From positions 1-43,307 of IMG/VR virus record IMGVR_UViG_3300043394_000368: 43,307 bases of DNA; one strand, written 5' to 3'. Position 1 is the first letter of the stretch, and the number at the start of each line of letters is the position of its first letter. The DNA comes from a virus (Duplodnaviria > Caudoviricetes). The position numbers and the translations under genes are program-made. This document shows, piece after piece, positions 1 to 43,307 of this stretch. The notes under the pieces are model-generated. The model ran no database searches. It worked only from the letters and a program-made list of their open reading frames with translations, and was not told where the DNA came from.

Positions 1-301
1 TTTCTTGATAGGAATTGGTAAGATACCCATAAACACCAACCGATGTCAATATCATAAGGACAACGGCGGCACTCATAAGATAAATCTTGAATGTAGTTTT
101 TAGAGTTTTATAGTGGTCATGTAGAAATGTGATAACCACTAACTTTGAAAATTCAAGCATTCCGGCCATCCCCACGATTGACCAAGAACCACCAGAAAAT
201 AATTTGGATATACCGTAAACAGAATAGTATCCCGAAAATACTGCTAATCCGATAGCACAAAACCAGATTAGATTTTTCAGAGAGAATAGTTTACTTGACA
301 T
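1..301 (-). CDS. Multi-TM membrane protein, 5' part only (runs off window); conserved large-phage type
   Basis: Own translation from ATG at 301: MSSKLFSLKNLIWFCAIGLAVFSGYYSVYGISKLFSGG...LEFSKLVV...VLMILTSVGVYGYLTNSYQE; three hydrophobic segments, no stop before the window edge. Confidence 0.75.
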   Translation of the reverse strand, partial: MSSKLFSLKNLIWFCAIGLAVFSGYYSVYGISKLFSGGSWSIVGMAGMLEFSKLVVITFLHDHYKTLKTTFKIYLMSAAVVLMILTSVGVYGYLTNSYQE

Positions 302-362
302 TTTAATCCCATTATTGTTCATAATCATGTAACCATAAATATGAACTTTTGGGATTTATAGG

Positions 363-1268
363 TTAGATACCGTATTCAGTTAGGTATTGTTTGAGGGCTA
401 ATTCTTTGGCTTTACATTCTAACATAATATCAACATCATGTCCGTATGTGTTTATTTTTTCTAATATGTAATCAGCGTGCGCTTGTGGTTTTTCTTTCGG
501 ATTGTCTGTTTCTTTCAATCTCGATGATGAATAATGAACAACAGGCGTAATACCGTCTGGCCATGTTGAAATTGCAAGTTCAAGTGCTTGTTGTTCAGAT
601 AAGTCACCTGTGCAGAATTGGTGGTGGTGATAGTCAAATACAATAGGAATACCAACACATTCGTGAATACGAATAAGATCTTTTACTGAATACATATTTG
701 GCTTATCGTCATTTTCGATAGTCATTCTTGAACGAACACTATCGGATAATAGATGGAAGTTACGGCACCAACGGTCAAGTGAAGCAATCTTGTCACCATA
801 AACACCATTGCAATGTATATTGATTTTGTTGTAAGGTGTATGTGACAATCCCATCATATCGAATACTTTACCATGTAGTTCCAAGTCAATTATGGTATTC
901 TTTACAACATTTTCATTCGGTGAACATAGAACATTAAATGGACCAGGATGACATGATAAACGAATACCGTGTTCAGTTGCATAATCACCGATTCGTTTGA
1001 GAACAGTTTTGATTTCAGCAATATCGGGTAATGTTTCCAAGTCATATTCAGAACCCCAAGGAAATACATTTGATGATGTTCGGAAGAAATAGATACCGTT
1101 TTCAACATTCCATTTGAGTATGGTTTCCATATCACGAACATTTAGGAGAGCAAGTTCGGAACAATAATTGATACCTTTTTGTAGAAAGGTTTTCTTAATC
1201 ATTGAACGATTGGTGGTAATCTTATCTTTGGATAAGGTCATATTGATACAGGCATAACCGAGTTTCAT
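363..1268 (-). CDS. uvsE: UV DNA damage endonuclease (UvdE/UvsE family)
   Basis: Motifs LGYACIN, FFRTSS, RLSCHPGPFNVLCSP, INIHCNGVYGDK, IENDD, FDYHHH, HYSS, AHADY, MLECKAKE. Confidence 0.93.
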   Translation of the reverse strand: MKLGYACINMTLSKDKITTNRSMIKKTFLQKGINYCSELALLNVRDMETILKWNVENGIYFFRTSSNVFPWGSEYDLETLPDIAEIKTVLKRIGDYATEHGIRLSCHPGPFNVLCSPNENVVKNTIIDLELHGKVFDMMGLSHTPYNKINIHCNGVYGDKIASLDRWCRNFHLLSDSVRSRMTIENDDKPNMYSVKDLIRIHECVGIPIVFDYHHHQFCTGDLSEQQALELAISTWPDGITPVVHYSSSRLKETDNPKEKPQAHADYILEKINTYGHDVDIMLECKAKELALKQYLTEYGI

Positions 1269-1303
1269 AGTAGATTGGCGTTAATGTGTAATGTTTAATT
1301 CAA

Positions 1304-1338
1304 CACTAATATAAGGATCTTTCTTGTAAGATCAAAAT
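1304..1338 (-). promoter_or_regulatory. Bacteroidota-type sigma promoter for uvsE
   Basis: Minus strand reads TTTTGATCTTACAAGAAAGATCCTTATATTAGTG, a variant of the repeated TTTG-N19-TAnnTTTG motif. Confidence 0.7.
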
Positions 1339-1381
1339 AAAAAATCCCGTTGGTTTGCATTACTGCATTTCCAACGGGATT
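1336..1381 (-). terminator. Intrinsic terminator
   Basis: AATCCCGTTGG...CCAACGGGATT 11-bp stem followed by a T-run on the minus strand. Confidence 0.75.
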
Positions 1382-1405
1382 GCACCCATTCCGAACAATA
1401 GGTAA

Positions 1406-1933
1406 TTATGGTTTAACTCTATCACATGGAATCTTTCCAGTTGCCTTCCAAAGATTCCAAAGTGTGAGTTGGTCTTTTCTCAAATATACTTCAATGAAAA
1501 CAAATGTATTTTTTACACAAGTTTCCATTTTTTGACGATGCTCTTTTTCCAAATCTCTTTGTGATTGACGAAATTCAAATGTAAGTATTTCCATTTCCTT
1601 TTTAATTTCATCAGTTTTTTCTACACCACGATATTTTTCCATTTTTGAACGGTATTCTTCTCGTAATGTTTGGACGGCATCATTAAATTCGCCTTTACAT
1701 TCCATTGAACAAAGTCTTTCTTCTCGGATAATACTGTCAATTACTAATCTTTGTTCTCTTGTTAAATTAAGACATTCTAATGCTCTATACAATGGAACAC
1801 GACTTTTTACACTATCACGATTTGTAACAGGTGTTCTTTTTTCAAACATTGAAATATCTTGTGGTTGGTTGATGTTTTCGTTACAACCAAAAAATAACAA
1901 AGATACAAATAATATACTAATAAACTGTTTCAT
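1406..1933 (-). CDS. Putative lipoprotein, helical (Spy/CpxP-like appearance)
   Basis: MKQFISILFVSLLFFGC lipobox; LNLTREQ and LRKDQ motifs flank coiled helices. Confidence 0.55.
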   Translation of the reverse strand: MKQFISILFVSLLFFGCNENINQPQDISMFEKRTPVTNRDSVKSRVPLYRALECLNLTREQRLVIDSIIREERLCSMECKGEFNDAVQTLREEYRSKMEKYRGVEKTDEIKKEMEILTFEFRQSQRDLEKEHRQKMETCVKNTFVFIEVYLRKDQLTLWNLWKATGKIPCDRVKP

Positions 1934-1945
1934 AAATTCCTCAAA

Positions 1946-2563
1946 TTAAAAATCTTCTGTTGGATTATAGTCTAAACTGCCGGTAAATGAACCACTTGCA
2001 ATTAGTCTTATCGCTATGCCCATATCTTTATTTGCAGGGATAGTTGTAACGGAATTATTTGACCAGTACAATCTCACCGTGTTTGCTTCTTCACCACCAT
2101 GATCGGTTGTCCAAAAATTTGCACTCCAACCAAAATCCCAAAACTCACCATTTTCTTTAATATAACCACTTGGATTTCCAGTAAATCCACTTTGATTATT
2201 CCCATTACCCATTTGTCTGCGTAATGTATTCCAATTTTTTGAATTTTTTAACTTAAAACCTGCAATAGCATTTCCACCAAAAGCAGATGCTAATTCATTA
2301 AAATCACCAGTGCTTGGAACCTTAAATCCAACTGGAGCAATATCTCTGGATGAAGAAATTACATAATAATTGTATAATTTTCCATATTCTTCTTCATTGG
2401 ATGGATCAAAATTGTAATAACACCAAGCAGGTGTATTTGATGATGCAAGTTCAGCCCATTGATCTGATGCTGAACATTCGGTTATTGGTGTTCCATCTTG
2501 GAATGATTCTACTGCCAAATTTTCTTTTGTCCAAAATTGTGTGCCGATTTGAACGATTGCCAT
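1946..2563 (-). CDS. Fib_succ_major (FISUMP) domain protein
   Basis: VQIGTQFWTKENL, PAWCYYN, YGKLYNY, IAPVGFKVPS, NQSGFTGNPSG, ANFWT, GIAIRLI. Confidence 0.85.
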   Translation of the reverse strand: MAIVQIGTQFWTKENLAVESFQDGTPITECSASDQWAELASSNTPAWCYYNFDPSNEEEYGKLYNYYVISSSRDIAPVGFKVPSTGDFNELASAFGGNAIAGFKLKNSKNWNTLRRQMGNGNNQSGFTGNPSGYIKENGEFWDFGWSANFWTTDHGGEEANTVRLYWSNNSVTTIPANKDMGIAIRLIASGSFTGSLDYNPTEDF

Positions 2564-2626
2564 TAAATTCTCCTATGTTTTCATTAAATTTACAGATAAC
2601 CTTGCTATAAATATAAATCAAAGGAA

Positions 2627-2899
2627 TTAAACAGATTGTTTTTTATAGTTTCTTTTTGGTTTTTCAGAAACTTTTTTTTCAGTTTTAGGTTTTTTTGCCA
2701 TTTTAGCATTGTGCTCTTTCGCCATTTTCTTCACTTTTTGTCTTTCAAATTCGTCATCATAATCATGGATAGTTTTAATAATCAATTTCTTGTCTTCAAG
2801 TTCAGTTAATACTTCCGTGAATTTATCACGATAATAAAACCACACACTACCACCACCAACTAATAATCCGCAAACTGCAGAAATGATAAGTTCTAACAT
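2627..2899 (-). CDS. Small membrane-anchored protein with Lys-rich tail
   Basis: N-terminal TM segment, basic C-terminus, GGAG-type RBS upstream. Confidence 0.6.
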   Translation of the reverse strand: MLELIISAVCGLLVGGGSVWFYYRDKFTEVLTELEDKKLIIKTIHDYDDEFERQKVKKMAKEHNAKMAKKPKTEKKVSEKPKRNYKKQSV

Positions 2900-2911
2900 A
2901 ACCTTCTCCTT

Positions 2912-3445
2912 TTATTTGGTTATTGAAAAAATATATTTACCTTCATAAACTTTTTTTATAGTAACTGTATTGTATAATTGTGTAAAGTGTTGAAATAAAT
3001 ACACCATACTATACTTGAATATAGGCGTTGGTTTTTCTGAAATAGTAAATAATACATTATCAGAAAATTCCAAACAAGACCGTATAACACTATCTATGAA
3101 TTGGTATTGTCTTTCACTATAAATGGGTTTATCAAAAACGCCAGTAATTAAACTCCAATTATATCGTTCATCGGTTATGTTGTCAATATGTTCTTGCATA
3201 GACTCATTAACCGAAATCCAAGGTTGAGTTCTTTCCATTGGTTGAAATCTACTAAATAAAGTTTCTATTTCTTCCTTTATATCAACCGCCGTATATTGAA
3301 TATCCAACCCAAGTTCATCCAATGTTTCAAGTAAAAATAAATCTTGATCACAGGCACCAAAATGTATTACACTTTCATATTGGCCTATTCCACAATATAT
3401 TAGTTCTTTAGCAATTCTATTTTTTAATTGATATTCTTCTATCAT
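2912..3445 (-). CDS. Class I SAM-dependent methyltransferase-like protein (possibly degenerate)
   Basis: SVIHFGAC (motif I-like), YTAVDI, YNWSLITGVF. Confidence 0.5.
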   Translation of the reverse strand: MIEEYQLKNRIAKELIYCGIGQYESVIHFGACDQDLFLLETLDELGLDIQYTAVDIKEEIETLFSRFQPMERTQPWISVNESMQEHIDNITDERYNWSLITGVFDKPIYSERQYQFIDSVIRSCLEFSDNVLFTISEKPTPIFKYSMVYLFQHFTQLYNTVTIKKVYEGKYIFSITK

Positions 3446-3455
3446 TTTATTTACC

Positions 3456-4127
3456 TCAATTATTTTTCCAATTCAATGCTTCGGATATGTTAGGAAATTG
3501 ATTAACAAAAATTGATTTTATAGCATCAGCTATCTGTCTATGTTCCAACTGTGTATCAAGTGAACATCGTAGTTCAAGATAATGAATCCAACTACGAACA
3601 GAACCTTTCATATACATAGTTGTTTCGGTTGAAAGTGGAAGAACATCACGAGCAGTTTCTCTCGAAACTCCTTGTTTTATTAACTTATCATATAACATTT
3701 TTGAATTTGCAAAGTGCTGTTCGATGTCTCTTTGTAATAAGAAGTCCGGTATCGGTTCTTCACTACTTTGTCTATTTGTTTTTCCTTGTTTTCTCATTTG
3801 AATTGGTTGTATTTCTGTAGCAGTTGAATATCTTTGAGAAAATTCTTGGAATGAAAATGATTTGTGACGAAGTATTTGAGCAGCAATACTTCTACGAGTA
3901 ACTATCTCAAATGTAACATCAACAAATTCAAATGGAGACCAGTGTTTATGTTTAATCAAATAGTTTATCAGTTTAGGAGCAGTTTCCATATTCATCTGAT
4001 TAGATGGATTACTTACTCTTGCAATATAAACTATCAATTCCTCTGGTGATATTATCTTGAAATTACCATTAAAATCACCTTCCATTAGCGAGGTTGGTTC
4101 TGTAATCGAAACTAATTTTACGGACAT
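3456..4127 (-). CDS. thyX: FAD-dependent thymidylate synthase
   Basis: HWSPFE, QILRHKSFSFQEFSQRY ThyX signature, ARDVLP, GSVRSWIHYLELR, TQLEH. Confidence 0.95.
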   Translation of the reverse strand: MSVKLVSITEPTSLMEGDFNGNFKIISPEELIVYIARVSNPSNQMNMETAPKLINYLIKHKHWSPFEFVDVTFEIVTRRSIAAQILRHKSFSFQEFSQRYSTATEIQPIQMRKQGKTNRQSSEEPIPDFLLQRDIEQHFANSKMLYDKLIKQGVSRETARDVLPLSTETTMYMKGSVRSWIHYLELRCSLDTQLEHRQIADAIKSIFVNQFPNISEALNWKNN

Positions 4128-4130
4128 AAC

Positions 4131-4604
4131 TTATTTTTTACCTTTATTTATTTTTATCAATTTTATATTGATACCATTTTTGTCTTCTGTTATTATTACT
4201 GAATGGTCACCTGAATATAATATCATTGTTAGCCATTTCAAAAATTTGTTTATATCAGTATCAATTGGATCATTAAAATTTTCTTTTTTATCTTTGGGAT
4301 TCTTTTTACTGAAAAAATCTTCTGGATTTTTCATCATTTCATTTTCAAATGTTTCATCATCAGAATTTTTTATTTCTGGTGGTGGCATCATAAAATCTCT
4401 TTCTTCATCATCATCTAGTTCTTCTTTGCGTTTTTCTTTTATTTTACGCATTATATCTTCGAGTGTATAAAAATCATAAATCTGATTAAAGTTATCAAGA
4501 AATTTTCTTAAATCTTTTTCTTTTAACTTTTCATCTTTTCCTCCACGCAAATTTACTTCATAGTAATTTAACATGGATTTTAATTTATGTTCTTGTTTTG
4601 TCAT
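4131..4604 (-). CDS. Hypothetical protein
   Basis: 157-aa ORF in the operon frame, charged low-complexity middle. Confidence 0.6.
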   Translation of the reverse strand: MTKQEHKLKSMLNYYEVNLRGGKDEKLKEKDLRKFLDNFNQIYDFYTLEDIMRKIKEKRKEELDDDEERDFMMPPPEIKNSDDETFENEMMKNPEDFFSKKNPKDKKENFNDPIDTDINKFLKWLTMILYSGDHSVIITEDKNGINIKLIKINKGKK

Positions 4605-4836
4605 TATTTTGCCTTTTAATTGTATCTATGACTTCAATATACTCATAATTGCCGTGTTTAATTTGATTGATTGAATACTCTTTAAGTTCTTTGCAAATTT
4701 TTTGATTATTACCAAATGTGTTTGCCATATCAATCATTGTTTCTTTTGTATGTATGTGACTTGGTTTCATAATATCCAATCGTAGTGCAAACCACATTCC
4801 AACAAACCCCAATATAAATGATGTAATTACTTCCAC
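4585..4836 (-). CDS. Hypothetical membrane-anchored protein
   Basis: GTG start, GGAG upstream, N-terminal hydrophobic segment. Confidence 0.55.
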   Translation of the reverse strand: MEVITSFILGFVGMWFALRLDIMKPSHIHTKETMIDMANTFGNNQKICKELKEYSINQIKHGNYEYIEVIDTIKRQNNDKTRT

Positions 4837-4969
4837 CTAAATCTCCAAATTTGAATAACTAACTTTACAGATAAATAGATATGTTACGAGAGAAAAATGG
4901 TCGGTATGTAAAAATATGTCTCAAATTTAGTAAACATTTGAGACAAAATCTCTCGTATATTATCTGGTA

Positions 4970-5476
4970 TTAGCCAGTAATATAACCTTTCAATTTAAGA
5001 TCTTTGTAGACCTCTTTTGAAACTTTATTCCAATAGTGCTTAGTAGCACCTTTTTTATGTCCATTAGGACCTCCATTCCACTTCCGTGCAATGATTTCCA
5101 TATCACTCATTGTGATGGTTTCCCAGTTAATGTTGGGATTGTAGAAATTCTGAAAAATCCAAAACATTTGTTCTGACTTTTCAGGATTTAGCCTATCTTG
5201 TAAAGTAAAAGTTTTTTTAATACCTTTAATTTTACAGATACGGTTCACTTCCTTCACCATTACTGGTAAAATTTGTACTATACCAAGTGAACCATCCTTT
5301 GATCGTGCGGTTGCATTGCCTTTTGACTCAACCCAAACGATAGATGAATATAACACATTCTTCATTGTTGCTGCTTTAACTTCAGCACTTCTATTAACAG
5401 TAGTAGTCATTGCTACTAATGGAAAACAAAAGCCAATCAAGAACAATGCTATAACCCGTTTACATTTGTTAGTCAT
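4970..5476 (-). CDS. Secreted lytic transglycosylase / lysozyme-like protein
   Basis: Signal peptide; IVWVESKGN (catalytic Glu), GIVQI, ARKWNGGP, YWNKV. Confidence 0.75.
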   Translation of the reverse strand: MTNKCKRVIALFLIGFCFPLVAMTTTVNRSAEVKAATMKNVLYSSIVWVESKGNATARSKDGSLGIVQILPVMVKEVNRICKIKGIKKTFTLQDRLNPEKSEQMFWIFQNFYNPNINWETITMSDMEIIARKWNGGPNGHKKGATKHYWNKVSKEVYKDLKLKGYITG

Positions 5477-5765
5477 AATCTTGTCCTCATTTATGGATAA
5501 TATATTTAACGAACCATTCTGTTGGTATCAACAAAATGGTTAAAACATATACCGACCATGTTTTCAAAGAACGAACTTTGAGTATCTTTCAAAGATATGG
5601 AAAATATAAATATAAAGCAAGCAATTTTTTACTTAATATATCTATAATAATTAGATCTATAGATCTATATTAGATCTAGATCTGATCACTTTCTTTGTGT
5701 TCACACTTTCTCCGTGTTCACTGGCAAGATAATAAATTTTACCTATATGATCAAAGCAATATCTA

Positions 5766-6419
5766 CTACCAAGCAAGCACATTTGGATATTTTCGCATTT
5801 TCTTAATTGGCGTTTGGACATAATCATATTTGTTACCACGATATAGAAATGTTGAACCACCACCGTCCATGTTGATGGCATCCTTACAACCTAATTCTAA
5901 TAATCTCTTGGGTAAATCAATTACTCTGATACCTGTATTGATGTAGATAAACACACTATCTGGATGATGACTGCCAAACACCGTTCTCGGCCGTCTGGCT
6001 GTTGTAAAACTGTTATTTCGTATCTTTTGTGGTAAACTATCCTTAACGAGTAATGGCGTTCCTGCAAAGATGTATTTTGACCATATCGCTGGTATGCCAG
6101 TATGGTCGCTGAAGTGTAGATGTGGTCTTAAATTCGGAACACCGTAATCATGTGGATCATCAATTGATACGAATGGCCACCTATAAGGGTTATTAGGCCG
6201 AATATAATCATGGTTTTTGAATGGTGGAACTGCTGATTTGGTTGTAAAGAATGATAGATTAACCATATTTCTCAATTTATACTTTACAGAATACCACGAT
6301 GGGTGGCGAAGTGTATCAGATGAAAAAACATGAACCTCATTTACTGCCAACTTAATCACCCACTCTTTCCCCCAAATTGTAGGCGTTAGTAATAATAATA
6401 ATAAAATCAATCTTAACAT
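5766..6419 (-). CDS. Phosphodiester glycosidase (NAGPA/DUF2233-like), secreted
   Basis: AGTPLLVKD, RPRTVFG, LGCKDAINMDGGGST; likely start MLRLILLLLLL at 6419 (signal peptide). Confidence 0.8.
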   Translation of the reverse strand: MLRLILLLLLLTPTIWGKEWVIKLAVNEVHVFSSDTLRHPSWYSVKYKLRNMVNLSFFTTKSAVPPFKNHDYIRPNNPYRWPFVSIDDPHDYGVPNLRPHLHFSDHTGIPAIWSKYIFAGTPLLVKDSLPQKIRNNSFTTARRPRTVFGSHHPDSVFIYINTGIRVIDLPKRLLELGCKDAINMDGGGSTFLYRGNKYDYVQTPIKKMRKYPNVLAW

Positions 6420-6545
6420 CGTATTCCCTTGTTGAAAATAATAACTATCATAAAAAATTTCAAAAATTGCTTGCTTTGTATTTGCCGATTTCATATATTC
6501 GTATCAAATATAATCATTTTATTTCACATTCCCAAAGGAATTGTT

Positions 6546-6752
6546 ATGGCGTTCTACCTCGCAAAAGTTCAATTTGAAATCACAAATGAACAAGGTAAAG
6601 TAAAAAAGCACAACCGCACTTATGTAGTTGATGCAGTTTCTGTAACTGATGCTGAAGTTTTGGTAAATAAGTACCTAAAAGACAGTACCGAACCGTTTGA
6701 AGTTAAAACTATTGCTGAATCAAAAATTGTGGACTGTATCTATGAACAATAA
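6546..6752 (+). CDS. DUF4494-like protein (Bacteroidota family)
   Basis: FYLAKVQFEITNEQGKVKKHNRTYVVDAVSVTDAE; AAGGA RBS; promoter variant at about 6472-6503. Confidence 0.7.
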   Translation: MAFYLAKVQFEITNEQGKVKKHNRTYVVDAVSVTDAEVLVNKYLKDSTEPFEVKTIAESKIVDCIYEQ

Positions 6753-7185
6753 CTTTGAAAAAATGTTAGAAGAATTTTCTTCTATTTTTGAACTTGCAAA
6801 AAAATCATCCAATTTAGAGGAATTAAAAATTCATTATATTTCTTTTGAAGAAAAAAGAGAAATTATATTTGAATGGATAATGACAAATAATACAAGTGAT
6901 GAAGAAAAAAGTGAATACTTATCTCGGTTTGCCAATTATGAACATGACCTTTGGGTTGATTCCGAAACAAAAACACTAATCGGTGAAATACCTATTTTTG
7001 ATGATACCATTTATTTTGAAGACATTGAAAAAATGTTTGATGATTATGGCTCATATTTTCAAAGATATGGGTGTCTTGTTCCAGATCAAATAGTATCTTG
7101 GGATAAAGATAATGTGCTTTTCAATGATGAATTTGGTAATATAGAAATCATCAAGCGTCCAGATGTAATTGTAAATGGTGTATAA
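6742..7185 (+). CDS. Hypothetical acidic protein
   Basis: ORF from the ATG overlapping the upstream gene end. Confidence 0.6.
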   Translation: MNNNFEKMLEEFSSIFELAKKSSNLEELKIHYISFEEKREIIFEWIMTNNTSDEEKSEYLSRFANYEHDLWVDSETKTLIGEIPIFDDTIYFEDIEKMFDDYGSYFQRYGCLVPDQIVSWDKDNVLFNDEFGNIEIIKRPDVIVNGV

Positions 7186-7198
7186 CCAAAAATTCAAT

Positions 7199-7290
7199 TA
7201 AGTCTTTTATTTTCAAGGATTTACGTCATTTTCGGCGTAAGTCCTTTATTTTTATAGACTTATCATAACTCATTAAAAATCAACCACTTA
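7199..7290. repeat. Three 25-bp TAA-N19-TTA quasi-palindromic sites
   Basis: 7199 TAAGTCTTTTATTTTCAAGGATTTA; 7238 TAAGTCCTTTATTTTTATAGACTTA; 7266 TAACTCATTAAAAATCAACCACTTA. Confidence 0.75.
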
Positions 7291-7307
7291 AAAATTTTTT
7301 TTATTAT

Positions 7308-7631
7308 TGCTTTGATCTTACAAAACAATGCCTTATATTTGTAGTATAAAATGATAACAACCAACACAAATATAAACAAATTTTCAAAATTATTTCAAAA
7401 AGTGCTTTGATCTTAATGCGAAATGCCTTATATTTGTAGTGTAAGTTAATCAACAACCAACGGAAAAACAATATGAAATACCTAAAAAACACTCTAACTA
7501 CCTTATTTTTCATGGTGTTATGTTACGGCGTGACTGTTCCAGACATGAAACCAGTGGTAAAAGACACAACAAAAACAGTAAAAAAAGAAAAATAATGCTT
7601 TGATCTTACAAAAAAATGCCCTACATTTGTA
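7308..7631 (+). promoter_or_regulatory. Three tandem Bacteroidota-type promoters (7308, 7403, 7596)
   Basis: TGCTTTGATCTTA-N-TATATTTGTA; -33 TTTG and -7 TAnnTTTG with a 19-nt spacer. Confidence 0.88.
7473..7595 (+). CDS. 40-aa small hydrophobic protein (not in ORF track)
   Basis: MKYLKNTLTTLFFMVLCYGVTVPDMKPVVKDTTKTVKKEK; lies between two promoter copies with GGAAAAACAAT leader. Confidence 0.55.
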   Translation: MKYLKNTLTTLFFMVLCYGVTVPDMKPVVKDTTKTVKKEK

Positions 7632-7668
7632 GTATAAAATGATAACAACCACAATCAAGGAAAACACA

Positions 7669-7989
7669 ATGAGACAAGTAACCAGATTAGCCGTATCAAA
7701 TTGGCTTATGCGTAAGAAATTTCGTAGAGACAATACACATACAGACGGCGATACCCTATATCTTCACAATAACCCTATCGCACAAATTGATTCAGATGGA
7801 AATGTTTTCATCCGTTCTGCTGGTTGGGAAACAAAGACAACCAGAGAGAGACTTAACGGTGTTCCGGGTGTCCGTATCAACCAGAAAAACTGGCAATGGT
7901 ATCTCAATGGTCAAACATGGGTAAATTCTCACCAATGGACATATATTGGCAAATGGTCACCTGAAAATGGTGGCATGATTATTCAATAA
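7669..7989 (+). CDS. Conserved hypothetical phage early protein
   Basis: AAGGAAAACACA-ATG; LYLHNNPIA...GWETKTTRERLNG pattern typical of small phage proteins. Confidence 0.7.
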   Translation: MRQVTRLAVSNWLMRKKFRRDNTHTDGDTLYLHNNPIAQIDSDGNVFIRSAGWETKTTRERLNGVPGVRINQKNWQWYLNGQTWVNSHQWTYIGKWSPENGGMIIQ

Positions 7990-8009
7990 TTTAGTCAATA
8001 ATTTAGGAA

Positions 8010-8540
8010 ATGTATATGAAAAAGAAAGTAGAATTGAAACGAGCAAAAAGACACGAAGCTATCAAGATGAAAACAGTAACCTGTGAAGGTGGTAGCCCCA
8101 AAAGTAAGTGGTATTCCGGCCGTGACTGTAATGAGAAGATGCGTGTAATGGACAACATTGTTTCTGCTGTTTGTTGGAAATGTGTTGCATCAAAGATTCC
8201 TGGCCCACAGATCAATGAGAAAAATGTTGCTACAGGTTTTCCTCGTGGCTGGAAGTTTTTTAAGGAATTCGTGCACGAAGATGGTCGTGTCTTTCATAAG
8301 GGCGAAGAACAACCTAAATTGCGTGGAACATTGCCGCCTACTGAAATCAAGGTTGTTGTAAACAAACCAAGAAAGAAGAAAGAAACACTTGATGATAAAA
8401 TTTCAACCGAAATTGTAAAAAAAATGCGTAAAACCAAACCGGCCAAGAAGGCAGACAAAAAACCTGCCAAGGCAAAAACAACAAAGGCAACCAAGACAAA
8501 AACTATCAAACCAACAAAGACAACGAGGAGAAAGAAATGA
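8010..8540 (+). CDS. Cys-containing basic protein with histone H1-like K/A/T/P tail
   Basis: C..C..CWKC, GFPRGWKFFKEFV core, tail KTKPAKKADKKPAKAKTTKATKTKT. Confidence 0.7.
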   Translation: MYMKKKVELKRAKRHEAIKMKTVTCEGGSPKSKWYSGRDCNEKMRVMDNIVSAVCWKCVASKIPGPQINEKNVATGFPRGWKFFKEFVHEDGRVFHKGEEQPKLRGTLPPTEIKVVVNKPRKKKETLDDKISTEIVKKMRKTKPAKKADKKPAKAKTTKATKTKTIKPTKTTRRKK

Positions 8541-8815
8541 TTGAAACACCAGAAGGAAAGTTTTATACTGTCCCGGAAGTCGCAAAGATTCTCGGTTATT
8601 CGTTTCAGTATGTTCGTAAATTGATAAACGGCAGACTCCGAAAATACCAATCATACAAAATATATGAGAAACCAGTAGTTGATCAGTCTCTTGTTCTTCA
8701 TGTTCGTAAAGAGAACCAAAAGACAGTGAAATACTTGATACATGAAAATGCAGTCAAGTCTTTGGTAGAAAAAAAGTTACAAAAAATAAAAAATAATGCT
8801 TTGATCTTATCGTAA
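8537..8815 (+). CDS. Excisionase-like helix-turn-helix DNA-binding protein
   Basis: FYTVPEVAKILGYSFQYVRKLINGRL. Confidence 0.75.
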   Translation: MIETPEGKFYTVPEVAKILGYSFQYVRKLINGRLRKYQSYKIYEKPVVDQSLVLHVRKENQKTVKYLIHENAVKSLVEKKLQKIKNNALILS

Positions 8816-8832
8816 AATTACTTATATTTGTA
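8797..8832 (+). promoter_or_regulatory. Bacteroidota-type promoter for the AAA/VWA operon
   Basis: TGCTTTGATCTTATCGTAAAATTACTTATATTTGTA. Confidence 0.85.
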
Positions 8833-8886
8833 TATCAAAATTGATAAAATAACAACCATTAAACAACCAATTAAGGAAACTGTCTT

Positions 8887-9804
8887 ATGACAAACGCAAA
8901 AAACATCGCAACGCTTCTCGAAACTGCTCCTCAATTCAAACCAGAGAGCTTAATCATTTCCGATAGTAAATGGAAATTCATTGTCCGTGCCGTTCTTCGT
9001 GGTGAGAATATCATGCTTCGCGGTGACGCCGGAACCGGTAAAACACTTGCCGTGACTACTGTTGCCAAGGTTATGGATCGTCCATTCTTTTATTTCAATC
9101 TCGGTGCTACACAGGATCCTCGTTCAACGCTTATCGGTAATACCCATTTCAACAAAGAGACTGGTACATATTTTGCCCAATCCACATTTGTCAAGGCAAT
9201 CCAAACAGAAGGTGCTGTAATTTTGCTAGATGAATTGTCTCGTGCTCATCCAGAGGCATGGAATATCTTGATGACCGTTCTTGATGAATCTCAAAGATAT
9301 TTGCGTATAGATGAATCTCCTGATACAGAAGTAGTCAAGGTTGCAGATGGTGTTTCGTTCCTTGCTACATCCAACGAGGGCATCCAATATACATCCACCC
9401 GAAAAGTAGACTTTGCTCTTGCAGACCGTTTTGCCATCTTGGAAATGGATATTCTCTCAAAGATGCAACAACAATCTCTCATTCGCCATGCTTGTCCGAA
9501 AATTGACGATAAAACGGTAGAAATTCTCACCAGTATTTATGACCAAATCAATACTGAATTGGCAACCAATAACGGTAAAATTCAAACAAGAATGTCTACC
9601 CGTTCAATGATTCGTGCCGCCAGACACATTTGCGATGGCTTCTCAATCAATGAGGCACTTGACCTGTGTATTTACCCATACTTTGATGGTGAAGGTGGCC
9701 TTGATAGTGAGAGAACCTTTGTTCAAATTATTGCACAAAAGTATGTTGGAACCGGTGATCTTGAGAATGAAAATATGTTTGACGAAGCCGATACCAACAA
9801 GTAA
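8887..9804 (+). CDS. MoxR-group AAA+ ATPase (CbbQ/NorQ/CobS-like)
   Basis: Walker A GDAGTGKT, Walker B ILLDELSR, FLATSN, ALADRF, STRSMI. Confidence 0.9.
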   Translation: MTNAKNIATLLETAPQFKPESLIISDSKWKFIVRAVLRGENIMLRGDAGTGKTLAVTTVAKVMDRPFFYFNLGATQDPRSTLIGNTHFNKETGTYFAQSTFVKAIQTEGAVILLDELSRAHPEAWNILMTVLDESQRYLRIDESPDTEVVKVADGVSFLATSNEGIQYTSTRKVDFALADRFAILEMDILSKMQQQSLIRHACPKIDDKTVEILTSIYDQINTELATNNGKIQTRMSTRSMIRAARHICDGFSINEALDLCIYPYFDGEGGLDSERTFVQIIAQKYVGTGDLENENMFDEADTNK

Positions 9805-9896
9805 TTTCGATAATTGACTAACAATGTTTGCGGGGCGTAACCCGCCCTGCAAACTATATTTATATCAAACAACCAACAACCACAAAGGGATATTTT

Positions 9897-12104
9897 ATGA
9901 GTAAGAGAAAAGCATCCATATCAAGCACACTTAATTCATCCAAGAAATTTATCTCAAACTTTTGGGACAAATATAACTACGCTGATGAATACGAGGCACA
10001 TTCAAATTACTGGCTCAAAGGTTCAATCTTTGACAAAAAAACATCCATGTTTGCAGAACCCGAAGAACAAGGTTCAAAATATGACTACTATGCTCTTGCA
10101 CAGTATCAGCGTGCCATTACAAACTTTGTTCACATTTTGACTGCAGATCCCACTATCAAGGTTCAATACAATAGTGCGGGTAATAATTCAACCGATGGTA
10201 AAACAATCAATCTTTCTGCTACCATGAAAGAAGAAGATTTTGATGCCAATGTTGGCCTTGCCCTACATGAGAGCTCACATATTCTATACACAGACTTTGA
10301 CAAGTCTATAAATGAATTTCAATATCCAAATGTAGATAAAATTCTAACAGATGAAGCTGCTACTAAACTGCGTGAAAATGATAATGAAACGAAACAAACT
10401 ATTTTGGGTAGAACATTCGGTTGGGAAGGATATAAACAGAATTTCAAAACAGTTCTGAATATCATTGAGGACTTGTATATTGATGCGATGACCTATTCCA
10501 ATGCTCCAGGTTATCGTGCTTACTACAAGTCTCTTTACCACAAATACTTTGGTGACGATAAAATTACTCGTGGGTTTTGGGAGCCGGATATGTGCCAACC
10601 TACTATGGACAATTATATGTTTCACCTTTGTAATTTCCGTTCACCTGCAAGAAACTTGAAGGCACTTCCAGAATTGGAAACGATATGGAATCTTATTGAT
10701 ATGCGTAATATCCGTAGGTTATCAGAACAACAAGACCGTATCGATCTTGCTTACAAAGTTTATTCCACAATGGTCTCACAAATTGCAGAATACAAAGTAG
10801 ATGACACACAGGAATCCAATGATGGAGATTCCAGTAGTGATGGTGAATCCGATGGTATCGGCACCAACGATGGTTTTGGTGACAGTCAATCCGATGGAAA
10901 CATTGGCACAAATTCTCAATGGACACCACCAACACCAGATGCAGACCAGAATATCAAATCCTTATCGGAAAGACAAATTGAACAATTACGCAAATTGGTA
11001 GAGAAACAAAAAGACTTTATCAATGGTAATTTAACTAAATCAAAATTGTCAAAAAACGATGTCACAAAAGTAGATGCATTTGCTTCGGTAGATATGAACC
11101 AAGATAATGTTGCAAGAGGATTTGAAGATGATTGTGGTCGTGTTCATACCAACGGTATCAAAGTTTATACAATTAGACGATTGACCGAGAAATTCATGCA
11201 GTCAGATGTATCCAGACCGTTTGGTGTTTATGCTCACCAAGAAGGTTGGAAAATTGATAGAAAAACAAAAGAGATTGAGAAGGCAATTAGTTTAGGTAAA
11301 TTGCTTGCAAAAAGATTGCAAATTCGTAACGAAGAACGAGTGGATAAGTCTACCAGATTGCGTTCCGGTAAAATTGACAAAAGATTGCTACATGAAATTG
11401 GTTTTGACAATTATGAAATCTTTAACAAGATTAGTATAAACAAATACAAAGATTCATACATTCATCTTTCCATTGATGCTTCCGGTTCAATGAATGGTAG
11501 TAAATTTGAAGAATCAGTAAAACTTGCTGCTATGTTTGCTACTGCTGCCAAACTTATCCGTAATCTTCGTGTAGTGGTGACTGCCCGTTCCACTATCAAT
11601 CAAATCTATTATGGAAATGGTGGTAAAAGTAAAAATGATATGAATGAAACACCATACATGGTTTACCTGTTTGATTCTAAACAAGACGGTATTTCCGATA
11701 TTCGCCGTATATTTCCTCGTCTTTATTCAACAAACACTACACCAGAAGGTTTGTCATTCGAGGCGATTATGAATGACATATACAAAGAATCCACCAACAC
11801 CGATGCTTTCTTTATCAATCTTTGTGATGGACAACCATATATGCAGAAATCGATTAGTAAAAACCAAAATTTCAGATATACAGGACAACCTGCTCAAGAC
11901 CATTCTCGCAGACAAGTAGATAGAATGCGTAGTCATGGTATCAATGTTCTCACATATTTTATTGGTAACAAGTATGACTTTCAAGATGTGTTGAATTGTT
12001 ACAAAACAAATTGTCATCACCTTGCGAATTCAGAAGAACTAAACAAGGTTGTTCAATCCATGAATACAGAACTACTATCCGCTTCGAGAAAGACACATGG
12101 TTAA
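9897..12104 (+). CDS. VWA-domain protein with N-terminal HExxH metallopeptidase-like domain (CobT/NorD-like partner)
   Basis: LALHESSHIL and NIIED; acidic linker; SGKIDKRLLH; MIDAS SIDASGSM, TPEG, LCDGQP. Confidence 0.85.
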   Translation: MSKRKASISSTLNSSKKFISNFWDKYNYADEYEAHSNYWLKGSIFDKKTSMFAEPEEQGSKYDYYALAQYQRAITNFVHILTADPTIKVQYNSAGNNSTDGKTINLSATMKEEDFDANVGLALHESSHILYTDFDKSINEFQYPNVDKILTDEAATKLRENDNETKQTILGRTFGWEGYKQNFKTVLNIIEDLYIDAMTYSNAPGYRAYYKSLYHKYFGDDKITRGFWEPDMCQPTMDNYMFHLCNFRSPARNLKALPELETIWNLIDMRNIRRLSEQQDRIDLAYKVYSTMVSQIAEYKVDDTQESNDGDSSSDGESDGIGTNDGFGDSQSDGNIGTNSQWTPPTPDADQNIKSLSERQIEQLRKLVEKQKDFINGNLTKSKLSKNDVTKVDAFASVDMNQDNVARGFEDDCGRVHTNGIKVYTIRRLTEKFMQSDVSRPFGVYAHQEGWKIDRKTKEIEKAISLGKLLAKRLQIRNEERVDKSTRLRSGKIDKRLLHEIGFDNYEIFNKISINKYKDSYIHLSIDASGSMNGSKFEESVKLAAMFATAAKLIRNLRVVVTARSTINQIYYGNGGKSKNDMNETPYMVYLFDSKQDGISDIRRIFPRLYSTNTTPEGLSFEAIMNDIYKESTNTDAFFINLCDGQPYMQKSISKNQNFRYTGQPAQDHSRRQVDRMRSHGINVLTYFIGNKYDFQDVLNCYKTNCHHLANSEELNKVVQSMNTELLSASRKTHG

Positions 12105-12576
12105 GACGAAAACACTAAAACGATTTGCAATGTCTCCGCCGGTGAAAGAACCGCCGGTGGAGGCAATGTATCTCTCAAAAAAGAATGTTTCCGATGATAC
12201 CATAGACCAAATTATTGACCATACTATTGACTGGTGTATAGATACTTTTGGTATGAATGAGACGAAAGAACATCCGTATGTCTCTTGGGAATGGAATACG
12301 ATTGACCATGACGAAGATGATAAACAGACGATAGGTAGATATGAACCAGAACTGAATAGTATTTCATTGAAGGTTCGTGGACACAGAACTGCAAAATTGT
12401 TTATCAAGACTATCATCCATGAATACATACACTACCTGCAACCCAGAAAGGGAGGTTGGTATGAACGATGGAATAAACAATACGGTTACTATAAAAACCC
12501 ATACGAAATTGAAGCATACTATTTAAGTGAAATGTATGCACAATCCGCAACAAATTATGTTATGAGTAAATTATGA
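12097..12576 (+). CDS. Zincin-like metallopeptidase
   Basis: TIIHEYIHYLQ plus downstream NPYEIEA. Confidence 0.7.
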   Translation: MVKTKTLKRFAMSPPVKEPPVEAMYLSKKNVSDDTIDQIIDHTIDWCIDTFGMNETKEHPYVSWEWNTIDHDEDDKQTIGRYEPELNSISLKVRGHRTAKLFIKTIIHEYIHYLQPRKGGWYERWNKQYGYYKNPYEIEAYYLSEMYAQSATNYVMSKL

Positions 12577-13094
12577 AAAAAATTATTTTTCTTTTGGCAA
12601 TGTTGTGTAATTTTAGTATATTTGGTAAAGATTCAACGATGATTCAATCACCTTTACCGAGTGCAGTAATCAAAGACATAAATGGTAATGTTGTAAATTC
12701 AACAACAATAAACAACGGTAAGAATCTAATCTATCTAACATTTTGGGCAACATGGTGTAAACCATGTATTCAAGAACTAAATGAACTCAATGATGTGTAT
12801 GACGTGTGGCGTGATGAATTTGATGTTAAGATAGTTGCGGTATCGGTTGATGACATACGAACTTCTCCAAAAGTAAAACCATTTGTCAATGGAAAGAATT
12901 GGGATTTTGAAGTTTATCTTGACCAGAACGGCGATTTGAGAAGAATGATGAATGTGAATAATGTTCCTCATTCGTTCTTAATCAATGACAAAGGTGAAAT
13001 AATTTGGCAACAAAATTCACACACGGTTGGTGACGAACATAGGATATATGAAATCATCCGTAACTATGAAATGAATGGTGTAGTAAATGAGTAA
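12573..13094 (+). CDS. TlpA/ResA-like thiol-disulfide oxidoreductase, exported
   Basis: Signal peptide; FWATWCKPC; VAVSVD; NVPHSFLIND.GEI. Confidence 0.9.
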   Translation: MKKIIFLLAMLCNFSIFGKDSTMIQSPLPSAVIKDINGNVVNSTTINNGKNLIYLTFWATWCKPCIQELNELNDVYDVWRDEFDVKIVAVSVDDIRTSPKVKPFVNGKNWDFEVYLDQNGDLRRMMNVNNVPHSFLINDKGEIIWQQNSHTVGDEHRIYEIIRNYEMNGVVNE

Positions 13095-13377
13095 TGAACC
13101 TGAAAAATTGAATATGGGATGTCTTTCTGTCTTTTGGACAGGTCTCAAAGGATTTTTTTATATCTCATTGTTGTTTCTTGCGATATTTGTTATTGGTATA
13201 TTCGGAATTTGGTTTTTCTTTTTCTATATGAATTTCCTTTTATCATCACCACTTTGGCTTACAATGATAGGAATTGCAATTCCAATAATCATATTCATTG
13301 GATATTACACAAGACTATTACAATGGTCTTTTGGTAAATACCTTGAATTACAAGAACAACAAGATAACAATGAATAA
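13087..13377 (+). CDS. Membrane protein
   Basis: Two long hydrophobic segments. Confidence 0.65.
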   Translation: MSNEPEKLNMGCLSVFWTGLKGFFYISLLFLAIFVIGIFGIWFFFFYMNFLLSSPLWLTMIGIAIPIIIFIGYYTRLLQWSFGKYLELQEQQDNNE

Positions 13378-13380
13378 AAT

Positions 13381-13452
13381 GGTCCCATCGTTTAATGGTT
13401 AGGACACCGCCCTTTCACGGCGATAATAGGGGTTCGAGCCCCCTTGGGATCA
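13381..13452 (+). tRNA. tRNA-Glu(TTC)
   Basis: GGTCCCA/TGGGATC acceptor, CGCC-CTTTCAC-GGCG anticodon arm, AGGGG-TTCGAGC-CCCTT T arm; no encoded CCA. Confidence 0.9.
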
Positions 13453-13512
13453 CAATTTTTTATGTTTAGACCAATTAACTCCATATTTATATGTATAAAT
13501 TGGAGAATATAA

Positions 13513-14172
13513 ATGAAATGTAAATTCTGCTCAAAAGAAATGAAAAACATTGGTGGTCTTACTATACATGAAAAATATGGTTGTAGTCTAAACCCAAATA
13601 GACTGTATAGAAAATCTAATTTTGTTGAATACAATGAAAGAGTAAACAATGGTGAGTTAGAAAAAAAATTTACCAATCAATTCACGAAAGCACAAGAACT
13701 TGGTATAGAATGTGTTGTTAGTGAACAAACTAAATTGAAAATATCTAACGCGTCAAAAAAACAAGTATGGACAACAGAAAGAAAACAAAAACATTCAGAA
13801 TCAATGATGAATGCAGTTAGACAACATCCAGAATCATATTCTGCAAAAAATGTATGCGGAAGAACAAAAAAGATACAATACAAAGGTTTCAATCTAACTG
13901 GAAAATGGGAATATGATGTTGCAAGATACTTTGACAAACACGATATATCATGGACAAATAAAATTTCACCATTTGAATATAAATGGGAAAATAAAATAAG
14001 AAACTATTTTCCAGATTTTTACTTATTTGATTTTGACTTGTATATTGAAGTAAAAGGTTACGAAACAGAAAGAGATAGAGCAAAATGGTCAGTTGTTCCA
14101 AATCTTTTTGTAATAAAAAAGAACTTAATTGAAATCATACGAAGTGGTGGAAAATTAAGATTGACAAATTAA
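13513..14172 (+). CDS. Putative free-standing homing endonuclease (Zn finger, NUMOD3-like helix, PD-(D/E)xK nuclease)
   Basis: CKFC...HEKYGC; SEQTKLKIS; YFPDFYL...YIEVKGY; inserted between two tRNA genes. Confidence 0.75.
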   Translation: MKCKFCSKEMKNIGGLTIHEKYGCSLNPNRLYRKSNFVEYNERVNNGELEKKFTNQFTKAQELGIECVVSEQTKLKISNASKKQVWTTERKQKHSESMMNAVRQHPESYSAKNVCGRTKKIQYKGFNLTGKWEYDVARYFDKHDISWTNKISPFEYKWENKIRNYFPDFYLFDFDLYIEVKGYETERDRAKWSVVPNLFVIKKNLIEIIRSGGKLRLTN

Positions 14173-14177
14173 ATGAT

Positions 14178-14251
14178 GGGCCTATGGCGAAATTGGTTAT
14201 CGCAACGGACTCATAATCCGCAGATTGCAGGTTCAAGTCCTGCTGGGCCCA
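14178..14251 (+). tRNA. tRNA with CAT anticodon (probably Ile2, otherwise Met)
   Basis: GGGCCTA/TGGGCCC acceptor, CGGA-CTCATAA-TCCG arm, GCAGG-TTCAAGT-CCTGC; acceptor resembles Ile2 tRNAs. Confidence 0.88.
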
Positions 14252-14257
14252 CTAATA

Positions 14258-14431
14258 ATGGAATACGATATGAATAATGAACAGAAGTTAGAACAGATGA
14301 TTGAAGTTGCAAAACAAGTCTTAAAAGAGAATCCAAATGATACATGGGTTGCAAAAGGATTGGTTGCAATGGAAGAAGAACTTGATAGATTGAAAGGTTT
14401 GTCTGATGATAGACGAACACAGATAGGATAA
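14258..14431 (+). CDS. Small hypothetical protein
   Basis: MEYDMNNEQKLEQ...; the ORF-track start overlaps the tRNA and was trimmed. Confidence 0.5.
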   Translation: MEYDMNNEQKLEQMIEVAKQVLKENPNDTWVAKGLVAMEEELDRLKGLSDDRRTQIG

Positions 14432-14473
14432 TTACTTACTCCCTATATCCCCGCCCGCTTGGGGTTATCCTCG

Positions 14474-14520
14474 GGGCACCGTTTTCGTGGTTGTTTTCGG
14501 TGCCCTACTTTTTATTTTAC
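14474..14520 (+). terminator. Hairpin, probable terminator
   Basis: GGGCACCG...CGGTGCCC followed by TACTTTTTATTTT. Confidence 0.6.
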
Positions 14521-14534
14521 TAAACATATTCTAT

Positions 14535-14687
14535 ATGATTAAAGGAAACGACTTAACACTTGTAGAAGAATCCTACAACGAAGGATATGAAGCCGGTATA
14601 ATGGATTTCATTCAGAGAATCAAATCCATATTCCCCATAGACGATGAACATTTTATGGCAATAGCCAGAGACTTACTTGACGAGTGA
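14535..14687 (+). CDS. Small hypothetical protein (YNEGYEAG motif)
   Basis: MIKGNDLTLVEESYNEGYEAGIMDF. Confidence 0.45.
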   Translation: MIKGNDLTLVEESYNEGYEAGIMDFIQRIKSIFPIDDEHFMAIARDLLDE

Positions 14688-15257
14688 TTGTAAAAATAAC
14701 TTGTAACTATCCATATCTCTAACTTGAATACCACCGGATTGTTGCCCCCACTTTTCTCTACTTGGAAATAGAAATGTTGGAACTCCTGCTGATAGTGCAG
14801 TCTTAATCAATGTTGGTGTTTTGAACCCCATACTACACTTTCTACTCACATCAACATCCATTCTCTTGATATAACCAATAGCATTCTCTATGTATTCTTT
14901 TCGTGAGAATACCCGGTCTTCGTATTCTTCGTAATCATTTTTACCATGTTGGTCTTGCCAGTAATTGTAAGCACCACCTTTTAGTGTATTCCCCAACTTA
15001 CTACCATCCAATTCAAAACGAACAAAGTAACATTGGAAGTTACTTGTATTCCTTGTATAACCCTCAATTTTTGTTCTTGCAACGGACATATAGTAACCAT
15101 CTTGATACTTCTTGCCAGGTTCAACATTCATTTCAACCGGAATAGGTTGTAACTTAAACTTGTTCTTTTCGATGATAAGATTTGCCGCTTCCGTTGTAGT
15201 GAAGTGATACACTACATCGGATATTCTTTCGGTTAGTATGTCTTTTAATTTTATCAT
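14673..15257 (-). CDS. ADP-ribosyltransferase-fold candidate with MIKLKDILTE leader
   Basis: VVYHFT, YMSVART, FELDGSKL, EEYEDR arranged like ART strands; ATG overlaps the upstream stop. Confidence 0.55.
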   Translation of the reverse strand: MIKLKDILTERISDVVYHFTTTEAANLIIEKNKFKLQPIPVEMNVEPGKKYQDGYYMSVARTKIEGYTRNTSNFQCYFVRFELDGSKLGNTLKGGAYNYWQDQHGKNDYEEYEDRVFSRKEYIENAIGYIKRMDVDVSRKCSMGFKTPTLIKTALSAGVPTFLFPSREKWGQQSGGIQVRDMDSYKLFLQSLVK

Positions 15258-16144
15258 CTTGGTTTCTTCCATCCTATTGATTTTCTATATTGATCATAAT
15301 TATCAACTACCCAATTTACTGCATCTATCGCTTCACTCTTTCCTTGAGCACTTGTCATAAATAGTTTCTTACCGTCTTGTGAATATATGACATAACTACC
15401 CATCATTGCATATATTGGAACGATGTCTGTTGCTGTTTTACCATTAAAGATTGTTTGCCATTGTCTATCTGATACATGATAAGACCGTATACCAGAAGCA
15501 CGGAATACAAGTAGTGTCCCATCACCATAAACAGGTTCACCGCTATCCATTCCGTATTCATCAAAATCCGAGACAGTAAATGCAAAGTTATATCCACCTG
15601 CACTTTTTTGAGCAGATTCACCATCCCAAAAGGTAGTTAAACCCAATTTCTTAAAATCCTTTACACCCTTAATGAATCCTTGTCTCTTTATACTACCAAC
15701 ATCATCTTCGGTTGTTCCATGGACTAACCACTGATTCTTAACTAATTCAGGTTTCTTCAAGAATAACCAAGATGGCATATTCTCTGGTCCACCACCATAT
15801 ACGGTGTATAACTCTTGAAGGTATCCGGGTCTATTCACCATCAGATACTCATACCATTCAGTAACCAGACGATATAACTTTGGATTGTTTTCTTCTAATT
15901 CTTTGAATGATGTATACCCTTTTACTTTTTTCTCAGTTTTACTCATAACAATGTCTTTATTTTCTATGAAGTAGAACTTTATCATGTTCTTATATCCTAT
16001 CTTCCTAGCAATCTCAGCAAACCTACCGAACTTACCAAAGGTGTTGTCCAATGTCCCATCAAGATACTTCCACAGTTTTACTATGTCGGTGTCTACATAT
16101 TCCCGTAGTAGTGTCTGCTCAACCAAAGGTTTCAGTTTAATCAT
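15254..16144 (-). CDS. PARP-like ART-fold candidate, paralog A
   Basis: WLVHGT...IKRQGF...GGYNFA...YG...DRQWQTIF; leader MIKLKPLVEQTLLRE. Confidence 0.55.
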   Translation of the reverse strand: MIKLKPLVEQTLLREYVDTDIVKLWKYLDGTLDNTFGKFGRFAEIARKIGYKNMIKFYFIENKDIVMSKTEKKVKGYTSFKELEENNPKLYRLVTEWYEYLMVNRPGYLQELYTVYGGGPENMPSWLFLKKPELVKNQWLVHGTTEDDVGSIKRQGFIKGVKDFKKLGLTTFWDGESAQKSAGGYNFAFTVSDFDEYGMDSGEPVYGDGTLLVFRASGIRSYHVSDRQWQTIFNGKTATDIVPIYAMMGSYVIYSQDGKKLFMTSAQGKSEAIDAVNWVVDNYDQYRKSIGWKKPR

Positions 16145-16248
16145 GGCCGCCACCCCCCATAGCTAATGTTATCAGCCGCCTCCGTTTTGGTGAAGTGATA
16201 CACCACATCGGATATGCGTTCCGTCAATATATCTTTCAATTTAATCAT
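16141..16248 (-). pseudogene. 35-aa truncated copy of the 14673..15257 gene
   Basis: Own translation MIKLKDILTERISDVVYHFTKTEAADNISYGGWRP*; first 20 aa identical to the full gene. Confidence 0.85.
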
Positions 16249-17090
16249 CGTATTGGTTTCTCCCATCCAATTGCTTTACGGTATTGATCATAATTATTAA
16301 CTACCCAATTAACTGCACTACCGTGGTCGTTAAACTTTGCCAGAATTTTTCGTTCCTTTGATAATATAACCAAAGAACCGAATTGTTCAAATATAGGAAA
16401 AATATCTGTTGCTGTCTTACCATTGAATATAGTTTGATATTCGTTATCAGTAATATGGTAACTACGAATACCAGATGCTCGAAACATAAGAATAGTTCCA
16501 TCACCGTATGTAACACCACTATCCTTATATCCATATTGTTTGAAGTCTTCTATTGTATATGCAAAGTTATACCCACCTGCTCTTTTTTCCGCACTCTTAC
16601 CATCAAACCATGTGGTCAATCCTAACTTTGTCATATCACCCATGCCCTTTATGAAACCTTGCTTTGTCATAAACATTGCATCAGTTTGTGATGTTCCATG
16701 AATCAACCATTGATTCTTTATTATTTGGGGTTCCTGCAACCAATACCACGATGGAACAGTACGAAATTGTTTATTTGCTCTCTGATATAACCGTAAAAGT
16801 TCTTCGCCCATAATAACAAAACTATACCACTTCAAAAATTTAAGGTAATCCTCTGGTCCTCTTTGTGCCATAACGGACAATGAACCATAAGACTTTAATC
16901 TTCCTATTTCTTCTTCGTTAGGGTTTGAATAAGCATAGTGGTCTACCATTACAAAATACCCAACCGCCCTCTCCAATTCCCTTAATTTATCTTCAGGAGA
17001 AGAATTGAGGTATGCCATGAGTTTGGTTATGTCGGTATCAACATACTCCCTTAACAGAGTTTCCATCAATATGTCTTTCAGTCGTATCAT
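16245..17090 (-). CDS. PARP-like ART-fold candidate, paralog B
   Basis: WLIHGT...QGF...GGYNFAY...YGDGT...DNEYQTIF; clear paralog of 15254..16144; leader MIRLKDILMETLLRE. Confidence 0.55.
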   Translation of the reverse strand: MIRLKDILMETLLREYVDTDITKLMAYLNSSPEDKLRELERAVGYFVMVDHYAYSNPNEEEIGRLKSYGSLSVMAQRGPEDYLKFLKWYSFVIMGEELLRLYQRANKQFRTVPSWYWLQEPQIIKNQWLIHGTSQTDAMFMTKQGFIKGMGDMTKLGLTTWFDGKSAEKRAGGYNFAYTIEDFKQYGYKDSGVTYGDGTILMFRASGIRSYHITDNEYQTIFNGKTATDIFPIFEQFGSLVILSKERKILAKFNDHGSAVNWVVNNYDQYRKAIGWEKPIR

Positions 17091-17169
17091 TCTAACTCCA
17101 AATTATGACGGTGGAGGCCGGAAGACCCCCACCTATCAATCTTTATTGTATTGTGTCGTAGTGTTTTTC

Positions 17170-17730
17170 TCAACGAAACAAATCCATTATACTCATTTCA
17201 TGTGTTGCGGGTTTCCAGAACCACATAGCAAACCAAATTATCACAGAATACACCGCAAGGTAAAATATCTCTCTACCAGATGTAGAACGATCAGTTAAAC
17301 GATTTATCATACCAAGTGGTGTCCACCACAACCATGACATATCGGCATATGATATTAGTTCGTCTTCCTTGCCCAAAAGGACATAGAACAGAACATCACA
17401 TACACCCATCCACCAAAGGTATACATATCCACCCAAGACCCATAAATTCCAATGTGTAAGTAATCCCATAAGGATAAACACTAACCATTGAACCGTTGAT
17501 TGACCGATACGATACCTAATAAGATTCTCCCTCCTATCAGAGTGTGCCACAGACTCATACCCTATGACATCAAACGATGTAAAAAGAATTAACCCTAATA
17601 CAAGAATGATAGGATAACCAAGATTAACCCATCCTGCAATACCTAACCCGAACAGAGACAAAACAAGTGCTGGGAATGACATATCCCGGCGAATGAGGTT
17701 CCAAAAACTTTGTCCATCACCTTTACGCAT
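17170..17730 (-). CDS. Polytopic membrane protein
   Basis: About five hydrophobic segments; GGAG RBS. Confidence 0.7.
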   Translation of the reverse strand: MRKGDGQSFWNLIRRDMSFPALVLSLFGLGIAGWVNLGYPIILVLGLILFTSFDVIGYESVAHSDRRENLIRYRIGQSTVQWLVFILMGLLTHWNLWVLGGYVYLWWMGVCDVLFYVLLGKEDELISYADMSWLWWTPLGMINRLTDRSTSGREIFYLAVYSVIIWFAMWFWKPATHEMSIMDLFR

Positions 17731-17739
17731 ACAAGTCTC

Positions 17740-17835
17740 CTATTTGTTGAGAATCACCCATCTACCAATTAGTGCGGTTATGATAAGACACAACCAAACC
17801 CATTTACCTCTCTCACTACTAATCAATCTATGCAT
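17740..17835 (-). CDS. 31-aa single-TM peptide (not in ORF track)
   Basis: MHRLISSERGKWVWLCLIITALIGRWVILNK; AGGAG upstream. Confidence 0.45.
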   Translation of the reverse strand: MHRLISSERGKWVWLCLIITALIGRWVILNK

Positions 17836-17912
17836 GATAAAAAACTCCTACATTGTTTATCATAAATATGCCCTATTTATGTAATATGTTTTTTACCTAT
17901 CTGGAGTGTGTT

Positions 17913-18095
17913 ATGTTCATCCGAAAAGATATTACTGATTTGAACCCCAATGAAATCCTACACCAAATGGCAAATGAGTTGTTGATGTGGGATCCTGATG
18001 TTAAGGTTGGTGAGAAGTCCGAAAAGAAAGTATGTGAGAATGGTTGCCAGTGCCTGGATTGTGATGATGAAGTTGGTGACAATGTAACATGGTGA
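17913..18095 (+). CDS. Small protein with Cys cluster
   Basis: GGAG RBS; C-terminal CENGCQCLDC. Confidence 0.55.
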   Translation: MFIRKDITDLNPNEILHQMANELLMWDPDVKVGEKSEKKVCENGCQCLDCDDEVGDNVTW

Positions 18096-18119
18096 AACGA
18101 GTTGATAGAATTATTATAC

Positions 18120-18380
18120 CCAACGGGGTATTCCCAGACCTCGATTTTCCTATAGCAAAAAATTGGCTCCGGTCTGGAAACGGACTAGGCCTGGCAGGCC
18201 TAACCCCCTACCCCATAGGGATTTACGTTAAATTACCCCACCCCCCTACCAGGAGGGTATGTAACTCCTTATGCGCCACCCCCTTACACCCCTATCCTAA
18301 ACACCCCATTTTTGACCTATTTTTACCCCTATATCAGCATATCCTTATTTAGACTAAATCCAAATTTCATATACCCCAAA
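18120..18380. other. GC-rich, C-skewed non-coding hairpin cluster (candidate terminus/packaging site or origin)
   Basis: CCAGACC/GGTCTGG, TAGGCCT/AGGCCTA, CCCTA/TAGGG stems, poly-C runs, two 25-bp TAA-N19-TTA sites (18201, 18262). Confidence 0.45.
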
Positions 18381-18384
18381 ATAG

Positions 18385-18507
18385 TGCTTTGATCTTAACG
18401 CGCAATGCCTTATATTTGTAGTGTAAGATGAAGAACAACCAACACCCAATAGGGTAAAAAAAGAAAAATAATGCTTTGATCTTACAGAAAAAGTCCTTAT
18501 ATTTGTA
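18385..18507 (+). promoter_or_regulatory. Two tandem Bacteroidota-type promoters (18385, 18472)
   Basis: Near-identical to the copies at 7403 and 7596. Confidence 0.88.
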
Positions 18508-18541
18508 GAGTAATTAAGAAACAACCAATAGGAAAACGACC

Positions 18542-18808
18542 ATGAGACAGACCAAATCAACCCCAGTAGAATACACAGTAACCGTAACTGGTAGAGACCG
18601 TGACGGGTATTTGTCCAGTGAGACTGGTTCATTCGTTGCAGATAGTCCTCGTAATGCTAAGGACATGGCTCTTTCCTTTACCAGTCTTATGGGTGCTTCA
18701 GTAGAACATTGCCGTAAGGTAGATGAATTGGCTAATGATTATATGGGCTTTATGACTGTAACACCAGACTTCGATGATGCTGATGATGATGTTTGGTCTA
18801 TGTTCTAA
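18542..18808 (+). CDS. Small acidic early protein (beta-beta-alpha family)
   Basis: EYTVTVTG...VADSPRNA; AGGAAAACGACC-ATG. Confidence 0.7.
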   Translation: MRQTKSTPVEYTVTVTGRDRDGYLSSETGSFVADSPRNAKDMALSFTSLMGASVEHCRKVDELANDYMGFMTVTPDFDDADDDVWSMF

Positions 18809-18861
18809 TCATTACCTGCATACAGTATTACAGTATTATTATTTTAATTACCGAGAACATT

Positions 18862-19179
18862 ATGACAAACAGACCAAGAACCGAACGGAAACTTACACCA
18901 CCTACAGCAGAGGAATGGAGAATGCGTAACCGTGAAGCCCGTGCTAAGAAACAAACAGAGTTAGCTGAACAAATAGCTGACCGTATTACACAGGCGAACT
19001 GTGAGACTATTATGCTGATAGCTGGTGAGATAAGTAGTGTGGCTCACCGCATTCAATTATACAAGAAACATGATGTAGAGTTTCCTGGTTCATATATCAT
19101 TGAACTGCAGAACCATATCCATGAGTTGCAGACTTATCTTGTTCGTTTAGAAGAAACCGCTATTGGAATGCATGACTAA
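18862..19179 (+). CDS. Hypothetical helical protein
   Basis: Start MTNRPRTE after the GTATTATTATTTTAATTACCG leader. Confidence 0.7.
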   Translation: MTNRPRTERKLTPPTAEEWRMRNREARAKKQTELAEQIADRITQANCETIMLIAGEISSVAHRIQLYKKHDVEFPGSYIIELQNHIHELQTYLVRLEETAIGMHD

Positions 19180-19229
19180 TCATTGTTAGTATAGTAGTAT
19201 TATTTTAATTACCGAAAGGAAACAACCTT

Positions 19230-19463
19230 ATGAAAAAGAACAGACACATCCACGAATTCCAGGTCATAGTAACCGGTTTTCAACCTAATGGCGTACCAGT
19301 ATCTATGGATATGCTCGTCCATGCTAATACGGAATCTGCTGCTATGTTCAAAGCCGAGGATATTCTTATGAATACCTATGGTATTGATAATGCTATTACA
19401 GAGTCTATCGAATTGAATACCTATCCTGAGATGGATCTATTCCCTGACGACTTTCCTAATTGA
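19230..19463 (+). CDS. Small acidic early protein, paralog of 24597..24803
   Basis: HIHEFQVIVTG...HA...YGIDNAITESI. Confidence 0.7.
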   Translation: MKKNRHIHEFQVIVTGFQPNGVPVSMDMLVHANTESAAMFKAEDILMNTYGIDNAITESIELNTYPEMDLFPDDFPN

Positions 19464-19540
19464 ATTACATAAAAAATAATGATGTGTCTTCATCCGTATA
19501 GTATAGTATTATTATTTTAATTACCGTTAAGGAAACAACC

Positions 19541-19852
19541 ATGAATAAGACCAACGAAGAAGTGCAAGCCGGTGTAGTGAGATACTGGGAACGCAAGGCT
19601 AAAGAACACGGCATGACCGTTGATGAATACCATGAATACAGAAAAGAACAGGTTGAGATTAGGCAAAAGAAATGGGCTCAAGGTATGTGGGATGCTATGA
19701 CGTTTGAAGACGCAGATGATTTACTATTCTATTCTGAAAGAATGGCTGCTACTGCAAATGATGGTTTTACTGTTGATGATATTATTAAATTTCATGGATA
19801 TTACCAACTCATTACTGCGGTGCTTGATAGGATAGAAGAAAATAGAGATTGA
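19541..19852 (+). CDS. Hypothetical protein
   Basis: AAGGAAACAACC-ATG leader. Confidence 0.7.
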   Translation: MNKTNEEVQAGVVRYWERKAKEHGMTVDEYHEYRKEQVEIRQKKWAQGMWDAMTFEDADDLLFYSERMAATANDGFTVDDIIKFHGYYQLITAVLDRIEENRD

Positions 19853-19903
19853 TTGTCTTCATCCGTATAGTATTATTATTTTTATTACCGAAGGAAACAA
19901 CCT

Positions 19904-20137
19904 ATGAACAACAACGAACAACAATGGAATGTATATTACAAATATAACAGACCAGGTATTGATAAACTATTGACCAGTTATGGCGTAGTCATGGCTTCAT
20001 CGGAACAAGAAGCCCGTCATAAACTATATGAACATTGGTTCCAGAATACAATCGAAGGTCACACATTCAAAGGAATTGACCATGCTATGCCATCCCATGA
20101 CTTTGTTGATGAAGATGACTATTCGACTGGCTTCTAA
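19904..20137 (+). CDS. Small early protein (VxAxSxxEA motif)
   Basis: VVMASSEQEARHKL; same leader motif. Confidence 0.7.
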   Translation: MNNNEQQWNVYYKYNRPGIDKLLTSYGVVMASSEQEARHKLYEHWFQNTIEGHTFKGIDHAMPSHDFVDEDDYSTGF

Positions 20138-20170
20138 TCAACAACAATGCCACCTAACAAAATGAAATAC

Positions 20171-20206
20171 TGCTTGTATATGTCCGAAAAATGCCTTATA
20201 TTAGTA
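20171..20206 (+). promoter_or_regulatory. Variant Bacteroidota-type promoter
   Basis: TGCTTGTATATGTCCGAAAAATGCCTTATATTAGTA followed by GTATAAAATGAT as in the 7308 and 7596 copies. Confidence 0.7.
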
Positions 20207-20303
20207 GTATAAAATGATGAACAAACAAAAACACGGTAAGTAAATAATAAATAATTACTATCTTACTTACCACATTTCAATACCCTATTACAGGAGTAAT
20301 ACT

Positions 20304-20609
20304 ATGGCTAAGTCCACATCATCAACACCAGTTTACGCTCGTTCAAATGGCCAGAAGGTTGCTATTGCAACTATGAATGAGAACCATTTGCGTAATGTCA
20401 TCACACGATATGTAAACGGTGGAAAGGCTAATGGACGCAAAACAACATGGGCATCCACTACAACCGGCAAGAAGGTTTCTATTGGTTCCATGAATGTTGG
20501 CTATCTTCGTAATGCACTTGCTTCGGTGGTTGATTCCAAAGGTAACTTTACCAATGGCACAACACTTAAAACACCAAGTAAACGCAGAACGAGTAAATCA
20601 TCACGCTAA
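20304..20609 (+). CDS. Basic protein with internal duplication
   Basis: GQKVAIATMNENHLRNVI / GKKVSIGSMNVGYLRNAL; AGGAG RBS. Confidence 0.75.
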   Translation: MAKSTSSTPVYARSNGQKVAIATMNENHLRNVITRYVNGGKANGRKTTWASTTTGKKVSIGSMNVGYLRNALASVVDSKGNFTNGTTLKTPSKRRTSKSSR

Positions 20610-20623
20610 TCATGCGTGATTGA

Positions 20624-20763
20624 TAGGAGAACACAATCGGACTGCTCGAGGTGTCAATGGTTGGCAGTAACCTATCTGGTCGGACATGATGGAAGGCAAG
20701 TATTACGGTTTCGTTTACTGATGGTTTCGATTACCTCCATGTCCACAATCTATATGGCTCCTA
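20624..20763 (+). ncRNA. Candidate structured RNA containing a tRNA-like module (20682-20747)
   Basis: 7-bp GGACATG/CATGTCC stem then ACA; adjacent GGT-TTCGATT-ACC T-loop arm; outer TAGGAG/CTCCTA. Confidence 0.45.
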
Positions 20764-20828
20764 CATCGGTATTACTTTTTAATTCTGACGGTAACTATAT
20801 TACATATACAGTATAAGGAATAACAACC

Positions 20829-21629
20829 ATGCCTAACGGTATCTATCTTACACTCGAACAATACAAAGACAAAGACTTACCCATTACAATAACGATCAAT
20901 GGGCATACATACCATTCTCAATACGCACTTGCTACTACACAAACTACTTGGTTTGAAATGGGTAAACAACACGTCATGGAATTGGGTAGTGACAATACCT
21001 ATTCCGATAAAGAAATGTCTCGTATGCATGATCAATGGTATAACGAAGGTTATGCAGATGGATATGAACAATGTAAACATGACGGTATCAGTAAAATAAA
21101 CTATAATACCGAACCAGTTGAACAAACAGAACTATCAAAAGAATACGATAAAGGATTTACCAAAGGATATGAAGAAGGATATGAAGCTGGTAAGAAAGAA
21201 GCAACGCTTGAGAGAGTAGACCAATTTAATAAAGGATATGAGATTGGGAAATATGAAGGATATGAAGCCGGTAAGAAAGCCAACGGTATAAGTAATAAAG
21301 AATTACCAGGTGAATGGGTTTTGTATGTAGAACAAGCATATAAAGAAGGATATGAAGAAGGATATAACGATGCTAAGGGAGAAGATGATTACTGTAAAGA
21401 CTGTAAAGAAGAACCAGGTAAGGATGAACAAAACGCAAAAGAATTACCAGGTGAATATCTTTCCCATATAGAAGAAGCAAGACTTGAAGGATATGCTGAT
21501 GGTTTAGGTGAATATCTTTCCCATATAGAAGAAGCAAGAATCAAAGGATATGCTGATGGTTTCAATGATGGCAAGGAACAAGGATTTGAAGAAGGATTTA
21601 TGAATTTGAAATTGATATTGAAGAAGTAA
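20829..21629 (+). CDS. Protein with repeated YxxGYxxG (FliH/Yae1-like) glycine motifs
   Basis: GYADGY, GFTKGYEEGYEAG, etc.; internal DNA duplications encoding KELPGE and GEYLSHIEEAR. Confidence 0.75.
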   Translation: MPNGIYLTLEQYKDKDLPITITINGHTYHSQYALATTQTTWFEMGKQHVMELGSDNTYSDKEMSRMHDQWYNEGYADGYEQCKHDGISKINYNTEPVEQTELSKEYDKGFTKGYEEGYEAGKKEATLERVDQFNKGYEIGKYEGYEAGKKANGISNKELPGEWVLYVEQAYKEGYEEGYNDAKGEDDYCKDCKEEPGKDEQNAKELPGEYLSHIEEARLEGYADGLGEYLSHIEEARIKGYADGFNDGKEQGFEEGFMNLKLILKK

Positions 21630-21630
21630 G

Positions 21631-21790
21631 GTGGTGAGTATCTAGAGACTGCCACATAGACGAGGGCATCACGATTCCTATTTCGGCATAGCTTGTTGCT
21701 AATAAGTCCAACGGTCCATGGATGACCGATGCCCAAGTCCCGGTTATATGAATGACATACCATTCGGTAAGTGTGTATATCGGTGTTAGT
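21631..21790 (+). ncRNA. Candidate structured non-coding RNA
   Basis: Several GC-rich stems in a non-coding gap: GGGCAT/ATGCCC enclosing TAGC/GCTA and CGGTC/GACCG. Confidence 0.35.
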
Positions 21791-21890
21791 GAATGATACA
21801 TCATACGGCAATGGTGTTCCCTGGATGATAGAGCCAGTCTGTTATGCGCGTATGCGCGAGGCAGGACAGGAGGACAGGGCTGATCACACA

Positions 21891-21920
21891 CATTCACCAC
21901 ATTCTCCCACAACATCCCAC
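21891..21920 (-). repeat. Three GTGG boxes at exact 10-bp period (MraZ-box-like)
   Basis: Minus strand GTGGGATGTT GTGGGAGAAT GTGGTGAATG. Confidence 0.5.
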
Positions 21921-22280
21921 TGGTTCATACTTACTACCCACAGGTGTCATATTCATAAAACCCGCAATAACAAATATACCAACACATTATCTTTTATTTA
22001 CATATAGGTGCGGGATTGATTGGGCAGTGCTAAAATAATAGTTATATGAGAATTGTCTCAGTATCATAAAACTTAATTTTAGAGAGAACCCTTGTGTCTT
22101 TACTCATTCTTGGTGGTTGGTTATCCTTGTTATTCTATTTGGCATATAGGTATTTGCTTATCCGTAATAGAGAAGATAGGTTAGTATGGATTGTTATTCC
22201 GTATCTTCTTATCCTTATGGTTATATGTCTGTATAGTGGGTATCATTTGATATTCATATAGTATTCATATCTTATCCATA

Positions 22281-22314
22281 TTTTGATCTTATATCTGTAT
22301 TCCTTATATTAGCA
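22281..22314 (+). promoter_or_regulatory. Variant Bacteroidota-type promoter
   Basis: TTTTGATCTTATATCTGTATTCCTTATATTAGCA. Confidence 0.65.
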
Positions 22315-22354
22315 TATACAGTAGTTTTATTTTAGTTACCGTTGGAATTGAGTT

Positions 22355-22618
22355 ATGAGTGAAGAACAAAAATACTGGATTTGCATAATCGGTTCAGTTG
22401 AAGAAAGAAAATTAAAAAGTGGTGCTGACTTTCCATTAAGAAACGCAGTTGAAAACGCTTATGCTGATATGCTTGGTGATGAAGACACTGTTTGTTGGAG
22501 CGGATGGGGTTCAGGTCAAGAAAAAGTTGATACATTAAACGCTGTTTGGTCAATGGAAAAGGATGACCCATTATACATTTCTATACAAGCTATGTTAAAA
22601 GGCGCAGGTCGTCTTTAG
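22355..22618 (+). CDS. Hypothetical protein
   Basis: ORF directly after the promoter; YWICIIG...GADFPLRNAVE...SGWG. Confidence 0.7.
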   Translation: MSEEQKYWICIIGSVEERKLKSGADFPLRNAVENAYADMLGDEDTVCWSGWGSGQEKVDTLNAVWSMEKDDPLYISIQAMLKGAGRL

Positions 22619-22651
22619 GGTTGGTTTATTTTATTTCATTTGGAGTATGTT

Positions 22652-22888
22652 ATGAGAAAGAAACAAACACCGATAGAGTATATTGTCAATAGTCTCAATA
22701 ACCATTTCAGCACACTTGGTAGAGACGAAGTGGTATATCGCATAGGTGAGCGGCATTTGAAAACAATGATACGATACGCAAAGAAGTTAGATGAAGAACG
22801 ATTGCTTGAGTATTGGAAAGGTGGTCAAGCATCGGATGATGAAGGTGGTTTATCATTTGATGCATACCACAATGGTAAGGGTGAATAA
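22652..22888 (+). CDS. Hypothetical protein
   Basis: GGAG RBS before MRKKQTPIE. Confidence 0.6.
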   Translation: MRKKQTPIEYIVNSLNNHFSTLGRDEVVYRIGERHLKTMIRYAKKLDEERLLEYWKGGQASDDEGGLSFDAYHNGKGE

Positions 22889-22915
22889 TTATTTTAGATA
22901 CCAAAGGATTTATTT

Positions 22916-23461
22916 ATGAAAAAGATAATCATGTTATTTGTTGCCATGATATTTGCAACACCGATGTTTTCCCAAACAGATGAATTGACATTAACAGGTT
23001 GGAGACAGAACTTTGTAACATCATATTGTGATGAATACGATATGATGGTTGGCGATAAGGGATATTGGATTCTTCGATGGGGAACATCCAGAGAAGCAAT
23101 TCGTGGTGCTCTAACACGAGACGGTTTTACATATACAGAAACAGACACCACAATTTCGTGGTATCAAAACTCAATATACAAATGTGAGTTACAATTCAAT
23201 GCGAATCAGAAAGTGAACAGAACAATGTTTGTAGTTACCGTTCCAATCAGAAACGGTATAGAAATCAGTAACAGTCTAAAAAAGAAATTTGATGCAGTAT
23301 ATGGTATTCCTGGTAAATTCAAAATGATTGGTGCATCATCATCTTATTCTTGGTTGGACAATCGTTGTGGTTTGAAACCAATCTATTCATTGCAGGCCAA
23401 TACTGTAATTGAAGGTGGTCAATATATTGTGACAGTTATTGCATCAAGAATTGGTGAGTGA
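22916..23461 (+). CDS. Secreted hypothetical protein
   Basis: Signal peptide MKKIIMLFVAMIFATPMFS-Q (Bacteroidota-style Gln after cleavage). Confidence 0.7.
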   Translation: MKKIIMLFVAMIFATPMFSQTDELTLTGWRQNFVTSYCDEYDMMVGDKGYWILRWGTSREAIRGALTRDGFTYTETDTTISWYQNSIYKCELQFNANQKVNRTMFVVTVPIRNGIEISNSLKKKFDAVYGIPGKFKMIGASSSYSWLDNRCGLKPIYSLQANTVIEGGQYIVTVIASRIGE

Positions 23462-23464
23462 TGA

Positions 23465-23692
23465 ATGGAAACGGAAGTTGCTGAACATAATGGAATAATA
23501 TCAATACATGATTACATTCAATGTATATGGGAAAACTCAAACAATTTCCGTAGAACATGGAAACTCATTCATATATCCGATATGAACTACTATTTCAGAG
23601 ATACCGGCGATGGTTCCGTTGGTATTATGAACAAGGACAAGTTGCACAGTCAGATTGAGACTGGCTACTATGCCGTAATCAAACCACAATAA
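23465..23692 (+). CDS. Hypothetical protein
   Basis: In-operon ORF. Confidence 0.55.
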   Translation: METEVAEHNGIISIHDYIQCIWENSNNFRRTWKLIHISDMNYYFRDTGDGSVGIMNKDKLHSQIETGYYAVIKPQ

Positions 23693-23695
23693 AAC

Positions 23696-23720
23696 GAGGT
23701 ATGACATTTTGTCATACCTC
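23696..23720. terminator. Perfect 11-bp hairpin (terminator or operator)
   Basis: GAGGTATGACA-TTT-TGTCATACCTC; no T-tail on the plus strand. Confidence 0.5.
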
Positions 23721-23722
23721 CA

Positions 23723-24068
23723 TAACTCCTTGAAAATAAAAGACTTATACCGGCCGTAACTCCTTACAAATCAACGGCTTACATAACCCTCCTTATTTAG
23801 ATTTAGTCTAAATATAAATTTCATCCCCATAAAATAATGCTTTGATCTTTCATGCCTATGCCTTATATTTGTAATGTAAGTTAAGGTTAATGATATGAAA
23901 CAATGTATGAAATTCTTTCCGTTGGCAATAACAGTAGGCGTATTGGTGCTTCTCGGTCTAGGTTACCAGAAACACGAATTACCTAACTTGTTGAACCTCA
24001 ACGACTTAAACAAAAAACTCCGTGTCCTCCAAACTACTTCTCGTAAGTCATTGGTAGATAATGAGTTA
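23723..24068. repeat. Four 25-bp TAA-N19-TTA sites (23723, 23757, 23984, 24044)
   Basis: TAACTCCTTGAAAATAAAAGACTTA; TAACTCCTTACAAATCAACGGCTTA; TAACTTGTTGAACCTCAACGACTTA; TAAGTCATTGGTAGATAATGAGTTA. Confidence 0.75.
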
Positions 24069-24110
24069 GCAGAACAGTTAGTAGAACAAAAAAATTATTC
24101 GTCAAAGTAA
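23895..24110 (+). CDS. Small membrane-anchored protein
   Basis: Hydrophobic N-terminus; 3' half overlaps two 25-bp sites. Confidence 0.45.
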   Translation: MKQCMKFFPLAITVGVLVLLGLGYQKHELPNLLNLNDLNKKLRVLQTTSRKSLVDNELAEQLVEQKNYSSK

Positions 24111-24185
24111 AATAATGCTTTGATCTTACAAAAAAAGTCCTTATATTTGTAATGTAAGTTAAGAACAACAAACGAGGAAACAACC

Positions 24186-24407
24186 ATGATATTATCAAAG
24201 ACACTAACCGATAAACTGGCAGATGCTTGGTCTGACTATTCGGCTCTCATTAGAGAACAGTCCGAGTGCATCAACCAGAACACACCACAGGCCAAAGACT
24301 TGCAGACAAGAAAAGATGCTGTATTGAACCGTATTGCTCTTCTTTCCGAAGCCGTGGACACGGTAAAAAATGGTGCAGGTATTCCATCTTCAAAAATAAT
24401 GCTTTGA
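24186..24407 (+). CDS. Small helical protein, paralog of 25287..25514
   Basis: SKTLTDKLADAWSDYS...RIAL.S.A.D..K.GAG.P; stop codon is the TGA of the next promoter's TTTGA. Confidence 0.75.
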   Translation: MILSKTLTDKLADAWSDYSALIREQSECINQNTPQAKDLQTRKDAVLNRIALLSEAVDTVKNGAGIPSSKIML

Positions 24408-24455
24408 TCTTATCTGAAAATTCCGTATATTTGTAAAGTAAGTTAAGGACACAAA

Positions 24456-24578
24456 ATGAAACGCTTAAAACACATTCTCAAAGAGACTGTAATCATTATC
24501 GGGATCACACTGTTTCTTCTCATTGTATCCAGTATTGATAGTCTCTTGGACATGGCAATGAATTATTTTAGACAATAA
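24456..24578 (+). CDS. 40-aa single-TM peptide (not in ORF track)
   Basis: MKRLKHILKETVIIIGITLFLLIVSSIDSLLDMAMNYFRQ; AAGGA RBS directly after the promoter. Confidence 0.6.
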   Translation: MKRLKHILKETVIIIGITLFLLIVSSIDSLLDMAMNYFRQ

Positions 24579-24596
24579 CCACAAGGAAAAACAACC

Positions 24597-24803
24597 ATGG
24601 AAACCACAAAACACATTCGCGAATATGTAGTCACCGTTTCAGGTGTTTACAACAACAAAGTAGTTTCAATTCCAGAACGCAAAATTCATGCCTATGATTG
24701 GCAAGAAGCCAGTGACATTGCAAACGCTTCGTTCCAACAAATCTTCGGCGTAGAAAATTCGATCACATCTAGTATCTATATCAATTCATACAACAACCAA
24801 TAA
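24597..24803 (+). CDS. Small early protein, paralog of 19230..19463
   Basis: HIREYVVTVSG...HA..WQEA...FGVENSITSSI. Confidence 0.7.
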   Translation: METTKHIREYVVTVSGVYNNKVVSIPERKIHAYDWQEASDIANASFQQIFGVENSITSSIYINSYNNQ

Positions 24804-24815
24804 GGAACAACAACC

Positions 24816-25058
24816 ATGATAATGACATATAAAATGAGAGCCGAAGGTGTCAATGATGTATTTGAATTTGTGAGAGCGATGGGTAGGAATATCAAAGAAT
24901 ATCGCATCATTGGCAATACTATCATTCCAGATGTTGAATTTGAATTTGAAACCAAAAAAAGTTTAGATTTTGTCTTTAACATTTTAACTGACATTCCAGA
25001 CAGCCATGTAATGATCGAAACAGTCAAACCAATTTCAGAATATACAGGAGTTAGATAA
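24816..25058 (+). CDS. Hypothetical protein
   Basis: AAGGAACAACAACC-ATG; YKMRAE...PDVEFEFET...DSHVMIETV. Confidence 0.7.
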   Translation: MIMTYKMRAEGVNDVFEFVRAMGRNIKEYRIIGNTIIPDVEFEFETKKSLDFVFNILTDIPDSHVMIETVKPISEYTGVR

Positions 25059-25276
25059 TGAATATGAACAAACACATATACGAAGGTTGGACCGTGCAAC
25101 AATTTGTAGATGAACTTGAACCAATGTTCAATATGATTATGCGTGGTCAATCTTGGAAAAAACCATTCCAAACAAAAGAAGAATTGAAAGAATGGTGCAA
25201 AGACAATCAACCATACTACAAGAAACATATTCCCAGCGTCTATAATTACTTTCTCAAAAAAACTAATTTCAAATAA
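25058..25276 (+). CDS. Hypothetical protein
   Basis: TAATG coupling; YEGWTV...WCKDNQPYYKK. Confidence 0.7.
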   Translation: MNMNKHIYEGWTVQQFVDELEPMFNMIMRGQSWKKPFQTKEELKEWCKDNQPYYKKHIPSVYNYFLKKTNFK

Positions 25277-25286
25277 GGAAACAACC

Positions 25287-25514
25287 ATGTTATATTCAAA
25301 AACAATCAACGATAAACTTGCAGATGCTTGGGGTGACTATTCAAAACTTATATTTGAGCGAGAAACTCGTATCAACCCAATGACATTAGAAGAATCAAAA
25401 GACTATATGGAACGAAAGGAAACCGTCTTATATCGTATTGCTTTGTATAGTGACGCACTTGACCAGATGAAAATGGGTGCAGGTGTGCCAACCAAAAATC
25501 TTTTCGGTATCTAA
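25287..25514 (+). CDS. Small helical protein, paralog of 24186..24407
   Basis: SKTINDKLADAWGDYS...RIALYSDALDQMKMGAGVP. Confidence 0.75.
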   Translation: MLYSKTINDKLADAWGDYSKLIFERETRINPMTLEESKDYMERKETVLYRIALYSDALDQMKMGAGVPTKNLFGI

Positions 25515-25518
25515 ATAG

Positions 25519-25554
25519 TGCTTTGATCTTTCCCAAAAATGCCTTATATTTGTA
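25519..25554 (+). promoter_or_regulatory. Bacteroidota-type promoter for ardA
   Basis: TGCTTTGATCTTTCCCAAAAATGCCTTATATTTGTA. Confidence 0.85.
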
Positions 25555-25585
25555 ACATAATAAATAACCAATAAAGGAAACAACC

Positions 25586-26125
25586 ATGAGTAAAGAACAA
25601 TTTTTTATCAATGCAAAATTGACCTTGCAAGGATGTGTCTATGATTTCCAATTAGACTTGGAAGAAACTCATACACTTGAAGATGCACTTGAACAACTAC
25701 AAATACATTTTGATAGTGCAATCCATGATGGCACTATTGTATTGCAAGACCCAGAGGACATTGACTACATAGACATTACCGAAGACATGGTGGAATTTGA
25801 TTTCAGCGAGATACCACAATTTCTAATTGGTGATTGGGATATATGGGATGCCATTTCAGAATTTGCGGAACACTATTACTCCAGTTTCTATGATGTAGAT
25901 GTATTCGAGGCGGCGCGGGATTGCGATATTCAATTCTCGGATATTGATGAATGTTATCAAGGCGAACATGATAGTGACGAAGACTTTGTGCAAAACTTGT
26001 GTGAAGACTGTGGAGACATACCAAGAGACTTGCCAAGTTATATTCACATTGATTGGGAAAGAACCGCTCGTGATGTAATGTATGACTATTCAGAAAGCAA
26101 CGGTCACTATTTCAGAAACATTTAA
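25586..26125 (+). CDS. ardA: Antirestriction protein ArdA (DNA mimic)
   Basis: Very acidic; YQGEHDSDEDFVQ...IP..L..YIHIDWERTARD...DY..SNGHYFR. Confidence 0.85.
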   Translation: MSKEQFFINAKLTLQGCVYDFQLDLEETHTLEDALEQLQIHFDSAIHDGTIVLQDPEDIDYIDITEDMVEFDFSEIPQFLIGDWDIWDAISEFAEHYYSSFYDVDVFEAARDCDIQFSDIDECYQGEHDSDEDFVQNLCEDCGDIPRDLPSYIHIDWERTARDVMYDYSESNGHYFRNI

Positions 26126-26139
26126 TACAGGAAACAACT

Positions 26140-26520
26140 ATGATATTACAACCAGAAACACAACCGAAACCAAGTCTCTTTCTAGCAATACATGAACTTG
26201 CTCGCAAGAAACTACCAGAACTGGCAAAGAAAGCAGGTAACAATGATAAAAAAGACTGGACTATAAAATTTGGTAACAAGTATGCAAAGATTACAGATGG
26301 TTATACCAACATACAAGGAATGAGAATCGAATCCGTTTGGGGCTTTGTTGTCCTCAAAGAATGCACCGTGGATGGAATTGATTACAAGCCCGGTGACTTG
26401 CTCAAAGCCGCTTCACATAAGGCACCTGCAAAACATGCAAGAGGAAACATCATGGATGGAACCGCAGACTATGATGTGTGGGGTCCTTCGTATTTACCTA
26501 ATAGGAGGTCCTCATGCTAG
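26140..26520 (+). CDS. Conserved hypothetical phage protein
   Basis: KYAKI...SVWGFV...GDLLKAASHKAPAKHARGNI...WGPSYL. Confidence 0.75.
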   Translation: MILQPETQPKPSLFLAIHELARKKLPELAKKAGNNDKKDWTIKFGNKYAKITDGYTNIQGMRIESVWGFVVLKECTVDGIDYKPGDLLKAASHKAPAKHARGNIMDGTADYDVWGPSYLPNRRSSC

Positions 26521-26750
26521 GTAAACCCGGCATCCGTGACCGCCGTTCACACCATGTAAAGCGTGGCACTAAATTCCAATGGTATTGCCCAAGTAGGGGC
26601 AAGTGGATTGACTGCACCGTGACTGGAACAAATCGTTCTTGGGTGCGGTATATTGAGAACCACCGAACCGGTGTTGCGTTCAATGGTGAATTTAATTTTA
26701 CCCGCAGAGACTTTAATGAATTTACAAACATAAAAATTATTCAATGGTGA
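26514..26750 (+). CDS. Hypothetical protein (small beta-rich)
   Basis: AGGAGG RBS, overlap with the upstream gene. Confidence 0.65.
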   Translation: MLGKPGIRDRRSHHVKRGTKFQWYCPSRGKWIDCTVTGTNRSWVRYIENHRTGVAFNGEFNFTRRDFNEFTNIKIIQW

Positions 26751-26753
26751 ACC

Positions 26754-26999
26754 ATGTTTTTAGAAGATGACCACGCATACGAACTTGCAACAGACTTGTT
26801 GGTTAAGTTTCACAATGCTAATGAAACCTATGACTACTTGAAAGATATTCTGCGGAAAGAAGAACCGGGTTCACCGCACTACGAACTTATACGCGAGGAA
26901 TACCTGAAAGCAGCTGAACACGCAAGGATAAGACACGCACACGCGATGATTATATCATGTGACATTATACAATCTATACAAGAATATCGTTGGAATTAA
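26754..26999 (+). CDS. Hypothetical protein
   Basis: In-operon ORF. Confidence 0.6.
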   Translation: MFLEDDHAYELATDLLVKFHNANETYDYLKDILRKEEPGSPHYELIREEYLKAAEHARIRHAHAMIISCDIIQSIQEYRWN

Positions 27000-27024
27000 C
27001 CATTAACAATTAAGGAATAAAACT

Positions 27025-27450
27025 ATGTCTATGCCGCATCCCTCACAAATTGATTGGCAAGAAATTGAGAAGAAGATGAATAAAACAAAGACAACGCCTG
27101 CTCACAGTAATGGTGAAGAATGGCGAGAAGGTTATACAAAGATTGAACATCCCGAATGGGGAACTGCATTTGTCCGTAGGATAGAGAGGGCAAAGGCAAT
27201 CGATCTATTGCGTGAATGGAACTCAGAGAACTTTGATCCATACGATATGAATACTCACGATATGATAGAATACTGTCTTGACATGATGGAATCTGGTGTC
27301 AAAGGTTGGGTGGAATGGACCAACGCAGAACTTGCTGAGGAACTGAATAGAATGAACACCGATGCAGATTGGCACTATGAAAGTGAAGAAGATGAAAATG
27401 GTGAGGAATGTCCAGTTATATTTGAAGTTTACAATGGAGTGCACGGATGA
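27025..27450 (+). CDS. Hypothetical acidic protein
   Basis: AAGGA RBS; GVKGWVEWTNAELAEE resembles GFGGYAYTDDDALRE in 29107..29385. Confidence 0.65.
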   Translation: MSMPHPSQIDWQEIEKKMNKTKTTPAHSNGEEWREGYTKIEHPEWGTAFVRRIERAKAIDLLREWNSENFDPYDMNTHDMIEYCLDMMESGVKGWVEWTNAELAEELNRMNTDADWHYESEEDENGEECPVIFEVYNGVHG

Positions 27451-27662
27451 TAAACACCTATCAAGAATGGATGGTCATACTTGAAGATGACCACCAAGAA
27501 CTGTTTACCTATGCAACTTGGGCGTCTTGTGAGAGAGACGCCGAAGAGGATGCGGTATTCAACACGAACTTGCAAGGTGTCCGTAATGTGACCGCAATCC
27601 CTATGGAAACATACAGACTTGCCTTGAGAACGCCAACTAACAAAACTGAAAGAGTGCTTTGA
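27447..27662 (+). CDS. Small acidic protein (WASCERDA motif)
   Basis: ATGA coupling; stop is the TGA of the following promoter. Confidence 0.6.
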   Translation: MINTYQEWMVILEDDHQELFTYATWASCERDAEEDAVFNTNLQGVRNVTAIPMETYRLALRTPTNKTERVL

Positions 27663-27705
27663 TCTTACAGAAAAATTACTTATGTTTGTATGTCAAACTT
27701 TGACA
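27655..27705 (+). promoter_or_regulatory. Bacteroidota-type promoter with palindrome at the start site
   Basis: TGCTTTGATCTTACAGAAAAATTACTTATGTTTGTA then TGTCAAA-C-TTTGACA. Confidence 0.75.
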
Positions 27706-27819
27706 ATATGCCACGCTGACACTTACCCGTAATTAACTTTTAGTGTTGGACACAATCATACGATAAGAATTGTGTAAGTGGTAATTTTAATCACACCTTA
27801 CTATAAGGAGCATTTCCAA

Positions 27820-28749
27820 ATGGAAAAGCAATCAATCGGCGTTACGAATACGCCATCAAAACAATTTACTATTTTTGAAACCAGAGACTTCTCTATTTTC
27901 AAAAAACTTTCCCACAACCGTTCAACGAGTAAAAACAAGAGTAATCTTCGTGCATTGAAGAAATCAATGTCATCGGTGCGTGGTAAAAATTTATTGACGC
28001 TCATCATAGTCAATGAATTTATGGAAATCATTGATGGACAACACCGAGTAAAAGTGTATGAGGAACTCTACGCAAATACACCGCTCGATGAAAGACCCAC
28101 ATTGCATTATGTTATCTGCAAAGGATATGGGTTAGAAGAATGTAGGGCATACAACAAAGCCGGTAAGACTTGGGATGGACATGACTTTTTGGAATCCTAT
28201 GTGTCACAAGGTATGTTGCCTTACCAACAATTTGAGGCGTTTATGAACACCCATGAATTTTTGGACTATTGGATAACATTAAGAATTTTGACCGGAACTA
28301 TCAATGTTTCAACTCGTGCAAAATCAAAGGCCACAAAAGGTGAGGATGTCAATGATTTGTTCCGTGAAGGTAGATTGACAATCGATCCTGAAAACTTACG
28401 AAAGGGAAAAATTCTTGTAAGTAGAATACAAGAAATCCTTGACAATGGTTGGTATGAAGGTGATAAGGCGTCCAGAACATTCATCGTGACAATGAGCCGA
28501 ATTATGGCATCCAAAAACTTTGACTTTGATGTGTTCAAAGAGAAGATGGAAAAATCACGAAAGAAAATATATGATGTTCAAAAGATGGACACTATCGCAA
28601 AACAAATTGAGGCAATCTATAACAAAAAGGAACCTGTAAAAACACAGATAAAAATTCCAACAAATGTCAAATCGAAAAACGCGAATGTGATTGAACTACG
28701 AACAAAGGCACCGAAAAGAAAGCGTGCTAAGAAAACCACTACGGTTTGA
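27820..28749 (+). CDS. ParB/Srx-like N-terminal domain protein
   Basis: HNR, IIVNEFMEIIDGQHRV, N...KTW...DFL..Y; AAGGAG RBS. Confidence 0.8.
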   Translation: MEKQSIGVTNTPSKQFTIFETRDFSIFKKLSHNRSTSKNKSNLRALKKSMSSVRGKNLLTLIIVNEFMEIIDGQHRVKVYEELYANTPLDERPTLHYVICKGYGLEECRAYNKAGKTWDGHDFLESYVSQGMLPYQQFEAFMNTHEFLDYWITLRILTGTINVSTRAKSKATKGEDVNDLFREGRLTIDPENLRKGKILVSRIQEILDNGWYEGDKASRTFIVTMSRIMASKNFDFDVFKEKMEKSRKKIYDVQKMDTIAKQIEAIYNKKEPVKTQIKIPTNVKSKNANVIELRTKAPKRKRAKKTTTV

Positions 28750-28757
28750 TAACAGAT

Positions 28758-28787
28758 GGGGCAGTTTATGACTGCCCCCTTTTTTTA
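28758..28787 (+). terminator. Intrinsic terminator
   Basis: GGGGCAGT-TTATG-ACTGCCCC then C and a T-run. Confidence 0.85.
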
Positions 28788-28813
28788 TCGCCAACTAACA
28801 AAGTAAAAAATAG

Positions 28814-28847
28814 TTTGGTCATGTCAAATAAATTACCTATATTTGTA
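28814..28847 (+). promoter_or_regulatory. Bacteroidota-type promoter
   Basis: TTTGGTCATGTCAAATAAATTACCTATATTTGTA. Confidence 0.7.
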
Positions 28848-28867
28848 TATCAATAAAGGATAACTCA

Positions 28868-29110
28868 ATGGATTGGATTAAAGATTACTACGATGTTGGC
28901 CAGAAATACAAAGGTTATTTCATAAAGGAAAATGAATGTCCAGAATGTCATTCGGATGCGGACATTGAATATCTTGATAGTGGTATCGGTGACGAGTTTT
29001 ATTTTTACGAAATGAAATGTGGTTGCGGTGCCCGTTGGACAGAATTTCACAGACTTGTTTTTGACAGTATCAGAATTGACCAACCCGTAAATAAGGAGAC
29101 AGACCAATGA
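28868..29110 (+). CDS. Zinc-ribbon protein
   Basis: CPEC...CGCGARWTE. Confidence 0.7.
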   Translation: MDWIKDYYDVGQKYKGYFIKENECPECHSDADIEYLDSGIGDEFYFYEMKCGCGARWTEFHRLVFDSIRIDQPVNKETDQ

Positions 29111-29385
29111 CAGAACATGACAAGAACTTTCATCATGGCTACACAAGACAAGAGATAGTGGATGCTATCATTGACTTTGAATTGGACAATGATATACTAC
29201 CCGATTGGCGTGAGGTATTGGAATATGGATTTGGTGGATATGCTTACACCGATGATGATGCCCTCCGTGAAATGTATGATGAATACTTTACGGAACCTGA
29301 AAGGAATGACGAAGAACCACCTGATGATTTATGGTCGTTCAACGATGATGGTATCACAACAGATGGCCGAGGTAACAATGTTTAA
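29107..29385 (+). CDS. Highly acidic small protein
   Basis: AAGGAG RBS, ATGA coupling, D/E-rich. Confidence 0.7.
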   Translation: MTEHDKNFHHGYTRQEIVDAIIDFELDNDILPDWREVLEYGFGGYAYTDDDALREMYDEYFTEPERNDEEPPDDLWSFNDDGITTDGRGNNV

Positions 29386-29551
29386 CCCCAGTATCGAATA
29401 TCTTATCGGCCTGTCAAAGATCTCCGGTCTTCCGGAAGAGAAACGTCCTCCCCTATTCGTCAGAGACGATGATGGAAGTCTTATCTCAGCGAAACAAGTT
29501 ATTCAAGAACATTTTGGACCCAAACGAATTGGGTTTATACACAATCAATAA
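29378..29551 (+). CDS. Small hypothetical protein
   Basis: GAGG RBS before MFNPSIEYLIGL; upstream part of the track ORF overlaps 29107..29385. Confidence 0.55.
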   Translation: MFNPSIEYLIGLSKISGLPEEKRPPLFVRDDDGSLISAKQVIQEHFGPKRIGFIHNQ

Positions 29552-29562
29552 GGAATCATGTA

Positions 29563-30420
29563 ATGGAATATCTAACATTCACCTTACTCTTTATCGCCGC
29601 TACTGCGGGAACGAGTGCTACATTTCTGGCTATCATTCAATATATCAAGCCGGGTAATGGATGGGCTCAATCTCCCATGTGGGCTAATTCAGACATTTGT
29701 AGGTTTGCACTATGGGGCGCACTTGCATCTGCGATATTGGAGTTATATCTATGAGCGGAATCATATCATCCGTTTTACTTGGAATCGCACTTGTGTTAGG
29801 TGTAGTCACATGGATTGATTGGATAAACCGTGTTCGTATGAAGTGGAACACGAAGCGTGAAAGTAGTAATCAAACCCATACGGATTGGGAATTTGTTAAA
29901 TGGATTTTAAGGAGACACAAACGATGAAGGTGTATGTGCTTTACAACCAAAGGTTTTGTGAGATTCGTGGTGTATATTCATCACACGAACTTGCAATGGA
30001 GAATGCAGAATACGGAACAGACTTTGTGTTTGAGTGCCAACTTGATGAGGTGTTTGTATGATTCGCAAATTTTCAAGGGTGTGGACAGAGGATTCACCAA
30101 GAACTATTGACCTGTTGATGGACACGGTGTTGTGGTTGGTTGGATTGACCGTGTTGAATACTGTGTTGATTGGTGTGGTGATGTGGATGATGTTTAGCAA
30201 ATGAGTGGTGAGGGATGTGACAAACTCAAACGAAGTTTGAAGTTGGAACATACCGAACACATATAATGGAGTGACATATATGAAGAACGATAAAACAGGC
30301 GGCGAGCGACTGACGAATATATGGATTGGGATTGGGTTGGTGAACGCAGTCTTCTTCCTATTTATTAGTGGACGCATATACGACATGGTGAAAGGTTTTT
30401 TAACAGTCTTCGGAGAATGA
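29563..30420 (+). CDS. Run of small, mostly membrane proteins (29563-29754, 29751-29927, 29924-30061, 30058-30204, 30280-30420)
   Basis: First four joined by ATGA overlaps; own translations include MKVYVLYNQRFCEIRGVYSSHELA..., MIRKFSRVW...LWLVGLTVLNTVLIGVVMWMMFSK, MKNDKTGG...WIGIGLVNAVFFLFISG. Confidence 0.6.
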
Positions 30421-30421
30421 T

Positions 30422-30751
30422 ATGAATGGTATAACTGAATTGCAGATATGGTCTTGGATTGAACAATGTGATGATCAACTCAAACAATTACAGAACGCAA
30501 AAGATTTCTTATACCTTTCTTATTACGAAAGAGACTTGATAAATTATTCCGTTGAAGAAAATCTCCGCGACCGGTTAGGTGATAGAATACGCGACATAAA
30601 ATCTAAGCGTGAATTTCTGACAAGAATGTTGGATCAAATTCACACAACTGATAATGTAGAAATGTTTGAGTATCAGTTTCCAGATACTCTGGTAGATCAA
30701 TTACCACCAGACTTACGAAAAGCGTTCTTCGATTATGTGTATGAAATGTGA
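30422..30751 (+). CDS. Hypothetical helical protein
   Basis: GGAG RBS. Confidence 0.65.
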   Translation: MNGITELQIWSWIEQCDDQLKQLQNAKDFLYLSYYERDLINYSVEENLRDRLGDRIRDIKSKREFLTRMLDQIHTTDNVEMFEYQFPDTLVDQLPPDLRKAFFDYVYEM

Positions 30752-30756
30752 TGAAT

Positions 30757-30839
30757 GGTCCGGTGGCGGAATGGAATACGCAACGCACTTAAAATGCGTT
30801 GCCCGTAAGGGATTGTGGGTTCGAGTCCCACCCGGACTA
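30757..30839 (+). tRNA. tRNA-Leu(TAA)
   Basis: GGTCCGG/CCGGACT acceptor, ACGCA-CTTAAAA-TGCGT, long variable arm CCC-GTAA-GGG, GTGGG-TTCGAGT-CCCAC. Confidence 0.92.
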
Positions 30840-30845
30840 CATCAA

Positions 30846-30874
30846 TGGGTAGTGGTTTTTTAATCACTACCCAT
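30846..30874 (+). terminator. Hairpin after tRNA-Leu
   Basis: ATGGGTAGTG...CACTACCCAT. Confidence 0.65.
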
Positions 30875-30919
30875 ATTTATTTATACAAATAATTGTTTCA
30901 TTATTACAGAGGTTTCATT

Positions 30920-31183
30920 ATGATTGATACCCTAAAAACATTTACCCCATTATTAGTTCTTTCCGTGATTGCAATTGGTGCAACATTTGGGGATGGTAAC
31001 TTCAGCACATTTGCAGTAGGACTTTCAAAATATGCACTTGCTGTTGGAGCTGCTTGGTTCGTTGATTCATTTCTAATCAAGGAGGTAAACTCACGTGAAA
31101 TACTTGCTCAAAACCCTATCGCTTATGCTATTTGGTTGTTTGGTAACGTCATCACCGCTGCTCTCTGCTTCTCAAACAGTTGA
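30920..31183 (+). CDS. Small 3-TM membrane protein (holin-like)
   Basis: Hydrophobic segments, directly upstream of and overlapping the CHAP gene. Confidence 0.55.
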   Translation: MIDTLKTFTPLLVLSVIAIGATFGDGNFSTFAVGLSKYALAVGAAWFVDSFLIKEVNSREILAQNPIAYAIWLFGNVITAALCFSNS

Positions 31184-31676
31184 TCAAACAGACGGTGAAA
31201 GAGTTAGAAACATTGCTTACGGTTTCGTTGGAACGAAAGAAGTTGGAAACAATGGTGGATATTGGGTTACAAAATTTCTCAAATCCGTAGGACTTCGACC
31301 AGGTAATGCTTGGTGTGGTGCATTCGTTTCCTATTGTCTTGATAGTGCAGAAATAAAAACAATGCGTGTTCGTTCTGGATTGGCAAGACATTTCATTACA
31401 AAGAACAAGACTATCAAAGCAACAAAAGTTTTACAATCTAATATGAAGATACCGATGGGTTCGGTAGTTGTTTGGCGTAGAGGAACAACAATGTTCGGTC
31501 ATGTTGGATTCGTAGATAGTTGGCAAGGTAGAAGTGGAACTACCATAGAAGGTAACACTTCATCTGGCCGTAGTGGTAGTCAATGGAATGGTGGTGGTGT
31601 TTGGTCTCGTAAGAGAACGATAAATCCGTATGACCATTTCCGAATAACAGACTTTGCTTTGTTAGACCAACGATAA
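31095..31676 (+). CDS. CHAP-domain peptidoglycan hydrolase with signal-like N-terminus
   Basis: AWCGAFVSY, GHVGFV, TIEGNT; GGAGG RBS before GTG. Confidence 0.88.
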   Translation: MKYLLKTLSLMLFGCLVTSSPLLSASQTVDQTDGERVRNIAYGFVGTKEVGNNGGYWVTKFLKSVGLRPGNAWCGAFVSYCLDSAEIKTMRVRSGLARHFITKNKTIKATKVLQSNMKIPMGSVVVWRRGTTMFGHVGFVDSWQGRSGTTIEGNTSSGRSGSQWNGGGVWSRKRTINPYDHFRITDFALLDQR

Positions 31677-31710
31677 AATAAAGGTGAGTTTTTACTCACC
31701 TTTTTTATTT
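31676..31710. terminator. Bidirectional terminator
   Basis: AAAGGTGAGT-TTTT-ACTCACCTTT between convergent genes. Confidence 0.8.
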
Positions 31711-32049
31711 CCATTCATCACATATTAAAGAATAGTTACAAGTTAATTCTTCGCCAATAGAAATATCTCTTACTGCAATAGTTTTCCCATCTTGAGTATC
31801 TATACAATTATTATCTTCGCTATGATTCATAAATCTCATATTATCAAAATATGTTTGTCTGTATTCTCCAATTGCAGAAGAATACATTTTGAAAAACTCA
31901 TACTCACTTTTATCAATTTCATCTTTGTGAATCAATAAATCAAATTTACCAAGTTCACCAATGACTTGATTCTTTTTAATATCTTCGGATGTAAATAGCC
32001 CAATACCATGAACAGTTGATTTATCCAAATATGTTTTAATTCTAAGCAA
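31705..32049 (-). CDS. SET-domain protein (lysine methyltransferase)
   Basis: KSTVHGIGLFTSEDIKK, RFMNHS, AVRDISIGEELTCNY. Confidence 0.88.
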   Translation of the reverse strand: MLRIKTYLDKSTVHGIGLFTSEDIKKNQVIGELGKFDLLIHKDEIDKSEYEFFKMYSSAIGEYRQTYFDNMRFMNHSEDNNCIDTQDGKTIAVRDISIGEELTCNYSLICDEWK

Positions 32050-32098
32050 TTATTATCTCCAATGTTACCATAATCCATAAATATATCTTTTTAATTTA

Positions 32099-32134
32099 TG
32101 CTTTGTATTGATAAAAAAAAGTTGTATATTTGTA
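32099..32134 (+). promoter_or_regulatory. Bacteroidota-type promoter
   Basis: TGCTTTGTATTGATAAAAAAAAGTTGTATATTTGTA. Confidence 0.7.
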
Positions 32135-32198
32135 TATGTTTTGAAACATTATACTATATTTATTAGTGTTATGTTTTAGTGTTATGGGTTAGTGTGTT

Positions 32199-32894
32199 AT
32201 GAATAAAAAGATGGGCAGACCACCACTAATACTTACCGAATCACAAGTCAGATACGCAATGCAAAACAGTTTCGGTAATAAAGATGCTGCCAGATTTCTC
32301 AAAGTAGATTACAGAACTTACAAACGATGGGCACAACAGCACATTGATAGTGAGACTGGTAAAACTCTATTTCAATTACATTCAAAACTTGGTGTTCCGC
32401 TTACGCGGGAAAAGAAAGATGATAAGTGGAATGGTAAATCGTTTGACTGTAATAAAGGTTACAAAGAAAAGTTAGAGGATATTCTTGACGGTAAATATCC
32501 TGCATACGAAACAAAGAAGTTACGAAAGAGATTATTACTATCAGGATGGATTCCGTGTGTTTGTGCCGCTTGTGGGTGGGATGAACCGAGAATGACTGAT
32601 GGGAATTATCCATTACTGATAGACTTCATAGATAATAACTGGCGTAATTGTAAACTAGATAATCTGCGCCTGTTATGTTTTAATTGTTATTTCAATCTTG
32701 TTAGAACACCATCAACATCATATCAAGGATGGACATATGGTACAGTATCAAAGACACCTTGGTATGGCGAGAAACGTCCAAGAGACGGCAGATACCGTAG
32801 AAGATTGGAAGAACGAATCAAACAACAAGAACAAAAGAAAAAAGAAGAACAAGAAAAATTCTTTGAATGGGATGAAACTCCTGACGAAGAATAG
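32199..32894 (+). CDS. HTH plus degenerate HNH-like Zn-finger protein
   Basis: AARFLKVDYRTYKRWA; CAACG...LLIDFIDNNWRNCKLDNLRLLCFNCY. Confidence 0.7.
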   Translation: MNKKMGRPPLILTESQVRYAMQNSFGNKDAARFLKVDYRTYKRWAQQHIDSETGKTLFQLHSKLGVPLTREKKDDKWNGKSFDCNKGYKEKLEDILDGKYPAYETKKLRKRLLLSGWIPCVCAACGWDEPRMTDGNYPLLIDFIDNNWRNCKLDNLRLLCFNCYFNLVRTPSTSYQGWTYGTVSKTPWYGEKRPRDGRYRRRLEERIKQQEQKKKEEQEKFFEWDETPDEE

Positions 32895-32941
32895 ATGTTA
32901 TATGTGTGTTATTTTTATACAAATTTAATTTGGAGGTTTCT

Positions 32942-34929
<1,988 letters not shown>

Positions 34930-34935
34930 TTAAAT

Positions 34936-34970
34936 AAAAATCCCGCTCAAAAATAGAGTGGGATTTTTTC
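34936..34970 (+). terminator. Intrinsic terminator
   Basis: AAAAATCCCGCTC...GAGTGGGATTTTTT. Confidence 0.8.
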
Positions 34971-35021
34971 TATTACATATTTATATTTATGTTAGTATTT
35001 TGTAACACATATTAAGTTATT

Positions 35022-35807
35022 ATGGCAATACCATCATTAGCATCATTGATTAAGAGAAGGGATTTATCTGGAGTAGTTAGCGATACTATATCCTATTTAA
35101 CCCTACAACCATCAAAGAGAGTTTTGTTTTTAACAACATCAACTCGTTACCCATTTAATACGGAATACAATAAGAGTGGTGTTGAATTGGAGTTGCCTAA
35201 ATCAACTGAACTTGCTTTGTTTATTAGGGAAAATATACCAAACAAATCAGAATGGATAGATGTTCCACAATTGAAAATATATCCATGTGAAGGCAATGTA
35301 TCACACAAAACGGGCAACACTTGTGGTGTAATGGATGCGGTGCTAAAGGATAAGAAAAAAAATCCAACAGGCCATCACAGATGCTGGGCTTCGGTGAATG
35401 ATAAAGAAGATCAATTGTGGGAAATAAGTAAAGAGTTATTCAAAGCAGATATTATTTTATTTTTTGCATCTATTCGTTGGGGACAAACAAATTCAGAGTA
35501 TCAAAAGTTAATCGAGAGATTAACTTGGTTAGAAAATCGTCATAGCACATTAGGTGAAGAAAATATATTACAAGGTAAACAAGCAGGTTTTATTTGTATA
35601 GGACAAAATTGGAATGGTGCAAATGTAACACAAGTTCAAAAAAATGTATTGAACTTCTATGGATTTGATACTCCAGATAATTTGTTTTGGAACTGGCAAT
35701 ACACAACAGATGCTAATGATGAAACACACGAATCATATGCAGCATCAGATAAACAGTTTCATTTGGATTTAGGTATACCATATATTGATCCGGAGAAATA
35801 TGATTAA
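35022..35807 (+). CDS. Flavodoxin-fold NAD(P)H-dependent FMN reductase / iron-sulfur flavoprotein-like
   Basis: LFLTTSTR, IYPCEG...CG...RCWAS, ADIILFFASIRWG, KLIERL, GKQAGFI. Confidence 0.75.
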   Translation: MAIPSLASLIKRRDLSGVVSDTISYLTLQPSKRVLFLTTSTRYPFNTEYNKSGVELELPKSTELALFIRENIPNKSEWIDVPQLKIYPCEGNVSHKTGNTCGVMDAVLKDKKKNPTGHHRCWASVNDKEDQLWEISKELFKADIILFFASIRWGQTNSEYQKLIERLTWLENRHSTLGEENILQGKQAGFICIGQNWNGANVTQVQKNVLNFYGFDTPDNLFWNWQYTTDANDETHESYAASDKQFHLDLGIPYIDPEKYD

Positions 35808-36246
35808 ATTAAAAGACATATTGAATGAAGTGTTTAGTCTTGGATTCAATTTAGAGACTCCAGTTGCCAATGTGATAAAGTTGGGCAGGTCTCCATCAGG
35901 AAACATATTCTTAAACTTCAATGAAAATTCAATACGAGAAGGTCGTTCACCATCTGGCGATATTCTATTGACAATAGACAGAGATAGAATAAGATTAGGT
36001 AGAACTCCATCTGGAAGAATAATTGCCAGATTTGTAAATCCTTTTGTTAGATTAGGTGAAAGTCAAACAGGAAAAGTAATAGCAAATATAGATTCTTCAA
36101 ACAGAGTTAGAGAAGGTCGTTCACCATCTGGTGATATTCTTGCTACGGTTATTGTTGGTAAAAAAGAAAAGACAGATGCTAAAATGGCAGGAGCTGCTGC
36201 TGCAGTTTATTTGTTCACAAAAAATATGATAAGGATAATAGAATGA
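35800..36246 (+). CDS. Five-repeat beta protein with MIKLKDILNE leader
   Basis: Five ~19-aa repeats (I/V)RxGRSPSGxI; GGAG RBS. Confidence 0.75.
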   Translation: MIKLKDILNEVFSLGFNLETPVANVIKLGRSPSGNIFLNFNENSIREGRSPSGDILLTIDRDRIRLGRTPSGRIIARFVNPFVRLGESQTGKVIANIDSSNRVREGRSPSGDILATVIVGKKEKTDAKMAGAAAAVYLFTKNMIRIIE

Positions 36247-37415
36247 TTACTCTCAAAAACTTATTGAATACTATAATGGAAGATTCAAGAAAATCACAAA
36301 CTCGCCGTAAAAGATTTTGGATGGTAAACGAAGGCGGTGAAGTTGGATTTGAATTGGATGCAAAAGAATTTCAAGAATTAAATGCATTCGCAAAACAAGT
36401 TGGTGCAGACATTACACCATTTATTGAAATGGAATTGGATGAAAAAGAAAAACCTAAATACTTAAACATGACAACTGCAGAATTAGAAGAAGGTGGTTAT
36501 GTTGTTAAGATTGATAAATCAGTTTTCGATAGTGTTGAGGAGATAGTTGATTTAGGTATGTCTGCAAAGAAGTGGTATGAGGATATGAATAAGAAGATTA
36601 TGGAAGCTATGAATCAATCCGATGGATGTTTGTTCTTAATTCTTCTTGGTATATTTGCATCTTTTTCTAGATTAGCAGACAATTTCAAATTAGCGTCACA
36701 AGTTTATACCGGTATAAAAAGAGACTTATCTAATCCTGAAACAGAAAGACAACTTCTAGCTATGATTGAGTTACCAAGCACAGAAGTATATCAAAGAATA
36801 AAGACACGAAATGAATTTAAGAACTTGGCAACAGTAAAGGGATTCATTAAAGGAAACAAAAGTGTTCCAACTGTTTTACCAAACATATTAAGAACTCTCA
36901 AATTGTACAAAGCAAAAGGATATAAATTTGACACAAAAGATGTTGCAAACGAAATCGGTAAACACATAAGACAAGATACGGGTGCGTTATTAGATACAAA
37001 GGTCATTTCTTCTGAAAAGATATTATCATTCTGCCTTAATCTTATAGATCCAACATATAAAACTTCTTACGGTTGGATGCCAGTTACAATGGATATTTGG
37101 ATGGCAACATTTTTCTATCCCAATTTATCAACCGAAGAAAAGAGAAAGATATTGGCAAAAAATAAAAACTATGTATATCTTTCCAAACAAACACAAGACC
37201 TTGCTGCCAAATTCAACATGGAACCACTTGAAATGCAAGCGATACTTTGGGTTGGTACTATTCGTAAAAGAAAAGGTGATGCCTACCTATCAACATTCGA
37301 CCAGGCAATAGAACATAACCTAAATAAGTTTAATATAAAAATAGAAGAACTTAAAGAATCTGGAAAAGTATTTGAAGAAATAGTAACCCTAATAGGTAGT
37401 AAGGCATTAAGTTAA
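36243..37415 (+). CDS. HhH/EndoIII-like glycosylase-fold candidate with leader MITLKNLL
   Basis: KWYE, LLGIFAS...DNFKLA, KILSFCLNL, PVTMDIWM, P.EMQAILW. Confidence 0.45.
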   Translation: MITLKNLLNTIMEDSRKSQTRRKRFWMVNEGGEVGFELDAKEFQELNAFAKQVGADITPFIEMELDEKEKPKYLNMTTAELEEGGYVVKIDKSVFDSVEEIVDLGMSAKKWYEDMNKKIMEAMNQSDGCLFLILLGIFASFSRLADNFKLASQVYTGIKRDLSNPETERQLLAMIELPSTEVYQRIKTRNEFKNLATVKGFIKGNKSVPTVLPNILRTLKLYKAKGYKFDTKDVANEIGKHIRQDTGALLDTKVISSEKILSFCLNLIDPTYKTSYGWMPVTMDIWMATFFYPNLSTEEKRKILAKNKNYVYLSKQTQDLAAKFNMEPLEMQAILWVGTIRKRKGDAYLSTFDQAIEHNLNKFNIKIEELKESGKVFEEIVTLIGSKALS

Positions 37416-37450
37416 AAAGAAACCCCTCGAATTTCGAGGGGTTTTTTATT
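37416..37450. terminator. Bidirectional terminator
   Basis: AAACCCCTCGAA-T-TTCGAGGGGTTT between convergent genes. Confidence 0.88.
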
Positions 37451-37730
37451 AGAAGATGTCTTGTTTCAAATCACTTGTTATTATGTTCAAAAATTCAACA
37501 CCCTTAACTGTTAATGAGCAATCATTGAATCGTATTCTATTTTTAATACCTATTACAACATCATAGTCATATTTACGCCTATCTTTAATTTTATGCAGTT
37601 TAAGCAATACCCAATCTATCTTTTCCAAAACATCTTCTTTTTGTTCTTGTGAACTGTATGGTGTATATTCCACATAATTCAATTCAGACACATCATCTAT
37701 TTCCAAACTACTAAAAAACTGTTCTAACAT
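37449..37730 (-). CDS. Hypothetical protein
   Basis: In-operon ORF. Confidence 0.6.
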   Translation of the reverse strand: MLEQFFSSLEIDDVSELNYVEYTPYSSQEQKEDVLEKIDWVLLKLHKIKDRRKYDYDVVIGIKNRIRFNDCSLTVKGVEFLNIITSDLKQDIF

Positions 37731-37732
37731 AA

Positions 37733-38965
37733 TTACAAACTACCATAAGTTACAGATGCGTCTACACTATAATCTGACAGTATTTGAATATCAAATCCCA
37801 AAAATTTGAGTAAGTTATTGAGTGGTAAAGATAATTTAGTAGTGACTTCTTTCAAGAAATTCATTACACCATTTATTATTTTCTTAATAATAGATATACC
37901 TTTTTCTTGTATACTGTTCCATAAATCTGAAAATGCACCCTCTGATATTAACCTTGATTTTCTATTATGATACAATTTTCTTTCTTCAAGAACAAGTTTA
38001 TCGAATTTTTTTAACTCATTTTCCATGAATAATTGAACTGTTTTTGTTATACGAACACCGGAACTTTTAGAGCCGAATTTAGGTATTGTAAAACTAGAAA
38101 CCACTTTATCAGTAACATCTTTAACCGTATGATTTTTAATAGTTGAAAAGTCAGCAGTCCAAGTTAATATAGAATCTGCTCTGCCTTCCGAATCTCGACC
38201 TAACATTGTTTTACCAGATAATGATTCGTATATGAATGCCTTTTTGAAAGCATCATCTCCTTGTATTGAATCGAATATCTTTATTATTTGGTCATTCATA
38301 TCTTTTGTATTTTTATCGTAATCGGCTATCAATTCTTGCATGGTTGTATTTACAAGTTTTCTCAATTCACCAAGACCATATTTTTTATTATCAAACATCC
38401 TTGACAACTTAGCACCTTCAGCATTTGATAACTCTTTAAGAGTTGCAACAGATTTTCTTACAATTTCTTTTACCTTTATGTCTTGTTTTGTTTTATCCAT
38501 TGCACAATGTATCAACGCTATTATTTGTGGAGCAGATGCATCTAATACTCTAACTTTTGTGCTTGCATTTTTAACAGAATATGTAATACCTTGACCAATA
38601 ACATCTGCTTTAGATCTAACCGATCCTATTCCACCATACGCCTTCCAAATATCTGTTGTTGGGAAATTGGAATCACCAACTTGTTTTGCGTTTGATGGTA
38701 ACTTTTCTTTTTTTATTTCTAATATGGCACCGTAATATACTTCAACCGCATTACCTTTTAGAAATCTTCCAAAATAGTTTTTAAGAAAAACGGCATCTTT
38801 TACTCTTGTTTTGTAAAAAGTTGCAAATTCTTCCTTTGTCAAGTTTTGATTGGACATTAAAATAGCCAACACATTTTCGGCATCAGTTGATCCAGAAGTA
38901 TCTCCTTCTGATAACATAACTTCTTTCATCAATCTAACTAGTGACATATTTTTTTTACTTCTCAT
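37733..38965 (-). CDS. Restriction-endonuclease-fold candidate with LxE leader
   Basis: DAENVL, RSKADVI...YSVKN (KxD..SxK variant of PD-(D/E)xK); N-term LMKEVMLSE, internal RLISE. Confidence 0.45.
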   Translation of the reverse strand: MRSKKNMSLVRLMKEVMLSEGDTSGSTDAENVLAILMSNQNLTKEEFATFYKTRVKDAVFLKNYFGRFLKGNAVEVYYGAILEIKKEKLPSNAKQVGDSNFPTTDIWKAYGGIGSVRSKADVIGQGITYSVKNASTKVRVLDASAPQIIALIHCAMDKTKQDIKVKEIVRKSVATLKELSNAEGAKLSRMFDNKKYGLGELRKLVNTTMQELIADYDKNTKDMNDQIIKIFDSIQGDDAFKKAFIYESLSGKTMLGRDSEGRADSILTWTADFSTIKNHTVKDVTDKVVSSFTIPKFGSKSSGVRITKTVQLFMENELKKFDKLVLEERKLYHNRKSRLISEGAFSDLWNSIQEKGISIIKKIINGVMNFLKEVTTKLSLPLNNLLKFLGFDIQILSDYSVDASVTYGSL

Positions 38966-39573
38966 TTTGAAATTACTCCGAGTATTTTACCAAACTTTGT
39001 TGTGTATTTGATACGGTCTTGTAACCCATTAGTTCCACCGTTAATCAGTTTTGTTAATTCAAGTATAACTGTTTCAGTTAATCCTTTATCCGATACTGTA
39101 TTCAATTTATTCTTATGAAAGAACCATGCTGCTGATAGTAGTGGGTATCTATTTGCCACCAAATCTGGATTAGAGATAATATCCTCATTAACAAATTTAT
39201 CAAATGCAGTATAATTGTTTTTGCCTGTCAATTGAATATATCCTCTGCCTCTAAATTTCCAACCGTCATTTGTTCCTTCGGCACCATTACCCATTCTACT
39301 GGCATAAACTCTTGACGCAATTCTCTCTGGATTTCTAGAGTATGCTTCCGCAAGACCTGGTTGTTTGAAATACTTTGGGAATGTTGCTAACAAACCTTTT
39401 GTTGAATAATTCAAATTTTCCGTCTTAAACTTAAAGTTACCACTTTCATGTGCACATTGGCCGAGAAAATGTGACATTCTTACCGATGTATTTATTCCGA
39501 ATGTGTCTATTACAGATTGTAATTCACCATAAACACTATCCGGCAAATGTCCTTTTAGTTTTGTGATGTCCAT
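38962..39573 (-). CDS. Glycoside hydrolase family 19 endolysin
   Basis: HFLGQCAHESGNF, ENLNYS, DGWKFRGRGYIQLTGKNNY, TKLINGGTNGLQDR. Confidence 0.92.
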   Translation of the reverse strand: MDITKLKGHLPDSVYGELQSVIDTFGINTSVRMSHFLGQCAHESGNFKFKTENLNYSTKGLLATFPKYFKQPGLAEAYSRNPERIASRVYASRMGNGAEGTNDGWKFRGRGYIQLTGKNNYTAFDKFVNEDIISNPDLVANRYPLLSAAWFFHKNKLNTVSDKGLTETVILELTKLINGGTNGLQDRIKYTTKFGKILGVISK

Positions 39574-39577
39574 TGGA

Positions 39578-39898
39578 TTACCCCTTATTGGCAAAAAATT
39601 CCGTTACATGAAGCTTTGCCCAATCCGTAGGTGTATTTTTCCAAGCGTTTTTTCTTAAAGCATCCAACATTAAAGCAACATCTTCGGATTTTGCTTCCTT
39701 TTCATTTTGATTGAAAAAATCCCATTCATATTGAACAGCGTTTATGTATTCCGGATTGTTAGACAATCTATTTGTTAATACTTCTTCTTTTGCCTTAGGT
39801 GAAAGTTCCATTCCAAGATCTTGAAATATATCCTCTTTGAGTAATACACGTTTGAATTTATCTTGTAATTTTCTACCCTCACTTACTAAATCTTTCAT
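39578..39898 (-). CDS. Hypothetical protein with LVSE/LLKE motifs
   Basis: MKDLVSEGRKLQDKFKRVLLKEDIF. Confidence 0.6.
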   Translation of the reverse strand: MKDLVSEGRKLQDKFKRVLLKEDIFQDLGMELSPKAKEEVLTNRLSNNPEYINAVQYEWDFFNQNEKEAKSEDVALMLDALRKNAWKNTPTDWAKLHVTEFFANKG

Positions 39899-39953
39899 AT
39901 CAATCTCTGAATGAATAATAAATACCACATATAAATATCGATTAAAAATTAAA

Positions 39954-40589
39954 TTAGTCTACTTCATGGTTGTAAAAATAATAGGCAGTGTTACCGTAAC
40001 TACGATCAATATCCTCACTTGACATTAGTGGATTCTTAATTCTTATCTTAGGTGGTTTATTTTTATCGTATGGAACAATGAAATCTGGATTATGCCATCT
40101 TAATAAATTGTTTGGATGTATACAAAAATTACCATCTTCCAATTCTATAAAATGATAACATTTACTGTCCATATCTTGTGAATAACCAACATGAATTTCA
40201 TTTGGATCGGTATAGTAATCATCTATTGTAAAGTGATATATTCCACTACGCCATTTTTTATCTCTACAAAACACATCAACTCTTTTATGTTGAAGAAACT
40301 TGAAACAGCAAACTGATATTGCAGTTGATTGACAATCCCATGTTTGTAATAACTGTAATCGTTTTTTTTCATCGGTTGAAAGTATATCAAAATTTTCAGT
40401 ATGGAAGAATGCACTTATTGGCATATTCCAAAAAACCGCACCTATCTCGCTCTGAAAGTGAAACAACATAGGATAATTTAGCATAGATTTTACACCAAAG
40501 ATATACCCATGCAAATGTGTATCGTAACCTGTTATTTCTTTCCGAATGTAACATTGGACATACGGAGTATTAGCATTTAATTGTGCCAT
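39954..40589 (-). CDS. Conserved hypothetical phage protein
   Basis: LNANTP...YIRKE, FGVKS, GAVFWNMPISAF, LQTWDC, YHFTID, GNFCIHPNN; GGAG RBS. Confidence 0.75.
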   Translation of the reverse strand: MAQLNANTPYVQCYIRKEITGYDTHLHGYIFGVKSMLNYPMLFHFQSEIGAVFWNMPISAFFHTENFDILSTDEKKRLQLLQTWDCQSTAISVCCFKFLQHKRVDVFCRDKKWRSGIYHFTIDDYYTDPNEIHVGYSQDMDSKCYHFIELEDGNFCIHPNNLLRWHNPDFIVPYDKNKPPKIRIKNPLMSSEDIDRSYGNTAYYFYNHEVD

Positions 40590-40642
40590 GTTTTTCTCCC
40601 ATATTTAGTATACATATAAATATGAGATTACAAATATAAACA

Positions 40643-40671
40643 GAAATCGCCAGATTATATCTGGCGATTTC
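40643..40671 (-). terminator. Intrinsic terminator
   Basis: GAAATCGCCAGAT-TAT-ATCTGGCGATTTC. Confidence 0.75.
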
Positions 40672-40700
40672 GTAACTCTATTAAAACATGGTTATTGAGA

Positions 40701-41876
40701 TTATTGAATTACAACCCAAGTTGTTCCATTGTACCAAAGTGTTCTAGATTGACCTGGCCATATCGGATAATCAATTGCGGTATCTGTTCCCCAAACTGAA
40801 TGTTTGATAAACACATTATTGGCAGTAGCACCGTTGTAGATAGTTACAAGTTGACCAGATGACGGTGATGTTACAGTTGCAATGTCATAATCAACAGCAA
40901 CACGACTTACCACCCATCGTGAATCACTTGCCAATGATAATGGTGCAATAGTGTGAATAGCAACACTACTTGTTCTATGTTGTGGATTGATTTCCCATGA
41001 TATACCAAGAACACCACGAACTGCATAAGAACCAACAGGTGCGGTCGAACTACCTTCGAGTGAAGAAAGTCTTACGGATTCCGTTGTGAAATTACGATGT
41101 TCGATTGAGTTATCAACCAATGTTTTTGCAGTATCTGCAAGAACTGAACGAGCAGCGTTTGTGGCAAATGCAGATGTTGATGCAAAGTTTGAGTGGTCTG
41201 CATCATAAGCAAATACTGATGTATCTGCATCGAAAGCATGGGCAGAATTACGAGCAAAAATACTTGTATCGGATTTAGCAGAATGAGCAGATGTTGTTGA
41301 ATATGTTGCCAAATCAGCAAGAGTTGCTCTACCAGCTGCACGAGCAGTATCTGCAAAGCCAGAAGTATTTGAATGATTACTGATTGTTGTTGAATCTGCA
41401 AAGTCTGATGTTGTTGCATGATTCGCATTTACGGCAACCGCAGAAATCTTAGCACTATCTGCAAGTTTTGCTCTATTAGAATTTTGAGAAATTTTTGCCT
41501 CACCGGCTTCCAATGAATAAGTTGAAAGTAATGAGTAAGGAACTGTTCTGATTTCTAATCTACCAAGTGAAACACCATTCACATAAGCAAATACAAATAA
41601 TCTTTTACCATGATTATCAATCAAGATATTATCAGCAACATTCTCAATAACATAATTGATAATACCGTTGTTAATCTCAATCTCAACATTTTCACGATAC
41701 CAAAGTGCATCCGCATTGATATGCGATCCTTCATCGAAATTACTATCTGCAATATAGATAGAAAGTTTTGAATCGATTGGTGTGCCAGCAGGTGCATGTG
41801 CCTGATATTGAATGTTTGTTCCAGCAAAAGCATTAAATGAAACGAGAGCAACAAGTGCCAAAATAAAGTAACGCAT
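40701..41876 (-). CDS. Secreted fibre/adhesin-like protein with AxxA(D)xA repeats
   Basis: Signal peptide, IQYQA, TVPYSL followed by a long A/S/D/T period-3 repeat, C-terminal beta domain LWYNGTTWVV. Confidence 0.7.
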   Translation of the reverse strand: MRYFILALVALVSFNAFAGTNIQYQAHAPAGTPIDSKLSIYIADSNFDEGSHINADALWYRENVEIEINNGIINYVIENVADNILIDNHGKRLFVFAYVNGVSLGRLEIRTVPYSLLSTYSLEAGEAKISQNSNRAKLADSAKISAVAVNANHATTSDFADSTTISNHSNTSGFADTARAAGRATLADLATYSTTSAHSAKSDTSIFARNSAHAFDADTSVFAYDADHSNFASTSAFATNAARSVLADTAKTLVDNSIEHRNFTTESVRLSSLEGSSTAPVGSYAVRGVLGISWEINPQHRTSSVAIHTIAPLSLASDSRWVVSRVAVDYDIATVTSPSSGQLVTIYNGATANNVFIKHSVWGTDTAIDYPIWPGQSRTLWYNGTTWVVIQ

Positions 41877-41897
41877 TTTAATTATACCTCTTAAAAA

Positions 41898-42314
41898 TTA
41901 GTAAATGATAGTTGTTGAATAAGTAACATTAGAGTTTGTTGTAACTCTAACAATATACACACCACGATTTGTTAGTGTGATTGTTTTAGTGGAAACATCA
42001 ATCCCTTCTGTTAAGAACTTACCATACAGGTCAGATACTTGAATTGATTTAACATTGTCCATACCAACAGTTGCAAAACCATAACACGGGTTCGGGTAAA
42101 CCAAACCATCAACATTTCTTGTTTCTTCTACGGACAAGGCGACTCGTTTTGGAATACGAATACCAATATGAAATCCGTTCTTGAATCCAGCAACTACTTG
42201 TCCAAGTGTTGCATTACCATTACCACCGCTAACAATACATTTATGTAGATGTGGTTTGGTGTCACTCGCAGTCAATACGCCAACTGCGAGGAATAAGGCA
42301 ATGATATACTTCAT
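41898..42314 (-). CDS. Secreted protein with T9SS type-A sorting-like C-terminal domain
   Basis: Signal peptide, SGG..ATLGQ..GF, VYPNP, VSDLYGK, GVYIVRV. Confidence 0.7.
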   Translation of the reverse strand: MKYIIALFLAVGVLTASDTKPHLHKCIVSGGNGNATLGQVVAGFKNGFHIGIRIPKRVALSVEETRNVDGLVYPNPCYGFATVGMDNVKSIQVSDLYGKFLTEGIDVSTKTITLTNRGVYIVRVTTNSNVTYSTTIIY

Positions 42315-42345
42315 TGTCTAAACTCCTTTTGAAAATTATTAAGTT

Positions 42346-42381
42346 TACTAATATATGAAATTTACAGATAAGAACCAAGCA
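42346..42381 (-). promoter_or_regulatory. Variant Bacteroidota-type promoter
   Basis: Minus strand TGCTTGGTTCTTATCTGTAAATTTCATATATTAGTA. Confidence 0.55.
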
Positions 42382-42385
42382 TTTT

Positions 42386-42718
42386 TTAACCCATTGGGTT
42401 GGCATCCCTAATTTTTTGTTTAATCCACTCGTAGACTTTTTCTTCATGTGCATTAACTTTCCATTCTTTAACAGTTCTTGGGTCCATTTCGTGAAGTCCG
42501 AAAGGACGAACATCAGATATTTTAGCAACATGTCCTGTCTCAAATTCTATATGCCATGCAACTTTTTCCACACCATCAAATTCATCTCCAGAATCGGTTG
42601 AAAATGTTGGTTGTCCAAACGCTTTCAATAAGTGTCTGAACTCACATTCCATAACGCCAACTTGTGGAGCAAGTCTGACCACAACATTTTTTCCCAGTCT
42701 GTGTTTGGGATAATCCAT
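42386..42718 (-). CDS. Conserved hypothetical phage protein
   Basis: LLKAFGQPT...KVAWHIEFETGHVAKISD...EWKV; GAGG RBS. Confidence 0.7.
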   Translation of the reverse strand: MDYPKHRLGKNVVVRLAPQVGVMECEFRHLLKAFGQPTFSTDSGDEFDGVEKVAWHIEFETGHVAKISDVRPFGLHEMDPRTVKEWKVNAHEEKVYEWIKQKIRDANPMG

Positions 42719-42730
42719 AACTACCTCGTT

Positions 42731-42919
42731 TTATTTTTTGTAATCTGTTTCGTAAAATCCATTTCCTTTCAATATAGGTTTACTATTTGAAAATGTTTCT
42801 ACTTTATTTAATTTTGATTTCTTACCACAAGAACATTTTTCTGGAACAGAAGTTGTAAGTGGCACATAGTATTCATCAATTTTACCACATTTATCACATT
42901 CAAAGTCATAGGTTGGCAT
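42731..42919 (-). CDS. FmdB-family zinc-ribbon protein
   Basis: MPTYDFECDKCG...CSCG...LKGNGFYETDYK; GGAGG RBS. Confidence 0.85.
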   Translation of the reverse strand: MPTYDFECDKCGKIDEYYVPLTTSVPEKCSCGKKSKLNKVETFSNSKPILKGNGFYETDYKK

Positions 42920-43088
42920 AAAAAACTCCTCCATGAAATATCCAGTTAATAAACATTTGTATTAGATATATTCCGATTGCAACAGGTAGACCCAATGCAA
43001 AAGTAAATATAATGGCGAATATGGAATAGATGACATAAAAAACTGGTGTCATTATACCAATGGAAATAAACTCGAAAAATTTGTCCAT
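42906..43088 (-). CDS. Small membrane protein
   Basis: Strongly hydrophobic 60-aa ORF. Confidence 0.55.
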   Translation of the reverse strand: MDKFFEFISIGIMTPVFYVIYSIFAIIFTFALGLPVAIGIYLIQMFINWIFHGGVFYANL

Positions 43089-43103
43089 AACAAAACCTTT
43101 ATA

Positions 43104-43307
43104 TTAAGAAGATGTAACATCCAGAATAAGACGATTATAGTCTATATTGTTTACGTTTATAGTTCCCTTTATTATACCAAGACCCATTTTAGTTAATTCA
43201 CTACGGAATAAAAATTCCTTAAGCTTTAATTTTATTATGGGCATTGCTGATTGAACCAAGACATTATTATTAAATTCATCAGTATCACTTAAAAACATTT
43301 GTTCGTT
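43104..43307 (-). CDS. 3' end of a hypothetical protein (start probably outside window)
   Basis: Frame open to the window edge. Confidence 0.5.
   Translation of the reverse strand, partial: NEQMFLSDTDEFNNNVLVQSAMPIIKLKLKEFLFRSELTKMGLGIIKGTINVNNIDYNRLILDVTSS

Follow-up and report, generated by a model that had tools for sequence, protein, structure and literature searches.

A short N-terminal leader on unrelated proteins of a Far-T4-type phage as a probable capsid-targeting propeptide

Introduction

Why should unrelated proteins of one phage begin with the same ten or so residues? The question is raised by a 43,307-nt stretch of DNA (hereafter, the window) from a T4-related, freshwater phage. 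The initial annotation interpreted the peptide as a portable tag, which loads proteins into the head and is cut off after a Glu. The principle of loading a protein and clipping off its tag has been known from T4 since 1996.

A leader common to unrelated proteins

All eight leaders listed in the initial annotation were found at the coordinates and on the strands given there. Genes are denoted by start position and strand. The leader is MIKLKDILTE at both 15257- and 16248-, MIKLKPLVEQTLLRE at 16144-, MIRLKDILMETLLRE at 17090-, MIKLKDILNE at 35800+, MITLKNLLNTIME at 36243+, and, in a looser form, MSLVRLMKEVMLSE at 38947-. The 22-residue leader at 39898- (MKDLVSE...LLKE) belongs to a separate class. 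Leaders end in a hydrophobic-hydrophobic-x-Glu motif. Searching the window with a degenerate DNA version of M-I-[KRT]-L-K-x-[IL]-[LV] gives six matches; 100 dinucleotide-shuffled sequences give 0.05 on average and at most 1. A further match, MKRLKHILKE at 24456+, opens a short membrane-like ORF and was dropped as likely fortuitous.

The bodies following the leaders had been described as unrelated. Six families are present, two of the bodies (16144- and 17090-, 48% identical) being paralogues. As 16248- is a stub, the true set is of seven proteins. A short N-terminal peptide is thus common in the window to seven proteins of six otherwise unrelated families; such a peptide, of about 10-20 aa, is one of the traits by which a T4-type capsid targeting sequence (CTS) is recognized. 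The relevant features are the following.

14673..15257, minus strand: 194-aa protein, 10-residue class-I leader (15228-15257) and ADP-ribosyltransferase (ART)-fold body, DarT/Tpt1-like
15254..16144, minus strand: 296-aa protein, with a 15-residue leader (16100-16144) containing two Glu sites, then a helical domain and a C-terminal domain of weak ART likeness
16141..16248, minus strand: 35-codon stub, duplicate of the leader and some 15 further codons at the start of the 14673-15257 gene
16245..17090, minus strand: 281-aa protein, with a 15-residue leader (17046-17090) before a helical domain and a domain of weak ART likeness
34977..34985, plus strand: ATATTTATA, candidate late promoter before the 35022-35800-36243 gene run
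35022..35807, plus strand: 261-aa protein, decayed leader without Glu (MAIPSLASLIKR)
35800..36246, plus strand: 148-aa protein, 10-residue class-I leader (35800-35829) and 6-fold beta-flower body
36243..37415, plus strand: 390-aa protein, 13-residue leader (36243-36281) and DUF7178-like body
37733..38947, minus strand: 404-aa protein, loose 14-residue leader (38906-38947) and body with a possible PD-(D/E)xK-like pattern (a lead)
39578..39898, minus strand: 106-aa protein, 22-residue class-II leader (39833-39898) and body of no known fold
39930..39938, minus strand: ATATTTATA, candidate late promoter before the 39898-endolysin-38947 gene run

The 38947 gene comes immediately after the gene for a GH19 endolysin. 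GroES and GroEL are encoded just upstream of the 35022-36243 genes.

The proteins behind the leader

Six of the seven bodies had no family over the cut-off in Pfam, PHROGs, NCBIfam and PADLOC, and PDB sequence searches with the family profiles A1, A2 and A3 gave nothing. The 15257- body had been called ART-like, and structure comparison supports a DarT/Tpt1-like ART fold. The model (pLDDT 84.6) matches Tpt1 with Z 9.7 (rmsd 3.0, 112 aligned residues) and DarT with Z 9.2 (rmsd 3.6, 145 aligned), and the first 12 entries of the structure search are all ART-fold or likely ART-fold. Foldseek gave a best E of 9e-3; at E<=0.001 it found no match either for this model or for that of 16245-17090. Among 73 family members His18 is nearly invariant, and Ser58, Arg61, Glu111 and Glu113 are invariant; these residues are putatively of catalytic type. 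The same label fits the 17090- protein less well. Many ART entries are found in the structure search for its domain (residues ~120-280), the best at Z 5.0-5.7 and none at Z >=8; H131 and Q219 are invariant in the family. In both models the leader is the part of lowest confidence, residues 1-10 having pLDDT 49 and 55.

Among the remaining bodies, the beta-repeats noted at 35800+ correspond to Pfam Bflower_3 (E 4e-13). A glycosylase-like (HhH-GPD) nature of 36243+ was not confirmed, as DUF7178 was the sole family match, below cut-off, and a PDB sequence search found none. The motif P-x-T-x-D-x-W is invariant in 20 homologues of this body, in which leader length differs and the Glu is kept. For the 38947- body, nuclease similarity is a lead: ESM feature scores to HaeIII/MspI clusters are 0.81-0.83, and a KAD...SVK pattern is retained in four close homologues. 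This body had no match among cultured phages, and a metagenome scan gave two close homologues and no more. The 35022 protein counts against reading the leader as a tag, the Glu being lost in seven close orthologues; orthologues elsewhere begin MNIPKLKTLLE or MIKLKDILLE.

Spread of the leader

In nine out of nine metagenomic records, 6.6-18% of proteins have the core motif within residues 1-22, against 1.2-1.9% of internal windows. The core count is higher than in any of 300 N-terminal shuffles in eight of them, and equals the shuffle maximum in the record G006. N-terminal enrichment holds for the nine metagenomic records, but not for the cultured relative Mel-JY01, where no genome-wide excess was found (7/219 vs 46/2114, p=0.22). 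DAC16, a non-T4 control, gave a weak signal relative to internal windows (8/165, p=0.012), which lies inside its own shuffle range.

In IMG/VR the 10-mer leader starts 119 distinct proteins of 72 body families, as counted in 14 of 64 parts, roughly one fifth of a single exact-motif search. An in-frame stop lies at most 30 codons upstream in 109 of the 119. Prokaryote genomes (596 Gb) contain 15 leader stretches. Tagged genes number about 5-20 per genome, and are scattered outside the head operon. In G009, the closest complete relative, the loose core is found on 1/42 genes for replication, metabolism and chaperones vs 21/123 uncategorised genes. It is also found on 2/13 tail proteins, which speaks against a head tag. 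Tagged bodies of G009 include a SAM lyase, a zeta-toxin-like kinase, a HAD phosphatase and three weakly ART-like proteins.

The candidate late promoter ATATTTATA is found upstream of 57/158 leader genes (36%) vs 183/1207 others (15%). In G009, motifs of this type also precede genes for portal, baseplate and tail. Only one leader gene of the window has a candidate promoter at 80 nt or less. No RNA record was listed among 24 sequencing runs. Searches of a mostly open-access literature retrieved no account of a leader of this kind for the phage group and no paper containing 'MIKLKD' or 'Mel-JY01'; no virion mass spectrometry for the group was found in the literature. Passages of two papers on Far-T4/bS21 phages (PMC4360716, PMC9723584) describe no leader.

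Head machinery and predicted cleavage sites

The relatives of the window phage are RM378/Far-T4-type myoviruses encoding bS21 (PMC4360716, PMC9723584), with a gp21-type protease; they share 33-36 of 82 window ORFs, at median identities of 59-67%. Cultured members of the group are Mel-JY01 and Immutovirus (Flavobacterium phage immuto 2-6A). In Mel-JY01, three paralogues of the 14673 family, at 60276, 60923 and 62056, bear MIKL[KM]SL[LV]xE leaders. The window has no head genes: the 43-kb record is a fragment, its own head genes fall beyond the contig, and the link to head genes runs via the relatives. G009 has the module TerL-portal-protease-bS21-scaffold-MCP, in which the bS21 gene adjoins head genes as in other relatives. 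Its MCP is 70% identical to that of Mel-JY01, 54% to immuto and 37% to RM378. A gp21-type protease and a gp23-type capsid protein are encoded by all five leader-bearing relatives searched, and His76, Ser129 and Asp156 are invariant in 23 proteases.

The predicted capsid-protein junction is QLI[DE]E|S in 26/26 readable N-termini, and aligns with the Tevenvirus junction SFLTE|A. The scaffold starts DLL[KR]E|A in 40/41 cases. These sequences (26 capsid, 41 scaffold) are closely related and do not count as independent cases. Judged by sequence, the leader ends like the predicted protease sites of the capsid protein, scaffold and protease of the relatives. The alignment extends to T4, where the 10-mer leader is in register with gp24 (MAKINELLRE) and IPII/III (MKTYQEFIAE). 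In close relatives the large terminase begins ...NLKDIIKEE and so matches the core perfectly; this counts against a tag, because terminase is not expected inside the head.

Exchange of leaders at a fixed junction

A hydrophobic-x-Glu motif directly precedes the conserved body start in 100/103 homologues of the 17090- body. Among 47 distant homologues, 44 keep it and just two begin MI[KR]L; their leaders, of 10-29 residues, are unrelated in sequence, and retain the Glu junction. One body carries a class-I leader in the genome G007 and a class-II leader in five other loci, at 50-71% identity. Similarly, the class-II leader of 39898- is found on a different body in G006. One homologue, P0207, has a leader with Ala at its end. 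Leaders thus appear to have been swapped between bodies at a fixed Glu junction, a pattern suggestive as to packaging.

Alternative explanations

The leader is probably a capsid-targeting propeptide like the T4 CTS. The sequence checks that could be run fit a head-loading tag cut after Glu, the terminase and Mel-JY01 being counter-examples. The claim is partly supported, on account of the N-terminal enrichment, the near-absence from replication and metabolic proteins, the shared end motif, the T4 register and the exchange of leaders. Four other explanations were weighed. The same core motif is found on the scaffold and several conserved head-operon genes, some small bodies, such as that of 39898-, have no known fold, and a further LISE|G lies inside the body of 38947-. 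Tagged proteins might then be prohead core or filler, as T4 gp67/gp68, degraded or kept, and not injected effectors. This is unlikely, as the tagged bodies include folded enzymes with conserved catalytic-type residues (the ART fold; the SAM lyase and kinase of G009), and bodies differ from phage to phage, unlike fixed core proteins. That the resemblance reflects no shared function, but a common Lys/Ile/Leu-rich amphipathic start spread by duplication and chance, is highly improbable. The 16248 match is a duplication stub, and chance matches occur in terminase and a few bacterial genes; still, enrichment is over composition-matched shuffles, bodies are of 72 unrelated families, and the Glu junction is fixed despite leader exchange.

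The leader also carries a bias at the DNA level, of which a peptide-only signal gives no account. Codon 7 is ATA in 68/72 families vs 32-49% in controls, and codon 6 is GAC in 47/72 vs about 25%. Such strong bias at codons 5-7 would be expected if the conserved element acted at the nucleotide level, to start translation of late mRNAs, for instance by ribosomes with phage bS21, the peptide being a by-product. The location of bS21 next to head genes in relatives (PMC9723584) is in line with this, as is the scarcity of TTAAAA (codons 4-5) in leaders with ATT at codon 7 (5/21 vs 56/109), as expected if hairpins are avoided at the start site. Hairpin avoidance as the cause of the bias is suggestive only, the full test being not significant (p=0.30). 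A translation signal is quite unlikely: the 119 leaders are encoded by 102 different DNA sequences, Leu4 uses all six codons, Glu10 codons occur at the background ratio, and the Glu junction persists in distant homologues with unrelated leaders. Tail tube, sheath and portal, moreover, need high late expression, yet are without leader. Finally, the leader might act in the cytoplasm, as an inhibitory propeptide that the head protease removes late or an address for a chaperone or protease (GroEL, ClpP), with no packaging. The neighbouring GroES/GroEL genes of the window, the ClpP-like protease of G009 and a cited title stating that the N terminus of a T4 head protein sends proteins to GroEL speak for this possibility, which is very unlikely. 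T4 gp21 is reported to be active solely inside the assembled prohead (PMC9958956), so that cleavage would imply a location inside. Phage-encoded GroEL was rejected as a general partner of the leader, since a GroEL match is missing in three of four leader-rich records searched.

Proposed pathway and known systems

According to the capsid-targeting interpretation, leader genes would be expressed late from ATATTTATA-type promoters. The leader would fold as an amphipathic helix (hydrophobic at 4, 7 and 8) mimicking the N-terminal helix of the scaffold, and co-assemble with the prohead core. Removal after Glu by the gp21-type protease of the phage is to be expected with good probability, and the body would rather probably stay in the mature head. 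Enzyme-like bodies only, as the DarT-like ADP-ribosyltransferase, would stand an even chance of being ejected with the DNA and acting in the next host. Some tagged bodies do not look like effectors. New cargo could be gained if recombination moved some 30-70 nt of leader DNA to a different gene. It is conceivable, though somewhat doubtful, that Far-T4 phages have an open cargo system, in which at least two swappable tags derived from the scaffold end turn proteins into virion-delivered effectors by a 30-70-nt swap, across hundreds of injected protein families directed against the host, including a DarT-like nucleic-acid ART used by the phage.

The leader is likely a much expanded version of the load-into-head, clip-off tag of T4. 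The T4 CTS (IPII/IPIII, also IPI and Alt; cut by gp21) is similarly of about 10 residues (PMC9958956), with a Met start, hydrophobic residues at 4/7/8 and Glu10, and is found on unrelated, variable proteins, an ADP-ribosyltransferase (Alt in T4) being among the cargo in both. As T4, the relatives have a T4-type protease, scaffold and capsid protein. The leader differs at residues 2-6 and occurs in at least two classes. T4 has four tagged genes, fewer than the genomes described here, whose tagged genes lie away from the head operon; the predicted cargo families have no match to IPs or Alt. T4 gp24 loses 10 residues (PMC9958956), and its propeptide shares with MIKLKDILNE the length, Lys3, hydrophobic 4/7/8, an acidic residue 6 and Glu10. 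The scaffold of the relatives, starting MNDLLKE|A, recalls the N-terminus of T4 gp22. However, gp24 belongs to the shell and gp22 is broken down, whereas the peptide described here is on non-structural bodies.

In the jumbo phages SPN3US and phiKZ many head proteins are reported to be cut after Glu by a gp21-like protease (A-x-E, S/A-x-E), and ejection proteins have identical N-termini on diverged bodies; their propeptides differ, being mostly >100 residues with Ala/Ser at P3 (PMC5694885). Most SPN3US head proteins (42) are reported as uncleaved (PMC10052503). MuF-fused and polyvalent effectors likewise include ARTs and other conflict enzymes of myoviruses predicted to be packaged in the head, but what targets them is a fused folded domain or the gene neighbourhood (Iyer et al. 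2022, PMC9503650), and not a short cleavable leader.

If the interpretation is correct, the first ten residues would reveal, for an abundant group of aquatic phages, which of the hypothetical genes code for proteins delivered along with DNA, a class acting ahead of any phage gene expression. Looking for new anti-defence and host-takeover proteins would become a matter of motif scanning, and a protein-packaging tag would be available outside Tevenviruses. The match to the scaffold N-terminal helix may offer a handle on the binding partner of the T4 CTS.

A tandem duplication in the window

The 16248- stub repeats the beginning of the 15257- gene and is the remnant of a tandem duplication of ~990 bp. 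Concerted evolution of leader DNA within genomes was not seen, as 17 leaders differ by 2.9 nt within and 3.2 nt between genomes. A same-sample contig covers 15211-17400 without a single difference. In a contig of a different study, 15140 is joined to 16169, so that one repeat unit is absent.

Leader peptides of the window and the proteins behind them

All eight leaders described in the initial annotation are present at the positions and on the strands it listed, and the strict pattern is found six times, against 0.05 matches expected.

14673-15257 (-), ART fold, nearest to Tpt1 (Z 9.7) and DarT (Z 9.2) in structure comparison of the model; His, Ser, Arg and two Glu conserved
16144 (-) and 16245-17090 (-), helical domain plus weakly ART-like domain (best Z 5.7)
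16248 (-), 35-codon stub
35800 (+), beta-flower
36243 (+), DUF7178-like, in viral-only clusters
38947 (-), possible nuclease likeness
39898 (-), class II leader

The stub results from tandem duplication, at 15184-17090, of a ~990-bp unit made of one ART-like gene and the start of the next. A contig from the same sample agrees with the window at 15211-17400 with zero differences. One unit is missing in a contig from another study, and the relative G007 is also single-copy. Since 16248 is a stub, and the bodies at 16144 and 17090 are paralogous to each other (48% identity), the leader is carried by seven proteins in six families. The bodies had been called unrelated, which is correct for the six families, but not for the paralogous pair or the stub. 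The ART-like and beta-repeat assignments are borne out by 14673 and 35800; the former applies weakly to 17090 and 16144, the nuclease likeness is a lead only, and the glycosylase proposed at 36243 is unproven.

An eighth protein (35022-35807, +), encoded directly after groEL, starts with a decayed leader devoid of Glu, and two orthologues start with the full leader. The Glu is lost in close relatives, and intact in G007 and at locus L111. The protein has no Pfam match; by eye it looks like a Cys-containing flavodoxin or iron-sulfur flavoprotein, and is possibly a cargo being gained or lost.

The leader is rather likely to be a loading tag and cleavage site akin to the capsid targeting sequence (CTS) of T4, and appears to behave as the latter in all sequence tests with a clear outcome. 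Its cargo would be more numerous and varied than that of T4, with at least two interchangeable leader classes. Literature searches found no leader of this kind described for this phage group.

Relatives and host

The window (43,307 bases, 35% G+C) is a fragment of a large phage. It hosts no head genes, and encodes GroES/GroEL, ThyX, UvdE, MoxR-vWA, ArdA, a GH19 endolysin and three tRNAs. Among public sequencing runs it is found in full in only two, both of one freshwater sample. The closest complete relative found, G009 (177 kb), matches 36 of the 82 window ORFs (median identity 59%); G007 (115 kb) matches 33 (67%). The fragments G005 and G006 are closer to the window than either. G009 and G007 both feature a head module encoding terminase, portal, gp21-type protease, bS21, scaffold and gp23-type capsid protein. 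The capsid protein of G009 shares 70% identity with its counterpart in the cultured phage Mel-JY01, 54% with that of Flavobacterium phage immuto and 37% with that of RM378, and the window is therefore placed among the Far-T4, or bS21-encoding, myoviruses, a group treated in PMC4360716 and PMC9723584. Bacteroidetes are predicted as their hosts according to PMC9723584. Mel-JY01 (PP395634.1) was deposited as a Microcystis phage, yet its capsid protein and bS21 module are those of this group. At 40701-42314 (-) of the window, a signal-peptide protein with Ala/Ser/Asp repeats adjoins one whose C-terminal sorting domain is that of Bacteroidota type IX secretion (Pfam Por_Secre_tail, E 1e-6), suggesting a host in the Bacteroidota.

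Among the leader-bearing proteins of G009 are a zeta-toxin-like kinase and an S-adenosylmethionine lyase (both above cut-off), a phosphatase, and three proteins that match ARTs weakly.

G009:21865-22494 (-), S-adenosylmethionine lyase, Pfam E 1e-10, leader MSKLSNILKE

The lyase is a candidate virion-delivered anti-restriction enzyme. Packaging of ARTs in heads is a recognised theme among myoviruses (PMC9503650).

Leader ends and the head protease

The G009 protease is similar to T4 gp21 (E 1.7e-18); a His, a Ser and an Asp, which we take to be the catalytic residues of this protease type, are invariant among 23 sequences. The Tevenvirus capsid junction SFLTE/A (slash, junction) aligns with QLI[SD]E/[AS], ELIVE/T and QLVKE/A in five relatives. 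Capsid N-termini near G009 read QLI[DE]E/S in 26 of 26 readable sequences, and scaffolds start DLL[KR]E/A in 40 of 41, close kin and not independent in both cases. Translation of the T4 record yields MAKINELLRE (gp24), MKTYQEFIAE (IPII/IPIII), MLKEQLIAE (gp22) and MELITE (Alt). The gp24 and IPII/IPIII starts equal MIKLKDILxE in length, with hydrophobic residues 4, 7 and 8 and Glu10 in register. According to PMC9958956, T4 maturation cuts 65 residues off gp23 and 10 off gp24, and the CTS has about 10 residues.

The second leader class resembles the scaffold C-terminal tail of G003, another relative, and immuto (RMQ[KA]LAGII.E versus RMQQLAGIITK); the likeness of the 39898 leader to this tail is only loose. 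In P0207, a homologue of the 17090 body, the leader ends in Leu-Ala, not x-Glu; the source of this protein may be a phage with a head protease that cleaves after Ala.

Leader exchange

Of 105 homologues aligned on the 17090 body, 103 have a residue at the junction, and in 100 of these hydrophobic-x-Glu directly precedes the conserved body start; the same is true of 44 of the 47 below 40% identity. Leaders of these 47 are mostly 10-29 residues long, and only 2 start MI[KR]L. Insertions occur within leaders of the 36243 family, Glu being kept. The 39898 leader has 23 residues common to the window and G006, with no likeness beyond; the G006 body follows a class II leader at five loci and a class I leader in G007 (50-71% identity). 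The first ten residues are helical in both AlphaFold models, and are the lowest-confidence block or tied for it.

Spread, enrichment and specificity

The exact 10-codon pattern was found at 121 loci in 14 of the 64 parts of IMG/VR, the estimate being ~570 stretches. The 119 distinct proteins have an in-frame stop at most 30 codons upstream in 109 cases, and beyond 60 codons in none; they fall into 72 body families after leader removal. Prokaryote genomes (596 Gb) host 15 such stretches, 14 distinct. Eight are at ORF starts on AT-rich small contigs which by eye look like mis-binned phage, one starts an apparently bacterial gene, and five are internal or very short.

The looser core hydrophobic-x-x-hydrophobic-hydrophobic-x-Glu, searched in proteins from a crude ORF caller, is found near the start (residues 1-22) in 6 of 58 window proteins and in 6.6-18% of the proteins of eight other records; among internal windows the share is 1.2-1.9%. 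In 8 of the 9 records the observed count is above the maximum of 300 N-terminal shuffles. Cultured Mel-JY01 shows no genome-wide enrichment (7/219, p=0.22), although clear leaders are found there on three paralogues of the 14673 family; leader expansion therefore differs by lineage. In the non-T4 control DAC16 (first 150 of 178 kb) the core marks 8 of 165 proteins, inside the shuffle range, with p=0.012 versus internal windows. In G009, with categories assigned by eye and from a PHROGs scan of 150 of the 183 proteins, it marks 1/42 replication, metabolic or chaperone genes, 2/13 tail genes, 1/5 core head genes (the scaffold) and 21/123 others, some few of which will be due to chance. Large terminases of close relatives (L350:1753, L357:1770 and other head loci) start NLKDIIKEE, a perfect core match, hence the loose motif is not specific; this stretch is probably a structural helix of the terminase itself.

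Leader DNA shows a codon bias not accounted for by a signal at the peptide level alone: 68 of the 72 families use ATA at codon 7 (32-49% in controls), and 47 use GAC at codon 6 (~25% in controls). The 119 leaders are encoded by 102 DNA variants, with all six codons in use at Leu4, and leader DNA is no more alike within than between genomes. Hairpin avoidance as the cause of the bias is suggested by the lower share of leaders having TTAAAA at codons 4-5 when codon 7 is ATT (5/21 versus 56/109), the full test being not significant.

A candidate late promoter and other observations

TATTTAT, a candidate late promoter, lies upstream of 57 of 158 leader genes versus 183 of 1207 others. In the window it is within 80 nt of one leader gene only, and at the head of two gene runs; in G009 it also precedes portal, baseplate and tail genes. 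The motif recurs, as (C/G)ATATTTAT(A), in front of structural and leader genes at distances of 5-45 nt.

Window 34977-34985 (+), 39930-39938 (-) and ~17861-17869 (-), (C/G)ATATTTAT(A) motif
G009, same motif before portal, baseplate and tail genes

It is the reverse complement of the T4 late promoter TATAAATA, and a candidate for the late promoter in these phages.

The phage also encodes an ArdA anti-restriction protein (25586-26125, +) and a stand-alone SET-domain protein (31705-32049, -). A G+C-rich, purine-skewed, non-coding-looking tract at 18089-18400, where gene direction switches, is possibly an origin or genome end.
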